64,000 bases of DNA, from the IMG/VR virus record IMGVR_UViG_3300026549_000030, positions 128,001 through 192,000 of that record. One strand, written 5' to 3'. The notes beneath the pieces are model-generated. The model was not told where the DNA came from. It did no database searches and worked only from the letters and a program-made list of their open reading frames with translations. This DNA comes from a virus. Taxonomy: Duplodnaviria; Caudoviricetes. Positions 1 through 64,000 of the stretch are shown here, one piece after another. Numbering within the stretch: the stretch's first letter is position 1; each line of letters starts with the position of its first letter. Made by a program: the position numbers and the translations under genes.

Positions 1-2
1 AA

Positions 3-554
3 AGCGTTTGGTATCGTTACGAGAAACAAGTTACAGGAAACTATGCGATTGTAAGCCCCGAATATAAGGCTTTCCTTGAAAAGTTCCTGTGGGGTGTTCA
101 GTATCCAAACGTAGAAAACGAGAATTACAAGCGTTGCTGGACTAAGGATATGAACCATTACTACGAGCACTTCTCAGAAATCGACGTGCTTCTCGCTCCG
201 CTTAAGGAGACAGAGTTCAACAGGGTTAAGTCTCAGTTAAAGGTTGTGGAAGCGGCGTTCTCACACACAGCAATCATTGCCTCAGAGTTCGGCCCTTACA
301 CGATTGACTTAAAGACAGCGATTGAGAAGGGTAATATCCTTAATCCTGATGGAAATGCACTCCTTGTAAGCGAGTCGAGAAACCATAAGGATTGGGCGAA
401 GTATATCAACCGCCTTGCTGACGACCCGGCACTCTTGAAACAACTTCAAGACAATCTTTATCGCGACATTCACGAAAAGTACGATTTAAGAAACGTAACC
501 AAGGAACGCGCTCAGTTCTACAAAGATATTGTGAAGAAAAATAAAGAAGAGTAA
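3..554 (+). CDS. Glycosyltransferase (GT-B/GT4-like), C-terminal part; gene starts before the window
   Basis: Frame is open from position 3; DVLLAPL...FNRVKSQLKVVEAA...IIASEFGPY is the typical GT-B C-terminal nucleotide-sugar-binding motif. Confidence 0.75.
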   Translation, partial: SVWYRYEKQVTGNYAIVSPEYKAFLEKFLWGVQYPNVENENYKRCWTKDMNHYYEHFSEIDVLLAPLKETEFNRVKSQLKVVEAAFSHTAIIASEFGPYTIDLKTAIEKGNILNPDGNALLVSESRNHKDWAKYINRLADDPALLKQLQDNLYRDIHEKYDLRNVTKERAQFYKDIVKKNKEE

Positions 555-566
555 AGTAGAATAAAA

Positions 567-1181
567 ATGAATAAAATCTGTATTACACTTGATGACGTTT
601 TACGCGCAAAGACACAACAGTTCGGAAAAATCTATAAGAGGGCAATCGACCCTGAAATCAACCTTGATGAATTGGATTTGAGCACGAACAATCTTGCGAC
701 TATTTTCAATATGAAAGCGAAGGAATATAACAAATTCCTCTATGAAGATTACGCTTTCGAAATTTTTGCAGAAGCGCCGGCAGCACAGAAAATGCTCGAC
801 AAGAATCTTAACCTGTGGCACATTCGCCTTAACAACGACAGGGAAGACGAAGATAAGGTTGAACTTATGCTTGCCAACGCGAAGGAGTTCAACGCCTCAA
901 TTGGGTTTACCTACTTCTTCCTTTCGCAAATGGGAACAAGAATTCGTGAGACGTACTTCCCAACAGACTCTCTTACTATTTGGAATAAGTGCGATGTACT
1001 CGTAACAGCGGATCCGCTTCTCCTTCAAAATAAGCCCGAGGGTAAGATTTCAGTTAAGATTGAAATGCCTTACAATGAGAACTGCCAAGCCGACTATACA
1101 TACGAGACTCTAAGCGCTCTTATCGGAGACGAAGAATTCTTAGACAAGGTTTGCCCTAAGGGAAAGAAAAATGAGAAATAA
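567..1181 (+). CDS. HAD-fold 5'(3')-deoxyribonucleotidase-like protein, motif I degenerate
   Basis: N-terminal KICITLDDVLR resembles HAD motif I; C-terminal KIEMPYN resembles the NT5C family. Confidence 0.5.
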   Translation: MNKICITLDDVLRAKTQQFGKIYKRAIDPEINLDELDLSTNNLATIFNMKAKEYNKFLYEDYAFEIFAEAPAAQKMLDKNLNLWHIRLNNDREDEDKVELMLANAKEFNASIGFTYFFLSQMGTRIRETYFPTDSLTIWNKCDVLVTADPLLLQNKPEGKISVKIEMPYNENCQADYTYETLSALIGDEEFLDKVCPKGKKNEK

Positions 1182-1522
1182 TGAAGAAAACTAACAACAA
1201 TTTACTTTATATCGACGGAAAGGCGTACTACCTCAATATTGACAAGATTGAAGCGTTCATAAACTATTCCGACAAGGTTACGTCTAAGGAAACCGAAATA
1301 CTCGATTCTTATGACAATGGAACAGCCGTTTCAAAGACAATCAGGGAATTGACAACTCCCGGTAATCAGCAGATTGACAGTATCAGGTACGATTTAATCA
1401 AGACGTTCATTATTCAGATTATCACGTTTGATAATGAAATCAATGATTTGAACAACCTGACGTTCGGAATGAAACTCGCGGTAAATACAATGATAAATTT
1501 TGGCTTCTTGGAAGAGGCTTAA
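1181..1522 (+). CDS. Hypothetical protein
   Basis: 113-aa ORF translationally coupled to the upstream gene (TAATG overlap). Confidence 0.75.
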   Translation: MKKTNNNLLYIDGKAYYLNIDKIEAFINYSDKVTSKETEILDSYDNGTAVSKTIRELTTPGNQQIDSIRYDLIKTFIIQIITFDNEINDLNNLTFGMKLAVNTMINFGFLEEA

Positions 1523-1541
1523 TTAATAAAAAGGAAATATA

Positions 1542-2660
1542 ATGGCAAAGAAAGAATTGAATGTTGTCGAAATTCTCAATAAGGAAATTGAGAAATTAGA
1601 AACGAAGAAAAACAAGGTATATTTTTACGTTGTGGATTCGAAGGCTTCCCCTGTTGGATTGCTTTCATATGAGTACGACATTGCCCTTCAACTCAAGAAG
1701 CTCGGATATAACGTCGCAATGCTTCATAACGAGAAGGAATTTGTCGGCGTAGCCGATTGGCTCGGAAAGGAATATGCTGAACTCAAGCATTATCAGATTG
1801 AAAAGGATAACGTGCTTATGGCGCCGTCTGATATCCTGATTATCCCTGAGGTTTGCGCTGGTGTTATGGCTCAGACGAAGGGGCTTAGCTGCAGAAGGAT
1901 TGCCCTTCTCCACAGCCTTGCATTCCTTACCGATTCCGTTACACTCGGAACTGGTTGGGCTGACTTGCGTATCAACGAGTGCATTGTTTCAACGCCTCTT
2001 CTTGAAAGAAAAGTTAAGGAATACTTCCCATTCGTAAAGACACACGTAATCCGCCCTTCAATCCCTGATTTCTTCTTCGAGGCTCCAAAGGCGCCGAAGC
2101 AACTTGTAATCAACGTAATTGTGAAGGATACAACTGACATTAACAGGATTTTGAAACCATTCTATTGGAAATATCCTGCATATGCTTGGGTTGCATTCCG
2201 CCCTATTAACAGAAACTTGACAAGAGAGGCGTTCGCGGACGCGCTTAAGGAAAGCTTCGCTACTATTTGGGTTGACGATTTCACTGATTTCGGATATTCC
2301 GCAGTAGAAGCTCTCGCCTGCAAAAACGTGATTGTCGGCAAGGTTCCCGAGAATGCCCCTGAGTGGATTGTTGATGGGAACGGAAAGCTCTCCGATACTG
2401 GCTTATGGTTCTACAACTCATATGACGCGTCTGACGCTATCGCTTCCGTTATCCAAAGCTTTATTACGAACAATATTCCACAGGAAGTGTTCGACGAAGG
2501 AGAAAAGGTTGTTAAGAATTATACAACTGAACTTCAGAAGATTGACATTCAGGAAGAATTCGAGAAGAAAATCATTCCTAACAAGATTAGCGAGTTGAGA
2601 CTTGCCATTGCCGTTCAACAGAAGGACGAAGAAAATAATAAGAAGAAAGACAACGAATAA
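1542..2660 (+). CDS. Glycosyltransferase-like protein (GT-B fold)
   Basis: DILIIPE and FGYSAVEALACKNVIVG motifs; lies in a GT gene cluster. Confidence 0.65.
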   Translation: MAKKELNVVEILNKEIEKLETKKNKVYFYVVDSKASPVGLLSYEYDIALQLKKLGYNVAMLHNEKEFVGVADWLGKEYAELKHYQIEKDNVLMAPSDILIIPEVCAGVMAQTKGLSCRRIALLHSLAFLTDSVTLGTGWADLRINECIVSTPLLERKVKEYFPFVKTHVIRPSIPDFFFEAPKAPKQLVINVIVKDTTDINRILKPFYWKYPAYAWVAFRPINRNLTREAFADALKESFATIWVDDFTDFGYSAVEALACKNVIVGKVPENAPEWIVDGNGKLSDTGLWFYNSYDASDAIASVIQSFITNNIPQEVFDEGEKVVKNYTTELQKIDIQEEFEKKIIPNKISELRLAIAVQQKDEENNKKKDNE

Positions 2661-2662
2661 AA

Positions 2663-3490
2663 ATGGAGAAAGTTACATATATTGTTCCTATTCACGAATT
2701 TAAGGAAGAAACAAAAACGTTGTTAGCCCGTGCGCTTGACAGCCTTGAAAACGTGGTCACAGACGTAGACGACGAGCTCGTTTTCGTTGGACCGCTCGAT
2801 ATTATCAAGGAAGTATTCGTATGGTACGGAGAAAAGAACGATAACTCAAGGTTCAAGGAAATCGGGCTTGTCCCGAATGAGGAGCCAAACTTCTTCCGTC
2901 AGATTAACGAGGCTGTGAAGAAATGCACGACAAAGTATTTCTCCATTCTCGAATTCGACGACGCATATCAGCCATATTGGAATCAGCTTGTTCAGGAGTA
3001 CGCCGATGCAACCAACGCTTCCGTTGTAATGCCTATCAACGAATTCCTCGAGAACGGAGAGTTCTCCTCTATCGGAAATGAGATTGTGTGGAGTTCTACG
3101 TTCGCTCAGGACGAGAATGAGAAGATTGGCTATGTAAGTAGCGAGTGCCTGAATACGTTTATGGATTTCAACGTAACAGGCGCATTAATCAATACCGAGG
3201 ACTTCAAGGAAATCGGTGGATTGAAACCGTCTCTTAAGATTGCTGCTTGGTACGAGTTCCTACTTCGTGCAATTTACAACTCAAAGGTTGTATATGTTGC
3301 ACCTAAGATTGGCTATGAGCATACAATCGGCAGGAAGGGTAGCTTCTCGGAGAAAGCATACGAAGAGATACCGCAGGAGGAAGGACAATGGCTTATCAAG
3401 ACAGCAAAGCAGGAGTACTTCTTCACGAACGACAGGAACAGAACATTCGGAGACGACATTGAGGACGTTCCCGAGGAGACTAAGGAATAG
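2663..3490 (+). CDS. Glycosyltransferase family 2-like protein
   Basis: VTYIVPIH start, LARALDSL, INEAVKKCTTKYFSILEFDD (DxD-equivalent). Confidence 0.75.
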   Translation: MEKVTYIVPIHEFKEETKTLLARALDSLENVVTDVDDELVFVGPLDIIKEVFVWYGEKNDNSRFKEIGLVPNEEPNFFRQINEAVKKCTTKYFSILEFDDAYQPYWNQLVQEYADATNASVVMPINEFLENGEFSSIGNEIVWSSTFAQDENEKIGYVSSECLNTFMDFNVTGALINTEDFKEIGGLKPSLKIAAWYEFLLRAIYNSKVVYVAPKIGYEHTIGRKGSFSEKAYEEIPQEEGQWLIKTAKQEYFFTNDRNRTFGDDIEDVPEETKE

Positions 3491-3642
3491 GCGGCGCGGG
3501 CTTATGCCCGCTCCGCTAATATATTATAATATCAAAGGAATAAGGCGCCGCTCGGCGTAAAAATAAAAAGTAAGTACAATGTCATTTTGTAAATAGTTGA
3601 TATATAATATTATGAATAATATTGATAGAAACTATTGGTATA

Positions 3643-4356
3643 ATGGCCAAAAGAGGAAGAAAACCATCCGATAAGCCAAAAGGTTATTTCTACGAGCAGC
3701 AAGAACAAGCTGTTCTGGATTACCTGAAGGCACAAACAGCAGAAGAAAAAAACAGAATATATTGCGAGGTATTAAAGCCAGCCTTCGAAAAAATGGTAGA
3801 GTCCATTATTCGAAGGTATAAGCTGTATATACCAAATGAGGAATTTGACGACACATTCAATGATACACTGTCGTTCCTGTTGACGAAGGCTGATAAGTTC
3901 AGACCCGGTAAGTTCAAGGCATATTCATACTATGGTACAATCTGTAAGAACTATCTAATCGGAAGAATAGAAAGTCAGGCTACCGCACTTCAAAGGAGCC
4001 CGTCATACGACCCAGTTATGGAGAAATTTGACAACAACATTAAATTTTCAGAACCACAAAATGACGGCGTTGCGGGGGAGACGGTAAAAAGGCTTGTCGC
4101 TGAAATTAAAGAAATGGTTGGCGAGCCCTCAAAATATGACTTAAAGGAGAATGAAGTAAAATTAGGCAACGCCCTCGTTACGCTTTTCGAGAATTGGGAA
4201 TATGTTTTAACAACGGAAGGAAGTAATAAATTGAATAAGAACGCCGTTCTTCTTTTCCTTCGTGAAAGGACAGGATTGGATACGAAAGGAATCCGCGACA
4301 ATATGCGTAAATTCAAGAAATTATTCCTTATTATCAAGGACGCAGTAATCAGCTAA
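3643..4356 (+). CDS. Phage RNA polymerase sigma factor (gp55-like, sigma70 region 2)
   Basis: KADKFRPGKFKAYSYYGTICKNYLI resembles region 2 of phage late sigma factors; start moved to ATG 3643 (MAKRGRKP). Confidence 0.7.
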   Translation: MAKRGRKPSDKPKGYFYEQQEQAVLDYLKAQTAEEKNRIYCEVLKPAFEKMVESIIRRYKLYIPNEEFDDTFNDTLSFLLTKADKFRPGKFKAYSYYGTICKNYLIGRIESQATALQRSPSYDPVMEKFDNNIKFSEPQNDGVAGETVKRLVAEIKEMVGEPSKYDLKENEVKLGNALVTLFENWEYVLTTEGSNKLNKNAVLLFLRERTGLDTKGIRDNMRKFKKLFLIIKDAVIS

Positions 4357-4382
4357 AAATCACAACCAAACTATTTATAGGT

Positions 4383-4790
4383 ATGGAAGGAAAATCATTA
4401 AAGAAATTTAAGGTAAAGCTCAATAATAACGATAAAATTGAGGAGCTTTTACAGGAAACATACGACTTGGCTTGCCAACAATACAAGGCGATTCAGGAAG
4501 AGATAAATAAAATGGCGAACAGCACAACCATTAAGGACTTGGACATTGATGGAAAGGAGAAATATGGTAAGATTATGAACAACTATATCACACTCCAACA
4601 AAAATCAATTGGACAAAAGTTCGACATTGCAAAACTTCTCGCTGAGGTTGTTAAGCACGGCGGCGACGTTAAGGGCGCAATTGATTCAGTCAACAAAATG
4701 CCGACGTCAATTGATTTGGATAAACTCAGAAAACTTGCAATCGACGCTTCAACGTCAGGCGGAAAAGAGGAATATACAGTTAATAAGTAA
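4383..4790 (+). CDS. Hypothetical late protein (helical)
   Basis: First gene after a TATTTATA motif; heads the baseplate-like operon. Confidence 0.7.
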   Translation: MEGKSLKKFKVKLNNNDKIEELLQETYDLACQQYKAIQEEINKMANSTTIKDLDIDGKEKYGKIMNNYITLQQKSIGQKFDIAKLLAEVVKHGGDVKGAIDSVNKMPTSIDLDKLRKLAIDASTSGGKEEYTVNK

Positions 4791-4792
4791 CA

Positions 4793-6556
4793 ATGTCAAA
4801 ACTGTCGACAAAGAAAGAGAATGTTAAAGGTACAATAGCTGCGCTCCAAACTGTATTGGAGCGCTATCCTGTATTGTTGACAACACAGAACGGTAACGAA
4901 AAAACGTCCCTCGAGTTCATGCTCAATATCCTTAAGATAATGGGACTTACTCAGGAAGACGTTCTCGATTGGCTTTCAGGAATACTTGCCGACACAAAGG
5001 ACGGTTCAGCCGGACTTCTTTCTGTTATTGAACTTGCGGTTAAGACGGCAATACTTATGTCGTTCAAGGAGACATATACTTGCTCGATTAATCCCACACT
5101 TCCCGACGATGTTATGTACTCCCTATATGATATCACGCAGGAAAGTCAGCCGATAAGAGGAAACGGAATTGAGATTGAACTTGATAAGATTGATCCATTC
5201 GGAATGTTGAATTTCTGTCCTGTTAATAAGGAAGAATCAATATTTTATTTTGATAATATCATAGATTACGGAACAACAACCTATAAACCAAGGACAATAT
5301 ATAAGTCCGTTGACTTCAATGCCTATCTTTGGTATATTATCAATTACAGCAATTTCAGAACTGACGAGCAAAGGCATAAGTGCATATGGGATAACAGAAA
5401 TACTTACTATAAGCAATTCTTACAACCCGGCGGGGATGAGATAAAGAGACAGTTCTTCAATAAGCAGAATTTGAATCAGGCTACAAGTATCATTCGCGGA
5501 ATCGGAACCAAGAAAGAGTTCTTTGCCTGCACACCAAGCGAAAGCTATTCAACAACAGAAAACAACCATCCGGCAAGCATAAAGGTTTATCTTAATGCGG
5601 ACAGGTACTACCATACTTCAATCATAGGCAGAAAGAACAAGACGATTTTCGAATTCAATGCCGATTACATTTACAGTATGCGCCTATTCGACGCAAAATC
5701 ACTTATCGCCCAAATTGTAAATGCTGTTATTGGCATAGCCGATTCTACAAAAATCGGAATATCAGTTGAAAGAAAAGCACTTACAAATAAGATAAGAAGT
5801 ATTGTAAACAGAATAATTGAAACTGAGGATAGTGAGATAATCGACAATGACTGCTTCTATACGTTCACAAATGAAGAATATCAGGAGTTACTCGACGCCG
5901 CTCAGCTTCAATATGACGGGCTCTATCAAAGTGGAAATGAAAATGGCGACTTTATTCAGATAGACACCGCTTACACCGCCGAACAAATCTATAAGATAGA
6001 ATCAGCAGAAAATCTTGAAGAAAGGAAGACGGCGGTAAAGAATACGTTCCTTAAAGTTTCAAATAGCGTTGCTTCAACAGACGAAACACCAGACGAGGAT
6101 AAATATTCATTCAAACTCAGTATTGTAAATAAGTTCATTAATGAAGTTATCACTCAGGTTGCCGTCCAAGCTCTTTCGCCGAAAGTTATGCTTCTCTATG
6201 CTATAAATGAGAAAGTAATGAATCCGAACGAAGAAGGAGAAAAACCGGATTCAATCGTTTCGTTTATGCAAAATTTTCAGAATCTGATTGTCTCGATAAT
6301 CAGGAAAATCAACGAAATTATACTGCAGCAACTATACGATTATCTTATGGGGCAATTGAAACCGTTGATAACGCTATTCATTCAAAAGTTACTCCTTGAA
6401 ACAATTATGTACTACAAGATTCTGTTGGAGGCGCTTATGAATGAATGTAGATTGAGCGGTTGGGGAAGGAACAATCAAAATTTGGAACTCGATAATGTTG
6501 TCGGCGCAGATATAGTACCCGTACTTAATCACCCAGAGGAGGGGTGCAGAACATGA
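4793..6556 (+). CDS. Putative virion structural protein
   Basis: 587-aa ORF in the late operon upstream of the spike-like gene; function from context only. Confidence 0.55.
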   Translation: MSKLSTKKENVKGTIAALQTVLERYPVLLTTQNGNEKTSLEFMLNILKIMGLTQEDVLDWLSGILADTKDGSAGLLSVIELAVKTAILMSFKETYTCSINPTLPDDVMYSLYDITQESQPIRGNGIEIELDKIDPFGMLNFCPVNKEESIFYFDNIIDYGTTTYKPRTIYKSVDFNAYLWYIINYSNFRTDEQRHKCIWDNRNTYYKQFLQPGGDEIKRQFFNKQNLNQATSIIRGIGTKKEFFACTPSESYSTTENNHPASIKVYLNADRYYHTSIIGRKNKTIFEFNADYIYSMRLFDAKSLIAQIVNAVIGIADSTKIGISVERKALTNKIRSIVNRIIETEDSEIIDNDCFYTFTNEEYQELLDAAQLQYDGLYQSGNENGDFIQIDTAYTAEQIYKIESAENLEERKTAVKNTFLKVSNSVASTDETPDEDKYSFKLSIVNKFINEVITQVAVQALSPKVMLLYAINEKVMNPNEEGEKPDSIVSFMQNFQNLIVSIIRKINEIILQQLYDYLMGQLKPLITLFIQKLLLETIMYYKILLEALMNECRLSGWGRNNQNLELDNVVGADIVPVLNHPEEGCRT

Positions 6557-6945
6557 CAATACAAAGCATTTGCGATTCAATAACAAAATTGATAAACACG
6601 GCGAGAACGCCCCTTAATACCATACCGGCAGCAATACTTGTTTGTAGTGCCATAAATAGGCCTGGTCTATCCCCTATGCTTATTGCTTCAAATATAATCA
6701 GAAGGCAATCAGAGGCGGGCGCCCCATTTGGTGCCGCCGCAGACGGAAGTGCCAACATTGCCGAGGCAATGGAAAGAATACGCGTAGAGGAAATGGTTAA
6801 AGCACTCAAAATGGATGCGAAGGTTCAAGTTGGAATCCCTATTGGCGGAATACAGTTTACGGGAACGGGCGCAAACGCCGGTGGTCCTGTCATTGTAAAA
6901 GGGTTCAACATTAATAATGCACATGGAATAGGAATTATCGGATAA
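6553..6945 (+). CDS. Putative baseplate-associated small protein
   Basis: ATGA overlap with the previous stop (start MTIQ at 6553); Gly-rich beta-type C-terminus; precedes the spike gene. Confidence 0.55.
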   Translation: MTIQSICDSITKLINTARTPLNTIPAAILVCSAINRPGLSPMLIASNIIRRQSEAGAPFGAAADGSANIAEAMERIRVEEMVKALKMDAKVQVGIPIGGIQFTGTGANAGGPVIVKGFNINNAHGIGIIG

Positions 6946-7832
6946 TGGACGGATTATTTACAAAAGACGCCGCACTTTATCTCGGGCGCGTAATAAGTAA
7001 CGACGATAATGTAGGCGGAAATAGGATTAAAGCCACAATATACCCTGCGGATAAAAGAAAAACCGCGAGGGAAATCCCATATGCCTTCCCTCTTATTCCG
7101 AAAATGGTTCACATTGTCCCAAAGGTAGGAGAAATGGTAATAATCATATGCGACGATATGAACAATCCAAACTCGCAAAGATATTACCTTGGACCAATCA
7201 TTTCACAACCACAATTTCTTTTCCATGAAGGCAGCATAAGCGCAACGTCCTTATTGAAGGGCGGCGTAATGCCTGAGCTTCCCTCTCCTGCCTCATACGC
7301 TTCAATGCATGGGGCATTTCCGAAGGTTGACGAGATTGCAATCCTTGGAAGAAAGAATAGTGATATCATACTTTCAGACAACGATTTAAGAATCCGTTGC
7401 GGTGTAAGACTCGTAGACGAGAATAACAATAAGAATATAATTTTCAATAAAGAATCTCCCTCATACATTAAGCTTAAACATTATCCCGTAAGGCTACAAG
7501 AGGGTGCGGAAAGCACAGCAACGATTGTTGCAGACAAGATTAACCTCATAAGCAATGTAGGAGAGCCATACTTTAACGTAGTTGATACTAATGAAGGAAT
7601 ATCCGACGAGGAAATGAGAGAGATAATAGAGAAGGCGCATAGGCTCCCATATGGAGACGTGCTCGTGAATTTCCTTTCACTGTTGCTGAAAATGTTCAAG
7701 AGCCACACGCATAAATATCATAACATGCCGCCTTGCCCAGATACAAATTCAAGCATTTTCGACGCAAAATACAGTAGTGACGAAAACAATCTACAGCAGC
7801 AACTTCTCAGTGATAACGTTAGAATAAACTAA
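6945..7832 (+). CDS. Baseplate spike/gp5-like protein (N-terminal OB fold, C-terminal HxH tip)
   Basis: GRVISNDD...NRIKA...AFPLIP...VPKVGEMVII...RYYLG is the gp5/gpV OB-fold signature; KSHTH is the metal-binding tip motif. Confidence 0.7.
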   Translation: MDGLFTKDAALYLGRVISNDDNVGGNRIKATIYPADKRKTAREIPYAFPLIPKMVHIVPKVGEMVIIICDDMNNPNSQRYYLGPIISQPQFLFHEGSISATSLLKGGVMPELPSPASYASMHGAFPKVDEIAILGRKNSDIILSDNDLRIRCGVRLVDENNNKNIIFNKESPSYIKLKHYPVRLQEGAESTATIVADKINLISNVGEPYFNVVDTNEGISDEEMREIIEKAHRLPYGDVLVNFLSLLLKMFKSHTHKYHNMPPCPDTNSSIFDAKYSSDENNLQQQLLSDNVRIN

Positions 7833-7859
7833 AAAACCGCGCAAAAGCGCGGCTTTTTT
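7831..7859. terminator. Bidirectional intrinsic terminator
   Basis: A6-CCGCGC-AAAA-GCGCGG-C-T6 between convergent genes. Confidence 0.85.
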
Positions 7860-9294
7860 AATGTATTATGTTTGTTATATTATCCACAATCGTGAATTTA
7901 AGTTTATCTTTATATACACGCAAGTCAGTTCCAACTTTAGCCCTTACGTCAACGTGATACTGCCCCGGCATAAGTTCCGCACTCTTGATCTTGAAAGAAT
8001 TGTTCTTTCCGCAGGTATCTATATTATCCCAATTTATTACGTCATATTCGCGTTTACCGTCTTTCACGTATATACGATATTGGCAATCCTTCAATAACTC
8101 GTAATCGGAAGAGTATTTTACCTTAAAGATAACGTTAAGTGTCCTTTCATCTCCCTGATAAATTTTCTCATTATCATTTATGCCACTGATTGAAGGCTCC
8201 AAGTTAAAATCAACCTTACTGTAATTTCCGAGAGAAGCAAATTCGCTCCTAGGATAAACGACAAACTCCATTTCAACCTCTTCAAATTCCTCACCGTTAG
8301 CCTTCAAATTACTCCAAACGTCATACAAAATCGTTCTTTCGGAGACACTTCCTCTGTCAACTTTTACAGTTGCGTAGTAAACGCCCGTATTTTGGCGTGT
8401 AACGGGGTATTCTTGCCCGTTAATAGTGCAGACGGGTAATTCCTCCAAATCAGTCGGAATACCACCTAAAATCGAATAAAAATAGAGTTTATTCGTCTTT
8501 CCGGCGAAGAACATATATCTGTCGTCGCTTATCACCGAATTATCGCGGCTTTCAACGACGGGCGTAAAGAACGTATTCGTATGATTTGTGAAGAATCCGA
8601 CGTATTGGATATTACCAAGGCTAATTGATTCCGTTGCCGGTGAGAAAGCAATGCCGATTCCGTAATTTTGATATTTACCTGCAATAACGTCGTTCACATA
8701 ATTTGTTATGTCAAAAGAGAAATTCTCATTACCGACGTCAAAATGCTGCCTTGCAATTATCAAACTTTCCTCACCCTTGCTGTATTTCTCATATTCCTTC
8801 TCGAGTGTTTCATTGGAAACGATTCCCTCAACGGGCACGATATGTCCTTCTCCGTCGATTTCCGTTCCCCACTCCTTTCCGTCATAAGCGTAATACCAGT
8901 TCGCTCCGTGCTGAGATACAACCCTCTTTCCAACGAACCAGAAGTCGTCAGAACTGTCAAATCCGCGTCCTCCATCCCAAAATTCAGGTACCCTGAACGC
9001 TATAATGTCAAATGAAGTTGCGCGTTCCCTGTCAAAGAACCCATCTTCAGGAGCAGGCTTCGCATTGAAGGAATTATTATCAATAGAACCACAGTTCGTT
9101 AACTTGAGTATGTGCTTGATATCATCCTTATTACCGTTCTTGCACGCATTTTCTATATTTTCCATATCGAAATGAACGAGGCAGCGTGATACCATTGCCC
9201 CATAATTAAGCATTCCAATAGGGTTGAGTCCGAAATTATCTTTCGAACCTTGGATTATTGTCGTGCATTTATCAAGAAATGTCCTTGTTACCAT
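7858..9294 (-). CDS. Putative virion structural protein (beta-rich, Ig-like C-terminus)
   Basis: 478 aa behind a TATTTATT motif; FDITNYVND...NYGIGIAF is seen in DNRLRE-like phage structural proteins. Confidence 0.55.
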   Translation of the reverse strand: MVTRTFLDKCTTIIQGSKDNFGLNPIGMLNYGAMVSRCLVHFDMENIENACKNGNKDDIKHILKLTNCGSIDNNSFNAKPAPEDGFFDRERATSFDIIAFRVPEFWDGGRGFDSSDDFWFVGKRVVSQHGANWYYAYDGKEWGTEIDGEGHIVPVEGIVSNETLEKEYEKYSKGEESLIIARQHFDVGNENFSFDITNYVNDVIAGKYQNYGIGIAFSPATESISLGNIQYVGFFTNHTNTFFTPVVESRDNSVISDDRYMFFAGKTNKLYFYSILGGIPTDLEELPVCTINGQEYPVTRQNTGVYYATVKVDRGSVSERTILYDVWSNLKANGEEFEEVEMEFVVYPRSEFASLGNYSKVDFNLEPSISGINDNEKIYQGDERTLNVIFKVKYSSDYELLKDCQYRIYVKDGKREYDVINWDNIDTCGKNNSFKIKSAELMPGQYHVDVRAKVGTDLRVYKDKLKFTIVDNITNIIH

Positions 9295-9343
9295 AATGTG
9301 CTAATATTCTACAATAAATAGTTTTTCGGAGCCAATATTGTAC

Positions 9344-9368
9344 AAAAAAAGCAATTCAAAGAATTGCT
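9344..9368 (-). terminator. Intrinsic terminator
   Basis: GCAATTC-AAA-GAATTGC hairpin with a T7 tract on the minus strand, just after the gene ending at 9369. Confidence 0.65.
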
Positions 9369-9749
9369 CTATTGTTTGTTCTCGTATTTTTCCTTCAATT
9401 TAAGATAGAGCGAATAGTCGCTGTCCGTATTATCCTCCGTCAAAACGTCTCTGCCGTCGTCTCTAACAAGATTAACGCCCGCGCCATTGATATATGATTG
9501 TGGACAGCCGCCAACCGAATATTTTGGATTGTCTATAACGTTGCCATACTCGTCATACAGGATAGGATTGCGACGGAATTCTTCTCTGACGAACTCAACC
9601 ATATCCCTTCCGTGGCAAAATTCCAAAATCTCTCTCTCTGCGCGGTTTATCTTAGCAACCTTTCCCGCCCTGAATCTTGCCTTCAGCATGTTAAATTCAC
9701 TAATACCCTGTATCTGTTGCTCTTCAAGTTTCTCAAAATTCTCGTCCAT
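9369..9749 (-). CDS. Hypothetical protein
   Basis: ATG at 9749 (MDENF); sense TATTTATA at 9771-9778. Confidence 0.7.
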   Translation of the reverse strand: MDENFEKLEEQQIQGISEFNMLKARFRAGKVAKINRAEREILEFCHGRDMVEFVREEFRRNPILYDEYGNVIDNPKYSVGGCPQSYINGAGVNLVRDDGRDVLTEDNTDSDYSLYLKLKEKYENKQ

Positions 9750-9791
9750 ATGCAAAAAATAGCTTTACAATATAAATATAGTTATTAAATA

Positions 9792-9823
9792 TTTGTAAAT
9801 CAACGGAAATTTCCCTATCTTTG
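9792..9823 (+). promoter_or_regulatory. Bacteroidota housekeeping-type promoter (-33 TTTG / -7 TATCTTTG)
   Basis: TTTG at 9792, 20-nt spacer, TATCTTTG at 9816. Confidence 0.8.
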
Positions 9824-9843
9824 CGGAAACAGGATATCCAAAT

Positions 9844-10188
9844 ATGTTTAGAGTGGCAATTGTGGGTGGCGAAGGAACAAAAGACTACCCCAGATTTAAG
9901 AAAAAGTGTATAGAATGCCTTAAAAACAAGGTAAAGGAGGACCGTGTTATGATATATACCACGGGAGATAAGTACGTTGAAGCATTCTCCGAGCGTTACG
10001 GCATTGACACGCGTTTCTTTCCGTGTGATTTTAAGAAATATGGGAAAGACGCACTGCTAATGCGTGCAATTGATATGTTGGAAGACGCAGACGCGGTTAT
10101 CGCTTTCAATGACGGACAGAAAGACAGCCAGATTATATCAAAATTGGCAGCCGAAAAAGGGCTGCCACTTCGAAATATTAAAGGTTGA
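9844..10188 (+). CDS. SLOG/YspA-like (DUF2493-type) protein
   Basis: RVAIVGG...FPCDFKKYGKDA...MLEDADAVIAFNDG...GLPLR pattern. Confidence 0.7.
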   Translation: MFRVAIVGGEGTKDYPRFKKKCIECLKNKVKEDRVMIYTTGDKYVEAFSERYGIDTRFFPCDFKKYGKDALLMRAIDMLEDADAVIAFNDGQKDSQIISKLAAEKGLPLRNIKG

Positions 10189-10189
10189 C

Positions 10190-10624
10190 TTATTTAACCA
10201 TTATGATCAAATTCTCATAAATAGGGGCTATCATATCACCTACAGGATAATCCGTAGCTTTCTCCCATTCTCCATTTTCATTCCTGATTTCCTTTTCTTC
10301 GTCAGCAACTTTGAGCCCTCCGTGGAATGTTATCTTGAACTGTCCCTTGAATTGTCCCCTAACCTTCGTATCGCGCTTTTTCCAACGATACTCGATTACA
10401 TATCTCGGCTCGCAACTATCAGTCTCAGTTAAAATCAGGTTGCACGGAGCATTAGATATCTTAAGAATGCCCGATTCATCAACCATTGTGAATGTCACGT
10501 CGGCATTTTGAATTGCGTTGTTGAATGTTCTTACCTTGAAGAATTCGTATCTTCCGTCAAGAACCAATTCAATTCTCAATGTTGGGAGCACGCTACCCTG
10601 ATTCAAATAAAAAATTTGAGCCAT
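10190..10624 (-). CDS. BppU-like baseplate/tail accessory protein
   Basis: FYLNQGSVLPTLRIEL...VTFTM...YRWKKRDT...FKGQFKITF resembles the BppU N-terminal domain; late motif upstream. Confidence 0.55.
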   Translation of the reverse strand: MAQIFYLNQGSVLPTLRIELVLDGRYEFFKVRTFNNAIQNADVTFTMVDESGILKISNAPCNLILTETDSCEPRYVIEYRWKKRDTKVRGQFKGQFKITFHGGLKVADEEKEIRNENGEWEKATDYPVGDMIAPIYENLIIMVK

Positions 10625-10687
10625 TTTTGTTTATATAAATGTATTTTATTGTTTTATTTTTATATTTATATATAAATAGTTAAATAT

Positions 10688-12013
10688 ATGAAAAGACTAA
10701 CACAAGAGGAATTTATTAATAAATGCAAATCCATTCTTGGCGATACGTATACATATGAAAAAACAAAGTACGTAAATAACAGAACAAAAATTACAATAAC
10801 GAACAAATATGGAAAGGATATACAATGTTACCCATCAAACATTAAAAAGCTTAAAGGAAAAAAAGATAAATATGACACAGATTCATTTATAAGAAGGGCA
10901 AAACAGATATATGGTAACAAATATACATATGAAAAAACCAATTGTTCGAATTCTCATGAAAAAGTTATAATAACATGTCCAGAACACGGTGACTTCGAAA
11001 AAACGGCATACGCCTTTTTAAACGGTCAAGAATGCCCAATATGCGGAAATAGATATTCCAATGAAAAATTTGCTAAAATAGCCGAAAACGTACACGAAAA
11101 AAAATACAATTATTCAGAAGTTAATTATATCAACAACAATACAAAGGTATGCATCATTTGCCCAGAACATGGAAAGTTTTGGCAAACGCCTAATTCACAC
11201 TTAAGAGGGAGTGGCTGTCCTTTATGCTACAGAAAAGAAACTCGCGAGAAAGAATGCACAAAATTCTTAGATAAATGTAAAAAGCTATATGACGGAAAAT
11301 ATGATTACTCACAAACCGAATATATTAATTCTAATAGTAAAATTCCAATAATTTGTTCAGAACACGGAATTTTTTGGAAATCCGCAATAAAACACTCAAT
11401 GGGCCAAGCTTGTCCAATTTGCTCAAAAATAAAGCAATCAGAAGCGCTAAGACTAACAACAGACGATTTTATAAGAATGGCAATTGAGAAACATGGAAAC
11501 AAATACGATTATTCAAAAGTCGAATACACAAAATGGAATGAAAAAGTTGCTATTATTTGCAAAAAGCATGGACTATTTTTTCAAACCCCGCATTCGCATA
11601 TTAGCGGTGGTTCAGGGTGCCCAAAATGCAGCGAAAGCCATGCAGAACTCGATATAGAAAAATATCTTAAAAATAATAACATAGAATACGAAACGCAAAA
11701 AACTTTTTCATGGCTAAAAATGAAAAAAAATCTTTTTATAGACTTTTACATCCCATCAAAAAATGTTGGCATTGAATTTCAAGGCGGTCAACATTTCGTA
11801 CCAGTTAAATATGGAAACAATAGCAATGCAGACTTAATATTAGAAAAAACACAAAAAAGAGACAAACAAAAACATGAACTTTGTGAAAAAAATGGAGTGA
11901 AACTTTTATATATAATCCCACAAAAATATAAAGAAAATTTATATGGATTTTATAACAAAGAAAAAGTGTTTAATAATATTGAAGAATTATTATCTTATAT
12001 AAACGAAAAATAG
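10688..12013 (+). mobile_element. Free-standing homing endonuclease: repeated CPEHG...GCPxC zinc modules plus C-terminal PD-(D/E)xK (Vsr-like) nuclease
   Basis: About five YDYSKVxY...IICxxHG.F repeats, DFYIPSKNVGIEFQGGQHF, visibly AT-richer than neighbours. Confidence 0.8.
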
Positions 12014-12033
12014 TGGCTATTACGCCACTATTT
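12008..12033. terminator. Bidirectional terminator
   Basis: AAATAGTGGC-TATTAC-GCCACTATTT between convergent genes. Confidence 0.75.
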
Positions 12034-12471
12034 CTTCGTTTTAGAGATAACGAAATTGTGTTCGACAATGTTTTCTTCCAATGAATTGACGATATTCTTG
12101 ATAAGTTCCTCACAATGCTCCTTCAAATCCTTCAACTTCATAACGTTATCCTTGTTCTGTCTGAGCAGGAATTGGAACGAAAGAAAACTTTTCTTTGTAA
12201 GGGAAATTCCCTTTGACGCAACCTGAAAATCAAGAATGAATTTTCTATCGAAAAGTGGAGAATCAGAAATGTTTCTGCTGATAGCCCTGCTGAAACTATG
12301 TTTAATTTCCGAAATATCCTTTGAATAGTCGTCCTTCTCATCTTGTGGGGAAATGAATGTCCTTCCCTCGACATAAACAACTACTGGGTCTATTTTATTT
12401 GTTGTACCTATTTTCAGTTTGAAATTTTCGGCATCAATCTTCTTTTCGCTATTAAGTCTTGTCTCTGCCAT
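12028..12471 (-). CDS. Hypothetical protein
   Basis: ATG at 12471 (MAETRL); TTGA-N18-TATATTTT upstream. Confidence 0.7.
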   Translation of the reverse strand: MAETRLNSEKKIDAENFKLKIGTTNKIDPVVVYVEGRTFISPQDEKDDYSKDISEIKHSFSRAISRNISDSPLFDRKFILDFQVASKGISLTKKSFLSFQFLLRQNKDNVMKLKDLKEHCEELIKNIVNSLEENIVEHNFVISKTKK

Positions 12472-12581
12472 AATACTTCTTTTTAATAAAATATATGCCA
12501 AAATGGTAAAAAGTCAAGGATCAAGACAAATAAGCGCCGTCGGAATAGCCAACAGCGCAGTGAAATAAGTTCTAAAAGCTA

Positions 12582-13205
12582 CTATTCCCAAAAATTTGCA
12601 TCAATTATTCCGCCGCCGGCATTTTTAACTTCCTCGCCGTGTACGTTCATTGTTGGCGTAATCCAATGGTGATATAAACCATTGAAGTTTTCTACGCTGG
12701 GAATGGAATCCGCCCCATCGGCGTGCTTGAATTCATGCGTCCTAACAGGGTATCCCTTTTCATCAAATTTCCATCCATAGGGCATTACAAGTTCGCCATT
12801 AAGAATATCATTCTTGTCCTTCAAGATTGCATTACGATCCATTAATTCACGTGTAGCCGCCCTGAAAATTGCGGTTCCTCGTTTGTTCGTTTTAAGAAGA
12901 TTCTTTAATTCCTCGTAGCTAAGATCACGAACGTCCGAATAAGCCCCATTTGAAGATGTTACAACTTCATCTCCGCCTTCTTCGTCGTCAACTACAGCGG
13001 CGTCATTTGCATCTGCAGCTGCATTTTTTGCGTCATCGGCAGCTTCTGCGTCATCTTCTTTCTTTTTATCTTTATTGAACGCAGCCTTTGCCTTTTTATC
13101 GTTCTTTGCGGCGTTAACAATATCATCCACCCAATCCTCTTTAAGAACCTGAGAAATCGCCTCAGCTATGCATTCGTTCAATTCTTTTTCAGTTACCTTT
13201 GCCAT
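12582..13205 (-). CDS. Putative internal head protein with N-terminal targeting tag
   Basis: MAKVTEKELNECIAEAISQVLKE then an acidic Ala/Asp linker; last gene of a late operon. Confidence 0.6.
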   Translation of the reverse strand: MAKVTEKELNECIAEAISQVLKEDWVDDIVNAAKNDKKAKAAFNKDKKKEDDAEAADDAKNAAADANDAAVVDDEEGGDEVVTSSNGAYSDVRDLSYEELKNLLKTNKRGTAIFRAATRELMDRNAILKDKNDILNGELVMPYGWKFDEKGYPVRTHEFKHADGADSIPSVENFNGLYHHWITPTMNVHGEEVKNAGGGIIDANFWE

Positions 13206-13210
13206 ATCTT

Positions 13211-13849
13211 TTATATGTTTTTAGTTGCGTTATATTGTGGGGCCATATCCATTTTATACGTCGATTCGTTTGATTTGTCGTTCAACACATATACTTTCGC
13301 AGGAGAGTTCTTCAATGTTCCTCCGTATTTGACATTGTTAGAAACAAGTATGTCTACTTTGTGCTGTCCTGCGAAGCGCTTATTCATTGTGTCCTGTATT
13401 TGATAAACGCCGTCCTGAATTCCGTTGTATGTTCCTTCAATCTTAACTATATCTCCATACTTTAAGCCAAATTCACTCATCATCGTCCTTTCCATTGCGA
13501 TAATCTTATGTGCTTCTGGATTCTTTAAGTCTAATTTAAACATTGATGCGGTATGCCTGACGTCTGCGTTACATTGAGCGGGGACTGCATTATAAACAGT
13601 TACTATAACGTCATCGGCTATCATTTTCCACTCCTCCTGAGGAGCGGCGTATACAACCTCTGCTTCCATTTTCTGTTTCTGCGCGTCGTCGACCGTTTCC
13701 AAACCTGAAATGATTGATAAAGCCATTGCTACAGATATAGCTCCGACAGCAACTTTCTGAAGTAACGACTTGAAACTCTCGTTAAGAATTTGCTGTTCCA
13801 TAAGCGCGTTAAACTGCGCTTCCGTGAGGTATATCTTTTTCCCTTCCAT
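13211..13849 (-). CDS. 3D-domain (MltA/RlpA-like double-psi barrel) peptidoglycan hydrolase-like protein with N-terminal tag and hydrophobic helix
   Basis: VTVYN...TAS...IIAM...YGDIVKIEG...YQIQDTM...VDILV is the 3D signature; N-terminus MEGKKIYLTEAQ. Confidence 0.75.
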   Translation of the reverse strand: MEGKKIYLTEAQFNALMEQQILNESFKSLLQKVAVGAISVAMALSIISGLETVDDAQKQKMEAEVVYAAPQEEWKMIADDVIVTVYNAVPAQCNADVRHTASMFKLDLKNPEAHKIIAMERTMMSEFGLKYGDIVKIEGTYNGIQDGVYQIQDTMNKRFAGQHKVDILVSNNVKYGGTLKNSPAKVYVLNDKSNESTYKMDMAPQYNATKNI

Positions 13850-14754
13850 TATTCTGATAATGTGTGGTATAATTTTGAAAGATTAAGAACATCCTCAGTA
13901 AGTGTACCTTCTGAAAAAGCTTTTCCTTCAAGCTGTTGCTTCATTGCACTAAGGCGTGACTTTTCAGCGACGTCCTCGCGTTCACTAAGTATTTCATCAA
14001 TCTTATTAACGCAATCGCTCTTATATCTCTCGAAAAGTTCTTCTCTGCTGCCCTTTGAAAGATTTGTTGAAACAATATCCCAAATAGCTTTATTTTCCCA
14101 AGGCTCGAGTTCACTCTCATTAAGCGTAGAAACAAGTTCCTCTGATAAATCCTTTACGCCCTTATCGGTTTCTTCAGCTTTCTCAGGAACATTTGAGCAA
14201 ACGTGTTCTTTCAAGATAGAAAGCTTGTTGACGTGCTCGTAGATATTTTTTGCAGTCTTCTTATTTGTGATAAGATAATCAATTGCTGAGTTAACTTCCT
14301 TTGATTCTGAAACAATATTGTTAATCTGAGCGGCGTCCAAATTACCTTCAACAACGGCCTCAGCCACAATGTCTGAAAGTTTCTTCTTTCCCTCGTCGAG
14401 TTTCTTCTTATTGATATTGCTGGAAATTGAGAAAGTTTCAGAAAGGAAAAGATTCACGTCAGAGATATGTTCGGGTGAATTCACAATATGATAGATTGCG
14501 AACGCCTTACCGAGTTCTTTATTCTCCTTCAATGCCTTTACATATTTTCCGATAATCTTCTTTCCATTTTCCGAATCAAAAAGATTTACGGAAACAGACT
14601 CGAACAGAGAATTCAAGTCGCCAAGTGAAAGGTTGCTGAAATTTTCGATAGCTTCATTTAATTCTGCCTTCCTGATACGGTTTTCAAGAACGGAATTCAT
14701 TTCGTTCTTAAATTTTAACAAATCAGCACTTTTATCGAGATTGATATTTTTCAT
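13849..14754 (-). CDS. Helical head-assembly/core-like protein
   Basis: Directly downstream of portal, own TATTTATA motif, many LxE/IxE sites. Confidence 0.55.
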   Translation of the reverse strand: MKNINLDKSADLLKFKNEMNSVLENRIRKAELNEAIENFSNLSLGDLNSLFESVSVNLFDSENGKKIIGKYVKALKENKELGKAFAIYHIVNSPEHISDVNLFLSETFSISSNINKKKLDEGKKKLSDIVAEAVVEGNLDAAQINNIVSESKEVNSAIDYLITNKKTAKNIYEHVNKLSILKEHVCSNVPEKAEETDKGVKDLSEELVSTLNESELEPWENKAIWDIVSTNLSKGSREELFERYKSDCVNKIDEILSEREDVAEKSRLSAMKQQLEGKAFSEGTLTEDVLNLSKLYHTLSE

Positions 14755-14798
14755 AATAACTGTCTAATTTATTTATAAATACTTCTTTGGCGACGCTT

Positions 14799-16793
14799 TT
14801 ACAGGAGCTCTTTCTCATTCTGCTTATGCGTTTCTTCAAGTTTTTCAAGATCCTTGATAGCCATATTCAATTCTTCATTGATAAGGAAGTTTTTGTCGAG
14901 TAGCGCGACGCGCTCATTACTTATCTCTTCTGGGCTCTTACGCAGTCTCCTGATATAATTGTCTATATGCTCATAACCTGACTTCGCTTCCGCAAGTGGT
15001 GCTGAACCTTCTCCTCCTCCTTCTCCTCCGAGTGGAGTTGAAGCTTCCTCCCCACCGATTGAGCCCATATCATCAGCGCCCGGCTCGCCTAAGTCGCCAA
15101 GGTCGTCACCGAAGCCGCCGCCAATAGCAGGCGCACCGCCTCCGCCGCCTAAGCCGCCCATATCTTCCTGTCCAGGAATCTGCGGACTGTACTCTGCTCC
15201 GAGTTCCCCATAGATATTATCAACGTTGTCAAAGATATGCGTTCTCTTAATAATTTCAGGAGTGCGTTGAAGTTCAATAGCAACCGCTGCTTCAAGTCTC
15301 ATTTCGTCAAGTGTTTCAGCAATTTCAGAATCGCTCTTGCCCATAATGTCCCTCTGTACTTGGTGCCAAGACATAAGCGGAATTCCACCACCCTGTTCAG
15401 CGAGCGCCGCAGTAGCTGCATTGATTCTCTTAACCAAATTATCGAGTTCCATCATCTCGATTTGATTTGATGGATTATTTAGCGATAATGTGAAGTTGGT
15501 TAAATCGTCGTCATATCCCAAGATATGAAGGTGTATGATAGCAACCTTGTTGAGTTCCATAAGGACAGCCTGTTGAAGGCTGTTCACAGTACGGCTGAAC
15601 CTGATATCAAGGATTGAAAGGTTCTGCCCCTTACCCTGAGGCTCTTGGAAATTCAAATAAGACTTAGGAACACCCAATCCGCAAAGAACCTTATTCTCCA
15701 TGAAGTTGATATCATCCATAGATGTAATGTTCTGCGCTGAATTAAGGTTGTCGATAGACGTTGGATCCTGTCCAGGCCTTACAGGAATAACATAGTCAGC
15801 ACTAACATCAAGGAAATTCTTCCTCAAGTCAATCTGTCCCGTCTGAGGGTCAATAATAGGAGCCCTCTTAATGTTATTCATAAATTCCTGAAGGAATGCA
15901 GGAACGTCATTATCGTCAATTAAGCCGACATTTACCTTGAAAATCCTTCTTTCAACACTTCTTTCGAGACGATAGAGAAGCATTCCATCTTCCATCATAG
16001 AAAGCATTCTCCAATGCCTACGTGAGTGGTTCAACCAAGAAACGCCATATGGAAGATAAAGAGAATCATTAATAAGACGGAAGTGCGCAACCTGCCAACT
16101 CTTAAACGGAATCTGCTGATTGTGTCCTTCCCAAACAAATTTAACATCGTCAGGTTTAATGTTCTGTGTTACGCCGGCGGAAGCGTATGTTCCGGAATAT
16201 GCGTTAAGCATACCATTTTCCAAACGTGTAACCTCATGAACTGGAAGTTCTCTCCACCCAGTTACTCCGTTCTTTGCGTCAATGTTAAGGAACATAAATT
16301 CGTTACCGTATTTCGCGGTAGCACGCATAATAGTCTTACTCCAAAGATTGAAGTCAAGGCGGTTAATGAACAAATCTTCGAGTATCGCCTTAATTCTTGG
16401 GGATTTTGAATAGATATTCAGGATTTTTCCCTTTGAATTGATTGTGGTTGCCTCGTCAGAAACGATTGTCAATGCGCGTCCGATTTCAGGCCATGCGTCC
16501 ATTAAGTCCGCATCACGGTACATTACCTTGACTTGGCTCGCGCCAGCCATTTGTTCCATTGAGGTTTCGTAGCCAATCTTCTGCCATTGATAAGCAAGGA
16601 GGCGCTGCTGTTTCAATTCTTTCAGCTTAGCGTCCCTTTCAGCCTTGTCGTCGGTAGAGAAAATAACCTCAGAGCTTGGTGCGATATTGTATATTGCCGA
16701 TTTTGGTTGCTGAGCCGCCGTAGCAGGATATCCACGCGTTACTCCAATCATTACATCGGATAGTGTCTGTAGTCTGGTTCTTCTTTCAGCCAT
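14799..16793 (-). CDS. Portal protein (T4 gp20-like)
   Basis: WRMLSMMEDGMLLYRLERSVERRIFKVNVG and DIRFSRTVNSLQ are gp20-family motifs. Confidence 0.93.
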   Translation of the reverse strand: MAERRTRLQTLSDVMIGVTRGYPATAAQQPKSAIYNIAPSSEVIFSTDDKAERDAKLKELKQQRLLAYQWQKIGYETSMEQMAGASQVKVMYRDADLMDAWPEIGRALTIVSDEATTINSKGKILNIYSKSPRIKAILEDLFINRLDFNLWSKTIMRATAKYGNEFMFLNIDAKNGVTGWRELPVHEVTRLENGMLNAYSGTYASAGVTQNIKPDDVKFVWEGHNQQIPFKSWQVAHFRLINDSLYLPYGVSWLNHSRRHWRMLSMMEDGMLLYRLERSVERRIFKVNVGLIDDNDVPAFLQEFMNNIKRAPIIDPQTGQIDLRKNFLDVSADYVIPVRPGQDPTSIDNLNSAQNITSMDDINFMENKVLCGLGVPKSYLNFQEPQGKGQNLSILDIRFSRTVNSLQQAVLMELNKVAIIHLHILGYDDDLTNFTLSLNNPSNQIEMMELDNLVKRINAATAALAEQGGGIPLMSWHQVQRDIMGKSDSEIAETLDEMRLEAAVAIELQRTPEIIKRTHIFDNVDNIYGELGAEYSPQIPGQEDMGGLGGGGGAPAIGGGFGDDLGDLGEPGADDMGSIGGEEASTPLGGEGGGEGSAPLAEAKSGYEHIDNYIRRLRKSPEEISNERVALLDKNFLINEELNMAIKDLEKLEETHKQNEKELL

Positions 16794-16876
16794 AATCTTA
16801 CTTTTGCCTATATTGGCTTATCTTATAAATACTTTCATTCCACATTAAAATTAATGATTCTCCCGCTATAATCAAG

Positions 16877-16900
16877 AAAAGGCGGGCAAATAAGCCCGCC
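16877..16900 (-). terminator. Intrinsic terminator after the neck gene
   Basis: GGCGGGC-AAATAA-GCCCGCC with a T tract on the minus strand. Confidence 0.75.
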
Positions 16901-16917
16901 CTTATCAATATGGTAAT

Positions 16918-18048
16918 TTAGCAAGTTATCATTTTCAAAGGTTTGCCCTTCAATATTGCCTCCATACTCTCAGCTATTTCAGCCTGACGTTTCAAAATCT
17001 CCCAAGGAGACATTTGTTCGAGCCTCTTCACAAGCTCTTCCATAGCCTTATCGTATTCCTTTTCCCCCTCATTGAACAACATATTGTAGTCCATTACGGC
17101 TTCGGCGTCCATAATACTCATTTTGCCGCTCCATTTTCCACGTATCTTCGCAAGAGTTTTCTTAGCCTTGGCGAAGAACAGTTTACGGACAATAGTCTTT
17201 GTCGGCTCATTGAGGAATGCAAAGTCAATCTTATCGAGAGGAACTTGGTCAGGAGTTAAAATAACATCCCTGTTTTGTCTACGGCAATCGTCCGCATCCG
17301 CTGCGGAAGAGGTATCATAGTATGTATACCATACCTCGCAGCCAACGAGACTGATACTTCCCATTGTGTTCAGTACGGCGCCAAACGTGAGTTTAGAACC
17401 CGGTGTAGAATAGAGGTGGATAATGTGCGTTCCGTCAGGCCCGGCAGTAACCTTATAAGTTAAGTCTCCACGAAGGAGCCTATTCTTATAAGCCAAGTCA
17501 GTAGCCATATAAGCAATATCCGCACTCTGTGCAATGTAGAATCCACCGATAGGCCCGTAAGAACCGCCGCCCGCCTGTCCGTAGCCTCCCGCGAAACCGA
17601 GTGTGTCAAGACCGCCATAGTTCGCATAGAGAGCCGCCTGAGACGTAGAAGGATTGCACCACATTACGCTGTTTATCTCACGTCCTGCGGGCACCAAATA
17701 ACTTTGTTTTCCAGCCTCCACGGTGAAGAAATCTTTCTTCAACTCCCAAGGGCCTCTTTGCTGCAAGCCTGCTTCCCTTGAGAACCAATAGCTGAAATCA
17801 CGTGACATATCAAGCGTTCTGACGGACAACGCATACGCCATGTCGGTATTTGATACGTCCTTCCCATAGAGCGTAGCCCATTGACTCATAACAAGCCAAT
17901 TCTGCACCTTTTCAGCGTAATCCTCGATTGACGTTTCAAGAAGATCGCAAAGCTGCTCGTCTTTGAGTTCAACATCAACGACGGGCGCCCCAAGTTCACT
18001 TCTGCACTTTCTAAAAAGGGCTTGTATTTCGTCAGTTATCTTTATCAT
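16918..18048 (-). CDS. Neck/head-tail adaptor protein (T4 gp13-like)
   Basis: LGAPVVDVELKDEQL at the N-terminus and AKAKKTLAKIRGKW near the C-terminus are gp13-family motifs. Confidence 0.8.
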   Translation of the reverse strand: MIKITDEIQALFRKCRSELGAPVVDVELKDEQLCDLLETSIEDYAEKVQNWLVMSQWATLYGKDVSNTDMAYALSVRTLDMSRDFSYWFSREAGLQQRGPWELKKDFFTVEAGKQSYLVPAGREINSVMWCNPSTSQAALYANYGGLDTLGFAGGYGQAGGGSYGPIGGFYIAQSADIAYMATDLAYKNRLLRGDLTYKVTAGPDGTHIIHLYSTPGSKLTFGAVLNTMGSISLVGCEVWYTYYDTSSAADADDCRRQNRDVILTPDQVPLDKIDFAFLNEPTKTIVRKLFFAKAKKTLAKIRGKWSGKMSIMDAEAVMDYNMLFNEGEKEYDKAMEELVKRLEQMSPWEILKRQAEIAESMEAILKGKPLKMITC

Positions 18049-18050
18049 TT

Positions 18051-20276
18051 TTACATATTACTTTTAGCGTCTTGTATTACGTCCTCAATCTGATCAAATC
18101 CAATCCAATCGGATTCGTTGTTTATATCAATTGCGAACACCTTGTGAACCTTACTGAAATCTTCAGGATACCAAATTGCAGGAACATTCTGTGAAGGAAG
18201 AAGGACAATTCCATATAATGTCACACCGTGGCACTTAAATTGGAATATTCCATTCGTTCCGATTGAAGGCTCATTGTCAAAATTAACAGGAGAAACTATA
18301 TTGTTGTTTCTCTTATTGATATCAATAATGTTGTATCCACCGCCCTTTGTTCTAACAGTAGTTACATTTACGCTGCTGTTTCCAATATTGCAATGAACAA
18401 TCTCATCACTTACGCTTGCGAATGCGTGCCTGAACTTCTGAACAGGATCGTTGTTTCTAATAGAACGTTCCTTCGCAGATTGGAAATCGAATAAATCGCT
18501 ATGCCAAGTTTTTCCGCAGTCAGTTGTGTATTGATAAGGGATAACTTGGTCGAAATTCCAACATACCATTGACAATCCGTCGTTTCCTCCGAAATATATT
18601 GCGCCCCTTACGTTATATTTTGAGAACAGATTCTGATATTTTGCTGAATTTCCATATCTACTATCGAACATAACGTGGAGCATTCCCGTCGTTCTGTTGT
18701 ACGAACCCACATTCATAGTATCTTGACAATTCTCAATGCGTTTTGCCATCCACCCCGACATTTCAGCCCATACGCTATCAGCAACGTCCTTAGGAAATAG
18801 GAAATAAACCTGGTCCTTCAATTGATATTTTCCCTTGTAAACTTTTTTAGCCCATTCCTCGTTGAAGATAAGGAATCTATTGAATCCGCCGTAGACAATC
18901 ATTTTAACGCCGCCTGCGTGAGTTTCCTTGTCATACTTGTAATATTGAACAGAATTAGGGTTAAGAACCGCGTAAACGCCCTCTCCGTACCAAGAGCCGT
19001 CGTTACTTCCAGCGAACTGCCTTAGCTGTCCATTTGAGAATATAGACTTGAAGTTGCTTGGAGCCGTAGCCCTATAAACATAACAAGTTCTCTTAGATAC
19101 AAATTCTTTCTCGTCTTTATCCGTAATCTCCTCTTCAAGATTTTTTCTAAATATCTCTCCAAGACTTTCAACGACTGGCTGATATCTATAATTTACCTTC
19201 TCGCGGTAATCAGCCAATATCTCGTCCATATTTTCCTTATTGAAAGGAAGCCATCCTTCTTCGTCATTAAGGTTAGGACGATGAAGATTTCTTAAATCGT
19301 TTTCAGGATACCAAATGGCAACAGTCTGATATGAAGGAAGAAAAACGGTTGCATACCAAGTCATTCCTCCGTATTTAAAGCTGAATACACCGTCCCTAAT
19401 TCCGGGAGAAGTGGGCTCCGATCCAAACCACACGTCGCTAATCACTTCAGGCTTAGGAGAAACAATGTTTTCAGTATCAACCTTTGCTATATTGTATCCT
19501 TCCCTTCTGTTTCTGATGACGCAATATAATTCATTATTTGTCTGAACCTTAACTGCGCTTGACTTATCAAAATCATCGAAAAACCCCTTTAATTGAAAAT
19601 CCCAATCGCAGCCCCTTTGATAGCGTTCCCTTGCATTGATATCAAAAACGTGTCTGAATTTATTTTTAACAGCGTCTTCGCTATCATATCTTGAAACATG
19701 CTCAGCAACATCCCAAAGTATTACAGAAGAGAAATCAAATGGAAGAACCGTAGCCACATAATCGTCATACATTATTCCGCGAATACCCCATTTTCTGCAA
19801 AGGCGAACGGTGTCGTCATATTGGTTCATTCTTACCCCGTTTGATTTTATAGCCGCAGCGTCATAAGGATCCTTTACAATAGTATCAATCTGCTCATTAG
19901 GTGTTAAATTCCTTCCGTAATATTTGATAACCTGTCGTTTAATTGAAGGATAATCGTCAGCATCAAACATTATATAGTTCTTAAATCCGCCAAGAACCTT
20001 TCCGCGAAGAATAACGTCGCCATACCCCTGTGCAGCACGACGAATTCCACCACTAAGCTCGAGAGATGCATAAACGCCCTCACCGCGCATTGTTCCTCCG
20101 TCCCCCGCAAGCTGATGTTGGAATCCGTGTTCTATATAGCTTTCAAGGTGCTGAGAACGGATAGCCTTGTATATACTTGGGCACGATGCAATATCCGAGT
20201 CAGAAGGAAGATTCCTCGCCTCGGATAGTACAGCATTTCTAAATGCCTCAGAGATAATATTTTTCAATTTACCCAT
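18051..20276 (-). CDS. Tandemly duplicated ADP-ribosyltransferase/PARP-like domain protein, putatively virion-packaged
   Basis: Two ~350-aa homologous halves, each with Y[KR]A[IT]...G...GEGVYA, resembling the PARP/ART H-G-T...YG.GIY core. Confidence 0.55.
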   Translation of the reverse strand: MGKLKNIISEAFRNAVLSEARNLPSDSDIASCPSIYKAIRSQHLESYIEHGFQHQLAGDGGTMRGEGVYASLELSGGIRRAAQGYGDVILRGKVLGGFKNYIMFDADDYPSIKRQVIKYYGRNLTPNEQIDTIVKDPYDAAAIKSNGVRMNQYDDTVRLCRKWGIRGIMYDDYVATVLPFDFSSVILWDVAEHVSRYDSEDAVKNKFRHVFDINARERYQRGCDWDFQLKGFFDDFDKSSAVKVQTNNELYCVIRNRREGYNIAKVDTENIVSPKPEVISDVWFGSEPTSPGIRDGVFSFKYGGMTWYATVFLPSYQTVAIWYPENDLRNLHRPNLNDEEGWLPFNKENMDEILADYREKVNYRYQPVVESLGEIFRKNLEEEITDKDEKEFVSKRTCYVYRATAPSNFKSIFSNGQLRQFAGSNDGSWYGEGVYAVLNPNSVQYYKYDKETHAGGVKMIVYGGFNRFLIFNEEWAKKVYKGKYQLKDQVYFLFPKDVADSVWAEMSGWMAKRIENCQDTMNVGSYNRTTGMLHVMFDSRYGNSAKYQNLFSKYNVRGAIYFGGNDGLSMVCWNFDQVIPYQYTTDCGKTWHSDLFDFQSAKERSIRNNDPVQKFRHAFASVSDEIVHCNIGNSSVNVTTVRTKGGGYNIIDINKRNNNIVSPVNFDNEPSIGTNGIFQFKCHGVTLYGIVLLPSQNVPAIWYPEDFSKVHKVFAIDINNESDWIGFDQIEDVIQDAKSNM

Positions 20277-22071
20277 TTAAGTTTTCCATTTTATCGAAGA
20301 GTCTGAAGAAACCTTCCTGAACCATTTCAGGCGTTGTTTCGTCTGCAGTCTCCTCCATAACTTCCTCATCAAGTTCAAGTCCTGCGTAATGCGCAAACTC
20401 CTTGAAAGAAATAGGCTTAGGCATTCCATCTCCTAATCCTTCCTCAACAACAGCCTTAACCGTGCCGTTGTTGGCGCCAGAGCCATTGGCTCTTGATTTA
20501 GCCCTACTGTGTGACAATTTCAATAACTCGCTGTTAATTTCGCCAACAAGAGCAATGAAGTCTTGGTAGCATTTCGTTATATTTTCCTTGAATGTTTGAT
20601 CCTTACGCGCATTTCCGAGAGCAGCATTAAGGTTTGCACTATACTTCTGAACTTGGAATCCATAAACGGCTGCGAGTCCAATAGCGAATGCGTTTCCAAC
20701 CGCCTCTTTAATCGCAGGAACAACAATGTTTCTACCGGGGCAAACGTAATTCTTTGCGTAGAAATCCGCATAGTGCGCAATATCGTCACCGAGTGAACCG
20801 CCAACACCCCTTGGGCTTGTTCCGCATTTCTGTGTGCATATAGCTGAGAGAATGTTGATAATATCGGTAATTTCCTCATCACCCCTTCTTACAATCTGCT
20901 GTGGCTTATACTGAACACCAGCGTCAACAGCAGCCTTCTTGTCGTTTGTAACAGCAAGCGCGTTAGGAATACCCTGAATATTATCAGCAAGGTTAACCTC
21001 GGTATTGAACACATCCGGCATTCCGGGCCTTAACTGAGTATTGGAAATATCGTAAACTTTCTGCTTTGTAAAGTCAGGGCTCTGAGGGTTAAGAATGTTT
21101 GCAAGGAACATAACAGCCATAATCTCCGCTTGGCTCAACTGTCCCGCCTTCTTCTCAGCACGGAACACGTCATAAGGCTGACGTCCTGAGTTTGTGTTAT
21201 CGACATATCCAAGCTGAGCAGCAGCCTGATTCCATGCATTTATATCCTTGATTTTGTTGTTTGCAGTCTTGATTTCGAGGGCAAAGAGAGTCTTGTCAAC
21301 AACGTCACGGTTAAATACATTGTTCCAAGTCCACTCGTTCGTTACGAATGTGGCAGTAGGAAGATATGACTTAACCATAAGTTGATTCACAGGGCTAATT
21401 CTCCAACCACATGAATTTCCTTGCTTGATAATCTTCTGACGATTCGCGATAGATTGTGAGAAATTCACGGTTACGCCACCGACGAAGCCAAGTTTCTTTG
21501 TATAATTAGGATCCGAAAGAAGCGAAAGAATCTTATCAACGTTCATTGCCTGACGTTCCTCTGCTTTCTTTAAATCCTCATCACTCGGTGCCTCGTCAAT
21601 CCTTCCAATAATACTATTTGGAAGCGATGCAAGAGCATTCTGCTTATAATATCCGTTAGCAACGCCGTTCAATGCAGAAATATCAGAGACAATGTTCGGA
21701 AGGATTTTCTTAAATTCGTCCTCTTGTCCGGGAAGAATCGTCAAATCAATCGGAGTTGGCTCCTTAGGACCAAGCTTTTCAGTAGTATTTGGCTTTGCTG
21801 AGAGAATGCTTCCGTATTTGTTATTCCAATCCTGAATCAACTTGTTTATATGCTGATTATGAATCCACTGAAGACGCACTACAAGATTTTCATTTCCATT
21901 ATCGTCCTTTACATAAGAAGCACTTCTCGCTGTAGGAGCGACTGCATTGGGGTGATCCTTTACCGCAGTGGTTGTTCCTTTTCCACCTGCAGGTGCGCCA
22001 AATCTTTGCAATTCGTAAAGCGTTTCATTCACCATTTTCTCAATATCTGAAATGCCAAAATTTTCATTCAT
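20269..22071 (-). CDS. ArdC-N (ssDNA-binding, anti-restriction)-like domain protein
   Basis: ISPVNQLMVKSYLPTATFVTNEWTWNNVFNRDV and FTKQKVYDISNT match the ArdC-N pattern; start ATG 22071. Confidence 0.55.
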   Translation of the reverse strand: MNENFGISDIEKMVNETLYELQRFGAPAGGKGTTTAVKDHPNAVAPTARSASYVKDDNGNENLVVRLQWIHNQHINKLIQDWNNKYGSILSAKPNTTEKLGPKEPTPIDLTILPGQEDEFKKILPNIVSDISALNGVANGYYKQNALASLPNSIIGRIDEAPSDEDLKKAEERQAMNVDKILSLLSDPNYTKKLGFVGGVTVNFSQSIANRQKIIKQGNSCGWRISPVNQLMVKSYLPTATFVTNEWTWNNVFNRDVVDKTLFALEIKTANNKIKDINAWNQAAAQLGYVDNTNSGRQPYDVFRAEKKAGQLSQAEIMAVMFLANILNPQSPDFTKQKVYDISNTQLRPGMPDVFNTEVNLADNIQGIPNALAVTNDKKAAVDAGVQYKPQQIVRRGDEEITDIINILSAICTQKCGTSPRGVGGSLGDDIAHYADFYAKNYVCPGRNIVVPAIKEAVGNAFAIGLAAVYGFQVQKYSANLNAALGNARKDQTFKENITKCYQDFIALVGEINSELLKLSHSRAKSRANGSGANNGTVKAVVEEGLGDGMPKPISFKEFAHYAGLELDEEVMEETADETTPEMVQEGFFRLFDKMENLNG

Positions 22072-22229
22072 AACATTATACAATTTACTATCAATAAATA
22101 CATTTTCCTAATAAAAAGTAAGATAATTGATAGATAAACTAAAGCTATATAGAAGTCATAAATTATTATAAAAACAAGAAAAATAACATTAAAACTTCGG
22201 CATTTTGATATTTATAATAAAAAGACTAT

Positions 22230-23189
22230 ATGGGAAAATTAAAATTTACCACTGAACAATTTATTGAAGAAGCCAAAAAAATTCATGGTGACAAATTTAT
22301 TTACGACAAGGCTGAGTATCTTGGGGGAGATAAAAAAGTGTGCATAATATGCCCTGAACATGGAGAATTTTGGCAATCCGCAAAAACACATTTGCATGGA
22401 ACCGGCTGCCCATATTGCTACGGGCACTATAAACCAACGACAGAAGGCTTCATTGAGAAATTAAAAAAAATCCACGGGGATAAATATGACTATTCGAAAG
22501 TAGAGTATAAAGGCTCGTTTTCTAAAGTTCGCCTAATTTGCCCTGAGCATGGAGAATTTTGGAAAACGCCCAACTCATTATTACAGGGGCAAGGATGCAG
22601 AAAGTGCGGAACGGCTTCCGCGCAAAATAAAAACAGGATGCAGCAAGAAGAATTCATTGAAAGGGCAAAAGATATCCATCAAAACAAATATGATTATTCG
22701 AAAGTGAACTATATTAATACTGACACAAAAGTTTGCATAATATGTCCGGAGCACGGAGAATTTTGGCAGACTCCACATCATCATTTAAATGGGGTCGGAT
22801 GCCCAAAGTGCGGAAGAAATGACATTACTGAGAAGAAATTATATGAGAATGTTGCAAAAATTTTCCCAGACGCCATACGCCAATATAGACCACATTTTCT
22901 TTATAATAACGGAAAGCCATTATCGTTAGATATTTTTATACCGTCTATAAATACTGCCATTGAATATCAGGGGCGACAACATTTTGTTCCTGTGTCAAGA
23001 TATGGCGGAGACAAAGAACTTTCCAACACAAAAAGAAGAGATGCCAAAAAATTTAATTTATGCAACGAAAACAATGTGACGTTATTGTATGCAAGCTTTG
23101 AAAAAGAAGCCCCAAATACGTATTTTAAGACTATTTATAATAATGAAACAGATTTAATTAACGAATTAAAAAGGCTAAAAAATGATTGA
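22230..23189 (+). mobile_element. Free-standing homing endonuclease (three CPEHG zinc repeats + PD-(D/E)xK), overlapping the terminase start
   Basis: Three IICPEHGEFW...GC repeats; LDIFIPSINTAIEYQGRQHF; paralogue of 10688..12013. Confidence 0.8.
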
Positions 23190-25053
23190 TTTAACTCAAA
23201 TATCAGAGGAATATGTCAAATGTGTAAGCGACACAACTCGCATATACATGATAGAACATTATCTCAAAACATTCGATATGCGAGTGAATAAAGAAGTGCC
23301 GTTCATGCTGTTTCCTCGGCAAAAAGATTTAATATCTGATTTTAAAAAATACAGGAGAACAATCTGCCTGAAACCGCGCCAAGCCGGAATTACAACAAGC
23401 GCGGCGGCTTTAATGGCTTGCGAGATAGCGTTAGCAGACCCAACCTCGCCTGAAACAGTCCTTATCGTAGGACGTGACTTAAAACTTTCTCAGAACTTAC
23501 TCGAGAAAATAGAGGCGTTCCTTCTTCAAATTCCAAGGTGGTTCTGGGGAGACGAATTCTTCTCACCGGATCCTAAATCTGAAAAGAATAAGAGGGATAT
23601 TTTTAAGGTTCACAATAAATCTCGCTTGGAATTAAAGAACGGCTGCAAGGTATATGCAGTTTCATCAGGCCCGAACGCAGCTCGTGGTATTTCATCTGTT
23701 TCTTGGCTTATATTCGATGAGGCAGCCTTCATTGAGAACGGTAAAGACGTTTATGCTCAGGCTGTCGCTACAACCTCAACGGGTGGTAAAACCATTATGA
23801 TTTCCACTCCTTGCGGTATGGATGAGCTTTATTACGACACATATTACAAGTCAACGATTGGAAAGAACGACTTCCACGTAACAGAACTTCGTTGGTACCA
23901 GGATCCAAGGTACAATCAGTTCCTTAAATGGCAGAAATTTGACGAAGATACCGGCAACATTATCTCCGAGATTGTTGAAGAAACCCTCAATGATAAGGGA
24001 GATATCAAATACGACCCAGATAGGTGGCTTACGTTGGAAAGAGAAGGGTATAAGCCAACGTCTCCTTGGTATGTCGGAATGTGCAACGCATTCAACAATG
24101 ACCCGATTAAAATTGCCCAAGAGCTTGACGTTTCATTTGTCGGTTCTTCGGACAATGTGGTTGCGGGAAATTTCATTGAAATGCAGAAGAAGCTCAACAA
24201 CAGGGAACCGGACCCTACACTTAGGGATATGGCACTGAATGAGACTTGGGTTTGGAAGGCGCCTATTCCTGGGCACCAATATATTATGGCAATAGATAAC
24301 TCAAAGGGTGATTCTGACGACGCAACGGCTCTTGAAATAATTGACATTGACGGAATTGACGACGACGGAACACCTTGCATGGAGCAGGTTCTCGAATATA
24401 ACGGAAAATTATATGGCGACGCAATTGGTGATATTGCAAACAATTACGGAAGGTTATATAATGACGCTTTTTGTGTGGTTGAAGATATTGGAGGCTATGG
24501 ATCAGCAACAATCCTTCGTCTTCTCGCACTTGAATATCCGAATATGTATTATGACGACGAGGATTTGAAGACATACACGATTATCAACAGAACTGAAACA
24601 AAGAATAAGGGCGATAGAATGCCGGGCTACAAGAATGGCAATAACCGATTCCAAATGCTCAACAACTTCGCGAATTTAGTTCGTACAAATCAGTTTAAAA
24701 TTCGCTCTTCAAGAGTGTGCGCGGAATTACAGACATGGATTTGGAAGAATGGACGCCAAGATCATATGGACGGAAAGCACGACGATACAATTACCTGCCT
24801 CGCAATGGGCTTGTTCGTTATTCAATTCTCACTCGGAAGAATGCTCAAGAACAAGGCAAAGGACGAAACTATTATGCGTGCGCTTATTATGGCAAACAGT
24901 CGCATAAAATACGTTCCAACCGCAACAGCAACAACCGAGCAGAAAATCGATGAAGTTAAAAAGAAATACGCAATGCCCGCGTATTATAGTAATCAGCCAC
25001 TTTATCAAGGACAAAGTGCAGCTTACAAAGCATCAATGTGGTTAATAAAATAA
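23182..25053 (+). CDS. Terminase large subunit (T4 gp17-like)
   Basis: LKPRQAGITT (Walker A), LIFDEAAF (Walker B), ISTP motif C, nuclease motifs AIDNSKG and HDD. Confidence 0.95.
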   Translation: MIDLTQISEEYVKCVSDTTRIYMIEHYLKTFDMRVNKEVPFMLFPRQKDLISDFKKYRRTICLKPRQAGITTSAAALMACEIALADPTSPETVLIVGRDLKLSQNLLEKIEAFLLQIPRWFWGDEFFSPDPKSEKNKRDIFKVHNKSRLELKNGCKVYAVSSGPNAARGISSVSWLIFDEAAFIENGKDVYAQAVATTSTGGKTIMISTPCGMDELYYDTYYKSTIGKNDFHVTELRWYQDPRYNQFLKWQKFDEDTGNIISEIVEETLNDKGDIKYDPDRWLTLEREGYKPTSPWYVGMCNAFNNDPIKIAQELDVSFVGSSDNVVAGNFIEMQKKLNNREPDPTLRDMALNETWVWKAPIPGHQYIMAIDNSKGDSDDATALEIIDIDGIDDDGTPCMEQVLEYNGKLYGDAIGDIANNYGRLYNDAFCVVEDIGGYGSATILRLLALEYPNMYYDDEDLKTYTIINRTETKNKGDRMPGYKNGNNRFQMLNNFANLVRTNQFKIRSSRVCAELQTWIWKNGRQDHMDGKHDDTITCLAMGLFVIQFSLGRMLKNKAKDETIMRALIMANSRIKYVPTATATTEQKIDEVKKKYAMPAYYSNQPLYQGQSAAYKASMWLIK

Positions 25054-25077
25054 TTATAAGAAAAATATAGTATTAAA

Positions 25078-25197
25078 ATGTGCAATTGCGGATCAAAAGT
25101 TAAGAAAGTCGGTGGAAAACAGACGCCTAAGCGTCCACTTCCTGCAACAGGCAAGGCTCCATCAGTTAGAACGGTTATTCGCCGTCCTGCAAGGTGA
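25078..25197 (+). CDS. 39-aa basic CxC peptide (not in the ORF track)
   Basis: MCNCGSKVKKVGGKQTPKRPLPATGKAPSVRTVIRRPAR; A-rich leader, located between the terminase stop and a terminator. Confidence 0.65.
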   Translation: MCNCGSKVKKVGGKQTPKRPLPATGKAPSVRTVIRRPAR

Positions 25198-25246
25198 AGG
25201 GGAATGAGCTTGGAAAGCCTTCTCACAAAAGAGACAAACTGAAGAG

Positions 25247-25272
25247 ACTACGGTATAAGCCGTAGTTTTTTT
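25247..25272 (+). terminator. Intrinsic terminator closing the terminase operon
   Basis: ACTACGG-TATAAG-CCGTAGT followed by a T tract. Confidence 0.8.
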
Positions 25273-25301
25273 GTTTTTTCAAAAATTTATTCCTATCTTT
25301 G
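25270..25301 (+). promoter_or_regulatory. Bacteroidota-type promoter, near-leaderless transcript
   Basis: TTTG at 25270, 20-nt spacer, TATCTTTG at 25294; ATG only 4 nt downstream. Confidence 0.75.
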
Positions 25302-25305
25302 CGCT

Positions 25306-25572
25306 ATGATATACGGATATGCAATAGTAGATAAAAAAACGGAGACACACGGGCTTCCATTTTATTGTTCTGATCAATGGAATGATTATCCCGTAATACG
25401 CAAAGTCAGATTATTTTCTTCAAAAAAGGAACGCGACAACGCGATGAATATCGAGAAAAAGAAACGTACATGGATTGATACAGCTGAAGTAGTTCCATTC
25501 AAAACCGCTTCAGTTCAAGGAAAACTAAGCATAGTTCCAACAAAGGAAATAAAAAAAGAGCCTCAAATCTGA
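25306..25572 (+). CDS. Hypothetical early protein
   Basis: 88-aa ORF between its own promoter and a terminator. Confidence 0.7.
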   Translation: MIYGYAIVDKKTETHGLPFYCSDQWNDYPVIRKVRLFSSKKERDNAMNIEKKKRTWIDTAEVVPFKTASVQGKLSIVPTKEIKKEPQI

Positions 25573-25582
25573 GGCTCTTTTT
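25551..25582. terminator. Bidirectional terminator at the end of the capsid gene
   Basis: AAAAAGAGCCTCA-AATC-TGAGGCTCTTTTT. Confidence 0.85.
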
Positions 25583-25601
25583 AAGTATTGCTTTCCGAAT
25601 A

Positions 25602-27470
25602 TTAACGAAGCTCGTTGATATCCCAAGTCTGGAGTCCGTTTGCAACGATAGCGCCGTAGTAGCGGTTGTTAACCATCTTCTTAGCGTAACGAGTGATGAT
25701 ACCCTTAACAGGTGCGAAGTTAGCGCTGTTGTAGATAGTAGGAGTTAACTGCATAGGCACATAAGGTGCATAGATGTAACCTGTGTCGAGGAGGCTATCG
25801 CCCTTGTGTCCGATGATAGCGGACTCTGCAGGTGAATAAGGATCCACGAACACGTTGTAGCGGCCCTGGAGTGAACCAACCTTCTCAATACCCATTGAGT
25901 ATGTCACAGCCTCAGCGTTAGCGTCGGTTACGTGGAAGTACTCAAGGTCGTTGAGCATAGCGTTGATTTCGGTAGAAACAACCACGAAGTTTGCACCACC
26001 ACGAAGAGTTGACTTGTGAATCTGTGCAGAAATCTGATTGATCTTTGTCATGAAGGTCTGGTTCCAGTCCTTCTGAGTGTAGTTCGTTGAGAAACCACCC
26101 TGACGTCTCCAACCGTTGTAGTCCCACTTAAGCTGCCAAGGAGAAGCCTTGCGGAGGTCGCGGAGGATCTCACGGTCGATTTCAGCAGCAATCTGCTCTG
26201 AGAGGATAGCTGTAAGCTCAGCCTCAGCGTCGATGTTGTGGAATGCGGCAACGTCCTGAGCGAGTTCAGGAGACCATGTAGCACGGAGCTTGCGCTCGTC
26301 AACAGACACGGTAACATCTGAAAGCTTGAAGGAAACCTCACCGATTTCGGTTTCGAGCTCGAGAGAGTCATACTGTGCCCAAGCAACCATGAACTTGCTG
26401 TTCACGTCGTCAACGCTGATAGCGTCGCTTGCTACACCGATATAACCATCGAGAGTTGTTCCAGGAACCTTCACAGGTTTTGCAAGGTCGAGTTCAAGAT
26501 AAATCTTGCCTTCGGCGTCGCAAGGGTTGGAGTACTCCACTAAGCCCTTACCATAGCGCTGTGTAACGCAACGGAAGTGAACGGGCTCGCCCTTCTTGAA
26601 GCAAGCAAACTGGGTTTCGCCAGAAGCTGCAGCTTCGCCGATGTCTTCCTTAGCAACTACTCTAAGTGAAGCGAGGAATGACTCAGTGTCCATTTCGTTT
26701 CCGTCAGGACCTGTGAGCTTTGAAGCACGGAATGAAGAGAAACCGCTAACCTCAACGATAATGTTGCGGACGGAATCGTCAATACCGCATACAGGAAGAG
26801 TGTCAACATCCTTATAGTCGCCGTTGAAAGCAATGCGAACAGGCTTTACAGCACCAACGCGGATATGAACCTTACCCTTTGAATGATCGAAAAGACCATC
26901 ATTGTAGAAGAGGTCGTAAAGGCTCTTCTTGAAGAAGTGCACAACCTCAGGAGTATTACCAGACTCGTCGATATTTACAACCTCGTCAGGGAGATAGTAA
27001 CGCTGGCGAACTGCGCCGTCATAGTTACCTTCCTCGTCACGGTGGTTGCGCTCAACGCGGTCGTAACCCATAAGTCCGTAGTGAGAAGCAGTAGCTCCGT
27101 CAAGATTCTCCTTGTCGCCTTCGAACCTGCGCTCTGAAGTAACAGGAAGAATGAAGAAAAGTTTGCCGATAGGCATGTTCATAGCCTGAACGGACACGAT
27201 GTCGTTAGCAAGAAGACGTGAGAAAACACGACGTACTAACGGGAACACAACAGTCTCGAATGAACCGCTGTTGGATGCATCAGAAGCTTCCTTAAGAAGG
27301 ATGTGAGCTTCGTTCTCGAAAAGGGTAGCCATATTCTCTTTGAGATATCCGGTAAGACCCTTTGTGAAGCCGATGTTGTCCCAACGCTCCTGGATCATTT
27401 TGCGAGCCTCTTCATGTTTGCCAGTGGAAATGTTACCAACCTGGCCGCCTTGTAAGAAGTTTGATACCAT
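25602..27470 (-). CDS. Major capsid protein (T4 gp23-like)
   Basis: RKLRATWSPELAQDVAAFHNIDAEAELTAILSEQIAAEIDREI and GYIYAPYVP...RY are gp23 motifs. Confidence 0.96.
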   Translation of the reverse strand: MVSNFLQGGQVGNISTGKHEEARKMIQERWDNIGFTKGLTGYLKENMATLFENEAHILLKEASDASNSGSFETVVFPLVRRVFSRLLANDIVSVQAMNMPIGKLFFILPVTSERRFEGDKENLDGATASHYGLMGYDRVERNHRDEEGNYDGAVRQRYYLPDEVVNIDESGNTPEVVHFFKKSLYDLFYNDGLFDHSKGKVHIRVGAVKPVRIAFNGDYKDVDTLPVCGIDDSVRNIIVEVSGFSSFRASKLTGPDGNEMDTESFLASLRVVAKEDIGEAAASGETQFACFKKGEPVHFRCVTQRYGKGLVEYSNPCDAEGKIYLELDLAKPVKVPGTTLDGYIGVASDAISVDDVNSKFMVAWAQYDSLELETEIGEVSFKLSDVTVSVDERKLRATWSPELAQDVAAFHNIDAEAELTAILSEQIAAEIDREILRDLRKASPWQLKWDYNGWRRQGGFSTNYTQKDWNQTFMTKINQISAQIHKSTLRGGANFVVVSTEINAMLNDLEYFHVTDANAEAVTYSMGIEKVGSLQGRYNVFVDPYSPAESAIIGHKGDSLLDTGYIYAPYVPMQLTPTIYNSANFAPVKGIITRYAKKMVNNRYYGAIVANGLQTWDINELR

Positions 27471-27504
27471 AATTAGTTTCTTTTTTTATAACTTTGTTAT
27501 TTTT

Positions 27505-28950
27505 TTACTTTTTAAAGAGATTGTCCATTCTGTTCATAAGGTCAATCGAAGGATCGTTGACGTTCTGATAAATGGTTGTCTCATTTAAATTTTTTGATTC
27601 AGCAACGAATTGCTTCTCAATTGCGGGTTTTGAATTTACGGATTCCTTAAGTTCTGACTTAATTGTCTCGTAAAGGTTCTTGCCCTCTGTGAGTGTCTTA
27701 ACAGCGTTGAAGCGCTCGCAGATTCTCTTCTTCTCGTCCTTGGTTGTTGTCTCATTCACAAGAATATCGACAAGCTTGCCCATATTGACGTTGAGAACAG
27801 CAGCCTCATACAGGCTCTTCTTAATCTTATTAATGCACTCAACATATTGTTTATTTTCGGCCTGAATAGCCTTTGCCTTTGCGACAATCTTAGTTACAGA
27901 TTCGCGGAGAGCCTTGTACTCACCATCCTCAGATGACTGATGCTGGTTCTGTGCACCACGATTAATGTGGTTTGTGCTCTTCTTGTTAGCGTGCTTAGTG
28001 TTAAGTCCGCTTCCGTCCTCTTCAAGATTTGCATCAAGATTTGGATTAGCAGGCTCGTTTCCACAAGCTGCGCCACACTCGTTGACTGACTTCTCGAATG
28101 GCTTGCTGTCGCCCTTTCCTGCCCATGGTTTCTCAGAGCCCTTAGGTGCGCCTTCATCCCAATCGTTAGTAGTCTTTGAATCGGCAGGCTCGTTCATATT
28201 GAACTTCTTGTCGAATACGTCCTTCTGATAAGAGTCAGTGTAACCGAGGTTTTCCTCGTTAAGCTCTTCCTCATTGTCATCATTAAGGTCGATTTCGATA
28301 TCGCCGTCCTCATCTCCGCCAAGATTAATGTCAATGTCGTCGTCTCCGGCTTCGCCCTCAATGTCAACATCTTCACCACCGTCTACATCTGCGGTATCAT
28401 CGCTTCCGGCTTCGCCACCCAGTGCATCAGGATCAAGTTCAATCACGAATTCGGCGCCAGTCTCGTCATCCTTCACAGAATAAGTTCCGTCATCTTCCTT
28501 CTTTACGAAGATTTGGTCGTCATCCCCGAGTTTGTTGTAGACTTTGAGAATTTCATCTCCATCCACGCCCGTGAAATCATAATCATTGTCACCAACCTTG
28601 TACTGTTCAAAATCTGACCATTCATCGTCATCGGCATTGCCCTCATCAGAGCCTTCCTCGCCTTCCTGTGAGAAATCCTCTTCGCCTGCTCCCTCTTCGG
28701 GTGCCTCGGCGTCGTTATCCTCACCGCCTTCATTGTCAGTTACTGCAGGAACATCCTCGGTATTGACATCCTCTACGCTATAACCGTCTTCCTGTTCCTC
28801 TTCCTCGCTATGGTCTTCCTCTTCCATCACCAAATTGGCGATAGTTTCGTTTACGATAGCACGAAGAGACTTCTCGGTGCCTTCCTGTAATGCCTTTGTA
28901 ATCTTCTCGGCATCACGGATAGTTTTTTCAGCCGTATTATTTTTTTTCAT
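27505..28950 (-). CDS. Prohead scaffold/core protein (gp22-like position)
   Basis: Very acidic, C-terminal coiled coil, located between protease and capsid genes, many LxE sites. Confidence 0.8.
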   Translation of the reverse strand: MKKNNTAEKTIRDAEKITKALQEGTEKSLRAIVNETIANLVMEEEDHSEEEEQEDGYSVEDVNTEDVPAVTDNEGGEDNDAEAPEEGAGEEDFSQEGEEGSDEGNADDDEWSDFEQYKVGDNDYDFTGVDGDEILKVYNKLGDDDQIFVKKEDDGTYSVKDDETGAEFVIELDPDALGGEAGSDDTADVDGGEDVDIEGEAGDDDIDINLGGDEDGDIEIDLNDDNEEELNEENLGYTDSYQKDVFDKKFNMNEPADSKTTNDWDEGAPKGSEKPWAGKGDSKPFEKSVNECGAACGNEPANPNLDANLEEDGSGLNTKHANKKSTNHINRGAQNQHQSSEDGEYKALRESVTKIVAKAKAIQAENKQYVECINKIKKSLYEAAVLNVNMGKLVDILVNETTTKDEKKRICERFNAVKTLTEGKNLYETIKSELKESVNSKPAIEKQFVAESKNLNETTIYQNVNDPSIDLMNRMDNLFKK

Positions 28951-29062
28951 ATTTTCGACTTTTTAAAAAAAAATGTTTATTTTATAGATAAATATGGATT
29001 AAAATCAAAAAGTTATGTTTTTGCCGCTGTTTTCAACTTGTACAGGGCAAAAACATTAATTT

Positions 29063-29776
29063 TTAGTCGTTAAGATGAAGCCATTCATCAAATTCTGAGA
29101 ATTTATCTTCCTTAATAAGAGTTCCTTCCTTCTTTTCAGACTCAATGTATGGACGTAATTTCTCAGGATTTTCTTCAATCCAAGCCTGCGGAGTTGAAGG
29201 CTGACTAACTGCGTCCCAACACACAATATCGTAGTCGTCACCAACAATGAGACTTCCCATTTGCTGCGTAACACTTCCAAGCCCGCGAGAAGAAACGCCA
29301 ACCTTCAATCCAGAAAGTAACCACTGAGCGAGGATATCCGCACAAGTGTAGACTCCACCGTGGTCTCTGAATCCGTCAGAGATTGGAATTTCCATTTTAC
29401 CAACAAGGGTATGTCCTTCCCAATGGAGTTCTATGATATTAAGTGCGATTCGACTAAGGTCTATTGCGCTGCTTTCGGGGTGGTTTAACTCACCGTATGC
29501 ACGCCTCTCAGCTATTGCCGTTTGATATTTTTCAACCTCTCTCTTGAGAACGTTCTCAGGATATATACGTCCGTTAGCATTTTCAATTCCGAACTTTTGG
29601 AAAACAGCGGAAACAACAAATGGATTCGGGAGTACGCGTCTTGATGTAGCGTCCCCTGCGTTAATCGCTTCCATTATAGGCCTGTTAGCCTCCGAGTTCA
29701 TCGACACATATCCGTCATTCTCAATCAGAAGCCCGGTTCCTACTTGTCCTTTCTTAATTTCTGTTATCACATTCAT
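29063..29776 (-). CDS. Prohead core protease (T4 gp21-like, S77 family)
   Basis: NANGRIYP, GELNHP, GVSSRGLGS and WDAVSQPS motifs. Confidence 0.93.
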   Translation of the reverse strand: MNVITEIKKGQVGTGLLIENDGYVSMNSEANRPIMEAINAGDATSRRVLPNPFVVSAVFQKFGIENANGRIYPENVLKREVEKYQTAIAERRAYGELNHPESSAIDLSRIALNIIELHWEGHTLVGKMEIPISDGFRDHGGVYTCADILAQWLLSGLKVGVSSRGLGSVTQQMGSLIVGDDYDIVCWDAVSQPSTPQAWIEENPEKLRPYIESEKKEGTLIKEDKFSEFDEWLHLND

Positions 29777-29850
29777 TGTGAAAATTGCATTTTTGTTCAG
29801 AATATAAATACCTGATTAAAAAAGAAAAGTGTATATTTATATAGTTGAAT

Positions 29851-30066
29851 ATGAAAAAGGAAAGTAATTTATCATTTGAGGGAACGGTGCTTGACGCGCT
29901 GTCCAACGCTAATTTCAGGGTGCAACTCGATAATGGCATAGAAATCATATGCCACCTATCGGGAAAAATGCGCATGAATTATATAAAGGTAATACCCGGA
30001 GATAGGGTTGGAATAGAAATGAGCCCCTACGATTTGACGAAGGGGCGAATCTTTAAGCGTCTCTAA
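29851..30066 (+). CDS. infA: Translation initiation factor IF-1
   Basis: [20 protein letters not shown]...[33 protein letters not shown]; ATG at 29851. Confidence 0.95.
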
Positions 30067-31685
30067 AATATCGACAGTAGGCTTTTCATACTCTTTGTCT
30101 TTGGGTGTCCTACTGTTTTTTTCACCATTGGCTTATATTTTGGCTTAGGCTTGAACTCAGCACTCATAAGCGTAGAGTTGTCAAGGACTATACTTGCATC
30201 CGTCTTTAGTGTATTGTTGTCGCTCGTAATCGGCTGCGTTGATAATGGCTTATGCACAGTAGAGACAAAAGGACGTTTATCAGCAATCGTACCTCTTTTG
30301 ACATGCTTTGTGCTAAGCCAGTTAAAGTAATCGCTCTTATATGTTGTCTTTGATAGATATTTGAATTTCTCACCACCATTTTTCCACAGAGCATAATTGA
30401 ACGATAATTGATCCCTATGACTGCCAACCAACAATTCAGACCACCAATCCTCCATTAACTTTATGCATACAGGGTCATTATGCTTGCGAAGCATAATGTT
30501 TGTCTGAACAAGCCCGTAGTCGGAAGGGAAACCCTCTTTCTTATATCTTTCCATTTGTGGATCAATATTTGCCGCTACGTCTTTCTTCATTCTCTTACAT
30601 ATTTCGGCTTCCCTATAAATGCATTTTCTTTGAGGGTGTTCAGGAATGAATACAACGTCGTCAGTATTGCATTCTTTTTCTATAAATTTGTTTATGTCGC
30701 CACGAATATCGACAACGCCGTCAACCCATAATGAAACCTCATACTCTGGAAGAACCTTATGCGCGTTGATTTTAACATATCGCTGCTGTTTAACTCTTGA
30801 TAAATCTTTTACCTCCAGCGGCATCTTACGAATTTCCCATATTCCTCCGCCGTTTAAATTTTCATCATCAGTAAAGCAAACATAGTCGAAATTAGGCTCT
30901 ACCTTTATATTAGTTAACAGGTTATCGTATCCACCCGTTATGCACGTGTAGACTACGTTCTTATTAACACCATCCTCTCCCCATGTTTTTTTATACCTAT
31001 TAAGCCATTCTTCCGGATTATATTCGTGCTTATTATGGATTGTTTCTTTTTCCTTTATCCAACTTCCACCGGAATAGTGTGTAACATATTTCTCAGACTT
31101 AATTTCTCTGTGCCTTAATTTAACACAGTCAAGATAGAACGATGCGCCCGTATCGAATCTATCTCCATTTCCGCCGAGCCCATGCATTTTGTTTTCATTG
31201 AAATAGTGTGCATTGTTGGCTTTGCAAATCTTCGTGTTTATAAAACATATATAAGGTAGAACCCTCTTTATCGTGGAACGTGGCTGAACAATGACTTCTC
31301 CTACGTACGCGCAGGATAAATCATACAAGTCAGAAACGTCGCCCAATAATAGTACATCGCTATCAAGAAGGATGAATGGCTCATTGTTCATTTCCATAAA
31401 CTTCTCAACAGAATAACAATGCTTAGCGCTGCCCCATCTGTTTAATTTTCCTGGGGATTTTAATCTTGAAGGATATTTCTGTAACCACTTATCAAAATCA
31501 ATAATTTGTCCATTGGTGTTGTCTATGTACACGAGATTATCACACCTATAGACAAACGGCTCCTTATCGCTGTTATCGAAAACATATATCTTAGAGTTCG
31601 GCGTAAATTTATTTACGCTCTTAACAAGACATTCTGTTAACAGCGGCGTATTATAATGTACAATTAGAAAATTAACCTTGTCCAT
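30063..31685 (-). CDS. Two-domain glycosyltransferase (GT2-like + DUF616-like)
   Basis: FLIVHYNT...FDNSD...LLDSDV, then [11 protein letters not shown]...YVCFTDD...HPQRKCIY...RDQLSFNY. Confidence 0.75.
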
Positions 31686-32847
31686 TTAACTCTTCCTCCG
31701 TGAAATACTCATCTTCAATTATGCCCCTCTCAGATTGCTTTTGACGAATATCATATTCGAAAGAAGAATAATCATCTTCGTATTTAGACTTTTCAACAAG
31801 TTTTGACAGTTCTTCCCTTCCAAGTTTTGTCCTGACAAACACTTCCCGTAATAATTCATTAAATTCATTATCTGGGAGTGAACATAAATTCATAATAAAT
31901 GTTGGAAGAACCTTTGTATCCCCTGAGACTGTATCAGAAATATAATCCCAAAGAACAGGACCTAGACGTGAGTACCAAGGGTCGTTCACAATGGCGTCAG
32001 CCTTGTTAATTGCAGCTTCTGCGCGTGAAATGTCGTCAGGTAATCCATGAGAAGCCCATAGTTCTAAGCAGCCACGAAGAATTTCTATAATAAGAATCGG
32101 CGCTATTACGGCGTGAGCCTCAATCCTCGGAGGAGTAACATCATTTCCGAGCATAACATTCACGTATCCGCCCTGTTTATGTGAATTATCTTCAATTTTG
32201 AATGGCTGAGCAAAGATAAGATAATCGTTTATTTTTATTATCTTGCTGTAAAGGTGTGGAAGCTCCTCGTCAAGTTCGAATATTGCACTAAGACTGTTCT
32301 TGAGCGCAACTTCAGCAAGACGCATTGCGCCGCCGACAATCAGCGCATCCGTTACTATTCTTTTATTCGTATCAGAATCTTCCGCCTCAATAGCGGCATA
32401 ATTTTCATATTCAAAATTTTCGTCCGTATCTGGCTCAATATGGAATTGCGTCCTGCTTGAAATTTCAGGAACAAGCTCACATTCAAATTCAACCCCGTCC
32501 CGTGGGATATCAAATAGCTCGATAACGGAGTTCATACAAATTTTTTCAAGTTGGTCACGAAGATTCTCTTCTTTTCTTAAACATTGCGCATAAAGCTTGT
32601 TCAGCTTTGTCATAACTTCCTTGTTATCATAAGAAGCTATGTCGTCAGAAAAAACATCTTTAACCTCGTTGAATCTTTTTCCAAGAACGTCAAGAATAAG
32701 CCCATCGTTCGGGAAACACGGATTACCGTTAAATGGCGTTTTACCACACTTTACATCGCTAAATAGGTGCGAAGGAATTTGTACCCTTGCACCTAGTGCC
32801 TCATTTATAATCCGTTGTTGTTTCTCGGTTACGATTACTCTTTTCAT
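31672..32847 (-). CDS. Tagged putative internal head protein, unknown function
   Basis: Start ATG 32847, MKRVIVTEKQQRIINE. Confidence 0.65.
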   Translation of the reverse strand: MKRVIVTEKQQRIINEALGARVQIPSHLFSDVKCGKTPFNGNPCFPNDGLILDVLGKRFNEVKDVFSDDIASYDNKEVMTKLNKLYAQCLRKEENLRDQLEKICMNSVIELFDIPRDGVEFECELVPEISSRTQFHIEPDTDENFEYENYAAIEAEDSDTNKRIVTDALIVGGAMRLAEVALKNSLSAIFELDEELPHLYSKIIKINDYLIFAQPFKIEDNSHKQGGYVNVMLGNDVTPPRIEAHAVIAPILIIEILRGCLELWASHGLPDDISRAEAAINKADAIVNDPWYSRLGPVLWDYISDTVSGDTKVLPTFIMNLCSLPDNEFNELLREVFVRTKLGREELSKLVEKSKYEDDYSSFEYDIRQKQSERGIIEDEYFTEEELNGQG

Positions 32848-32849
32848 AA

Positions 32850-33152
32850 TTAACGAATGTCGCCCTTCTTGAAAACAGTGCAATTCTTTTTGAGGTTGGC
32901 TAATTTTGCCTCCTGAATTTGTTTCTTTGTAACAAATTTTCCCTCAGTCAGGTCAGCGCCATCAACGCTTAATTTCACATTCGTACCGCTTCCAACCTTA
33001 GAGACGATGTTGTTGTACTGAGTTTTGAGTCCCGCCGTACTGACAGTTCCATTAGCGTCTGGCTGAGCGTCAACGGTAAGCTCGTTGCTCTGCTCCGTAA
33101 TTCTTTCTTTTAACTGAGCCAACTGCTCTTCTGTAATGTGTATGCTTTTCAT
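32850..33152 (-). CDS. Tagged small putative internal head protein
   Basis: MKSIHITEEQLAQLKERITE. Confidence 0.65.
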   Translation of the reverse strand: MKSIHITEEQLAQLKERITEQSNELTVDAQPDANGTVSTAGLKTQYNNIVSKVGSGTNVKLSVDGADLTEGKFVTKKQIQEAKLANLKKNCTVFKKGDIR

Positions 33153-33157
33153 TTCTG

Positions 33158-33886
33158 TTACTTTTTACTTCCGTTAATTTGTGTTTTACCCTTCCAAGCT
33201 TTCGGGGTTTCCTTCGGGACTTTCTTATCGCTCACTTCCTTAGGACGTTTCTCGTCAGTGCAAGCGTTCATAAGTTCCATAAGAGATTTCTTCGTATACT
33301 TCTCCTCATTAACGGGCTGCTGCATATCCATAGGCTTATCGTCCATAGGAATTTCTTCGTCACCGACAGTTGGCTCTTCTACTGGCTCTTCCTCTGTTTC
33401 GTCCGATGAAGCGGAATTTATTTTCTCAATCAATTCCTTCTTAGCCTTTTCATCAAGATTCTTGCAAGCCGCTGAAATTATCATACTTGCAACATATTTT
33501 GATAATCCTGCGTCAGGGCCCTGTTCATTATTGAATGAATTGAGGGACTGAGAAAGCTTCCCTGTCAATTGCTGAATGTAATGCTTAGGGTCCGTTTCCT
33601 CGTCAGCCTCAACACCTGCGTCAAAATTCGTATCGAACTGATTGCTTGCTCCATCGTCAGTCATTTGTGCATTCGGATCCATTGAAGGATCGATAGGAAC
33701 GCCCGCAGGGTCTCCCGTTGGGCCCGTAGGTCCCATTGGCACTGCTGCCGTCATAGGGTTTTCCTCAGGCATTGGAGGCATAGACGATTGTGCGTTACCA
33801 ACCTTGATAACCTTCCTGTTCTCTCTCAGAACTTTGTCTATGATAGAGAGAATTTGCCCCTCCTTTATCTGTATCTTTTCGCTCAT
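33158..33886 (-). CDS. Tagged acidic/Pro-rich putative head core protein
   Basis: MSEKIQIKEGQILSIIDKVLRE; TATTTATT upstream. Confidence 0.65.
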   Translation of the reverse strand: MSEKIQIKEGQILSIIDKVLRENRKVIKVGNAQSSMPPMPEENPMTAAVPMGPTGPTGDPAGVPIDPSMDPNAQMTDDGASNQFDTNFDAGVEADEETDPKHYIQQLTGKLSQSLNSFNNEQGPDAGLSKYVASMIISAACKNLDEKAKKELIEKINSASSDETEEEPVEEPTVGDEEIPMDDKPMDMQQPVNEEKYTKKSLMELMNACTDEKRPKEVSDKKVPKETPKAWKGKTQINGSKK

Positions 33887-33932
33887 ACTATATTAACAAT
33901 ATACTATTCTCCAATAAATACAACCAAAAAAG

Positions 33933-33955
33933 AAAAAAGCCGCACGAATGCGGCT
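33933..33955 (-). terminator. Intrinsic terminator
   Basis: AGCCGCA-CGAA-TGCGGCT with a T tract on the minus strand. Confidence 0.75.
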
Positions 33956-33980
33956 CATTTTCAGTATTGTTTAAGTTAGA

Positions 33981-35576
33981 TTAGTTCTTCTTAAGAGACT
34001 CTTTAAGCTGTGAAAGAACCTTGTCTGTCAGGTTGCTTACGAGCTCGTCGAAAGGCTTTCCGTCGCCGATTTTCTGTCCGTAAGGCTGCTCACCCTTTGC
34101 AGACTCGTCGTTCCAGTCTTTCTTTGCTGTTCCTGCAAGAACCTCCTTGTTGTCAGGAGTTGTCATAGGTTCCTTGCGGAAACGAGGGTGCTTTCCCCAA
34201 GCGTCAAGCTTAGTAACCTCTTCCCTGACAATCTTCTCGATAGCCTCTTCGAGGGTGAGAGTTTTCTTCGCGGGCTTCTTGCTTTCAGTTAACTTGCGAT
34301 ACACGTCCTTTGTGATTGATACGATAGCCTCGTTAAGTTTATCCCAAGACTGTGCAGGAAGCTTTTTCTCACCATTGTAACCATATTCGTAGTTCTTCAT
34401 GGTATCCTCGTCGCCCTGTTTTGTAGGCTCGTTTACGTTTCCGTCCTCTTCATTGATTCTCTTCCACTCTTCGCCCTTCTCGTCACCAACACCGTTATTG
34501 GTTCCATTGATAGGATTGTTCTCCTTGTCGAGAATAGCGTTGTCGCCAGTAATTGCGTCAGCATCCTTTGAACCTTCTACGAAATTCTTCTCAAATTCCT
34601 CGAGAAGCTCGTCGAATGATTGCTCAGGCTCATTGTCGATACCTGCAACGTCTCCGCCAACCTCTGTGTTGTCAAAATCAGAATCTGTAAGCTCTGCGCC
34701 TTCCTCTCCGCCAAGCTCAGGCTCGATTTCAGTTGAACCAAGCTCTTCTTCGCCTGTGCCGAAGTCGTCTGCATTAATGTCATCAACAGGAGTTTCCTCG
34801 CCTGCAGTAACGTCAAGAGTAGGGTCTAATTCGCAAAGTCCCTCGTTCATCTTAACAGCCTTTGCACCCTTAGGATCCTTGTCAGCAACACCGTCGCCTT
34901 CGAGGTCGTCGTGTGCGTCCTTGTAATCCTTATCAGAGCCGCTGTTAGCACTCTTCATCTTATCTGATTGAAGGTCTTCCTCAACGCCCTTAACGTCCTT
35001 GTTCTCGGTAGCACCCTCAACGGTTCCGTTGAACTTAGGGTCCTTGTCGAGCTTAGCCTCAGTCTTCTCTGTGAAAGGATCGTTGTTCTTCACAGTGTTG
35101 TCACCTGTTGACTTGCCCTTTGACTCAGGGTCGCAGATGCAGTTCTTTCCGATTGTGCAGGAATTCTCGAAAATCTGATTCATTCTGTCGATTTCCTTCC
35201 TTGCATCCTCGGTTAGCATAGCGAAAACCTTCTCGCTGCGGTTAACGTCAACGGTAGAAGTCTTCTCATGCTTGCCATAAGCCTCATTGAGTGACATAAG
35301 TTTGAACTCAAGCTGCTTAGTAGCCTTATTGTAATCGGTGAATTCGTTTTCCTTACGGTTATTGAAACCACCGATATAATCGTAAGACTCAGAGATATTT
35401 TCCTTACCAACCTCAGTTGTCTTAATGTAGTACTTGGTGCCTTCCTTAAGAATTCCGTACACCTTTCCGTCAGCGCCGTTTGCGTGATACTCTATGTTGC
35501 TGGAAACTTTCTTCTCAGGGGCTCTGTACTCCATGAGGAAATTCATTCTAGCTACCTGGTCTTCGTATTTTGCCAT
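33981..35576 (-). CDS. Acidic scaffold-like head protein
   Basis: Shares DW...G..P..KGD.KPF with the scaffold; many xNE/LxE sites; TATTTATA upstream. Confidence 0.6.
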   Translation of the reverse strand: MAKYEDQVARMNFLMEYRAPEKKVSSNIEYHANGADGKVYGILKEGTKYYIKTTEVGKENISESYDYIGGFNNRKENEFTDYNKATKQLEFKLMSLNEAYGKHEKTSTVDVNRSEKVFAMLTEDARKEIDRMNQIFENSCTIGKNCICDPESKGKSTGDNTVKNNDPFTEKTEAKLDKDPKFNGTVEGATENKDVKGVEEDLQSDKMKSANSGSDKDYKDAHDDLEGDGVADKDPKGAKAVKMNEGLCELDPTLDVTAGEETPVDDINADDFGTGEEELGSTEIEPELGGEEGAELTDSDFDNTEVGGDVAGIDNEPEQSFDELLEEFEKNFVEGSKDADAITGDNAILDKENNPINGTNNGVGDEKGEEWKRINEEDGNVNEPTKQGDEDTMKNYEYGYNGEKKLPAQSWDKLNEAIVSITKDVYRKLTESKKPAKKTLTLEEAIEKIVREEVTKLDAWGKHPRFRKEPMTTPDNKEVLAGTAKKDWNDESAKGEQPYGQKIGDGKPFDELVSNLTDKVLSQLKESLKKN

Positions 35577-35647
35577 ATTTTTTTATTTATTATCGTCGTT
35601 TATTTTTATATAAATACGCTTTGCTCGTCAAAAAACACTTATTGTGT

Positions 35648-36553
35648 TTATTTTATGGAATATATCTTATCGTAAGTTTTCGATTTAACGTCAGCAAGAC
35701 GCTCGATATAACGGAAACGCCTTAGGCACTTGAAGATTATATTGCCGACAGACATTTCTCCGCCCTTTTTGAGAGATTCCCTTCTCATTGATTTTATCTT
35801 ATCGAACAACGCCTTAGCTTTATTCGCAGTCTGTTCCGCATCGTACTCGCCGCTATCGTTGTCGCACTCGTCTTCAAGCTTTTCAATTGCCTTCATAAAT
35901 TTGAACACCTTTTCTTTAATAAGGAATTTATCAAGCTTGATAGCCTTTATATTGTCTGGTTCTGGTTCCTTTATCCATTCATTTCTTTCGAGAGAATAGA
36001 TACCGCTTGCAGCGTGTTCCTCATTGGTGTCCTGAACATAAACCTCCACAGGAAATCCGTAGATTTTCAAATTCTCGTGCTTTTCATTCCAAAGATTCTT
36101 CTTAGAATCAAAATAATCCTTTACAAAGTTAGTCCTATCATCAACTTTCTTGAAATCCATTAAAATATGAAGATCAAAATCAGAAAACTTACTCCAATTG
36201 TAATTTGCGAGACTTCCTGTCAAAATGATATCGTCCGGCTTCACCCAGTCAACCTCAAGAGAGGAAATGAAGTCGTCGGCAATATCGAGGAGGCGAAGTC
36301 GCACGCGTGAATTAAGTTTTCCGTTAACCCAAACCTTAGGGTGAAGTTGTTTCTGCGGCTTAAAGGAAGATAAATCGAAGCCGGGATTGAGTAAGTCCCT
36401 TTTCTTAAAAGAATACTCAACAGTCTCTTCCCTTTCAGGAATACTGTCTATATCTTCATAAATGACATGGCAATATTCACCAAGCCGCTCGCCCGTTAAT
36501 TTGTACTTAGGGCAGGCGGCTGCGTCGAAGATATTGCCATTCTTATTAGTCAT
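35648..36553 (-). CDS. Pol-beta-superfamily nucleotidyltransferase
   Basis: LTGSLANYNWSKFSDFDLHI (GS...DxD) and a third acidic residue in VEVYVQD. Confidence 0.8.
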   Translation of the reverse strand: MTNKNGNIFDAAACPKYKLTGERLGEYCHVIYEDIDSIPEREETVEYSFKKRDLLNPGFDLSSFKPQKQLHPKVWVNGKLNSRVRLRLLDIADDFISSLEVDWVKPDDIILTGSLANYNWSKFSDFDLHILMDFKKVDDRTNFVKDYFDSKKNLWNEKHENLKIYGFPVEVYVQDTNEEHAASGIYSLERNEWIKEPEPDNIKAIKLDKFLIKEKVFKFMKAIEKLEDECDNDSGEYDAEQTANKAKALFDKIKSMRRESLKKGGEMSVGNIIFKCLRRFRYIERLADVKSKTYDKIYSIK

Positions 36554-36936
36554 TAACTAAGAGTCTCAAGATATTTCCACTTATAAATCTTTGAAAGGAA
36601 ATCGTCGGTAACGTTGTAGATTCCGCCGTATCCGTGTTCACCACCAATGGAGTCAATGAACTTATTCACATCTTTCTCCAATTCGTCAAGAATACCACTT
36701 AGTTCAGAAGCCTCTGGGAGCATAGTCTTCAAATCTCCCTTACCAAACTTTTCCCCAAGTTTACCCATAACTACTTCGGCGAGTTCGTCCTCAAACTCGA
36801 GAACACCCTCGTCAATTTCATCAGTAAGGATATGCCTTGAATGGTTGTCTGTTGACCAGTGTAACTCTTTAAGAGTCTGGTGATATCCTTCCAAGCTTCT
36901 AAGAAGCTCCAACGCGTTTTCTTTTGTAAGTGCCAT
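36553..36936 (-). CDS. Ferritin/Dps-like four-helix-bundle protein
   Basis: LKELHW...RHILTDE...FEDELAE and final KYL pattern of Dps-like phage proteins. Confidence 0.65.
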   Translation of the reverse strand: MALTKENALELLRSLEGYHQTLKELHWSTDNHSRHILTDEIDEGVLEFEDELAEVVMGKLGEKFGKGDLKTMLPEASELSGILDELEKDVNKFIDSIGGEHGYGGIYNVTDDFLSKIYKWKYLETLS

Positions 36937-36942
36937 AATAAA

Positions 36943-37305
36943 TTAGTTTATAACGTAAATGACAGCCCTTTCACCCTCAGTATAAGGGTCTTCTGACTGA
37001 TATTTTCTCTGCACGATTTCAGCCCTCTTTCCGAACACTCTGATATCGTCGATAAGTTCGTCAAGATTAAGAGTTCCCTCTGTATTTCCGAATGCACCCG
37101 TTTTCTGGGTTATAAGGTAAAGCGTTCCACGCCCCGTTTTTGAAGGGCGCTGCTGTTTGATAATCCAACCGTTGCGTTCGATAACATCATTCACCGTAGG
37201 ATTCGGAATTTCCTTATCGGAAGGGACGTGTGCCATATAAAGCTTATTTAGAAGCCCTTCCCTCAATATTGTCTTAAATGCCTTTTCGTCAATCGTTATG
37301 TTCAT
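36943..37305 (-). CDS. Tagged hypothetical late protein
   Basis: Start ATG 37305, MNITIDEKAFKTILRE; TATTTATG upstream. Confidence 0.6.
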   Translation of the reverse strand: MNITIDEKAFKTILREGLLNKLYMAHVPSDKEIPNPTVNDVIERNGWIIKQQRPSKTGRGTLYLITQKTGAFGNTEGTLNLDELIDDIRVFGKRAEIVQRKYQSEDPYTEGERAVIYVIN

Positions 37306-37369
37306 AATGATACATTTTACTATCATAAATACATTTAAATTGCGAATAGTTGCGTATTTATTTGTGAAA

Positions 37370-38176
37370 ATGGCGAAACAGTATCCATACGTAAACTTTC
37401 ACGATTACACGTACTTAAACGCGAACGGCTATCTGCAGAAATTCAGGAATGCACTTGGCAGAAGTTACCTTGACCGTGCGACGCTTACAAAACTCTTGAA
37501 AGTTATCAACAAGGATTTCAAGTTAGTTGGCTTCATAGTCCCAGATTATAAGGGGAATTACGCGCTCTATAACAAGAATACGCTTAACAACCTACTCGGA
37601 ATTGACGAAACAGGATATGAGCATACAAAGCCCGAGCATAACAAATACCTACAAATCCTCGAAAGGTACCTTGAAAGATGGGAAGCTATGGATTTTGAGA
37701 AGGAAAGAACGGACTATGAGGAAGAGCCTGAGGAGGACGAAATGGAACGAGTTTCGCGTGAGCTAATAGATTACGACAATCTCAACGAGAACAAAATGGG
37801 AAGAAAAATTTACATAACCGAATCTCAGTATAATAGAATTATCAGTGAGGGAATCGAGGTAGCAAAATATTCCGTAGAGCCCGATAAGGTTAAAGTTGTT
37901 AAAGAATTCCTTGACAATAACTTTATTAAAGGCGGAATTGCTGCAATAGGGGAGGACGGATATCCTTCAACAACGCCAATCGTTGCTCTCAAGGGTACCG
38001 ACGGAAAACCAGCAAGGAACATGTCAGACAAGCAGGCATTCGAACTCCTCAAAGATAAATTTGGAAAGATATATTCAGATAAAATTCAAGCAAATAAATT
38101 CCTTGCTCAGATACTCAAGGATTGGTATTATGATAGAATCAGCAAACAAGGGTTGCTAAGCGTAAACAGATATTAA
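37370..38176 (+). CDS. Late protein with internal targeting tag (two-module fusion)
   Basis: Start ATG 37370; internal LNE-NKMGRKIYITESQYNRIISE; TATTTATT upstream. Confidence 0.65.
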   Translation: MAKQYPYVNFHDYTYLNANGYLQKFRNALGRSYLDRATLTKLLKVINKDFKLVGFIVPDYKGNYALYNKNTLNNLLGIDETGYEHTKPEHNKYLQILERYLERWEAMDFEKERTDYEEEPEEDEMERVSRELIDYDNLNENKMGRKIYITESQYNRIISEGIEVAKYSVEPDKVKVVKEFLDNNFIKGGIAAIGEDGYPSTTPIVALKGTDGKPARNMSDKQAFELLKDKFGKIYSDKIQANKFLAQILKDWYYDRISKQGLLSVNRY

Positions 38177-38203
38177 AAAACACGCTCGATTGAGCGTGTT
38201 TTT
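38175..38203. terminator. Bidirectional terminator
   Basis: A6-CACGCTC-GATT-GAGCGTG-T5. Confidence 0.85.
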
Positions 38204-38205
38204 CT

Positions 38206-39276
38206 TTAATCCCCGTAATATTTTTTCAACCAAGCCTTGTATTCTCCACTTTTTACTTTCTTCACCCATTCCTGATTTTCAATGTACCACTTAACTGTCT
38301 CTTCGATTGATTGCTCAAAGGTGTGTTTCGGTTCCCACCCAAGTTCATTCGTTATCTTGGTATGGTCGATATCATATCGAAAATCGTGGGACTTACCGCG
38401 AGGATCCTTGATAAACTTTATCTGCTTTCTGAAATCAACAGTCTTATCTTCTGTGTAGTATTTCGCTACTTCAAGAATCAAGTGCTCAATAATTTCGATA
38501 TTCTGTTTGCAGGCGTCCCCGCCAATGCAATAGAGCTCACCCGGCGTTCCCTTGTGAACAAGCAAGTCGATAGCGTCAGCAATATCGTGAACGTTAGTCC
38601 AATCACGCATTTGCTTTCCTTCTCCGTACACGGGGATATCACCTCCGTTGATAAGCCTGTCAATAACGAGCGGAACGAGTTTCTCGGGGAATTGGTTTGG
38701 ACCAATAGCATTACCACACGCAAGGTTAATTACAGGAAGCCCGTATGCTTCGTAGTATGTCTTTCCGAACATAACCGCAGCAGTCTTTGACGTGCTGTAC
38801 GGACTATGAGGGTCTAACGGAGTTTTCTCACTGAATGGCTCGTCGTCAACGCCAAGTGCGCCGAAAATCTCGTCGGTACCCATATTAAGGAAAACGTGCG
38901 AGGACAAATCGTCCTTCCAATATTTCAGTGCGGCGTTCAGAAGATTCAACGTTCCCATTATATTCGTCTCTGCGAACAGCGTAGGGTTAAGCATACTTCT
39001 GTCAACGTGGCTTTCAGCCGCGAGGTGGATAACGTCCGTAATTCCGTATTTCTCAAATGCTTCCTCGATTTTCTTCTTGTCTTTCACAATGTCCAGCATA
39101 ACCATTTCATAATTCTTTTCACGATAGATATCGTTAAGATTTGAGATGTTTCCCGCGTATGTTATACTGTCAAGATTGTAAATCTTATAATTAGGATACT
39201 TTTGTACAAAATGCCTTACAACGTGGGAGCCAATGAATCCATAGCCACCAGTAATTAGTATTCTTCTTTTTGCCAT
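38206..39276 (-). CDS. rmlB: dTDP-glucose 4,6-dehydratase
   Basis: ITGGYGFIGS, HLAAESHVDRS, TDE, YSTSK, QFPEKLVP, HDFRY. Confidence 0.93.
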   Translation of the reverse strand: MAKRRILITGGYGFIGSHVVRHFVQKYPNYKIYNLDSITYAGNISNLNDIYREKNYEMVMLDIVKDKKKIEEAFEKYGITDVIHLAAESHVDRSMLNPTLFAETNIMGTLNLLNAALKYWKDDLSSHVFLNMGTDEIFGALGVDDEPFSEKTPLDPHSPYSTSKTAAVMFGKTYYEAYGLPVINLACGNAIGPNQFPEKLVPLVIDRLINGGDIPVYGEGKQMRDWTNVHDIADAIDLLVHKGTPGELYCIGGDACKQNIEIIEHLILEVAKYYTEDKTVDFRKQIKFIKDPRGKSHDFRYDIDHTKITNELGWEPKHTFEQSIEETVKWYIENQEWVKKVKSGEYKAWLKKYYGD

Positions 39277-39279
39277 ATA

Positions 39280-39864
39280 TTAAAACGGATTTTCGATTTC
39301 TTTTAACGGTTTATGCAACTTATCCTTTGGTGATAGGATTGCGTCCTTAATATCAATCCACTGATTCCAAGGAATCGCAATGACAGGATCGTCCCAAGCA
39401 ACGGCGCCCTCACTCTCCTTATTGTACAGATTATCGCACTTATATTGGAAAATAGTGTTATCCATTAGGGTTACAAATCCATGAGCGAAACCCCTCGGAA
39501 CAAAGAATTGCCTATGATTTTTCGCTGAAAGGAAAGCATAATAAAACAACCCATATGTTTCAGAATCTTTTCTTAAGTCAACAACCACGTCAATAACCGC
39601 GCCGCTTACAACGCGAACGAGTTTCGCCTGAGCATATGGGGGTTTCTGAAAATGAAGCCCGCGTAGAACGCCGTACGACGACTTGCTTTCATTATCTTGA
39701 ACAAATTTAACATCCGCCACCATTTCGCGGAACTTCTCTTCATTATAACTCTCAAAGAAATAGCCGCGTTCATCCTCGTAGATATCTGGAATAATCAGAA
39801 CCGGGCCTTCGCTACCTTTACTCTCATGAAACCTAATTACGTCCATCTTTTTTCTTTTAAACAT
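39280..39864 (-). CDS. rmlC: dTDP-4-dehydrorhamnose 3,5-epimerase
   Basis: DERGYFFE, FVQDNESKS, LRGLHFQ, PRGFAHGF, YKCD; real start 39864 or 39846. Confidence 0.93.
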   Translation of the reverse strand: MFKRKKMDVIRFHESKGSEGPVLIIPDIYEDERGYFFESYNEEKFREMVADVKFVQDNESKSSYGVLRGLHFQKPPYAQAKLVRVVSGAVIDVVVDLRKDSETYGLFYYAFLSAKNHRQFFVPRGFAHGFVTLMDNTIFQYKCDNLYNKESEGAVAWDDPVIAIPWNQWIDIKDAILSPKDKLHKPLKEIENPF

Positions 39865-39919
39865 ACATAAAAATTTTTCTATTTCAACGAAATATGTTAT
39901 ATTTGTAAAAAGTTTTAGT

Positions 39920-41677
39920 ATGGAGGATAAGCATATTATCATAATGGGTGACAAGCAGTTTTCCGCCTCCCCGTATCAAGAGAAAGTTTTCGAATTCCTT
40001 GAGAAGGGCTGCGGAAATCTTGTCATAAACGCGTCGGCTGGTTCAGCGAAGACTACTACGCTCGTTAACTGCATGAGGTTCATACCTAAGGATAAGAAGG
40101 TTATGTTTGTCTCATTCAACAAGCATATTGCGGAGGAAATCAACCGTCGCCTGACAAACCCGAATGCTACGGCAAGGACGTGTTCGAGCGTAGGCTTCGA
40201 AATTTGCAGGGAAAACGGAGTCGGCGTCGGTACTGTAAATAACGACAAATACACCAATTACATTCGAGAAAATATAAATTCGATAACGAAGTACGGAGAG
40301 ACAGAAAGCCTCAGCCGTTCGCGTGTTACATATATGCGCAACATACGTCAGCTTGTGGACTTGTGCCGTTACACACTAAGTTTTACACCAAGGGAGATAA
40401 AGAACCTCGCTGATAAGTATGGAATTGTTCCAATCAGGGATGAATTTGACGTGTGTAGAAATATTCTTATTTGGGGAAAGGAGCATACTGACGTTATTGA
40501 TCAGACAGATATGGTTTGGCTTCCAAGCGTACTAAACCTTACTACAAAGTGGGTGTTGAAGGATTTTATTTTCATAGATGAGGCCCAGGATATTACCATT
40601 GCCCAACAGGAACTCATTATGAAATGTGCGAAACGCGGGGCAAGAATTATTGCCGTCGGTGACAAAAATCAACAAATTAACGTATGGTGCGGAAGCGACG
40701 AAGAAGCAATTGAACGGTTCAAGGAAATGCCGGGAACGATAGAAGCCTCCCTTCCCGTTTGCTACCGTTGCGGAAAAAAAATAATTGAACTCGCCAACAA
40801 AATTTCAGATGGAAGAATGATAGCCCCCGAAACGGCGCCCGAAGGAGAAATAATCGAAAACGTTAAGATTGGAGAGATAAGAAATGGCGATATGGTTCTG
40901 TCAAGAAACACCGCCCCGCTTATTGAACTTCAACAGAAACTTCTCAGAATACACAAGAAGGTTTACATTCAGGGATTTAAGGAAATCCGAGACGACTTCC
41001 TTGATATTATCAAGAATACTCACAGTACGAAAATAGATGCGGCGTGCATAACGGAGAATGGTATGTTTCCGCAAATGTACCGTATGCTGCTTGACGAAAT
41101 TGACAGGCTTAGAACACAGGTTGGAATGGACGAGGACGAGGCAATGTCGCACCCGTCAGTTCTTTACCTCTACGACAACATTAAGGCTATTGAGGTTCTG
41201 TCAGCAGGCGTTCTTTCTGTTCAGGAACTTGTCGATAAGATTAACGTAATTTTTAACGGATCAAAAGACGAGGCGATTCTCCTATCAACGGTGCATAGGG
41301 CAAAGGGGCTCGAGGCTGACAGGGTATTCATATATCAACACTCGCTCCTTGTAAATAATCCACTTGCAAGGAAAGATTGGGAGATTAAGACAGAGAGGAA
41401 TCTTTTATATGTTGCGTACACGCGCCCGAAACTTCTTCTCGGATTCATTGAGGAAGAGAACCGATTCAAGAAAAACCCGTTCATTGCGCAGAATAGCTTT
41501 GGGGCGGAAGTTCACAGAATTAGAGTGCTTCTTAACAGAGAAGATAAAGTGGAATCCTTTGATTACGGTACACAATCTTGTGGGTCACAAATTAGTACAC
41601 CTTCAACTCAGGCGACAGAAACAGCTAAGAATACAAAAAAAGGTGGATTAAAATTTGCTAATTTGCTTAAAAGGTAA
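39920..41677 (+). CDS. UvrD/Rep-like SF1 helicase
   Basis: ASAGSAKTT, IDEAQD, VGDKNQQI, CYRC, STVHRAKGLE, LLYVAYTR; TATATTTG at 39898. Confidence 0.9.
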   Translation: MEDKHIIIMGDKQFSASPYQEKVFEFLEKGCGNLVINASAGSAKTTTLVNCMRFIPKDKKVMFVSFNKHIAEEINRRLTNPNATARTCSSVGFEICRENGVGVGTVNNDKYTNYIRENINSITKYGETESLSRSRVTYMRNIRQLVDLCRYTLSFTPREIKNLADKYGIVPIRDEFDVCRNILIWGKEHTDVIDQTDMVWLPSVLNLTTKWVLKDFIFIDEAQDITIAQQELIMKCAKRGARIIAVGDKNQQINVWCGSDEEAIERFKEMPGTIEASLPVCYRCGKKIIELANKISDGRMIAPETAPEGEIIENVKIGEIRNGDMVLSRNTAPLIELQQKLLRIHKKVYIQGFKEIRDDFLDIIKNTHSTKIDAACITENGMFPQMYRMLLDEIDRLRTQVGMDEDEAMSHPSVLYLYDNIKAIEVLSAGVLSVQELVDKINVIFNGSKDEAILLSTVHRAKGLEADRVFIYQHSLLVNNPLARKDWEIKTERNLLYVAYTRPKLLLGFIEEENRFKKNPFIAQNSFGAEVHRIRVLLNREDKVESFDYGTQSCGSQISTPSTQATETAKNTKKGGLKFANLLKR

Positions 41678-41685
41678 TATCTTTG
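41654..41685 (+). promoter_or_regulatory. Bacteroidota-type promoter for clpX
   Basis: TTTG at 41654, 20-nt spacer, TATCTTTG at 41678. Confidence 0.8.
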
Positions 41686-41707
41686 CAGCAAGAAAATACA
41701 CAATTCT

Positions 41708-42802
41708 ATGGCAACAAAGAAAGTAAGCACATTTAATTTACCGCGTCCCGATCAGATTAAGGCGTATCTTGATCAATATGTTATTGGACAGGAGGAGGCA
41801 AAAAAAGTTTTGTCGGTTGCGGTTTATAATCATTACAAGAAAATCAGCCACAACTCAATTTCAACCGAGATGGAGCTCGGAAAGTCCAATGTTATCCTCC
41901 TTGGAGACACCGGCTGCGGAAAGACGTTGTTGGTTAAGACAATAGCAAAACTCCTGAACGTACCCTGCTACATTCAGGACTGCACAAAGATTACGGCAAG
42001 CGGATATGTCGGTTCAGACGTTGAGGACTGTCTTGCTGGGCTTCTTCGTTCCTGCAACTACGATATGGACGCCGCACAGCTGGGTATTATCATGCTTGAC
42101 GAAGGCGATAAGATTGCAAAGAAAGAAGCGGGCCCCTCGATTACTCGCGACGTTTCTGGCGAGTGCGTTCAGCAGTCCCTTCTCAAAATTGTTGAGGGTG
42201 ATTTGGTTGGCGTACCCCCGGCTGGCGGCAGGAAACACCCCGAACAGCCACTTCTCTACGTCAATACAGAGAACATTCTTTTCATTCTCTCAGGCGCATT
42301 CGTTGGGCTTAACGAGATTATCGAGAAGCGTCTTGGCGGAGGAAGAATTGGCTTCGGACAGGAAGTCATTCAGCGCTCAGAGGAAGAATGCCTCAAGTAT
42401 GCAACCCCTCAGGATATCCGCGATTTCGGGTTCATTCCTGAATTTATCGGGAGGTTCCCTATTATTACAAACGTAGAGCCGCTCAGCGAGGAAAGTCTCG
42501 TAACCATTCTGAAAGAACCCAAGAACGCTCTCGTAAAACAGTACACAGCGCTTATGGAAATGGATAATGTCAAGTTGACGTTTACAGACGACGCGCTCTT
42601 CGAAATCGCAAAGGTTGCGAATAAACTCAAGACAGGTGCCCGCGGACTCCGTACCGTTATGGAAACCATTATGACGGATATAATGTACGAGTGCCCGGCA
42701 AAGGCAGCAAAATCTCGCGGAATGTATAAACTTACAATCGACAAAGATACGGTTGTAGCCAAAACAGAGTATAAATTTAAAAACTTAAAGGAGGCTTCAT
42801 AA
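41708..42802 (+). CDS. clpX: ClpX ATPase lacking the N-terminal zinc-binding domain
   Basis: YLDQYVIGQ, AVYNHYK, GDTGCGKT, GYVG, SITRDVSGE, RKH loop, IGF loop, GARGLR. Confidence 0.93.
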   Translation: MATKKVSTFNLPRPDQIKAYLDQYVIGQEEAKKVLSVAVYNHYKKISHNSISTEMELGKSNVILLGDTGCGKTLLVKTIAKLLNVPCYIQDCTKITASGYVGSDVEDCLAGLLRSCNYDMDAAQLGIIMLDEGDKIAKKEAGPSITRDVSGECVQQSLLKIVEGDLVGVPPAGGRKHPEQPLLYVNTENILFILSGAFVGLNEIIEKRLGGGRIGFGQEVIQRSEEECLKYATPQDIRDFGFIPEFIGRFPIITNVEPLSEESLVTILKEPKNALVKQYTALMEMDNVKLTFTDDALFEIAKVANKLKTGARGLRTVMETIMTDIMYECPAKAAKSRGMYKLTIDKDTVVAKTEYKFKNLKEAS

Positions 42803-43242
42803 TGAGCAGGCAAGATAAATTCACCGAATTCGTTTCATTCGAAATAGCCGAGAGGCTTAACAATGCCATATATCCCGACGAGGGTTTCGCATATGCGGCG
42901 GAGGACTTGGAATGCACCAACGATCACTTTACGGGTTCCGTGAAGCATAAAAAGGGTGAGTTTTTCGACGCAGAGGGTGACTATGTTCATGGAAAGCACT
43001 ACTGGGCGCCGACTTACGGTGATGTGCTTGACTATTTATCAAGGAAATTCGGAGTTCACGTAGAATTTACGCCTTGGTTCACGTACGCCCTTGAGGGGCA
43101 CACAGCTTACACTTACAGGGTGTTCAAGGTAAACGACGAAACCGCAAAAATGGACTTGCTCTTCGAATCTGGCGAAGGAATAGGAAGTTTCGGGCTTTGT
43201 ATCAAAGAGATAGTCGATAAACTTATTAATACCGTAAAATAA
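42802..43242 (+). CDS. Hypothetical protein
   Basis: Coupled to clpX; FVSFEIA...APT...V.D.L pattern common in Bacteroidota phage proteins. Confidence 0.7.
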   Translation: MSRQDKFTEFVSFEIAERLNNAIYPDEGFAYAAEDLECTNDHFTGSVKHKKGEFFDAEGDYVHGKHYWAPTYGDVLDYLSRKFGVHVEFTPWFTYALEGHTAYTYRVFKVNDETAKMDLLFESGEGIGSFGLCIKEIVDKLINTVK

Positions 43243-43244
43243 TT

Positions 43245-43424
43245 ATGTCATTTCCATTTTGGCCCATAGTGAATTTGTGCGTTGCAAACAGATTGTTCTC
43301 AGACGACGAAGAAAGTAAATGCTTTACCTGCAGACATTATCGCGGAAAGGGAAATTGCAAAGAAGGGCATTACGATGCCGGTGGAGATAAGAGTTATTGC
43401 TATGATTACGATGAACGGGATTAA
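43245..43424 (+). CDS. 59-aa Cys-rich protein (not in the ORF track)
   Basis: MSFPFWPIVNLCVANRLFSDDEESKCFTCRHYRGKGNCKEGHYDAGGDKSYCYDYDERD fills the gap up to the terminator. Confidence 0.6.
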   Translation: MSFPFWPIVNLCVANRLFSDDEESKCFTCRHYRGKGNCKEGHYDAGGDKSYCYDYDERD

Positions 43425-43428
43425 AGAC

Positions 43429-43454
43429 GCCGTAGGTTAACCTACGGCTTTTTT
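43429..43454 (+). terminator. Intrinsic terminator
   Basis: GCCGTAGG-TTAA-CCTACGGC-T6. Confidence 0.85.
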
Positions 43455-43499
43455 ATTGACTATAACAATATTTTTCCGTATTTTTAAATAAAAAAAGAT

Positions 43500-43763
43500 A
43501 TGGCAAAGAAAGAGGAAACAATTGACAGCAAATACAAAAATCTATCTGGAAAAACATTAAAGGAGCTTTTAACCTTAAAGGATGGTTTAACATACTTGAT
43601 TCAATATTGGGATAACGTTGCACAGGCAACAAGCGGAAACTATCAATATGGTGTTAAGGAATCATATGAGAATGCTAAGTTAATGTCTTCAAAATATAAT
43701 TTAGCATTGCTAAATGCCATTTCAGCTATTGAGGAGAAAGTTAATGAAGAAATTTTTGGTTAA
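43500..43763 (+). CDS. Hypothetical protein
   Basis: 87 aa; TTGA-N19-TATTTTTA upstream. Confidence 0.7.
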   Translation: MAKKEETIDSKYKNLSGKTLKELLTLKDGLTYLIQYWDNVAQATSGNYQYGVKESYENAKLMSSKYNLALLNAISAIEEKVNEEIFG

Positions 43764-44736
43764 ACTACGCATATTCCTCGAATCGCTTGCTTGGGGAATG
43801 AAGGGCTCGGATAAGCTGATATCGACTTCCAACAAAGAAAATGATGGAGGTGATATCGGCGGCATTGAGCAGCACAAGGAAACACAGAGCGTGTATGCGG
43901 ATCTTCTTCGTGGAGAGGTAACGCAGGAAGTGAAGGAGTTCCGCCATGAAATGTACTATGCCGAGAGAAAATCGCACGATTACGTTTACGGTGGCGGCGG
44001 ACACGCCGTTAAGAGAAATAAGATATTCGACTACCAAGGTAACGTCGAGCGAAGCGACGGACTTAAGATACAAATCGTTCAAGACAATAGGGAAGATATG
44101 TCTTCTCTCATTGAAAACGGAATTTATTCTCAGGGAGAAGAATTCGAGCTATCAGAGAAGGCCAAGGGTGATTTGAAGGAAAAGGATAAGAGAGAATTCA
44201 CAATTAAGATTGAACGAGACTTCTTCCCTTCATTCAGATTGGAACAGTACGCAACAAAAATTGTTGTCAAGAAAGCGGACGATACCAACGTAATTCTCGA
44301 TATCTATACTTGGAGCGACTTACGTCAGTTTGACAACAGACACAAGCTTTTCCTATCAGGAATTAAGAAGATTATAGGGGGTGACACGCGTTCCGATATT
44401 ATAGACTTTGATAACCTATCATTCGTAACATACAACGCCTACGGCGCCGACGATTTAAGGCTGTACGAATACAACAATGTACATTTCATTGAGATTATCC
44501 CGTTTGACGGCAACTACGTCCTTAGGTTCAGCGCGAGTATTGTGAAAGACGGAGAGGACTTGATACAGGAATTTTACAACGAAATCGCCGCAGAGAAGTC
44601 GAAAAATCATGAGGCAAGGAAGAATGCGCCAGAAATTAGCATTGAATCTGTAATGGAAGCACAGGCAGCAGAAAATTATGATTTCGACCAGGCGAAAGAA
44701 TTAATGGAAGAATTAAAGGACGATGAAGAAAAGTGA
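43744..44736 (+). CDS. Hypothetical protein
   Basis: ATG at 43744 (MKKFLV), overlapping the previous gene. Confidence 0.75.
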   Translation: MKKFLVKLRIFLESLAWGMKGSDKLISTSNKENDGGDIGGIEQHKETQSVYADLLRGEVTQEVKEFRHEMYYAERKSHDYVYGGGGHAVKRNKIFDYQGNVERSDGLKIQIVQDNREDMSSLIENGIYSQGEEFELSEKAKGDLKEKDKREFTIKIERDFFPSFRLEQYATKIVVKKADDTNVILDIYTWSDLRQFDNRHKLFLSGIKKIIGGDTRSDIIDFDNLSFVTYNAYGADDLRLYEYNNVHFIEIIPFDGNYVLRFSASIVKDGEDLIQEFYNEIAAEKSKNHEARKNAPEISIESVMEAQAAENYDFDQAKELMEELKDDEEK

Positions 44737-45067
44737 ACCAACATCGCTATGCGATATGCTTCATTTCGATAGAGGTGAAGGAAAACGGGTTAAAGTAAGG
44801 GATTGCGAGTTACTTAACTCGTTTTTCTTTAGCAGGAACGATTATTACCTTCTAAGGAAGAAAAGGATATATTATATCTGTATTCCCGTTGACGGCACAC
44901 CAGTTCTTGTGTGGTGCCACCCAGAAGTAAAGAACGGAGAAACATTCCTCCCGAATGAGGTTATCAGTATGTTCAGAAATGAATATATGAAGAAGGGGAT
45001 TACACAGAAAGACATAGACGAATTTATCAACGACCCAGTTGGGTACGAAAAAAAGCGACTCAAATAA
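44723..45067 (+). CDS. Hypothetical protein
   Basis: 114-aa ORF overlapping the previous stop. Confidence 0.65.
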   Translation: MKKSEPTSLCDMLHFDRGEGKRVKVRDCELLNSFFFSRNDYYLLRKKRIYYICIPVDGTPVLVWCHPEVKNGETFLPNEVISMFRNEYMKKGITQKDIDEFINDPVGYEKKRLK

Positions 45068-45135
45068 GTCGCATTATCCCCCATAGTTGCCACAAAGTAC
45101 AACTTAAACAGTCACAAATTTTCTTTCAAAGTGAC

Positions 45136-45429
45136 TTAGATTGTCACGAATAAAAGTACCCACATGCAACCCAACACCGCAGCCAACAGTCCGTCGCGAA
45201 ACTCTCTTGTTTTTACGAGCTCCTTTGGCGTTTGCTTGGCGAGCCTACCGACAAAATAAAACATCACGGTTACGAACGGACTGAGTATTGCACTCACAGC
45301 CAAAGATAAATGAACCGTCAATGCGAGTAGGCTCAGAACGGCGAAAACCATGCCGGCGTAAAAGCTTAATGTTTGGGTTGCACAAAAATACTTGAATCGT
45401 TCAGCCAACGAATTGATTTGGATTTTCAT
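45136..45429 (-). CDS. Small late membrane protein (2-3 TM), holin candidate
   Basis: Long hydrophobic stretches; sense TATTTATA at 45452-45459. Confidence 0.55.
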   Translation of the reverse strand: MKIQINSLAERFKYFCATQTLSFYAGMVFAVLSLLALTVHLSLAVSAILSPFVTVMFYFVGRLAKQTPKELVKTREFRDGLLAAVLGCMWVLLFVTI

Positions 45430-45478
45430 GCAGTTTCTTCCACGCTTTTATTATAAATAGAAAAATTAAGAAAAAAAA

Positions 45479-45823
45479 TTAATTTTCCTTTTTTTCTTTT
45501 TCACTCTTAACTCGTTTATAATATTCAAGTTGGGCGTTAAGTTGTGCCAAGTCAGTATCCCCGACTTTTTCGTATTCGCACTTTCCCTTGATAAATTTGT
45601 TCAAAGCCTTTCCGTTAGAACCGTCAAGTCCGCCCGCCATGAACATAAGGTAATCGTTCACGTTAACGTTCTTATAGACGTACGTTGCGCCGTTCTTAAA
45701 AACAACCCTGAGAACCTTCAGTTCGTCAACCTTGTCCTCACACTCAGAATAAACAACATTTGAGGAATCGTACCAAGCGTGATCAACACGCGCTTCCTCG
45801 TCATAGTACCTAAAAATTATCAT
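45479..45823 (-). CDS. KTSC-domain protein
   Basis: DSSNV...LRVVFKNGATYVYKNV...Y..FM...SNGKALNKFIK; start ATG 45823. Confidence 0.75.
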   Translation of the reverse strand: MIIFRYYDEEARVDHAWYDSSNVVYSECEDKVDELKVLRVVFKNGATYVYKNVNVNDYLMFMAGGLDGSNGKALNKFIKGKCEYEKVGDTDLAQLNAQLEYYKRVKSEKEKKEN

Positions 45824-45880
45824 ATCAAAAGTTGATTTACGAATAAATTTTAGTATTTTTATTGAAAAAAGCAACAGTAC

Positions 45881-48583
45881 ATGGCAACACAGCCAATTAA
45901 AAACACATCCAATTACGAAAAATATTTCTCAAACGAGATAAAGAAACTTCTTAATGAGGTTGTATTAAATGTTGCTCAGGAAACTATTCCCGCAAATTCG
46001 ATTGCGCCAGAAATATTTTTCATAGCCGCACTCGGCTACCCTGATTGCATGCTATATAAGGCAGTTAACGGATATCTTACGACGTTAAAAATCGACGAGA
46101 TATACGACAAGCTCGTATTGTATGCACAGGATAAATATGCGCTTGCTTCTGCGCGTCCGAACAGGATAATCGACTATTCACCTGAAATGAGAACGCTGTT
46201 CCAAAAGGCTAACGCCGAGCGCTCAGAATTAAACGATAAACTAATCACGTCAGACCATGTTCTGCTCGCGGTTCTAAATGAGAAAACAAAAGCATACGAC
46301 AAGATTCAAGAATTATTTGAAAGAGAACGTCTGACTTATAATATCGCCAAGGACCTTTCACGGAAGCTACACACCACGACAGATATAATTGCTTCAAACG
46401 CAGAGGAAGAAGACGGTGCGGAAGATATTCCAGATGCATTCAAGGCAATGCTTAACAACTACGACAGATATATAAGTGGTGTTGACACCGCAGCCGACGA
46501 CTCTGGTGGTTTAGACTCGATAACGATTGTCGGAAATCTGCCAAGTGGAGTAGATCCTGAATCCTTCATGGAAGAATTAAAGAACAGCCTCAATGGAGTA
46601 ATTGCGAACAACGCGAAGAAGGAAACGAAGAAGAATGCAAATGGTTGGACGAAAGCGCCATCATTTTCCAAGAGTCTAAATGAAGCGGCAGACAAGGGAC
46701 TCATTGATACAATTATCGGGCGGCAGAAGGAAATCGACTTAATGGCGAAGATATTCGGCAGAAGAAAATGTAACAACGTTCTTTTAGTGGGAGAACCTGG
46801 CGTCGGCAAGACTGCAATTGTTGAAGGACTTGCGAGACAAATTGTTGACGGCAACTCACCCGCAAGCCTTAAGAACTGCAAGATATTCGAACTCAACTAT
46901 TCCGATATGATGGCGGGAACGCAATTCAGGGGAGTATTTGAGGACAGACTTTCTTCATTCATAAAGGAAATAAATAAAATTGAGAACGCAATTCTTTTCA
47001 TAGATAACGTTCACAATATATTTGCAGAAAGGCAAAGAAATGATTATGATTTCTCCGGCATTCTTTCAACACTTCTTTCGGAGGCGAACGTTAAGGTTGT
47101 AGCGACGACAACGCCAAAGGGATACCACACAACATTTGAGGGCGACCCTGAGTTAAGACGTAAATTCCAGAAGGTTACTGTTGACGCTCCGTCTATCGAC
47201 GAGAGCATAGAAATCCTTATGGCTAATAAGGAATATTATGAACAATATCACGGTGTCACATACTCAGACGAGGCTATCAAAGCTTGCGTAACGCTCTCAA
47301 GCCGATACATTACCGACAGAAACCTTCCTTCCTCAGCAATGGATATTATGGACGAAGCCGGCTCAAGTAAAAAGAACGGACTTATCGAACCTGAGGGAAT
47401 CAGGAAGAAACGCAACGCGATTGCTCTGTTCAAACGCGAGAAAGAAAACTTCATTAAGGAAGATAAAATCAAAGAAGCCACAGACGCAAACAACAAGATT
47501 GAAGGGCTGAAACTTGAAATAGCGAAGGAAATGGATACGTATTCCAATCCTATGAAGAAAAGGGACGACACTGTTTCCGTTAACGATATCTATAAGGCAA
47601 TATCAGAGCAAACCAATATTCCCCTTCAAAAGCTTGATGTATCCGAGAAGAAAGCTCTTTCAAATATTGACAAGATATTGAAGAAATCTATTATCGGACA
47701 GGACGAAGCGATTGATGTGGTGTCAAGGGCTATCAAGAGAAACAAGGTTGGACTCACGCCCGCAAACCGTCCGATATTCAGTTGTATCTGCATTGGTAGC
47801 ACAGGAACGGGTAAAACCCTTATGGCAAAGAAACTCGCTCAGGAAATATTCGGCGACGAGAAATACCTTGTTCGTTTTGATATGTCGGAATATTCAGACG
47901 AAACTGCCGTGAACAAACTTATCGGTGCTTCAGCAGGATATGTCGGATATCACGAGGGAGGATTGCTCACAGAGGCTATTAAGAATAAGAAGCACGCCGT
48001 TCTGCTCATAGACGAAATCGAGAAAGCCAACGAGAAAATTTATAATCTGTTCCTTCAGGTACTCGACGAAGGTTTTCTTACTGACAACACAGGGCAAAAG
48101 GTTGATTTCAGAAACACGATTCTGATAATGACTTCGAACATTGGCGCCAAGAGAGCCGCTACGGAAAAGGGTATTGGCTTCGCGGTTGACGATAATGCAA
48201 ATAAGAAGGATATCATTGAGAAGGAACTCAAGAATAAATTTCCTCCTGAATTTATTAACAGAATTGACGAAATTGCATATTTCAACAACTTGACAGACGA
48301 TAATCTTAGAGATATTATCAGGCTCGAGCTTAATAAACTCAAGGCAAAGATTGAATCGCTCGGGCACACGTTCGATTATGACGACGGTTCCGTTGAATAT
48401 GTCTTTGAGAAAATTTCGAAGCAGAAGGAATACGGCGCCCGTCCAATCCTCAGGGCAATACAGTCAGAGTTCGAGAATAAAATAACAGACTTGCTTATCG
48501 ACAACGAATTCACAAATCACCACTTCAACTCTTTCATTGAATATGAAGAGGGAGGAAACGGAAAACGACTGATTATAAACTAA
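45881..48583 (+). CDS. ClpC/ClpB-family double AAA+ ATPase with IGF loop
   Basis: Clp N repeats, GEPGVGKT, YITDRNLP, GSTGTGKT, DMSEY, GYVGY, IDEIEKA, IGF, PEFINRID, YGARP. Confidence 0.9.
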   Translation: MATQPIKNTSNYEKYFSNEIKKLLNEVVLNVAQETIPANSIAPEIFFIAALGYPDCMLYKAVNGYLTTLKIDEIYDKLVLYAQDKYALASARPNRIIDYSPEMRTLFQKANAERSELNDKLITSDHVLLAVLNEKTKAYDKIQELFERERLTYNIAKDLSRKLHTTTDIIASNAEEEDGAEDIPDAFKAMLNNYDRYISGVDTAADDSGGLDSITIVGNLPSGVDPESFMEELKNSLNGVIANNAKKETKKNANGWTKAPSFSKSLNEAADKGLIDTIIGRQKEIDLMAKIFGRRKCNNVLLVGEPGVGKTAIVEGLARQIVDGNSPASLKNCKIFELNYSDMMAGTQFRGVFEDRLSSFIKEINKIENAILFIDNVHNIFAERQRNDYDFSGILSTLLSEANVKVVATTTPKGYHTTFEGDPELRRKFQKVTVDAPSIDESIEILMANKEYYEQYHGVTYSDEAIKACVTLSSRYITDRNLPSSAMDIMDEAGSSKKNGLIEPEGIRKKRNAIALFKREKENFIKEDKIKEATDANNKIEGLKLEIAKEMDTYSNPMKKRDDTVSVNDIYKAISEQTNIPLQKLDVSEKKALSNIDKILKKSIIGQDEAIDVVSRAIKRNKVGLTPANRPIFSCICIGSTGTGKTLMAKKLAQEIFGDEKYLVRFDMSEYSDETAVNKLIGASAGYVGYHEGGLLTEAIKNKKHAVLLIDEIEKANEKIYNLFLQVLDEGFLTDNTGQKVDFRNTILIMTSNIGAKRAATEKGIGFAVDDNANKKDIIEKELKNKFPPEFINRIDEIAYFNNLTDDNLRDIIRLELNKLKAKIESLGHTFDYDDGSVEYVFEKISKQKEYGARPILRAIQSEFENKITDLLIDNEFTNHHFNSFIEYEEGGNGKRLIIN

Positions 48584-48615
48584 AAAAAACGCGTCCTTAC
48601 GGGCGCGTTCTTTTT
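48582..48615. terminator. Bidirectional terminator
   Basis: A8-CGCGTCC-TTAC-GGGCGCG-TTCT5. Confidence 0.8.
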
Positions 48616-49252
48616 AATATTCTATGATTACCGACTTATGATCGGAAACATCATAATCGCTTGCAATCTTATAAGAGGAAGGAAGTCCCCAAATGTTGTA
48701 AACGATAAAGTGGTCCAGTTCTCCGTGCTGATACTCCTTCGTGTAATTTTGGAAAGTATCTTTCTTTTCAATTCCGAGAGCCTCACGAACGGACGTTCCC
48801 ACCAACCCATTCCTTCTTGCGTCTTCAAGTTCTGCATTGAAATCTCCACAAAGAATGCATTTGTGGCATTTCATATCCTCAGTCACGCCCGTGAACGTTC
48901 TTGCGGCAATATTATCCTCACACCTTGTGTGAATGTTGAATAAGCGAAACTCCGGATATTTCGGAATGGTAATATCTACATATTCGTAGAAAATTTTGAA
49001 CTTGTGGTTTCTTGTTTTTATGCCATTGTTCTTTTTAATGAAAATTGAGTGATGCGCTGAAATTCCTACACGCTTGTATCCTGACGGAATGTAGCAAGTT
49101 GCCGGAAACATCATTTCCTGAAAGCAGATAACATCGGGATTTTCCCTACTGATTAGCTCCTCCATCCGCGCCATTCTCTTCTTCCAAAACGTATTGGCGG
49201 ATGAATCCGTGTCCCTCGTCCAAATACGAACGTTAAATGTCATTATTTTCAT
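48614..49252 (-). CDS. Endonuclease/exonuclease/phosphatase (EEP) family protein
   Basis: IMTFNVR, PDVICFQE, ILCGDFN, LDHFI, SDH motifs. Confidence 0.88.
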   Translation of the reverse strand: MKIMTFNVRIWTRDTDSSANTFWKKRMARMEELISRENPDVICFQEMMFPATCYIPSGYKRVGISAHHSIFIKKNNGIKTRNHKFKIFYEYVDITIPKYPEFRLFNIHTRCEDNIAARTFTGVTEDMKCHKCILCGDFNAELEDARRNGLVGTSVREALGIEKKDTFQNYTKEYQHGELDHFIVYNIWGLPSSYKIASDYDVSDHKSVIIEY

Positions 49253-49255
49253 AAG

Positions 49256-51610
49256 TTATTTTTTGTTAGCAATTTCTCGAAGAATATCCTTTGCGTAATC
49301 CTCGTTACGTTTTTCTCGTAAAAATTGTCGGCACAAAGCCTTAAACTGTGCTTCGCTAAGATAAATTTTCCTTCCCGTATTTTTAGCAACCAAGTCCCTT
49401 GCCTTAGCTTTAATCTTATCAACAGTTTTGTTATCGCCCATTTCCTTATTAACTTTATATTTGTTTCTTAATGATTGTGAATATCCTGCTCTTTCAGAGG
49501 ATTGCCATCCGTTATACGGTGCACTTACAGCCTTTTTTTCGTTGCCGTTAAATGCGTCGGGCGTTTTGTTGTGGTCTCCCGTATCTCCTATTCCACTCAA
49601 ATATCTGGCAATCTTTCTATCGCCAGAATGGCGGTTAAGATTGGAATCCTTGCGAAGCGCAATAGCCATTCCATCATTGAATAGAATAGCATTGTCCGAG
49701 TCATTACTGTAAGGAGTGTCCTCAAATGGCTCACCGACAATCATATCGTCCGTAATTTCAGACGGATTTACGCTGTGTCCATATATGAATGCGCAAGGAA
49801 ACGTCCTAACACCGCCATTGTTTGAAATCTTTATTCCACCGTGTTCTTTCGCTAATTTAGCAAGTATGTTAGATGAAAAATCTTCGTTAATCATATCTTT
49901 ATTCCAGTTTTCAATATTTGATGGATCCCTTCTTTTCTTCAAATTTTTCAATGCTTTCCCAACATTAAAGCTTTCCCTTACAAACGGTACCGTCCCGTAA
50001 TATTTTCCGCATTTATCACAGATAAATACAGGTTCTCCATGTATTTGTACGCAAACATTTCCGCCGCATTCGCACTTCTCGGGAATTTCATTTCCCTCAT
50101 CGTTTTTTCTCCTTTTTGATTCCTGTAATGAGCCACCACCAGTAACTGTGCTGCAACTTTTCGAGCCGCCTTCTATGAAAGCAGAGGCAAGATTACCTCG
50201 GCAGTGCCCAACGTCCAACGCCCTGTCTATAAGCATAAGAATATCACCGGGCGACATATTTTCAGAAAACTCCTTTATAATGCTGTAAAGCGGAGTAAGC
50301 CCATAGTCACTCCAACCGTCACTTCCGTCAGGAAGCTTAGACCAATCATAAAAGCCCATGCTATCAAGCAGCTTCCATCCGTCCGAGTATCCCTCAACCT
50401 CCTTTCCGAGGACATACTCAACGTCTTCAGAAGGAAAATATGAACTGTGCCCCGCAAATTCGGTTATATATGAAATTGAAAGTGTGTTGTGGATTACAAT
50501 GTCAAACCATGACAAGACGGTATTCAACGGAATTCTTGCCATAGCAGGCTCTTGAAGAAATCTTTCACGGATATTCCTGTACTGCTCGAATGGAATAAGA
50601 TTCCACCTCTTCTGTGTAATCCCGTTTTCTTTGTCCCTGACAAATTCGCTAAGCAAATCGGCAGGCGAATAATCTTCCATCGCGCTATATAGACGGTCAG
50701 AAACCCCCTCATTAAGTCTATGTATTCTTGCAACCTGCCCCTCTTCAACATTTATCCACGCAATATCAGATGTTGGAAGCGTCTCTGAGAAAATTTTCCC
50801 TCCGCCTGCGTAATCCTTCGCGCACATTTTTGACGTTGTTATGAAATTTCCGTCAGTAATCGGCTTAGAACTGTAAACGGTTATCCTTCCAGTCTTTAAC
50901 GCGTCTTCGAGAACGGAGTTGGGAGTATCAGGGTAAGAGGAATATGTTCCGTATTCGTCAAAATCAGCTTTAGCCTCAGCCATTGCTTCCTCAAATGTCT
51001 TTATATCGTCAACCTTTCGTATCCCCGTATGATAATCGTCAAGCATTGGATTGGTATCATTAATGATACTAAGCTGCGTTTCCTTGTTCTCCGTGAGGCG
51101 GACGTACTTGGCAAATGGTTTTCTTTGGCGATACCCGTCATACAGCCATTTTTTGAATTTATCCAAATTAACTTCCGTTATGTATTTGAATCCTTTCCAA
51201 TCTTTTTCGTAATTAGAAAGATACGCTGCTTTTGCCTCTTCTGCCGTATTGAATCCGAGCATAACCTTCGTCTCGTCAAATTCATTTCCGTTGAACTGAT
51301 CAATAGGAAATACCTTTTCAGAGTTAAGGTTCGGTCCAAGGAAAACATCTATCGCGTCGCCATCCTTTCCAACCGTCTTGGTGAAATACCCATAATCGTT
51401 GTGCATAAGTGTTTTCCACTCGTGCCCGTTCTTATCTTTTCCGCGACGATAGCTCCCCTTCGGATTCTCAATTGTAATCTCAAATCCGAGAACACGGAAG
51501 TGCCCCTTCTTATAATTTCCAGCACGAATTTGTCCGAGTGTTGGATTTGTATCAACACTTCCGCGTGCAAGCTTTATATCATCTGTTATTGTTTCGTTTA
51601 TTTTTTGCAT
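49256..51610 (-). CDS. Multidomain polyvalent-type protein (InPase-like, ART-like, zinc ribbon, unknown domains) with C-terminal targeting tag
   Basis: GNYKKGH...ITIENPKGS.RRG...YGY..GKDGDAIDVFLG...FDETKVMLGF matches the polyvalent-protein inorganic-pyrophosphatase domain; CECGG...CDKCG; start ATG 51610. Confidence 0.7.
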   Translation of the reverse strand: MQKINETITDDIKLARGSVDTNPTLGQIRAGNYKKGHFRVLGFEITIENPKGSYRRGKDKNGHEWKTLMHNDYGYFTKTVGKDGDAIDVFLGPNLNSEKVFPIDQFNGNEFDETKVMLGFNTAEEAKAAYLSNYEKDWKGFKYITEVNLDKFKKWLYDGYRQRKPFAKYVRLTENKETQLSIINDTNPMLDDYHTGIRKVDDIKTFEEAMAEAKADFDEYGTYSSYPDTPNSVLEDALKTGRITVYSSKPITDGNFITTSKMCAKDYAGGGKIFSETLPTSDIAWINVEEGQVARIHRLNEGVSDRLYSAMEDYSPADLLSEFVRDKENGITQKRWNLIPFEQYRNIRERFLQEPAMARIPLNTVLSWFDIVIHNTLSISYITEFAGHSSYFPSEDVEYVLGKEVEGYSDGWKLLDSMGFYDWSKLPDGSDGWSDYGLTPLYSIIKEFSENMSPGDILMLIDRALDVGHCRGNLASAFIEGGSKSCSTVTGGGSLQESKRRKNDEGNEIPEKCECGGNVCVQIHGEPVFICDKCGKYYGTVPFVRESFNVGKALKNLKKRRDPSNIENWNKDMINEDFSSNILAKLAKEHGGIKISNNGGVRTFPCAFIYGHSVNPSEITDDMIVGEPFEDTPYSNDSDNAILFNDGMAIALRKDSNLNRHSGDRKIARYLSGIGDTGDHNKTPDAFNGNEKKAVSAPYNGWQSSERAGYSQSLRNKYKVNKEMGDNKTVDKIKAKARDLVAKNTGRKIYLSEAQFKALCRQFLREKRNEDYAKDILREIANKK

Positions 51611-51627
51611 TTTTATGCCGTCAAATA

Positions 51628-51639
51628 TATTTATAAATA
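51628..51639. promoter_or_regulatory. Palindromic pair of overlapping divergent late promoters
   Basis: TATTTATAAATA gives TATTTATA on both strands, between divergent genes starting at 51610 and 51671. Confidence 0.65.
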
Positions 51640-51670
51640 GTGTTTTATACATTAAAAATAGGCTTTTATA

Positions 51671-52477
51671 ATGAAAAAGACAATAACGGAAAGACAGATA
51701 AAGGGCGCAATAGAAAATGTAATTCTTGAATATTTTAAGTCACCCCGAAACGCAAAGGCTCCTCAACAGCCGACGGCTCAACAAGCTAATGCGGAAGATG
51801 ATGACGAAAAATATAATCAAGTCCCAAAGGTTAGAAGTGGAAAGGAATGGCACGAAAAGGGAGGAAATTTCCCAATTGTTAGGGACGGAAAGACCTTTTA
51901 TGTGTCACGTTCAGTCGCCGTATCATTCTATGCCTTCTGCCAAGACAGGAATGGGGAATGGTGTGTTCTCGCAAATAAGAGAGGACCAGGTGCCCCGAAT
52001 AACAGGGGCAGGTGGAATGTTATCTGCGGATACCTCGATTATGGCGAGACTGCGGAAGAGGCGGCATTAAGGGAGTGTTGGGAAGAATGCGGACTCAGAT
52101 TGGACCCATCAGTTGTAAAACAACAGGGTGTCAACTCAAAATCAGAGAACGTAACAATAAGGTTCGCAGCCGTTCTTTCAGGAACAACAGACAACTATCC
52201 GCTTTCTATGGATAATTGCGAGCCGGGAGAAGTGACTTCCGTTGCTTGGGTTCCGCTATCAAAAGTGCCAATGCTCGAATGGGCGTTTGGACAGGGACAC
52301 AAGATTCTTCCTCAGGCTAAGACTTCTATCGGCTATGATGAAAAAACAATGAAATGCAATACCGACTTAACGTATAAGATTAATGCGCTCAAAAGCGAAC
52401 TGAGGGGAAACAACCCATATGCATTCCAATTGTTCTCGCAAATATTACAGGAGCTTAAAGAATACAGAATGTTATGA
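51671..52477 (+). CDS. Nudix hydrolase with N-terminal targeting tag
   Basis: Nudix box GYLDYGETAEEAALRECWEECGL; N-terminus MKKTITERQIKGAIENVILE. Confidence 0.88.
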   Translation: MKKTITERQIKGAIENVILEYFKSPRNAKAPQQPTAQQANAEDDDEKYNQVPKVRSGKEWHEKGGNFPIVRDGKTFYVSRSVAVSFYAFCQDRNGEWCVLANKRGPGAPNNRGRWNVICGYLDYGETAEEAALRECWEECGLRLDPSVVKQQGVNSKSENVTIRFAAVLSGTTDNYPLSMDNCEPGEVTSVAWVPLSKVPMLEWAFGQGHKILPQAKTSIGYDEKTMKCNTDLTYKINALKSELRGNNPYAFQLFSQILQELKEYRML

Positions 52478-52764
52478 TAAAAATTTATTTGACAGAAGCT
52501 CAGTTAAACAACTATCTTAGAACGCTTTGCGAGGAAGAATATAATATCAAAAAGAAAATCGGCCCATTCGCAACACAAGAAGAAGCAGCCGCAGAACTTC
52601 ACAGGCTTAGGAAAGAAAACGGATTCTCTGACAATGACAGCTTCATTGAAGGAAATTATATTGTCCTATACATCGAAATGGACAGATTTGACGACGATTA
52701 CGTTGGAAACCTTTTAACTAATATAGATAAAAAATACGGAAAAGTTGCTGAAAGCCGCGATTAA
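52474..52764 (+). CDS. Tagged small putative internal head protein
   Basis: MIKIYLTEAQLNNYLRTLCEE. Confidence 0.65.
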   Translation: MIKIYLTEAQLNNYLRTLCEEEYNIKKKIGPFATQEEAAAELHRLRKENGFSDNDSFIEGNYIVLYIEMDRFDDDYVGNLLTNIDKKYGKVAESRD

Positions 52765-52778
52765 TTCGCGGTTTTTTT
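52751..52778 (+). terminator. Intrinsic terminator
   Basis: GCCGCGA-TTAAT-TCGCGGT followed by a T tract. Confidence 0.75.
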
Positions 52779-52805
52779 GTATGTTTGGTGAAAACATATT
52801 GAAGA

Positions 52806-54269
52806 ATGTTAGAACTAAACAGAATTTACAATTGCGATTGCCTTGATGGACTGAAACGGTTAGACGACAATTCAATTGATATGACAGTAACGTCGCCGCC
52901 GTATGACAATCTTCGTACCTACAGTGATAAGAATACGGGAGACGAGTGTATTTGGAACTTCGAAGTGTTCAAGCCAATTGCACAGGAATTATACCGCGTA
53001 ACTCGAAAGGGCGGCGTAGTAGTGTGGGTTGTTGGAGACGCGTGCCTTGATAATGGCGAAACAGGAAGTTCTTTCCGTCAGGCGCTCTATTTCCAAGAGC
53101 TTGGATTCAAGATTCACGATACAATGATTTACGAGAAGAACTCGTCGAGTTTTCCCGCAAAACTTACGTCGAAGCGCTATTCCCAAATTTTCGAATATAT
53201 GTTCGTGTTTTCAAAGGGTAAGATTCGCGGTGACTTGAAACTTATTGCCGACAAACGAAATAAGTGGGCAGGTTGGACAAACTGGGGCGAACATTCTCAG
53301 TACGACGCAGACGGCAACCTCATAAAGACACAGAACATTAAACCAATTGCTGAATTCAGCCTCAGGACAAACATTTGGAGATATCCCGTTTCTTTCAACG
53401 ACAAGACAGGACACCCCGCGGTGTTCCCAGAGAAACTTGCAGAAGATCATATCCTCAGTTGGTCAAATGAGGGTGAAACAGTTCTTGATCCATTTATGGG
53501 AAGCGGTACAACTGCTAAAATGGCAATGATGAACCACAGAAACTACATTGGTTTTGAGGTTAATACCGAATATTTCAAGAACTCTCTTCTTCGTGTAGAA
53601 AAATATGAAGGAAAATTCAACGATAAAGTGCAATCTGTCGATGTTCAGGAGCTGCAGGATATTGATGAGAAGGAAATTGACACGGATTCGTTACAGCTAA
53701 ATCCTGTTGACGATAAGGATTTGGAGAAAAAGGCTGAATTATGGAAGGAGCTTACCGCTGAACTAAGCGACTACTTCAACACACAGTCCCTCGGTATTCT
53801 TAAAAACCTTAAGGTAAGCCTCACATTCGCTTCCAAGGCGAATGACAAGAGAGTGGAGAAGGTACTTCAGGAACGTGGTGAACAACCCGTTCAACAACAG
53901 AAGGAAACATACGTTCCACCAACCGTTACAGTAGCACCAATAGAGACAGAGCCGCCGATTAAAATTCCAGAGTCAGAGGCTGAGGTTATCTTGCCCGAGA
54001 AGGTGGTTACAAAATTCCGATTAATCGTTAACGAGGAATTGGATAAAAGGATTAGCGAACTCAGAAAGGAACTTCACAAATCCGAGCCAGTGCAGCTTGA
54101 ACTGTTTCCGGATTATAAACCCATTACCATAACAGAACAGGATAAGGAAATGCTCCTTTCCGTACCGTCACCAACTCCGCAAAAGAAACGCGGGCGCCCG
54201 AAGGGTTCAAAAAATAAGACTAAGACGGTTATCCCGGAGGATAACGTTCCAATCAATCCAGAAGATTAA
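52806..54269 (+). CDS. Beta-class N4-C/N6-A DNA methyltransferase with long C-terminal tail ending in an AT-hook-like motif
   Basis: VTSPPY, HPAVFP, VLDPFMGSGTT; tail KKRGRPKGSKNK. Confidence 0.9.
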   Translation: MLELNRIYNCDCLDGLKRLDDNSIDMTVTSPPYDNLRTYSDKNTGDECIWNFEVFKPIAQELYRVTRKGGVVVWVVGDACLDNGETGSSFRQALYFQELGFKIHDTMIYEKNSSSFPAKLTSKRYSQIFEYMFVFSKGKIRGDLKLIADKRNKWAGWTNWGEHSQYDADGNLIKTQNIKPIAEFSLRTNIWRYPVSFNDKTGHPAVFPEKLAEDHILSWSNEGETVLDPFMGSGTTAKMAMMNHRNYIGFEVNTEYFKNSLLRVEKYEGKFNDKVQSVDVQELQDIDEKEIDTDSLQLNPVDDKDLEKKAELWKELTAELSDYFNTQSLGILKNLKVSLTFASKANDKRVEKVLQERGEQPVQQQKETYVPPTVTVAPIETEPPIKIPESEAEVILPEKVVTKFRLIVNEELDKRISELRKELHKSEPVQLELFPDYKPITITEQDKEMLLSVPSPTPQKKRGRPKGSKNKTKTVIPEDNVPINPED

Positions 54270-54862
54270 TGAGAAGAGAATCAAATTTTAAGAATGATAT
54301 TAACATTGGGAAAATAGGAGAACAGGATTTTGAGAAATTCCTTTCATCTTCTTCTAAGTGCGAACATTTTGAGAACGTAACAGAAGACGCTTTCTTTCAA
54401 TTATTAGATATCGACTACATTCAATTCACAAAACTGAAGGAGGACGGAACTCAGTACACATCTGAGGACGTGAAAGACGCCCTTCTTGGGCACAAGAAAA
54501 CGACAGAAAGGGACTTCTGCAACCTTTACGAAGTCAAGACGGATACTCGTTCGGAAAAGACGAGAAATGTCGTCTACGAGCTTATTTCGCACGATAAAAC
54601 GGGGTGCGCAGCAGCAACGAGAGCCGACTATTTCTACTATGTATTCACAGACGAGTACAATTTCGGAGAAATTAAAGAAAGGTGGCTGATTGATATAAAG
54701 AAATGGCGCCGCCTTATAAGAGAAAACGCAGAGAAGGGACAGGACGTGCGCTTGCACAATTTCGACAGAACCAAAGACCACGTTCTCAATTTCCTCATCA
54801 ATATCGAATATATGAAAGAAAACGGCGTAGCAATTAAAATTCAGCCAAGAAGCAATGGGTAA
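54269..54862 (+). CDS. PD-(D/E)xK nuclease-like protein
   Basis: GKIGE...DIDY...YEVKTD...ADYFYY; coupled to the MTase (TAATG). Confidence 0.6.
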   Translation: MRRESNFKNDINIGKIGEQDFEKFLSSSSKCEHFENVTEDAFFQLLDIDYIQFTKLKEDGTQYTSEDVKDALLGHKKTTERDFCNLYEVKTDTRSEKTRNVVYELISHDKTGCAAATRADYFYYVFTDEYNFGEIKERWLIDIKKWRRLIRENAEKGQDVRLHNFDRTKDHVLNFLINIEYMKENGVAIKIQPRSNG

Positions 54863-55109
54863 CGAGAATTACAGTACGGTAAAACTATTCATACTCAGAA
54901 CATTCCTATCAATCGTAGGAATGTTTCGTTGTATTAGGTATAAGAAAGGAAAAACCTATTACGGAGGAAGAAACAAGCGCTACGGAGTCTACATGGGAAA
55001 GAAAACGTTCTATGAACAGTTCACAGTTGAAGGGCTCGGTTACTGTTACTATGATAATAAACCAATCAAATACAAGAATTGGGAACTTGGAATGTGGAAA
55101 TGGCTGTAA
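54855..55109 (+). CDS. Hypothetical protein
   Basis: 84-aa ORF overlapping the previous stop. Confidence 0.55.
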   Translation: MGNENYSTVKLFILRTFLSIVGMFRCIRYKKGKTYYGGRNKRYGVYMGKKTFYEQFTVEGLGYCYYDNKPIKYKNWELGMWKWL

Positions 55110-55111
55110 AA

Positions 55112-55143
55112 TTTGCTTTTCACATTTAAATTTCATATATTTG
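55112..55143 (+). promoter_or_regulatory. Bacteroidota-type promoter for the CCA-adding enzyme
   Basis: TTTG at 55112, 20-nt spacer, TATATTTG at 55136. Confidence 0.8.
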
Positions 55144-55160
55144 CCAAAAATTAGCTGAAT

Positions 55161-56450
55161 ATGACAATTAACGTTTATGACATTGTTAAGACATTGCTGA
55201 AATATGCAATTGCCGGCACTGAGTGGGAAGGACACGTCTACACCGTTGGCGGGTGCGAGCGCGACAGGCTTATGGGTAACGAAATCAAGGATATTGATAT
55301 CGTTGTCGATTTGCCCAACGGCGGTATCATGTTCGCGAAGTGGCTTGAAGAGAAGAAACTCACGAAGGGTTCCGTCGTGGTTTATGAGAACTATGGTACG
55401 GCAATGTTTAAGCTCAACGCAATGCCCGATATCGAAATCGAGGCGGTTCAGACGAGAAAAGAGTGCTATCGTGACATTTCCACGAGAAACCCAGAGACGG
55501 CGTTCGGAACAATTAAAGACGACTGCACGCGCCGCGATTTCACATACAACGCGATTTATTTCGACATTACAAATGGTGTAACGAGAGACTTTTCAGGTAA
55601 CGGAATCAAGGATTTGGAAAATAACATTCTTAGAACTTGCGGAGAACCTGAGATTATCTTTAACGAGGATCCTTTGAGAATCCTTCGTGCCGTAAGATTC
55701 GCAACGAGATTTGGCTCAGAAATTGACAACAGCGTAATAGATGGGATGAAAAAATTCTCCAATAGGCTCGAAATTATTAGCTTAGAGCGCATTCAGGACG
55801 AATTTTTCAAGATTCTAAGGTCAAAAGGCGCCAAGGAAGGACTTGAGTTAATCAACAGCATTGGGGCGAGAAAATACGTCTTGCCATTTGTTGACGACGC
55901 CAAAATGGAGAATATTATTTCCGTTGCAGACAGATTCGACAAATATGCATTATTGGAAATGCGCCTTGCAGCTATCCTATGGGATGAAGAACTTGCGAAG
56001 AAATCGCTTCTTTACTTGAAATGTTCTAATGAGCTTATCAAGAAAGTTTGCAATATTATTTACATTTCGAAGAAGATAGCCGAACTTAAGGATATGAATA
56101 TCTACTCAACGGGTGAGGCTTACGACTACAGGAAGATTCAATGCAAACATGACGAGATTACTGTTTGCCAGAGTGCTACTATACTAACATACGTCAAGGG
56201 AACTCATGAATACTGTTCTCACTTTTACAACATTGCATGTGAAATGAAGAGGAACGGTACCGAAACATACGGATACAAACTTCCTATTGACGGAGAGGAC
56301 GTAATGAGGGAAAGGAATATTCCCGCAGGTCCGGATGTTAAGTATTGGCTTGGAGAAGCAATGAAATATGCTTATATGAATCCTAAGATTACAAGGGACG
56401 AACTTCTTAGGATCGTTAGGGAAGGTTTAGTGTCTAGCATTAAAGGATAA
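55161..56450 (+). CDS. cca: Class II tRNA nucleotidyltransferase (CCA-adding enzyme)
   Basis: VGGCERD...DIDI, RRDFTYNA, EDPLRILRAVRF. Confidence 0.85.
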   Translation: MTINVYDIVKTLLKYAIAGTEWEGHVYTVGGCERDRLMGNEIKDIDIVVDLPNGGIMFAKWLEEKKLTKGSVVVYENYGTAMFKLNAMPDIEIEAVQTRKECYRDISTRNPETAFGTIKDDCTRRDFTYNAIYFDITNGVTRDFSGNGIKDLENNILRTCGEPEIIFNEDPLRILRAVRFATRFGSEIDNSVIDGMKKFSNRLEIISLERIQDEFFKILRSKGAKEGLELINSIGARKYVLPFVDDAKMENIISVADRFDKYALLEMRLAAILWDEELAKKSLLYLKCSNELIKKVCNIIYISKKIAELKDMNIYSTGEAYDYRKIQCKHDEITVCQSATILTYVKGTHEYCSHFYNIACEMKRNGTETYGYKLPIDGEDVMRERNIPAGPDVKYWLGEAMKYAYMNPKITRDELLRIVREGLVSSIKG

Positions 56451-56526
56451 ACGAGGTACATATTTTTATGGATTTAATGGAGTTTTTGCTATCATAAAAG
56501 TATTTATGAATAAAAAAAATGCAAAC

Positions 56527-57636
56527 ATGGAAAGCAAAAGACGTTATAGAAAATGGACAAAAGAACTAATAATAGAAGAGGCGAAGAAATACGAGTATAG
56601 AAGCGACTTTAAAAAGTCAGAGCCTAATCTTTACAAGAAAATAATAAAAGAGGGGTGGACGAGCGATGCCTTCTCGCATATGGTTCACAAGCCAAGTATG
56701 TGGACAAGAGAAGCCTGTTATAACTCAGCCTCAAAATGTAAAACAAAAAGCGAATTTGCCAAAAAGTTTAACGGCGCGTATTCTTCCGCAAAAAAGCGCG
56801 GATGGCTTAACGATATTTCAAAAAAATATTTTACAAAAGTAGGGAGTAGAGGATTTAGGTGTATATACGCATATGAATTTCCTGATAATTGCGTGTATGT
56901 TGGTTTAACTTTTGACATACAAAAAAGGAATCAATCACACATGCATTCAGACACGAGCGCTGTTTTTAAACATATGAAAAAAACCGGGTTAACGCCAAAA
57001 CTTATAATTCTAACAGACTATGTTGATATAAATGAAGCATCAGAATTGGAAGGGGAAAAACTAGAAGAATACGTAAAAAATAATTGGATTCCGCTTAATC
57101 GTGCAAAAACAGGAGGAACTGGCAGTGTAATAACACCAAAGAAAAAACACGAAAAAGCAAAGAAATTCATATGGACAAACGAACTAATTGCTGAAGAAGC
57201 TAAAAAATATAATACGCGTAAAGAATTTTCGAAAAACTCCCCATCGGCATATTCGTGCGCAAGCAAAAAACGAATTCTAGATACCGTGTGCTCCCACATG
57301 TTGTTACTACAAAGAAGAAAATGGACTAAAAGTGAAGCACAAAAAGAAGCATTAAGATACGAGACAAGGGGAGATTTTGGTAAATATTCAAATGCTTGTT
57401 ATATTGTTTCTGCAAGGAATGGATGGCTTGATGATATTTGTAACCACATGAAAGATGGGCATCACATAATATACACCACAGAAATTGTAAAAGATACGGT
57501 ATCAAAGTACGAAAAAATGCAGCATTTAAGAGATTCAGACGACAAATTTGTAAGGGGCTGTTATTGGTGGCTGAAAAAGAAGAAATTAATATATGAATAT
57601 AAAAAATTTTTAAGAAATGGAAAAGTGGACAATTGA
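56527..57636 (+). mobile_element. Free-standing GIY-YIG homing endonuclease with flanking helical repeats
   Basis: CIYAYEF...VYVGLT...KR..SH; repeated WT.E...EA.KY..R..F...GWL..I..HM units; AT-rich; TATTTATG at 56501. Confidence 0.75.
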
Positions 57637-58825
57637 TTTTTTAAGAAAGAATAGCCTTATCGTTTATGAATATATGCGCGGAAGCCATAGCTACCATTTG
57701 AATGTTGATACCAGCGATATCGATGTAGGTGGCGTCTTCATTTGCCCTGGTTCATTTTTACTCGGAATGAGGGAATTTTACCCAGAACAAGTTGCAGACG
57801 AGAAGAATGACACCGTTTTCTATGAGTTCGGCAGGTGGGTTGAATTACTTATCAAGTCTAACCCTTCTGCTCTTGAAAGCCTGTTCGCTCCTGACGATTG
57901 TGTGATTGGCGAGGTTCACCCTATCATTCAGAAGTTCAGGGAGCATAGGGATTTGTTCTTGACAAAGGAATGCTTCAAGCCGTTCTACTCCTACGCCGCA
58001 ACGCAGATTCAGAAGTGCAGGGGCTATAACAAGAAGTGCAATATCCCTGAGGATTTCCAAAGGAAAGACATTCTTGACTTCTGCTACACGTTCAAGAATC
58101 AAGGCTCACAACCAATCAAAGACTTCCTTGCTGAGCATTTTCTTGATCAAAAATATTGCGGACTTGTTAACATTCCCAACATGAAGGACGTTTACGGAGT
58201 TTACTATGACTTCGCCGCATATTGGAAATTTGAGAATATTTCCCCGCTTGATAGATACAAATCAGTCAAGTGGTTCGACGACGGCGTAGCAAACATGGAC
58301 GCGTACGTTAGGCGAATGAATAATAAAGAATTCTTCCACTATAACGGAATCGTTCACCCAGACGAGATTACGAAGTCGAACACCGTTCGCCTCTGTTCGA
58401 TTCCAAAGGGAGAGAAGCCAATCTGCTTCATGACGTACAACAAGGATGGATATATGTCACACTGCCGCGACTATAAGGAGTGGGCAGAGTGGAAGGAGAA
58501 GCGCAACCCCGTCCGTTACGAGTCGAACCTCGGGCACAACTACGATTCGAAGAACGTAATGCACTGCATGAGACTTGTCCGTATGGCGAAGGAAATCGCT
58601 CAGGGCAAGGGCTTCAACGTCGTTCGTGACGAGGACAGAGAGTACCTCCTTGATATTCGTAACCATAAATTCGAGTATGAGGAAGTTATTTCACAACTCG
58701 AGAAGGAGAAGGCTGAGTTCGAGAAAGCCTTTGAGACTTGCACGCTACCTGATAAGGTTGACGTCAACGCAGTTAATGAGGTTCTCAAAGAGTGCCGTTC
58801 CGAATATTACGGATGGAAATACTAA
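57617..58825 (+). CDS. RlaP/Nuc-transf-type pol-beta nucleotidyltransferase
   Basis: RGSHSYHLNVDTSDIDVGGVF, NPSALESLF, YDSKNVMHCMRL, LLDIR. Confidence 0.8.
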   Translation: MEKWTIDFLRKNSLIVYEYMRGSHSYHLNVDTSDIDVGGVFICPGSFLLGMREFYPEQVADEKNDTVFYEFGRWVELLIKSNPSALESLFAPDDCVIGEVHPIIQKFREHRDLFLTKECFKPFYSYAATQIQKCRGYNKKCNIPEDFQRKDILDFCYTFKNQGSQPIKDFLAEHFLDQKYCGLVNIPNMKDVYGVYYDFAAYWKFENISPLDRYKSVKWFDDGVANMDAYVRRMNNKEFFHYNGIVHPDEITKSNTVRLCSIPKGEKPICFMTYNKDGYMSHCRDYKEWAEWKEKRNPVRYESNLGHNYDSKNVMHCMRLVRMAKEIAQGKGFNVVRDEDREYLLDIRNHKFEYEEVISQLEKEKAEFEKAFETCTLPDKVDVNAVNEVLKECRSEYYGWKY

Positions 58826-58864
58826 TCTTGACAATAGCCAATAAAACGTTATTTTTAAGACAGT

Positions 58865-59335
58865 ATGTTTCAGACAAATTACGGAAGTCCAAATATAGGT
58901 AAGGGGTGCAGCTTCGTAGGAACACCGAATTTCGGCTCGGAGCCGTACCTCATTACTATTGGTGATAAGACAACCGTTTCGTTCGATGTGGCGTTCGTTA
59001 CGCACGACGCTGCGACCAGGGTACTCAGAAATCTTCCCGGGCACAACCCTGAGACAGTTATATATGGTACAATCAACGTAGGTAAAAACTGCTTTATAGG
59101 CTGCAGAAGTGTTATCCTACCAGGCGTAACAATCGGGGATAACACCATTGTCGGCGCAGGAAGTATAGTAAATAGGGATCTTCCGGCAAACAGTGTTTGC
59201 GCGGGGGCTCCATGTAAAGTCATCTGCTCATTGGAAGAGTACGAAAAAAAACACAAAGATGACTTCCTATATATGGTTAGTCTGCCACCTGCGGAAAAGA
59301 AGAAATACCTACTAAACCATTTTAATAGAAAATAA
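58865..59335 (+). CDS. Hexapeptide-repeat O-acyltransferase (sugar acetyltransferase-like)
   Basis: FGSEPYLITIGD, VGKNCFIG...ILPGVTIGDNTIVGAGSIV...GAPCKVI. Confidence 0.85.
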   Translation: MFQTNYGSPNIGKGCSFVGTPNFGSEPYLITIGDKTTVSFDVAFVTHDAATRVLRNLPGHNPETVIYGTINVGKNCFIGCRSVILPGVTIGDNTIVGAGSIVNRDLPANSVCAGAPCKVICSLEEYEKKHKDDFLYMVSLPPAEKKKYLLNHFNRK

Positions 59336-59359
59336 TTTTTATAGAAAGAATTTTATATT

Positions 59360-59890
59360 ATGAAAGGAAAAGTTATTGACAAATCATTGGAAAATTATGG
59401 ACAAGTCATTGATGTTGTTCTAAACAAGTACATGGGAAAATATACCGACGGAGTAAAGACGTACCCGAAGGATTCTATCTCATTCGACAATGTGGACGAG
59501 GTTGATAGCAACAAACCTGTCAATAAGGAACTCAATGAGCTTGCTTTCCGAGTGCTTCTAGCAAAGGAATCTGCAACAACAGAGAAGAGCACGGGCGAGC
59601 AAATTACACAAGACATTGATTACGCTTTCGGCGTTGCAAAAATGTTCCAAATTCACGCTGGATGGGTTCAGGAAAACGAGAGACGTGAGAGGGAACTGAA
59701 AGCAAATCCTTGTGAGGACGAGTGCTGCTGCAAGCCACTTAATGTAGAAGAAGTGCCAACAGAGGAAGTGGCGAAGAAGAAAGAGGAAGCCACCAACAAG
59801 CGCGGTAAGAAACCCGCCCCCGCCGAGCAAAAACCCGCAGAGGAAGAGGAGAAGGGACTTAACGATTATCTCGCTGAATTGGGCGAATAA
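59360..59890 (+). CDS. Hypothetical protein
   Basis: 176 aa with a charged low-complexity C-terminus. Confidence 0.7.
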   Translation: MKGKVIDKSLENYGQVIDVVLNKYMGKYTDGVKTYPKDSISFDNVDEVDSNKPVNKELNELAFRVLLAKESATTEKSTGEQITQDIDYAFGVAKMFQIHAGWVQENERRERELKANPCEDECCCKPLNVEEVPTEEVAKKKEEATNKRGKKPAPAEQKPAEEEEKGLNDYLAELGE

Positions 59891-60507
59891 TGCTTGAAGG
59901 ACACGGTTATCTATTCGGGCAGAGCCTTAGGGCTCAGCCATACAGACTAAGGGAATTACTTGACGCAGGGCTTAGAGTCCTGTGTTTTCCTTGGTATGAA
60001 GAGGGCGGAACCGAGGAAGATAGGGAAAAGAGTGGCGATATTGCCGTCGCTGAAAAAACGGATAAAAAATACGTTATCAAAATTCGAGGACGGGAAGAAG
60101 AACCGCTTGTTTGTCTTTCAAAGCATTGTTCCGAAAAGGAATTTCACGAGGCGGTTATCAAACACCATATTTTGTTTATTGATATCTACGAACATATAAA
60201 CCACAAGGATATTTTCGATAAAAACGGAAATTTTGACAAGTCTAAGAAAGGTGAAATCCTTGACTATCTTGCACAGTCTGGATTCCTTCGCTCTTATGGC
60301 AAGGAGGAAGAAGATTGCCAAATGAGCCCGTTCCAAGTATTCGTTCGCGATTATCCGACATTCGGGCAAGACGGTCGTCCGATTATTGGACAATATCTAT
60401 ATAAGAAAGGAGACGTTAATTTTGGCGTACAATTCTCGTCAATTATTGACCCATTCTCTTATAGGCAAATGAGTTGGAGAGAATTCTTCTTGTGGCTTTA
60501 CGCGTAG
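59890..60507 (+). CDS. Hypothetical protein
   Basis: 205 aa, TAATG-coupled. Confidence 0.7.
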   Translation: MLEGHGYLFGQSLRAQPYRLRELLDAGLRVLCFPWYEEGGTEEDREKSGDIAVAEKTDKKYVIKIRGREEEPLVCLSKHCSEKEFHEAVIKHHILFIDIYEHINHKDIFDKNGNFDKSKKGEILDYLAQSGFLRSYGKEEEDCQMSPFQVFVRDYPTFGQDGRPIIGQYLYKKGDVNFGVQFSSIIDPFSYRQMSWREFFLWLYA

Positions 60508-60525
60508 GATTGGACAAAATCGGAC

Positions 60526-60555
60526 AAAAAAACCCGCCTTTCGAGGCGGGTTCTT
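60526..60555. terminator. Bidirectional terminator
   Basis: A7-CCCGCCT-TTCG-AGGCGGG-TTCTTT. Confidence 0.85.
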
Positions 60556-60558
60556 TGT

Positions 60559-61899
60559 TTATTTTCCGATACCGAAATATTTCATTCCTGCGTCTTCAAT
60601 TTCCTGTTTCTTGAAGATATTTCTTCCGTCAACAACTACACTGCAGGACGGAAAGCGTAGTTTGAATGTTTGCCAATCAATGTTCCTGAACTCATTCCAT
60701 TCAGTAAGGAGAATTAGCGCGTCAAAATCCTCAACGTCAAATTTCTTATTAATCAAATTGAAGTGCTCTCTTGCGCTTGGGTACGTTACTTCCGTATTAA
60801 TAAACTTGCTGAAATTATCACCGGCAACAGGATCATATCCGTAAACCGTAGCCTGCTCATAGAGAAGACTTGACACCACAACCTGAGATGGGGCTTCCCT
60901 GATATCGTCAGTCTCGGGTTTGAAAGCAAGTCCCCATACGAGAACCTTCTTACCCGCAAGGGCACCAATATAATTACGGAGCTTAACGAGCGGAATAGAC
61001 TTCTGATATTGATTAGCCTCTTCAACGGCAATAAGCACGCGTAGGTCAATGTCATTCTCCTTTCCCGTATTAATGAGAGCCTTAACATCCTTAGGGAAGC
61101 AACTACCGCCGTATCCGCAGCCCGCATAAAGGAACTTGGAGCCAATTCTTGTATCAGTTCCTATGCCCTTCCTTACTGAATCTACGTCTGCGCCAACCTT
61201 TTCACAGAGGTTTGCAATCTCATTCATAAAGCTGATTCTCGTGGCAAGCATTGAATTACTTGCATACTTCGTCATTTCAGCACTCGGAATTGACATTGAT
61301 AGAATCTTTGAAGGATTGTTGATTGCAAACGGTGCATAGATATCTTCAAGAATTACCCTTGCACGTTCTGTCTTTGTTCCAATGACAATTCTGTCAGGAT
61401 TCATAAAGTCCGAAACAGCCTTTCCTTCCTTAAGAAATTCAGGATTGGAGGCTACGTCGAACTGAACGTCAACATTTCTTTCAGCAAGTTCTTTGCAAAT
61501 TGCGTCATGAACCTTTTCAGCCGTCCCTACCGGAACGGTGCTCTTGGTAATGAAGACAGTATATTTGTCGATAAGTTTTCCAAATTCGGAAGCTGCCTGA
61601 AGAATATACGTCAAATCGGCGCCACCATCGCCCCTCGGTGGAGTACCTACCGCGCAGAACACAACGTCGCAGTATTTGATAACCTCAGAGAGACTTGTGT
61701 GGAAAGTGAGGCTTCCATTCGCAGTGTTCTTCTTAACGAGTTCCTCAAGACCCGGCTCATAAATCGGAATTCCGCCGTTCTTCAATATCTTTATCTTTTC
61801 TTCATTAACATCTACGCAGTGTACGCGGTGCCCCATTTCAGCAAGGCATGTTCCCGTTACAAGTCCTACGTATCCAGTACCGATAATTGCTATCTTCAT
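60559..61899 (-). CDS. ugd: UDP-glucose 6-dehydrogenase
   Basis: IGTGYVGL, KSTVPVGT, SNPEFLKEG, GYGGSCFPKD, GLAFKPETDDIRE, DGRN. Confidence 0.95.
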   Translation of the reverse strand: MKIAIIGTGYVGLVTGTCLAEMGHRVHCVDVNEEKIKILKNGGIPIYEPGLEELVKKNTANGSLTFHTSLSEVIKYCDVVFCAVGTPPRGDGGADLTYILQAASEFGKLIDKYTVFITKSTVPVGTAEKVHDAICKELAERNVDVQFDVASNPEFLKEGKAVSDFMNPDRIVIGTKTERARVILEDIYAPFAINNPSKILSMSIPSAEMTKYASNSMLATRISFMNEIANLCEKVGADVDSVRKGIGTDTRIGSKFLYAGCGYGGSCFPKDVKALINTGKENDIDLRVLIAVEEANQYQKSIPLVKLRNYIGALAGKKVLVWGLAFKPETDDIREAPSQVVVSSLLYEQATVYGYDPVAGDNFSKFINTEVTYPSAREHFNLINKKFDVEDFDALILLTEWNEFRNIDWQTFKLRFPSCSVVVDGRNIFKKQEIEDAGMKYFGIGK

Positions 61900-61971
61900 A
61901 TTCTTTTTTATTTAAAAAATATGCTTACACGTGGATTAATCAATATTTTGTTTGTATATTTGGATTGTATT

Positions 61972-63423
61972 ATGGAGAAAAATAAAGAGAAAAAATTAGG
62001 GCAGATTAATACCCCAGACAGAATCGTATCTAAAATGTTGGATTTTGGTGCATACAACAAGCCTATCAACATATTAGAAAAGCACATCATGGACAATAGC
62101 TGCGGGAATGGGCAATTTCTGTCGGAAATAGTTCGCAGGTATATAAAGACTGCACTCGAATACGGGAAAACGGAAAACGATATCACAGGTGAGCTTTCCA
62201 AATATATACACGGAATAGAAATAGATGAGCCAACTTGTAATGAATGCAAGGAGCGGCTTTCTTCTATTGCCGAGCAATTTGGAATAGTTGGTGTAAATTG
62301 GGATATTATTTGTGCAAACACCCTGCTTGTTCATGAGTATGACGGGAAAATGGATTACGTATTCGGAAACCCGCCATACGTTCGCGTGCATAACGTTAAG
62401 GGCAGTGACAACTATGATATTTTAAAAGGATACACCTTCGCAGAAAAAGGCTCATCTGATTTATATCTGGCATTTTATGAATGTGGGCTGAAATCGCTTA
62501 ACGAAAACGGAACCCTGTGCTATATAACGCCGAGTTCTTGGCTATCTTCCGCATCAGGAAAGAAAATGAGGGACTACATACTTGAAAATAGAAACCTTTA
62601 CGCGGTAGTTGATTTTGAGCATACACAAGTGTTTGATAATGCGCAAACATATTCGATCATAACATTGTTCTATAATGGAAAGAAAGAGGACGAGGTTGCG
62701 TACAATCTATACGAAAATCATGACTTCAATACCGTATCGTCTGTAACATATGACGAAATCATACATGACGGGGCTTTCAGATTTGTCCCGAAGGAATATT
62801 CCAAAACCTTCAATAACATTGATAGCTGCAAGATACGAAAAATTCGTGTTAAAAACGGGCTCGCTACACTTAATGACAAGGTATTCATCGATGAGATTCC
62901 GAAAGATTTTCCGGCAATTTATTATATACCCGTCATTAAGGCTTCCACAGGAAAGTGGGGTAAGTGCCTTTTTCCTTATGAAATCTGTTATGATAGGAAT
63001 ATTGAATCAATACCGCTTGAAGATATTGAAAGTCGCTACCCTTACTTATACAAGTATATAATGCTTCATGAAGAAGAACTCAAGGCGAGAACCTACGATA
63101 AGGGAAGCAATTGGTGGGAAATAGGACGCAGACAAGGGCTATCCGACACATTCAAGGATAAGATTGCGATAAATAATTTAACCAAGGGCCCGGGCGATAT
63201 TAAAATTACTGCAGTTCCCGCAGGCTCGCACGTTTACAGCGGATTCTATATTCTCACTGACACGCCATTCAATGACATTAAGGAAGCCCTCCACTCGAAG
63301 CAATTCTTCAATTATGTTAAGGCGCTTAAAAAATATAAGAGTGGAGAATATTACACATTCTCTTCTAAGGACGTTGAAAAATTTTTAAATTATTGGATAT
63401 ATGGCAACAAGCAAAATTTATAA
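61972..63423 (+). CDS. Gamma-class N6-adenine DNA methyltransferase (TaqI/Eco57I-like)
   Basis: LGQINTP, DNSCGNGQFL, GIEID, GNPPY, DLYLAF; start ATG 61972 after TATATTTG at 61955. Confidence 0.88.
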   Translation: MEKNKEKKLGQINTPDRIVSKMLDFGAYNKPINILEKHIMDNSCGNGQFLSEIVRRYIKTALEYGKTENDITGELSKYIHGIEIDEPTCNECKERLSSIAEQFGIVGVNWDIICANTLLVHEYDGKMDYVFGNPPYVRVHNVKGSDNYDILKGYTFAEKGSSDLYLAFYECGLKSLNENGTLCYITPSSWLSSASGKKMRDYILENRNLYAVVDFEHTQVFDNAQTYSIITLFYNGKKEDEVAYNLYENHDFNTVSSVTYDEIIHDGAFRFVPKEYSKTFNNIDSCKIRKIRVKNGLATLNDKVFIDEIPKDFPAIYYIPVIKASTGKWGKCLFPYEICYDRNIESIPLEDIESRYPYLYKYIMLHEEELKARTYDKGSNWWEIGRRQGLSDTFKDKIAINNLTKGPGDIKITAVPAGSHVYSGFYILTDTPFNDIKEALHSKQFFNYVKALKKYKSGEYYTFSSKDVEKFLNYWIYGNKQNL

Positions 63424-63910
63424 GCTATTTAAAGAAGTCAAAGACTGCGAAGGCAAAATTGCCGCGTTAATGAACAAGAAAACAGACGCAAAGAAAGAAC
63501 TCGAGGAACTCCTCAAGAAAAACTTCTACAGACTCCGCGACTTTATAGCAAAGGCTCTCTACGAAGAGCTTGGGGACGAGCAGAAGCGAAAAATCGACTT
63601 GAAAAAACTCGAAGCTCAGAAGAAAGAAGAACAAAGAAAATTATTGAAAGAGCTTGGCGTAAAAGATAATGAAGATTGGCTAAGCGATTCAACGGTATAT
63701 TCATGGAATTCATTGAATTCAGATTTTGATCCATTCGTTGACCAATTTGAAATTTATGATTGCAAACTTTCAGAAGATAAGAAAAGTATGAAGATACGTG
63801 TCGAGTGTTTAAAGAATCGACAATACCTAGGTATTTCAGGCTGCTGGATTCCGTCAACGTATGAAACAGGGTGGATTTCGATAAAAGAAATTGCAGAATA
63901 CGAAAAATAA
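63401..63910 (+). CDS. Hypothetical protein (coiled-coil N-terminus)
   Basis: 169-aa ORF overlapping the MTase stop. Confidence 0.7.
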   Translation: MATSKIYKLFKEVKDCEGKIAALMNKKTDAKKELEELLKKNFYRLRDFIAKALYEELGDEQKRKIDLKKLEAQKKEEQRKLLKELGVKDNEDWLSDSTVYSWNSLNSDFDPFVDQFEIYDCKLSEDKKSMKIRVECLKNRQYLGISGCWIPSTYETGWISIKEIAEYEK

Positions 63911-64000
63911 AAAAAGAGCGAATCTGCACGATTCGCCCATATGTTCCGTAAGTCTATCGGCAATGTGACTATAAAGCCGTTAAGATGGTGGTTTAGACAG

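Follow-up and report, generated by a model that had tools for sequence, protein, structure and literature searches.

Otherwise unrelated, predicted late proteins of this phage and of five relatives carry a short, portable peptide tag that fits the cutting rule of the gp21-type prohead protease encoded in the same genome, and sequence comparisons indicate that the tag system is probably an expanded variant of the capsid targeting of phage T4. We consider it rather likely that this clade uses the tag as its own analogue of the capsid targeting sequence (CTS) of T4; the tag would dock on the scaffold and be clipped, and its cargo would be ejected. Coordinates refer to the window, which is the whole 64,000-nucleotide stretch of phage DNA that was analysed.

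The motif is genuine and occurs well above chance: an earlier regular expression matched 7 times in 72,985 amino acids against an expectation of 0.09, gave a maximum of 1 match across 200 shuffles, and had zero matches in all non-coding frames. Profiles resolved two interchangeable leader forms, class A ([KR][KR][IV]x[ILF]TExQ, then a helix) and class B (IKLNESxLRxIIKESVxxVLxE), with 43 and 61 matches, respectively, at a threshold of at least 10 bits, beneath which there is a clear gap in score. The merged profiles place 100 copies in 92 of the 1270 proteins of the phage and its five relatives (a tagged share of ~7% overall, given as about 7-15% of the proteome). The tag is mainly N-terminal (71 copies, with 23 internal and 6 C-terminal) and portable, the 43 class A copies being spread over 24 families without other mutual similarity. 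Codons for Thr, Glu, Gln and Leu show free synonymous variation between tag copies, indicating that selection acts on the tag peptide. The peptide is a predicted amphipathic helix of ~16-22 residues with conserved hydrophobic spacing, in which hydrophobic residues recur about every 3-4 positions against a background rich in Glu and Lys. Thr and Gln are both invariant in class A; the class B position corresponding to the Thr is N, T, S or K. Class B, which has no Pfam family and for which no paper quoting the sequence was found, was matched in 5918 protein clusters worldwide, and the best of these matches have 2-4 tag copies per protein. Tags and leader-like N-termini in the window are as follows.

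13137-13205, minus strand: class B leader MAKVTEKELNECIAEAISQVLKE of gene 12582-13205 (24.0 bits)
13778-13849, minus strand: class A leader MEGKKIYLTEAQFNALMEQQILNE of gene 13211-13849 (N-terminus MEGKKIYLTEAQ...; 23.3 bits)
20223-20276, minus strand: weak leader-like N-terminus MGKLKNIISEAFRNAVLSE of the 741-aa protein 18051-20276 (4.3 bits, sub-threshold)
32800-32847, minus strand: class A leader MKRVIVTEKQQRIINE of gene 31672-32847 (MKRVIVTEKQ...; 10.1 bits)
33093-33152, minus strand: class A leader MKSIHITEEQLAQLKERITE of gene 32850-33152 (MKSIHITEEQ...; 18.0 bits)
33821-33886, minus strand: sub-threshold leader-like N-terminus MSEKIQIKEGQILSIIDKVLRE of gene 33158-33886 (from the sequence)
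37802-37849, plus strand: internal class A tag RKIYITESQYNRIISE of gene 37370-38176 (24.1 bits)
49313-49372, minus strand: near-C-terminal class A tag RKIYLSEAQFKALCRQFLRE of the InPase polyvalent protein 49256-51610 (17.3 bits)
51674-51730, plus strand: class A leader KKTITERQIKGAIENVILE of the Nudix protein 51671-52477 (MKKTITERQ...; by profile)
52477-52533, plus strand: class A leader IKIYLTEAQLNNYLRTLCE of the 96-aa protein 52474-52764 (MIKIYLTEAQ...; 20.0 bits)

Modules shift between stand-alone genes and polyproteins, and the exact breakpoints are the tags. In gene 37370-38176, the N-terminal module is unrelated and has an acidic linker, and the tag divides it from a conserved C-terminal module, which in two relatives (G001 and G002) is a separate gene with the tag at its start. 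The protein encoded at 49256-51610 (798 aa) has a polyvalent-type InPase domain (PF18823, E 1.8e-51) and no further domain named by Pfam; in relatives, the InPase module stands before or after tags at other positions. Orthologs of the Nudix protein (Pfam E 9e-15) have a class B leader or no leader, and in its AF2 model residues 7-23 are helical, residues 24-58 are disordered and the Nudix fold begins at residue 66. Gene 13211-13849, the second gene downstream of the portal gene, encodes a hydrophobic segment after the leader and has an ortholog (G004_77651) bearing the same tag, and gene 12582-13205 encodes an acidic protein in the position of T4 gp67/gp68 when gene order is compared with T4. 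Leaders of the orthologs of gene 31672-32847 are strong or variant. The 741-aa protein has orthologs that start with other amphipathic helices ending in [IL]xE, and the orthologs of gene 33158-33886 in four relatives, as called, start downstream of the leader-like segment.

An initial annotation of this DNA had listed five close matches to the motif (13849, 32847 and 33152 on the minus strand; 51671 and 52474 on the plus strand) as well as internal copies, and all are found where it had placed them, the internal ones at 37796-37849 within gene 37370-38176 and at 49313-49372 near the C-terminus of the InPase protein. Its looser variants fared unevenly: the one at 13205 is a strong class B leader (24 bits), whereas the one at 20276 is weak (4.3 bits) and those at 33886 and 37305 are sub-threshold. 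The '3D domain' label given to gene 13211-13849 is weakly supported, Pfam finding no domain, although in one protein-atlas cluster 14% of members have the 3D family. The gp21 homologue that the annotation recognised is borne out by its profile match and its catalytic motifs, and is encoded among the following head genes and sites.

14799-16793, minus strand: portal protein, gp20 family (Portal_T4, E 1.5e-70)
25602-27470, minus strand: major capsid protein (MCP), gp23 family (Gp23, E 8e-71)
27288-27299, minus strand: predicted MCP maturation site LLKE61/A, the slash marking the cut (from alignment with T4 gp23)
27505-28950, minus strand: acidic scaffold protein at the gp22 position, between the protease and MCP genes (26% Asp plus Glu)
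28822-28878, minus strand: conserved tag-like N-terminal helix of the scaffold protein, residues 25-43 (8.4 bits; orthologs 4-9 bits)
29063-29776, minus strand: prohead protease, gp21 homologue (Peptidase_S77, PF03420, E 3.4e-24; PHROG 207)

The protease keeps the catalytic LNHP and GVSSRGLGS motifs (His, Ser) in alignment with T4 gp21, and its N-terminal ITE lines up with LIE-9 of T4. T4 gp21 cuts after Glu, and Asp at that position prevents processing (PMC9026906). The tag holds two or three [ILV]-x-E triplets that match the T4 gp21 cutting rule, at a density of 9.7 per 100 aa versus 1.87 in the proteome (~5-fold), with hardly any departure from Glu at these positions (42/43, 53/58, 51/60 and 38/38). 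In the alignment, the predicted MCP site comes a few columns after the T4 cut LTE65/A, LTE-65 being a known gp21 cut in T4 gp23; the form [LM]L[KNS]E/[AS] is found in the MCP of 6/6 phages and repeats the tetrapeptide with which class B ends, and this maturation site was not used in defining the tag. The scaffold protein has conserved sites consisting of a hydrophobic residue followed by N-E-[TS] (xNE[TS]). T4 Alt is cut at ITE-6 and LTE-619 (PMC5694885), indicating that gp21 trims propeptides at both the N- and the C-terminus.

The tag is associated with genes of predicted late class and with head genes. TATTTAT, the 7-mer consensus of a putative late promoter, is 11-fold enriched in intergenic DNA genome-wide with a sense bias, occurs upstream of head genes as well, and precedes just 2 of the 72 early-array genes. 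The initial annotation had assigned all tagged genes to operons headed by this motif, which is largely right: an automatic walk finds it upstream of the operons of 12 of 18 tagged genes and inspection by eye adds four more in the window, which covers most of the tagged genes. Its observation that early genes lack the tag holds for all 72 genes of the early array and for all 86 genes whose operons start with a TAnnTTTG promoter of host type, and the profile scan of phage and relatives that it had proposed for comparing late with early genes gave the above 100 copies in 92 proteins, none of them in the early array. Identified tail proteins, including tail sheath and baseplate proteins, are likewise free of tags. 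Within 12 kb of a portal, MCP or protease gene, tagged genes are over-represented (pooled odds ratio 3.5, p 2e-7, with syntenic orthologs counted as independent); only ~40% of them lie near head genes, and many are far away. One late-type element in the window lies in a divergent arrangement.

51629-51640, no strand assigned: palindromic TATTTATAAATA between divergent tagged genes, with late-type TATTTAT on both strands

If the motif were solely punctuation for the prohead protease or another protease, with targeting, if any, lying elsewhere in the proteins, this would suit the dense [ILV]xE sites and their invariant Glu, the internal copies at module junctions and the repeated copies in the best worldwide matches. 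A bare site needs 3-4 residues, however, and a helix of 16-22 residues has been conserved. Cutting at the extreme N-terminus, where 71% of copies stand, would free just a short peptide, a similar helix is present on the scaffold, and a short T4 propeptide both targets and is cut (PMC9026906). We hold a processing-only role to be quite unlikely. The tag could also be a generic docking or oligomerisation helix, a peptide of coiled-coil type that would assemble late proteins on another shared partner (DNA, neck or chaperone) and whose likeness to protease sites is incidental. Such a helix, which we regard as unlikely, would agree with the periodic hydrophobic residues in Glu- and Lys-rich surroundings, with the distance of many tagged genes from head genes and with copies at both protein ends, but not with a Glu that at polar positions is hardly ever swapped for Asp, Gln or Lys, with a tag end that is the predicted MCP maturation site, or with identified tail proteins that lack the tag.

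Unfolding or timed degradation by the phage's own Clp proteins is very improbable. The phage does have a ClpX-like ATPase (41708-42802) and a ClpB-like ATPase (45881-48583), both kept in 5/5 relatives, together with ClpP (G000:79459-80058), and the Met-basic-hydrophobic run at the N-terminus of the tag loosely resembles one ClpX N-terminal degron class. Against degradation stand the existence of internal and C-terminal copies, the invariant acidic residues, which are unexpected in a ClpX N-terminal degron, the position of ClpX behind a host-type early promoter while the tags are on late proteins, and the presence of AAA_2 ATPases in tag-free phages too; nor would degradation explain the likeness of the tag to sites in MCP and scaffold. 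The least probable explanation is a leader resembling those of RiPPs and read by a modifying enzyme, for example the head-cluster glycosyltransferase, whose gene (30063-31685) lies between the protease and tagged genes in a position kept in relatives. The invariant Thr of class A would accord with modification, but this residue is not conserved in class B, and no enzyme turned up whose occurrence follows that of the tag; Radical_SAM (PF04055) and SPASM (PF13186) have no match in the 242-kb record, which is ~68% complete.

The interpretation given in the initial annotation is supported in part: all computational tests that were run fit the T4-like capsid targeting and prohead-protease leader that it proposed, except that with 29 of 100 copies internal or C-terminal, a purely 'N-terminal address' is too narrow a description. 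Moreover, the protease rule alone gives no account of the helix length or of the invariant Gln of class A. We infer a sequence of scaffold docking, tag cleavage, packaging and injection. The tag helix would dock late proteins on the acidic scaffold core of the prohead, probably through mimicry of the scaffold's own N-terminal helix; the gp21-type protease would cut after Glu at the two or three [ILV]-x-E sites of the tag, freeing the cargo within the head; and the cargo would later be ejected along with the DNA. For modules joined in polyproteins, internal and C-terminal copies would have the same role.

The tag profiles have no significant match among T4 head proteins, and the whole T4 genome yields one weak internal match, in trna.3, with none in the ip genes; since no sequence homology to the CTS of T4 was detected, the tag counts as an analogue and not a homologue. 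No virion proteome was found for any tag-bearing phage. In a distant 484-kb phage (LR756508), class B-like leaders stand at the head of small genes that cluster around the gene for its S77 protease. Of three further T4-like phages that encode an S77 protease, two have neither tag class and one has two weak class B matches only, indicating that the link between tag and protease is not universal. More tentatively, the 22-residue helix and its TExQ variant may serve a large branch of T4-like jumbo phages, most of them uncultured, as a universal 'load and clip' address, mimicking a scaffold helix, placed N-terminally, C-terminally or between modules, and borne by 7-15% of each proteome, in which case thousands of families worldwide would be injected cargo and the injected effectors of uncultured phages could be read straight off their sequences; we hold this to be possible, at somewhat less than even confidence.

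If the capsid targeting reading is true, a simple profile search could list the first-strike effectors of jumbo phages from gut and rumen that have not been cultured, among them anti-defence proteins, Nudix and InPase enzymes and polyvalent proteins; about 5900 protein clusters match the profile already. Phage-based protein delivery would gain a second packaging tag beside the T4 CTS, longer and naturally modular, and the cutting apart of polyprotein cargo without built-in peptidases would be explained. For decades T4 has exemplified the principle, and the gain would be in breadth, predictive use and mechanism, namely scaffold mimicry, rather than in biology of a new kind.

In encapsulin cargo-loading peptides and HK97-type scaffold-binding helices, as proposed here, a short terminal helix sends cargo inside an HK97-fold shell; unlike the tag as we read it, these peptides bind directly to the shell protein and no maturation protease is known to remove them, nor is any homology between them and the tag known. 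In phiKZ, 201phi2-1 and SPN3US, S80 proteases related to gp21 cut the propeptides of head and ejection proteins at [ASG]-x-E (PMC5694885, PMC10052503). These giants resemble the present phages in being jumbo phages with a large internal protein load, many head proteins cut after Glu and multi-site propeptides, and the SPN3US paralogs gp53 and gp54 have identical N-termini. They differ in having no single portable consensus tag over dozens of unrelated families and at P3, which is Ala, Ser or Gly where the tag has Ile, Leu or Val, their protease belonging to another subfamily.

Polyvalent proteins are multi-module effectors predicted by Iyer, Burroughs, Anand, de Souza and Aravind (2017) to be packaged, injected and then cut into units; those with InPase are predicted to be virion-packaged, and InPase domains adjoin or are fused to NUDIX (PMC5512222). 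Similarly, the tagged InPase protein 49256-51610 is adjoined by a tagged Nudix gene, and its modules recur in relatives in other arrangements. Whereas Iyer et al. credit built-in zincin-like MPTase domains with processing, the junctions here bear a leader with prohead-protease-type sites, and the same leader also heads single-domain proteins.

The capsid targeting sequence of T4 internal proteins is reportedly the subject of work by Mullaney and Black from 1996. [quoted passage not shown] Both the CTS and the tag are short common peptides on unrelated, fast-evolving proteins, have the [LI]-x-E motif of a phage-encoded gp21-family protease and accompany T4-type prohead genes (portal, protease, acidic scaffold and gp23 MCP); propeptides at both termini have their parallel in Alt, and the tag triplets ITE and LTE are cut in T4. 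The tag differs from the CTS in being a helix of 16-22 residues rather than ~10 residues, in having its sites in tandem, two or three to a copy, and in coming in two sequence classes that can replace each other. It is borne by about 7-15% of the proteome as opposed to 4-5 proteins, often lies within polyproteins, and has candidate cargo that includes Nudix and InPase enzymes, in an uncultured phage whose host phylum is Bacteroidota. The concept is already established in T4, and the novelty of the present system lies in its scale, form and taxon.

The virus record (241,996 bp; completeness about 68% by CheckV) belongs to a distant T4-like jumbo phage, whose nearest cultured relatives by major capsid protein (MCP, gp23 family), including Flavobacterium phage immuto and Microcystis phage Mel-JY01, are only 30-39% identical. 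Five uncultured IMG/VR relatives (G001-G005) have portals 57-68% identical and were taken whole for comparison with the present genome (G000). The window (bases 128,001-192,000 of the record) encodes, among others:

14799-16793, gp20-type portal
23182-25053, large terminase
25602-27470, gp23-type MCP
27505-28950, acidic scaffold-like protein
29063-29776, Peptidase_S77 (gp21) prohead protease

A 540-amino-acid glycosyltransferase in the head cluster (30063-31685, minus strand; TOD1/MUCI70-like with a weak GT8 match) has the protease gene on one side and tagged genes on the other, occupies the same place in the relatives, and may glycosylate virion proteins. The top codon-bias score of the window belongs to a 531-amino-acid protein without a family match (33981-35576, minus strand), mostly of low complexity, with conserved ends and a long, acidic middle rich in hydrophobic-x-Glu sites; it resembles a second scaffold or a major internal head protein.

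The initial annotation had listed peptides with a shared helical tag on otherwise unrelated late proteins. Each of these peptides is present where it had been placed, and the proposed pattern, [KR][IVT]x[ILV][TS]ExQ, matches seven times in the 72,985 residues of called proteins, against 0.09 matches expected from composition and a maximum of one in 200 shuffles. In six-frame translation all seven matches lie in the coding frame and none in other frames. A profile of class A ([KR][KR][IV]x[ILF]TExQ plus a helix), seeded with 11 clear copies from this genome and iterated over the six genomes with a cut-off of 10 bits, identifies 43 copies at or above the cut-off, the next match below scoring 8.3 bits; run on four T4-like phages of greater distance (1.43 Mb), the starting profile has no match. 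The excess over expectation and the silence of the profile in distant phages rule out chance or composition as the source of the tag. Codons for Thr, Glu, Gln and Leu vary freely among the copies, indicating that the tag is selected as a peptide and not as a DNA element; a promoter or recombination site translated into peptide is ruled out by this synonymous variation together with the lack of matches in other frames.

Orthologs of class A-tagged proteins frequently start with a related, longer form, class B (consensus IKLNESxLRxIIKESVxxVLxE; 61 copies of at least 10 bits), of which a peptide at 13205, previously considered a looser variant, is a good copy (24 bits). Together, classes A and B comprise 100 merged copies (71 N-terminal, 23 internal and six no more than 30 residues from the C-terminus) in 92 of the 1270 proteins of the six genomes; tagged proteins make up 18 of 262 (6.9%) in this genome and up to 14-15% in the fragments G004 and G005. 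Near-invariant columns are Thr (41/43), Glu (42/43) and Gln (43/43) in class A, and Glu at three positions (53/58, 51/60 and 38/38) and Leu (57/59) in class B. The tag finding is real and useful. The label of a 3D domain for gene 13211-13849 was not sustained, as no named family was found in Pfam or PHROGs and the protein atlas offered only a weak lead. A Pro/Met/Gly-rich protein of 242 amino acids (33158-33886, minus strand) has leader-like first 25 residues in this genome only; in four relatives the orthologs, as called, start past the leader-like segment.

The motif TATTTAT is enriched 11-fold in intergenic DNA with a sense bias (46 genes against 19), lies upstream of the portal, scaffold, protease and further structural genes of the window, and precedes only two of the 72 early-array genes; the MCP gene lacks its own copy and begins only 34 nt after the scaffold gene. 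From its sequence context, TATTTAT is plausibly a late promoter. The claim that tagged genes lie in operons headed by this motif is largely right: it holds for 12 of 18 tagged genes by automatic walk and for four more in the window by eye. Two TATTTAT-type elements of the window are:

51629-51640, both strands, palindromic TATTTATAAATA, in a 60-nt gap, serving the divergent InPase and Nudix operons
directly upstream of the ATG at 37370, GTATTTAT, found by eye

The InPase gene is more likely to start at 51610 (MQKINE...) than at 51652. Its tagged product is of the InPase polyvalent type, and the gene is a divergent neighbour of the tagged Nudix gene; Iyer et al. predicted that InPase polyvalent proteins are packaged and injected, and described InPase domains that adjoin or fuse with NUDIX (PMC5512222). 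As the initial annotation had noted for early genes, no gene of the early array past 201 kb (72 genes) carries the tag; it is also absent from the 86 genes whose operons begin with the Bacteroidota-type TAnnTTTG motif, and from the proteins that PHROGs recognise as tail sheath, baseplate wedge and hub. Within 12 kb of portal, MCP or protease genes lie 36 of 92 tagged versus 183 of 1178 untagged genes (odds ratio 3.5, p 2e-7; pooled over six genomes, with orthologs as non-independent data points).

The predicted gp21 homologue at 29063-29776 is indeed a Peptidase_S77 protein that retains the catalytic motifs of gp21, and its N-terminal ITE aligns with T4 LIE-9. The S77 protease frames of G002 (G002:C1:118974-120218) and of LR756508, a complete 484-kb phage (LR756508.1:156507-158102), contain in-frame insertions of about 165 and 330 residues, respectively, which split the Pfam match in two and may be an intein or other inserted domain. 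T4 gp21 cleaves after Glu in [LI]-x-E, and Asp at P1 stops processing while targeting remains (PMC9026906); T4 Alt is cleaved at ITE-6 and LTE-619 (PMC5694885), and thus T4 employs propeptides at both the N- and the C-terminus. T4 record sequences contain FLTE65 followed by A in gp23, MAKINE/LLRE in gp24, MEGLIE in gp67 and LIE-9 in gp21. Triplets of the same type as these cut sites occur in class A ([ILF]-T-E and [IL]-x-E) and class B (L-[NT]-E, I-[KR]-E and L-[NKS]-E), and cut-type triplets reach a density of 9.7 per 100 residues in tags versus 1.87 in the proteome. Independently of how the tag was defined, the MCPs of all six phages share a conserved [LM]L[KNS]E followed by [AS] (in this phage LLKE61 followed by A), a predicted maturation site. 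In the alignment it falls a few columns further downstream than the cut site of T4, and the conserved VRR motif follows some 25 residues later; the class B consensus ends in the same tetrapeptide. Scaffold orthologs have in common an N-terminal helix, at residues 25-43 in this phage (TEKSLRAIVNETIANLVMEE), to which the class B profile gives 4-9 bits, and hydrophobic-N-E-[TS] sites are also conserved in them.

We consider it fairly probable that the tag loads proteins into the capsid and is clipped there, as initially proposed. Two readings that differ from capsid loading with clipping mainly in the binding partner of the helix, namely a generic docking helix and pure cleavage punctuation, are unlikely and improbable, respectively. 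Recognition by Clp is very unlikely: ClpX-like, ClpB-like and ClpP proteins are all encoded by the phage, but the tags are acidic, also internal and borne by late genes, and Clp-type ATPases are present in phages without the tag. A strict link between tag and Clp ATPase is not supported, AAA_2 being found in three of four distant comparison phages, all three without class A and two of them also without class B. The ClpX-like ATPase (41708-42802, plus strand) has no zinc-finger domain and lies behind a host-type TAnnTTTG promoter motif; a two-ring ClpB/ClpC-like ATPase is encoded at 45881-48583 (plus strand) and the ClpP homologue at G000:C1:79459-80058 (minus strand). It is hardly credible that the tag is a leader for a modifying enzyme, for which the glycosyltransferase of the head cluster is the one candidate; no radical-SAM/SPASM gene was found in the record (about 68% complete), and a leader for such an enzyme was rejected on this ground.

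Once the tags are masked, the proteins with the 43 class A copies group into 24 families without other similarity to one another. Modularity is clearly seen in the Nudix family: the protein of the window has a class A leader followed by a 45-residue low-complexity linker, one ortholog in G002 has a class B leader, and the Nudix domain stands at the very start of a G002 paralog and of the G004 ortholog. The AF2 model of the window's protein comprises a helix (7-23), disorder (24-58) and, from residue 66 on, a confidently modelled Nudix fold. Internal copies mark the junctions between modules. In G001 and G002 the conserved module at the C-terminal end of gene 37370-38176 exists as a tag-headed gene of its own, and in G000, G004 and G005 it is found behind the tag within longer proteins. 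In G005 the InPase module is preceded by a tag at residue 368 and in G004 by tags at residues 4 and 28; in G001 and G002 the module is followed by a class B tag. A nucleotidyltransferase (NTP_transf_2; 35648-36553, minus strand) is a separate untagged gene in the window, and its homologue in G005 is fused behind InPase at the C-terminus of the tagged InPase polyprotein.

Comparison of the class B profile with 1.84 billion representative proteins yielded 5918 clusters at E <=0.001 (212 at <=1e-10), the best 150 of which have two to four tag copies apiece, with a copy within the first ten residues in 126 and at the extreme C-terminus in 23. No Pfam family was found for the motif, the tag-bearing clusters have no informative protein names in the source databases, and nothing relevant to the tag peptides turned up in the literature. 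As a homology query, the N-terminal 40 residues of one tagged protein retrieved that protein alone. In LR756508 there are 19 class B-like leaders, which among the translated ones mostly head small genes; several are grouped at 152-162 kb, around the S77 protease gene at 156.5-158.1 kb. The association of tag and protease recurs here in a distant lineage. G006, a 113-kb IMG/VR contig (32% complete), has nine tags and no protease in its 113 kb, an uninformative result for so partial a contig. In Flavobacterium phage immuto, two N-termini are weakly class B-like. Two adjacent immuto genes (L042:2703-4003; MW353176.1 117587-118887) share a different leader, M..NF.L..FL.ENKLT.N...LKE, suggesting that other T4-like clades may own separate tags.

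The tag has no significant match to the N-termini of T4 head proteins. Apart from homology of the tag itself, the system of this phage agrees with the T4 capsid targeting sequence on all sequence-level criteria. The tag differs from its T4 counterpart in length, in its tandem sites, in having two interchangeable classes, in its occurrence inside polyproteins, and in scale.

Follow-up and report, generated by a model that had tools for sequence, protein, structure and literature searches.

A tandemly duplicated PARP-like protein as candidate head-packaged cargo of a T4-related jumbo phage

Within the window, the stretch of 64,000 nucleotides analyzed here (positions 128,001 to 192,000 of IMG/VR record IMGVR_UViG_3300026549_000030), one gene encodes a 741-aa protein that consists of two homologous units of ~365 aa each. 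Given its sequence, its predicted fold, and its setting, we lean toward the view that it is an Alt-like cargo polyprotein of a new PARP-like family, which would be packaged in the head of a T4-related jumbo phage and split there by the head protease. Both profiles and models identify an ADP-ribosyltransferase (ART) superfamily fold in it; what the two units do with that fold is a more tentative matter. The duplication, the ART fold, the conserved cleavage-type motif, the protease, and the synteny are observations, whereas packaging, cleavage, injection, and any chemistry are inferred.

Tandem duplication and the NAD pocket

The gene and its domains are as follows.

18051..20276, minus strand: tandem ART ORF, 741 aa, a duplicated unit of leader, PARP-like ART fold, and beta-rich Asp-box/WG-like domain
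19701..20186, minus strand: unit 1 ART-fold domain (~residues 31-192), with K37 at the His position (nt 20166-20168) and Y69 as the conserved triad Tyr
18522..19091, minus strand: unit 2 ART-fold domain (~residues 396-585), with R402 at the His position (nt 19071-19073) and Y430 and Y435 conserved; assigned from profile, AF2, and structural matches
19242..19580, minus strand: unit 1 C-terminal beta-rich domain (~residues 233-345)
18096..18419, minus strand: unit 2 C-terminal beta domain (~residues 620-727), like beta-propeller blades or WG repeats; assigned from structure and homologue matches
18501..18530, minus strand: Asp-box-like motif YTTDCGKTWH (residues 583-592), where the ART and beta domains of unit 2 meet

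The original prediction of two homologous halves is borne out by BLASTP, which aligns residues 1-375 with residues 376-741 at E=1e-18 (23% identity over ~360 residues). At the sequence level this similarity is far above chance and spans whole units, more than the motifs alone, and every motif pair quoted for the halves is present in the translation. A unit HMM recovers residues 1-364 at 1.4e-55 and residues 372-740 at 4.7e-86, each unit running from a short leader through its ART-fold domain to its beta-rich domain. In the 242-kb contig, no paralogue of the gene was found besides the gene itself. For the Asp-box-like motif, BNR/Asp-box Pfam matches occur in 11/29 and 6/43 homologues of two sets. 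For the C-terminal beta domain, WG_beta_rep matches occur in 5/43, and the unit 2 domain resembles in structure the propeller of prolyl oligopeptidase (Z 6.9, 81 aligned residues), TolB, and DPP-IV.

When the window protein is searched alone, Pfam and PHROG return no usable match (PHROG E<=0.01), the gathering threshold of Pfam PF00644 (PARP, H-Y-[EDQ] clade) is not reached, and phmmer against PDB sequences yields only a chance match to RNAP-alpha at E=0.7. Pfam listed a single row for the protein, DUF5866 (E=0.04), which we treated as noise. The family profile A1, in turn, matches the catalytic domains of PARP15, PARP14, PARP10, and ZAP (PARP13) at E=2e-6 to 1e-4, aligning YR-A-T...GQLRQFAG...YGEGVYA with LFHGT...GFNRSCAG...YGKGTYFA, and a single-unit profile matches PARP10 at 8.5e-5. 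Pfam PARP is also the commonest sub-threshold match of the homologues (7/29 and 9/43, best E=1e-5), 16 of which match it individually at that level.

As had been claimed, the canonical His is replaced by Lys or Arg: K37 (IYKAI) occupies the PARP His position in unit 1 and R402 (YRATA) in unit 2. Among 184 family units, this position is H in 66 (36%), K in 37, R in 32, Q in 12, T in 11, V in 11, and S in 8; His is absent from every unit of the portal-adjacent clade, across which the Lys of unit 1 is fixed. The triad Tyr of G-x-G-[IV]-Y, in contrast, is kept in 184/186 family units and is represented by Y69 and Y435 in the window protein. The third triad position, assigned to HMM position 194 by an inferred pattern alignment to PARP1/PARP10 rather than by 3D superposition, is T in unit 1, S in unit 2, and V/C/A/T/S family-wide. 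The loop leading into the catalytic strand has only ~5 residues, and Tyr63 is replaced by Arg in unit 1 and Tyr85 by His in unit 2.

Since the canonical His is K37 or R402 here and is found in only 36% of units, enzymatic activity can only be called putative, and so can the role of a toxin that was originally proposed. The NAD pocket retains its Tyr and Gly-rich core, with His changed to Lys/Arg and no acid aligned by pattern, and consequently the units would be either non-canonical mono-ARTs or pseudo-enzymes that bind NAD or ADP-ribose; what they do in the host is the weakest step of the explanation. A distant clade that retains the His sits among NAD-salvage and Macro genes, which suggests that the family deals with NAD/ADP-ribose.

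These same residues lend some weight to a different reading, a real though lesser possibility, in which the protein is a catalytically dead pseudo-ART that forms a structural or scaffolding part of the head interior or neck (core, DNA-organizing, or portal-proximal). If so, the ART fold would be a stable scaffold only, and packaging and cleavage could still occur, but there would be no host-modifying effector. Such a role would be in keeping with the loss of His in both units, the fixed Lys, and the lack of an acidic residue at the pattern-aligned catalytic position, as well as with the presence of the TASOR pseudo-PARP and inactive PARP13 among the best structural and sequence matches. A structural protein of the head or neck would likewise suit a gene that strictly keeps its place in the structural operon, with TerL on one side and gp13/portal on the other. 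However, the nicotinamide-stacking Tyr and the G-x-G-V-Y core are almost invariant, the substitutions at the His position are mostly K/R, the residue type that R-S-E ARTs have there, rather than random, and the His-keeping relatives lie in an NAD-related setting.

Leader, linker, and the head operon

The proposal of a packaged, protease-split cargo depends on the following features.

20220..20276, minus strand: N-terminal leader (residues 1-19) carrying two L/I-x-E sites, I8-S9-E10 and L17-S18-E19; putative propeptide for capsid targeting
19131..19190, minus strand: inter-unit linker YRYQPVVESLGEIFRKNLEE, residues 363-382, with V-V-E370, L-G-E374, and L380-E381-E382; predicted disordered
29063..29776, minus strand: prohead protease, Peptidase_S77 (T4 gp21 family), proposed cutter of leader and linker; PF03420 at 3.4e-24, above the curated cut-off
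20269..22083, minus strand: ~600-aa gene just upstream in the operon, a conserved partner in syntenic relatives (594-608 aa, same position)
16918..18048, minus strand: 376-aa gene just downstream, a gp13-like candidate for a neck/head-tail adaptor; PHROG 211 'head-tail adaptor Ad2' at 1.1e-6, residues 6-50
14799..16793, minus strand: T4-type portal protein (gp20 family); PF07230 at 1.5e-70, PHROG 213

The N-terminus reads MGKLKNIISEAFRNAVLSE. An [L/I]-x-E motif lies ~20 residues ahead of each ART domain and is nearly invariant: in counts drawn from 207 units of 150 homologues, 138/144 have L/I/V/M at HMM position 13 and 139/147 (95%) have E at position 15. The column is also kept ahead of the second units of tandem proteins, and L380-E381-E382 of the linker aligns with it. 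In conservation the motif equals the core motifs, while its flanks vary, and the full-length model falls to pLDDT<50 at two segments only, residues 14-19 and 363-382, which are both of the site regions.

In T4, the gp21 cleavage consensus is L/I-X-E and the capsid-targeting sequence (CTS) is 10 residues long (PMC9026906). As far as sequence goes, the leader motif of the family equals the former and resembles the latter. The head protease that had been postulated to release the units is indeed encoded by the phage and is of the T4 gp21 type (S77), and the linker and N-terminal sites assigned to it are L/I-x-E sites conserved family-wide. Among viral records carrying the family, all five that were tested, one of them the window's own, encode a Peptidase_S77 protease, and similar leaders occur on several other, unrelated genes of the phage's head region. 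Having a cutting signal of the head protease before each module, the protein is probably packed in the capsid, cut in two, and injected.

The placement of the gene in a neck operon was confirmed as well. The gene shares 8 nt with the upstream ORF and lies 2 nt from the downstream gene, the gp13-like candidate, which is followed by the T4-type portal gene. The nearest relatives of the portal belong to T4-like phages of Flavobacterium and Microcystis. Syntenic homologues of the downstream gene match PF26809 Phage_T4_gp13 weakly. The order S77/scaffold-like/Gp23/.../TerL/~600 aa/tandem ART/gp13-like/portal persists at identities as low as 33%, and the other sampled contexts of the family are T4-like. 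In the window, the scaffold candidate lies at 27505..28950. The upstream gene has no Pfam or PHROG match (hmmscan Pfam, E<=1), and an ArdC-N-like reading of it was dropped when hmmscan gave no Pfam family at E<=1. Single-unit relatives are found outside structural modules, beside methyltransferase, dNMP kinase, and thioredoxin genes. A tblastn search of the protein against 50,697 phage records, a set that may leave out near kin of the window genome, gave no match, and there is no cultivated relative with the gene among these records. The phage itself is uncultivated and comes from metagenomes only.

Against the cargo reading, [LI]-x-E is short and could alternatively mark a structural helix ahead of the ART core. 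In a quite unlikely reading, the protein is an unpackaged, cytoplasmic late protein whose units stay joined, the motif belonging to an N-terminal folding or oligomerization helix; its site of action would be the infected cell, where it might modify proteins of the phage or the host at a late stage. The leader is indeed predicted to be helical (H2-17, H366-379), [LI]-x-E is frequent by chance in helical acidic segments, and the single-unit relatives lie away from structural genes; against this, the leader helices are modeled at pLDDT 33-57 and do not pack on the domain, the motif equals the core motifs in conservation while its flanks vary, and the same type of leader is seen on unrelated proteins of the phage. 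The T4 alt gene, too, sits away from the head genes.

Structural matches and known systems

The AF2 model (pLDDT 85, pTM 0.83) supports, together with the profile comparisons, the PARP-like ART fold that had been claimed for the halves. ART folds make up most of the structural matches to residues 3-215 (VIA-align, Z 5.5-6.0). This region aligns at Z 5.0-6.0 to >25 structures from both ART clades, middling scores that fall within what VIA labels a 'common arrangement'. The named matches include the TASOR pseudo-PARP, tankyrase, ParT, PARP13, DT, and ExoA. The best viral match in structure is phage ART-PolyVal (E=4.8e-5, probability 1.0). In the Foldseek check suggested by the original prediction, nothing in the PDB was matched at E<=0.001, with weak matches at E~0.1. 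The structural ART signal came only from VIA-align and BFVD, and the ESM Atlas gave weak leads (<=0.87, with ART-PolyVal at 0.85). The pre-ejectosome chain of cyanophage A4 was also matched, but too weakly to be of use (Z 5.4, rmsd 6.2). It is highly improbable that no ART is present at all and that the PARP likeness reflects a chance resemblance of local motifs in an unrelated alpha/beta fold, as the missing Pfam match of the window protein, the non-significant PDB search, and the common range of the Z-scores might imply, because two different family profiles match PARP catalytic domains at the H/Y motifs, the 16 homologues match Pfam PARP by themselves, ART families of both clades dominate the structural lists, and ART-PolyVal is the best viral match.

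Among known systems, the favored cargo reading resembles T4 Alt, a mono-ADP-ribosyltransferase that is loaded into the prohead core, trimmed by gp21, and injected (PMC9026906), a course that sequence predicts for the 741-aa protein also. Both are ART-fold proteins of T4-type myoviruses that encode an S77 prohead protease, each starts with a propeptide whose last residues are L/I-x-E, and their sizes are comparable (682 aa for Alt, 741 aa here). Homology to Alt, however, was not upheld, as there is no PHROG match at E<=0.01, no Pfam match to exotoxin/Alt-type families, and no tblastn match in the 50,697 phage records. Membership in the T4 Alt/VIP2 family, defined by R ... S-T-S ... E-x-E motifs, was rejected: unit 2 has Y-R-A on beta1, but G-V-Y-A in place of S-T-S and no E-x-E before the catalytic strand. 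Alt is an enzyme of the R-S-E clade, and the window protein is PARP-like (H-Y-x clade) with its His replaced, internally duplicated, with a second site between its units, and encoded inside a neck/portal operon.

At the level of the fold, the best profile and structural matches are the mono-ARTs PARP10/14/15 (H-Y-I/L) and the inactive PARP13/ZAP and TASOR. The window protein shares with them the beta1 Y-[H]-x-T, G-F-x-R-x-F, and Y-G-x-G-V-Y patterns and, in the pattern alignment, a non-acidic third triad position. It differs in the K/R at the His position, in its very short acceptor loop, in a large helical insertion between the Tyr motif and the last strands, and in its phage setting, where a leader and an Asp-box/WG beta domain accompany the fold. 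Virion-delivered ARTs, ART-PolyVal (PF18760) among them, are known from polyvalent and MuF-fused proteins of phages (Iyer et al. 2017, PMC5512222; PMC9503650). The likeness of ART-PolyVal to the window protein is confined to the fold, and the biological logic is shared, since such myovirus ARTs also lie beside portal/terminase genes; Pfam PF18760 is absent among the 72 family sequences scanned (29 + 43). In contrast to them, the window protein consists of two ART units only, neither part of a multi-enzyme polyvalent protein nor fused to MuF or portal, and its delivery is proposed to proceed via a T4-type leader and protease sites. Like T4 IPI-III, it has a short N-terminal leader ending in I/L-x-E, MGKLKNIISE being exactly 10 residues and followed by Ala, but the leaders cannot be aligned, and the window protein has a second, internal site that separates two domains.

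Proposed course of infection and its meaning

In the favored model of a packaged cargo polyprotein, the protein would be expressed late, together with the neck and portal genes, and its leader would direct it to the prohead core in the manner of T4 capsid-targeting sequences. The gp21-type S77 protease would then cut the leader after E19 (and/or E10) and the linker after E382 (and/or E370/E374), freeing two ~40-kDa units. [quoted passage not shown] In T4, an Asp in place of the Glu of the site prevents processing. A bolder proposal, which we consider rather doubtful, is that PARP-fold modules with His changed to Lys/Arg, delivered by T4-related jumbo phages through such a protease-split polyprotein, act non-canonically, either as hybrid R/K-Y-x ARTs on a new class of substrate or as injected decoys that bind NAD/ADP-ribose and dampen the NAD-based immunity of the host as the DNA enters.

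Head-packaged ARTs are the first proteins that a phage deploys in its host, and to our knowledge T4 Alt is the sole one to have been well studied. The theme of a virion-delivered ART is itself already known, both from Alt and from the work of Iyer et al. (2022, PMC9503650), in which myovirus ARTs next to portal/terminase genes were taken to be head-packed and injected. If the present explanation is true, the family would extend the principle of the head-packaged ART to PARP-like folds in uncultivated jumbo phages. In addition, a leader with [L/I]-x-E before each unit would provide a sequence rule to predict capsid cargo and the splitting of polyproteins by S77 proteases, and the leader might act as a tag for loading foreign proteins into such capsids, like the T4 CTS. 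Finally, the natural His/Lys/Arg/Gln/Thr series may reveal the extent to which an ART pocket can change while still binding or using NAD.

Duplication and very probable ART fold of the window protein

The 741-aa window protein consists of two homologous halves, as the original prediction had held: BLASTP aligns residues 1-375 with 376-741 (E=1e-18, 23% identity over about 360 residues), and the motif pairs, linker, and N-terminal sites quoted in that prediction are all present. No match to the protein was found in Pfam, PHROG, or the PDB sequences, nor among 50,697 phage records. Metagenome searches have yielded 28 tandem homologues of 660-809 aa, on contigs of up to 364 kb, and further matches (126 cluster representatives), many of which are single units of 330-390 aa. 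The basic unit therefore measures about 340 aa, and the window protein contains it as a tandem duplication. The unit HMM matches the protein twice, at residues 1-364 (1.4e-55) and 372-740 (4.7e-86), and no second family copy was found elsewhere in the 242-kb contig. The first unit of the tandem homologue from each of two related viral records (G003:C1:188097-189047 and G004:C1:74403-75353) is read through one in-frame TGA, and sequencing error, gene splitting, or recoding might account for this codon.

Profile and model comparisons make it very probable that these units have the ART fold. A tandem-homologue profile matches the catalytic domains of PARP15, PARP14, PARP10, and PARP13/ZAP (E=2e-6 to 1e-4), aligning the beta1 motif, G-x-x-R-x-F, and Y-G-x-G-V-Y with PARP H-G-T, G-F-N-R-S, and Y-G-K-G-x-Y-F; an independent single-unit profile matches PARP10 at 8.5e-5. 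When homologues were scanned singly, Pfam PARP was the commonest match, below threshold (7/29 and 9/43). Furthermore, in a confident AF2 model of the second half (pLDDT 85, pTM 0.83), residues 3-215 match ARTs from a wide range of families, with Z 5.0-6.0: the TASOR pseudo-PARP, tankyrase, ParT, PARP13, scabin, diphtheria toxin, exotoxin A, PARP1/2/3/4/10/15, and MbcT. Compared with a viral structure library, the model scores best against a phage ART-PolyVal protein (E=4.8e-5, prob 1.0); the next matches are further ART-PolyVal proteins and MuF-fused and PARP-like proteins of phages. The predicted PARP/ART fold is upheld by both profiles and models, although Foldseek of the second-half model against the PDB returned nothing significant; the individual Z-scores are middling, and the sequence and structure lines agree.

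Model residues from about 245 to 361 make up a beta domain that looks like a pair of propeller blades (Z 6.9 over 81 aligned residues), with an Asp-box-like YTTDCGKTWH at its start and WG-repeat-like matches in relatives. A weak match of the ART-domain model m4d618c14cc60 to PDB 9k3a_B, a cyanophage A4 pre-ejectosome chain (Z 5.4, rmsd 6.2, 148 aligned residues), hints that a podovirus ejection protein may also have an ART-like domain.

A T4-type head and neck module

The IMG/VR viral contig carrying the window (bases 128001-192000) is 242 kb long at an estimated 68% completeness; its source is therefore a jumbo phage. The target ORF lies within a head and neck module of T4 type.

Genes of the head and neck module
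29063-29776, minus: Peptidase_S77 prohead protease (PF03420, 3.4e-24)
27505-28950, minus: acidic scaffold-like gene, 481 aa
25602-27470, minus: Gp23-type major capsid protein, 622 aa
23182-25053, plus: large terminase
20269-22083, minus: ~600-aa gene upstream of the target ORF
18051-20276, minus: target ORF, putative tandem ART, 741 aa
16918-18048, minus: gp13-like gene, 376 aa
14799-16793, minus: T4-type portal (PF07230, 1.5e-70)

The ~600-aa gene, the target ORF, the gp13-like gene, and the portal are closely packed on the minus strand. The closest cultivated portals, at 36-37% identity, are those of Microcystis phage Mel-JY01 and the Flavobacterium 'immuto' phages. Relatives at 55% and at 33% identity keep the order S77 / ~490 aa / Gp23 / ... 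/ TerL(-) / ~600 aa / tandem ART / gp13-like / Portal_T4 / ~300 aa, and other sampled contexts show T4 hallmarks (T4_baseplate, dNMP kinase, Gp23, Portal_T4).

Several neighboring features were also recorded. The best Gp23-model match in the capsid protein, one of two matched stretches, covers only residues 369-609, leaving about 360 N-terminal residues uncovered, a long propeptide or an insertion domain. A 540-aa glycosyltransferase-like gene (30063-31685, minus; PHROG 26101, 7.9e-30) closes the head-gene run, about 290 nt away from the protease gene and in its orientation; in one relative, a TOD1_MUCI70-domain gene occupies this position. Paralogous HNH/homing-endonuclease genes (10688-12013 and 22230-23189, both plus; PHROG 559, 1.5e-79 and 4.1e-65) flank the head/neck block on either side and on the opposite strand, the second overlapping the start of the large terminase. 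An ArdC-N-like identity for the ~600-aa protein was unsupported by hmmscan, which gave no Pfam match, and PHROG gave none either. Its C-terminal end, FFRLFDKMENL, is like that of the scaffold-like protein, IDLMNRMDNLF, and this common motif might be a shared docking element.

Loss of the active-site histidine

Active-site residues were counted in 207 units from 150 proteins aligned to the unit HMM. The triad Tyr (G-x-G-V-Y) is present in 184/186 units, and the beta1 His position, scored in 184, holds H in 66, K in 37, R in 32, Q in 12, T in 11, V in 11, and S in 8. The window protein has K37 here in unit 1 and R402 in unit 2, so the replacement of His by K/R was predicted correctly. Throughout the portal-adjacent clade, no unit with His was found; unit 1 invariably has K and unit 2 mostly R. 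In a more distant clade of tandem proteins, unit 1 carries R/T and unit 2 carries H; H also predominates among single units. The catalytic-Glu position, which we infer by pattern alignment to PARP1/PARP10, would be T or S in the window protein and V/C/A/T family-wide, which would resemble the non-acidic position of H-Y-I/L mono-ARTs and pseudo-PARPs; the loop that leads into the catalytic strand has only about 5 residues. The Lys/Arg at the His position recalls the R-S-E clade, but the other R-S-E signature motifs are missing. It is rather unlikely that either unit of the window protein would be an active ART.

The His-keeping distant tandem clade sits elsewhere, with NAPRTase/NAMPT-like, isochorismatase-family, MazG, RNA ligase, and Macro genes, a setting that associates the family with NAD biology. 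One example, with His in its second unit, is found on a 163-kb ENA contig (L010, genes around 10001-12007), where these gene types and NT5C make up an NAD-salvage/ADP-ribose neighborhood in a jumbo phage.

A conserved putative processing signal and its implications

In our view, the strongest new result is a conserved [L/I]-x-E column about 20 residues before ART beta1 (L/I/V/M in 138/144 units, Glu in 139/147), found at the N-termini of single units and tandems and in the linkers before second units. It equals the L/I-X-E cleavage consensus of T4 gp21, which removes an N-terminal propeptide of 7 residues and a C-terminal propeptide from Alt; in T4 internal proteins, a site of this kind closes a capsid-targeting sequence of 10 residues (PMC9026906). 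Candidate sites in the window protein are I8-S9-E10|A, L17-S18-E19|A, and L380-E381-E382|E, with V-V-E370 and L-G-E374 just upstream of the last. The full-length AF2 model (pLDDT 83.7, pTM 0.48) has two well-folded halves whose mutual orientation is not fixed, and its sole segments with pLDDT <50, residues 14-19 and 363-382, are exactly the site regions. In addition, Peptidase_S77 is above the Pfam cut-off in 5/5 viral records tested that have a family member, including the window's own and a complete 392.8-kb genome.

Several other head-region genes, otherwise unrelated, start or restart with a similar leader, K-I-x-[IL]-T-E-x-Q...[IL]-[IL]-x-E.

Genes with a similar leader
12582-13205, minus
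13211-13849, minus
33158-33886, minus
31672-32883, minus (Met at 32847)
36943-37326, minus (Met at 37305)
37298-38176, plus (restart at internal Met 37796)

The same leader type is found on some ART-family homologues from other phages, and the leader resembles a portable tag for capsid targeting that carries two putative protease sites. It is probable that the window protein is packed into the head and that the prohead protease cuts it.

According to a survey of viral NAD-ADPr systems, phages often encode ARTs of the H-Y-[EDQ] type, PARP-type ones among them; ARTs in general are enriched in myoviruses; and ARTs whose genes adjoin those for terminase, portal, or capsid are probably packed into the head and injected (PMC9503650). 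The principle is therefore known. T4 Alt would be a functional analogue of the window protein, not a homologue. What the original prediction described in the sequence is confirmed, and its interpretation has support in part. What is new is an unnamed family that combines ART, Asp-box/WG domain, and leader; an S77-type site conserved across it; systematic His loss within the portal-adjacent clade; and a tandem form with an internal site, which may constitute a two-unit cargo polyprotein.

Follow-up and report, generated by a model that had tools for sequence, protein, structure and literature searches.

The gene at positions 49256..51610 (minus strand) of the window, the whole 64,000-nucleotide stretch of phage DNA analyzed here, encodes a chain of small modules that probably enters the capsid, is cleaved into pieces and accompanies the DNA on injection. 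Taken together, the sequence and the structural models make it moderately probable that the product is a capsid-cargo polyprotein of a T4-related jumbo phage, cut at its joints by the phage prohead protease of the Peptidase_S77 family. This reading is well supported by computation because of a motif found at the joints, the linkers in which it lies, the presence of an S77 protease, enrichment of the motif in a scaffold-like protein, a contrast between phage lineages and a shared promoter-like motif. The source is an uncultivated phage (IMG/VR record, 68% complete), which is a giant (jumbo) relative of T4.

The longest form of the open reading frame (49256..51652, minus strand) comprises 798 aa, and the database gene call (P0002) begins at Met15 (nucleotide 51610), giving a protein of 784 aa. 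A start at Met1 (51652) was rejected, as the gene call, the starts of homologues and the promoter-like motif TATAAATA, located between the two ATGs, all favor Met15. Numbering of modules and sites follows the 798-aa frame, in which Met15 is the start of the 784-aa protein. The palindrome TATTTATAAATA (51628..51639), which gives TATAAATA on both strands, lies between the polyprotein gene and a divergent Nudix gene. A megablast search of the gene against GenBank phages returned no match, and tblastn matches covered the InPase part only, in many unrelated phages.

In order, the chain (minus strand throughout) consists of an InPase domain, module B, a helical module C, a zinc ribbon, a basic mini-peptide, module E and a helix tag, preceded by the leader MQKINE (51593..51610), which ends in I-N-E and resembles the capsid-targeting sequence (CTS) propeptides of T4. 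Module A (aa 21-188; 51089..51592) ends in L-T-E at residues 186-188 (51089-51097). The InPase domain originally predicted here was confirmed by a match to PF18823 at aa 41-170 (E 1.8e-51; 174 bits against a cut-off of 26.8), and Foldseek searches with the full-length model retrieved pyrophosphatases only, including PDB entries (best match a bacterial pyrophosphatase, E 4e-4, probability 1.00). The acidic motif D-x-D-x-x-D is present as DGDAIDV (aa 97-103), and the acidic columns E62, D97, D99, D102, D118, D126 and E127 were invariant across 46 sequences. Module A thus fits the family I inorganic pyrophosphatases, which have an OB-fold with conserved acidic metal ligands, and is termed family I pyrophosphatase-like.

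Module B (aa 189-315; 50708..51088) is an alpha/beta module with conserved DDYHxGIR, ITVYSS, DYAGGG and EGQ motifs, ending in L-N-E at residues 313-315 (50708-50716). Its earlier labeling as an ART-PolyVal domain (aa 189-312) found no backing: aa 186-320 gave no Pfam match at E<=1, PF18760 (ART-PolyVal) included, and homologues with PF18760 carry it in another region (P0094, aa 106-293). ESM Atlas feature rows for module B named PARP (0.81) and Arr (0.80), both below the trust level. The module was modeled at pLDDT 50-70 only, no PDB matches covered it, and a PDB profile search with its alignment yielded nothing meaningful; stand-alone viral versions of 88-155 aa are present in the ESM Atlas. 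A separate model of aa 186-515 returned no PDB match with E<=0.001, no VIA-align rows above Z 4.4 and, in the ESM Atlas, unnamed viral clusters only. Module C (aa 316-511; 50120..50707), which ends in L-Q-E at residues 509-511 (50120-50128), is a confidently folded helical domain with a conserved R-x5-H (RALDVGH). HEPN RNases are helical bundles with an R-x4-6-H motif, and HEPN chains appeared for module C only among tied weak rows (Z 3.7; Foldseek E 0.7). Modules B and C remain unnamed because structure and profile searches gave no meaningful match.

The zinc ribbon, module D (aa 512-560; 49973..50119), was found as predicted, with CxC...CxxC at aa 525-549, a match of the equivalent module of homologues to PF03119, and a terminal V-R-E at residues 558-560 (49973-49981). 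It is followed by a conserved basic mini-peptide (aa 561-590, ALKNLKKRRDP..NIENW; 49883..49972) with sites on either side, the second being I-N-E at residues 588-590 (49883-49891). All five site coordinates in the original prediction were exact. Module E (aa 591-757; 49382..49882) is an unnamed domain delimited by homologue breakpoints and the AlphaFold model, and the C-terminal helix tag (aa 758-798, GRKIYLSEAQFKALCRQFLRE KRNEDY...; 49259..49381) contains L-S-E, L-R-E and L-R-E. A profile search found no peptidase family domain in the polyprotein.

The proposal that every domain boundary carries [ILV]-x-E held for the five internal joints and failed at the boundary between module E and the tag (758-764), which has no upstream site; the sites at this end (LSE765-767, LRE778-780 and LRE791-793) all lie inside the tag. 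The protein contains 19 copies of [ILV]xE against 9.9 +/- 2.7 in shuffled sequences (P 0.0016), and the chance of a site in all four inter-domain linkers is approximately 0.003. Seven of the 19 copies had been singled out in the original prediction and the 12 others lie within folded parts or the tag, so that specificity must come from exposure. When domains were parsed with AlphaFold, the five internal sites fell in low-confidence linkers with pLDDT below 50 (185-187, 312-318, 504-514 and 557-590), in agreement with the prediction that boundaries and sites coincide, although the underlying alignment was built from pieces ending at module borders and could itself depress confidence at the joints. 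A low-confidence stretch without a site was also present at aa 678-713.

Homologues place the same positions at the borders of exchange. Modules were swapped at the named sites across about 240 homologues, with shuffling breakpoints (120 homologues) at approximately 188-190, 310-315, 504-513, 556-560 and 566-590. The modules shuffle independently, the InPase being accompanied by at least three further such modules and the zinc ribbon. Sites 313, 509 and 588 were the most conserved (95-100%, compared with 12-74% for interior sites). The site between modules A and B was present in 97% by a window-based count and in 51% by column-wise conservation, the latter an under-count because of small indels. 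As 3-mer enrichment over whole homologues is dominated by conserved domain cores, junction-window tests were used instead: [LIMV]xE occurred in 271 of 339 unique junction windows (80%) and in 23% of random windows from the same proteins, and a strict form of the motif in 49% and 4.7%, respectively. Across 325 junction contexts, Glu occupied P1 in every case, with L62/I23 at P3, N57/T13 at P2 and S39/N17 at P1' (percentages), giving a consensus of L/I-N-E followed by S/N in which P2 is variable and P3 is L/I/V/M. An N-x-S glycosylation sequon was rejected as an explanation for L-N-E-S, given that Ser was found at P1' in only 39% of contexts, Glu always at P1 and L/I/V/M at P3. A preference for Ser at P1' has likewise been reported for the SPN3US protease (PMC10052503).

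Conservation at the joints bears on the possibility that the protein is packaged cargo trimmed only at its ends, with the leader and tag removed as in T4 Alt and the internal joints left uncut, so that it remains a multidomain polyvalent protein in both capsid and host. Documented cuts in retained T4 and SPN3US head proteins nearly all remove terminal propeptides; in SPN3US, some 80% of head proteins stay uncut, and nearly every cut that does occur is limited to the removal of an N-terminal propeptide (PMC10052503). Classical polyvalent proteins are believed to move as large chains (PMC5512222), and the site between modules A and B coincides with a break in a helix instead of occupying a long loop. 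Trimming of the ends does not account, however, for L/I-N-E-S/N being strongly conserved at the internal joints of shuffled architectures, nor does it explain the absence of the motif from InPase proteins of S77-negative phages, and the internal sites lie in the least ordered segments, where such proteases cut. It is considered unlikely.

The proposed processing enzyme is a prohead protease of the T4 gp21 family (29063..29776, minus strand), present as a single copy in the record and identified by a match to Peptidase_S77 (PF03420, E 3.4e-24; 85.9 bits against a cut-off of 27). T4 gp21, which cleaves after L/I-x-E, fragments scaffold proteins at numerous positions and also trims packaged effectors (PMC9026906). 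Adjoining the protease, in the position of T4 gp22, is an acidic scaffold-like protein (27505..28950, minus strand) with six [LIMV]-N-E sites, and genome-wide enrichment of this triplet peaks in that protein (6 against 0.56 expected, P 2.7e-5); a second acidic protein is also enriched (5 against 0.62 expected). The major capsid protein of the Gp23 family (25602..27470, minus strand) contains HILLKE59|ASDAS where removal of the propeptide is expected, and a portal of T4 type (gp20) is also encoded. The promoter-like motif TATAAATA is common to the polyprotein gene and the protease operon, where it lies 58 nt upstream of the protease gene. Cutting of the joints by a host protease or by a non-S77 phage peptidase, such as a zincin-like MPTase, is very improbable: the polyprotein contains no peptidase domain, MPTase-PolyVal (PF18818) had no match in the genome record, and the motif both fits the rule of the gp21 family and tracks the presence of S77. 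In its favor, embedded MPTase domains were proposed as the processing enzyme of polyvalent proteins by Iyer et al. 2017, and only 68% of the genome is recorded.

Comparison of phages with and without the protease revealed that the joint motif goes together with S77: where the protease is missing, the InPase proteins are without the junction motif. A site was present in the post-InPase window in 7 of 8 S77-positive records and 10 of 38 S77-negative records (Fisher P 0.002), a contrast based on InPase ends located by tblastn coordinates and confounded by relatedness because the S77-positive phages, few in number, form one broad clade. In S77-negative phages the InPase sits in chains of over 1100-2100 aa, much larger than the polyprotein.

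The same data address an alternative in which the motif is a structural linker, or micro-homology easing module exchange, within an uncut cytoplasmic late enzyme whose tag serves oligomerization or another interaction. Packaging in the virion is predicted indirectly, from the leader and tag, the late-type promoter motif and structural annotations of InPase proteins in other phages; linkers rich in N, K, E and S are common in low-GC phages, and the gene is located outside the head gene cluster among nucleotide-handling genes (Nudix, EEP phosphatase, methylase); the tag, furthermore, is internal as often as terminal. This alternative is nevertheless regarded as quite unlikely. The pattern is one of peptides (P3 L/I/V/M, P1 Glu invariant, P2 variable) and not of a single DNA word, the scaffold-like protein adjoining the protease shows the strongest enrichment of the [LIMV]-N-E triplet, and random windows of the same proteins carried the motif at the low frequency given above. 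Several cultured phages have InPase-domain proteins listed as virion or structural (by annotation only). Finally, leaders of 10 aa with the same motif at their end resemble the T4 CTS: of the 125 unique leaders of InPase-first homologues, 99 finish with [LIMV]xE, the typical length being 10 aa, and the leader of the polyprotein itself is 6 aa only.

The occurrence of such leaders makes it doubtful that a single tag packages the whole chain, as had been suggested, since the CTS-type leader MQKINE is present too and relatives have the tag at the N-terminus (40), internally (38) or at the C-terminus (21). A search for stand-alone counterparts was successful: some InPase proteins bear a tag at either terminus, and others stop right after the site.

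Among characterized systems, the internal proteins IPI-III and Alt of T4 offer a close comparison for a cargo polyprotein: they are non-structural effectors of the head core that are ejected with the DNA, with leaders of approximately 10 aa ending in the motif, and are cut by a Peptidase_S77 protease after the Glu of L/I-x-E, Alt being trimmed at both ends (PMC9026906). The T4 proteins are single units that lose terminal propeptides only, whereas here several unrelated modules share one chain in which all internal joints except one have the cut motif; the polyprotein family also has a second, longer helix tag (KIYLTEAQF type) that T4 does not have. The jumbo phages phiKZ, 201phi2-1 and SPN3US encode diverged gp21 homologues (gp175/gp245) that cut after the Glu of a three-residue motif, favor Ser at P1' and act at multiple sites per substrate, and many of their packaged proteins are ejected into the host (PMC10052503, PMC9026906). 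They differ in having Ala or Ser at P3, in place of the Leu or Ile found here, and in reported cuts that remove and shred N-terminal propeptides and do not separate functional modules. By its domain content, an InPase with at least three further independently shuffling modules and a zinc ribbon, the chain fits the polyvalent proteins, in which two or more unrelated effector-type domains are fused, but it has no embedded peptidase. The polyvalent proteins of phages and conjugative elements (Iyer, Burroughs, Anand, de Souza, Aravind 2017, PMC5512222) likewise combine many unrelated modules per chain, with InPase (PF18823) as a signature phage-only domain, extensive shuffling, predicted delivery with the DNA and a Nudix neighbor. 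For them the proposed processing enzyme was a zincin-like MPTase within the chain or an assemblin-like peptidase at its C-terminus, frequent but not obligatory, in contrast to the motifs for a trans-acting prohead protease at the joints described here. Retroviral Gag-Pol and other in-particle viral polyproteins are similar in logic, in that a precursor is loaded and the particle's own protease cuts it into working proteins, yet Gag-Pol has no homology with the phage polyprotein.

In the proposed mechanism, the precursor would be expressed late, from a TATAAATA promoter like the one ahead of the protease operon, and drawn into the scaffolding core by the N-terminal leader, the C-terminal helix tag or both, in the manner of the T4 capsid-targeting sequence. 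Once activated in the prohead, the protease would cut after Glu20, 188, 315, 511, 560 and 590 as well as inside the tag, and the small peptides from leader, tag and linkers would leave or remain. The folded pieces, namely the InPase (about 19.6 kDa), B (14 kDa), C (22 kDa), the zinc ribbon (5.5 kDa) and a module E piece (about 19-21 kDa, depending on whether the tag's first part is included), would stay with the DNA, be ejected into the host and act separately, the InPase probably removing pyrophosphate or a nucleotide-derived signal.

A cut site within the joints would make the modules exchangeable as cassettes, which would explain the many architectures observed. Extended further, T4-related jumbo phages may share a general modular cargo grammar, in which small effector domains are joined through L/I-N-E-S/N and equipped with leader or helix tags, the prohead protease acts like a retroviral protease to free stoichiometric injected enzymes, and the joints serve as cassette borders driving rapid combinatorial evolution, yielding in the present case five or six effectors and a basic peptide. 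This generalization is tentative, with the balance tilted slightly against it. No published description of such a polyprotein strategy for cargo enzymes in tailed dsDNA phages was found in the literature searched.

Should the joints be cut, large phages would encode capsid-packed effectors as polyproteins, and multidomain genes now annotated as hypothetical would become sets of small injected proteins with predictable ends. For phages with a gp21-type protease, this would answer the question, raised by polyvalent proteins, of how domains separate to reach different targets. Modules B, C and E and the basic peptide represent unnamed families and are probably early host-takeover or counter-defense factors. 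Furthermore, a leader or tag combined with L/I-x-E joints would provide a simple rule for predicting which proteins uncultivated jumbo phages inject, and the same sequence rule could be used to engineer cargo delivery in T4-type capsids.

The window is part of one 241,996-bp IMG/VR virus record with an estimated completeness of 68%, and it comes from a jumbo phage whose head module is of the T4 type. This module includes a portal (PF07230, 14799..16793), a major capsid protein of the Gp23 family (25602..27470), a 481-aa acidic protein occupying the place of the gp22 scaffold (27505..28950), and a prohead protease of the Peptidase_S77 (S77)/gp21 family (29063..29776). The longest ORF of the polyprotein gene spans 49256..51652 on the minus strand (798 aa). 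The database gene call (P0002) begins at Met15 (nt 51610; 784 aa), which is also the gene end of the original prediction. The palindrome TATTTATAAATA (51628-51639), in the gap that separates Met15 from the divergent Nudix gene, gives on both strands TATAAATA, the T4 late-promoter consensus. Genome-wide, 26 of the 41 copies of TATAAATA were intergenic, with intergenic sequence comprising 7% of the genome. The protease gene is preceded by a copy at a distance of 58 nt (29834, minus strand), and further copies stand ahead of gene 13849..14754 and of the divergent pair at 10663/10671. This placement supports Met15 as the probable start, along with likely co-expression with the head genes.

All site coordinates originally listed for the polyprotein were exact. 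The protein contains 19 [ILV]xE sites compared with 9.9 +/- 2.7 in shuffled sequences (P 0.0016), for a hydrophobic-x-Glu motif that is itself short, and seven of the 19 had been selected in the original prediction. Three independent lines of evidence, namely module breakpoints, predicted structure, and conservation, show that the selected sites are special. BLAST comparison of 120 homologues revealed that the modules shuffle independently, with changes of order included, at breakpoints of ~188-190, 310-315, 504-513, 556-560, and 566-590. In the AlphaFold model (mean pLDDT 73.5), pLDDT was <50 at 185-187, 312-318, 504-514, 557-590, 678-713, and 758-764, dips that may be deepened by an input alignment built of pieces stopping at module borders. 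All five internal sites (LTE186-188, LNE313-315, LQE509-511, VRE558-560, and INE588-590) fall in these segments, and the remaining [ILV]xE sites lie within folded parts or terminal helices. With 19 random sites, the probability of all four inter-domain linkers holding one is ~0.003. Sites 313, 509, and 588 were kept in 95-100% of aligned homologues, versus 12-74% for interior sites. The proposal of a site at every boundary holds for the five internal sites and fails at the boundary between module E and the tag, where none is found upstream of the tag.

The InPase domain was confirmed (PF18823, aa 41-170, E 1.8e-51), with structural matches to bacterial pyrophosphatases and conserved acidic metal ligands, and the CxC...CxxC zinc ribbon is likewise present. 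The ART-PolyVal label given to module B (aa 189-315) could not be upheld: a Pfam search returned no match, ART-PolyVal included, nor did its alignment used as a PDB profile query, and the Atlas leads (PARP and Arr at 0.80-0.81) were under the trust level. The structural model of module B was of low confidence. Module C (aa 316-511; 50120-50707) is a helical domain with a confidently predicted fold. Its R-x5-H (RALDVGH) is conserved, and LPDGSD.WSDYG motifs are present as well. The domain is common among relatives, belongs to no named family, and gave only weak and tied HEPN rows in structure searches. Module E is likewise unnamed. A conserved basic peptide of ~30 aa (aa 561-590; 49883-49972; ALKNLKKRRDP.NIENW...MINE) has a cut motif on each side and recurs as a unit across many homologues. 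It could represent a retained DNA-associated internal peptide, as those derived from T4 core proteins.

Across ~240 homologous proteins of many differing architectures, [LIMV]xE occurred within 15 residues past the module end in 271 of 339 unique cases (80%) compared with 23% of windows drawn at random from these proteins. For the stricter [LIMV][NT]E[SNDGE], the frequencies were 49% in junction windows and 4.7% in random ones. The logo of 325 unique contexts showed L (62%) or I (23%) at P3, N (57%) or T (13%) at P2, Glu at P1, and S (39%) or N (17%) at P1'. Since P2 and P1' were free in the search, the motif is richer than hydrophobic-x-Glu. Stand-alone InPase proteins, whose occurrence was a check proposed with the original prediction, do exist and took three forms, i.e. 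ending just past the site, with an N-terminal tag, or with a C-terminal tag directly after L-T-E. Among InPase-first homologues, 99 of 125 unique leaders ended in the motif right before InPase. Most were exactly 10 residues long (e.g. MKSLRDILRE before S, MDIFNKIINE before A), the same format as the T4 capsid-targeting sequence (PMC9026906). A rival reading, trimming at the termini only, is judged unlikely. Elsewhere, a 1156-aa ORF outside the window (G000:C1:93724-97194) has a strict junction-type motif near each end (aa 18 and aa 1150), as would be seen with a propeptide at both termini, and a 2654-aa ORF (30223..38187) carries one at aa 17.

T4 gp21 cleaves after Glu in L/I-x-E, with many cuts in scaffold proteins and trimming of packaged effectors (PMC9026906), and the diverged homologues of phiKZ and SPN3US recognize S/A-x-E and prefer Ser at P1' (PMC10052503). 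Among 286 ORFs, [LIMV]-N-E was most enriched in the scaffold-like protein adjoining the protease (6 vs 0.56 expected, P 2.7e-5), followed by an acidic protein at 33981..35576 (5 vs 0.62 expected). This ranking is expected if the triplet is the preferred site of the protease. Both proteins (27505-28950 and 33981-35576) are highly acidic, are the top two genome ORFs for [LIMV]-N-E density, and are candidate scaffold/core proteins shredded by the protease. The capsid protein contains HILLKE, ending at residue 59, then ASDAS, and after this a stretch that resembles the start of mature T4 gp23.

As a natural control, InPase loci were fetched from IMG/VR and whole records searched for Peptidase_S77. 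The post-InPase window held a site in 7/8 unique contexts of S77-positive records, all jumbo phages or their fragments and related to one another, versus 10/38 of S77-negative records (Fisher P 0.002), the latter equal to the background rate. In these S77-negative phages, InPase is embedded in chains exceeding 1100-2100 aa, whose linkers are rich in Pro, Thr, and Glu. One large S77-negative phage/provirus group (loci L008-L086, ~45-68 kb), with InPase mid-protein in >1100 aa and no hydrophobic-x-Glu joints, is a useful contrast set. A caveat to cutting is that the majority of SPN3US head proteins are uncut (PMC10052503). That the joint motif is an uncut linker or recombination joint is judged unlikely. 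Cutting by another protease is highly improbable; MPTase-PolyVal, which has been proposed to process polyvalent proteins (PMC5512222), was found neither in the polyprotein nor in the phage record (68% complete).

The KIYL[ST]EAQ[FL] helix occurs on seven ORFs of the phage genome and is N-terminal in five. A loose tag pattern gave 110 matches in homologues versus 2 in shuffled sequences, with [LIMV]xE within 20 residues after the tag in 80 of 99 unique matches. The tag was N-terminal in 40, internal in 38, and C-terminal in 21, at odds with the single terminal tag originally proposed. In close relatives (e.g. the homologues P0003 and P0012) it sits inside the chain with another module after it, and therefore amounts to a recurring helix that is linked to modules and paired with a cut site, rather than simply a terminal address label. 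Tag-like leaders are also borne by the divergent neighbours, a Nudix hydrolase (51671-52477, starting MKKTITERQIKGAIENVILE) and a 96-aa ORF (52474-52764, MIKIYLTEAQLNNYLRTLCE), so that three adjacent genes resemble cargo. InPase-Nudix linkage was pointed out by Iyer et al. (PMC5512222). A full-length ClpB/Hsp104-like double AAA+ protein of 900 aa (45881-48583) is encoded in convergent orientation to the gene pair of the polyprotein and an EEP phosphatase.

Each component is already known: the T4 capsid-targeting sequence with gp21 processing, polyvalent proteins, and the extensive proteolysis seen in the heads of giant phages. Their combination here, unrelated effector modules split by trans-acting prohead-protease sites doubling as shuffling borders, was absent from the literature searched. 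Beyond motif presence and the encoded protease, we infer each step by analogy with T4, and the scheme as a whole is judged reasonably probable and the likeliest of the readings. The polyprotein would be synthesised late, loaded into the scaffolding core by leader and/or tag, and cut at its joints by the activated S77 protease; the folded 5-22 kDa pieces would stay with the DNA and be ejected into the host.
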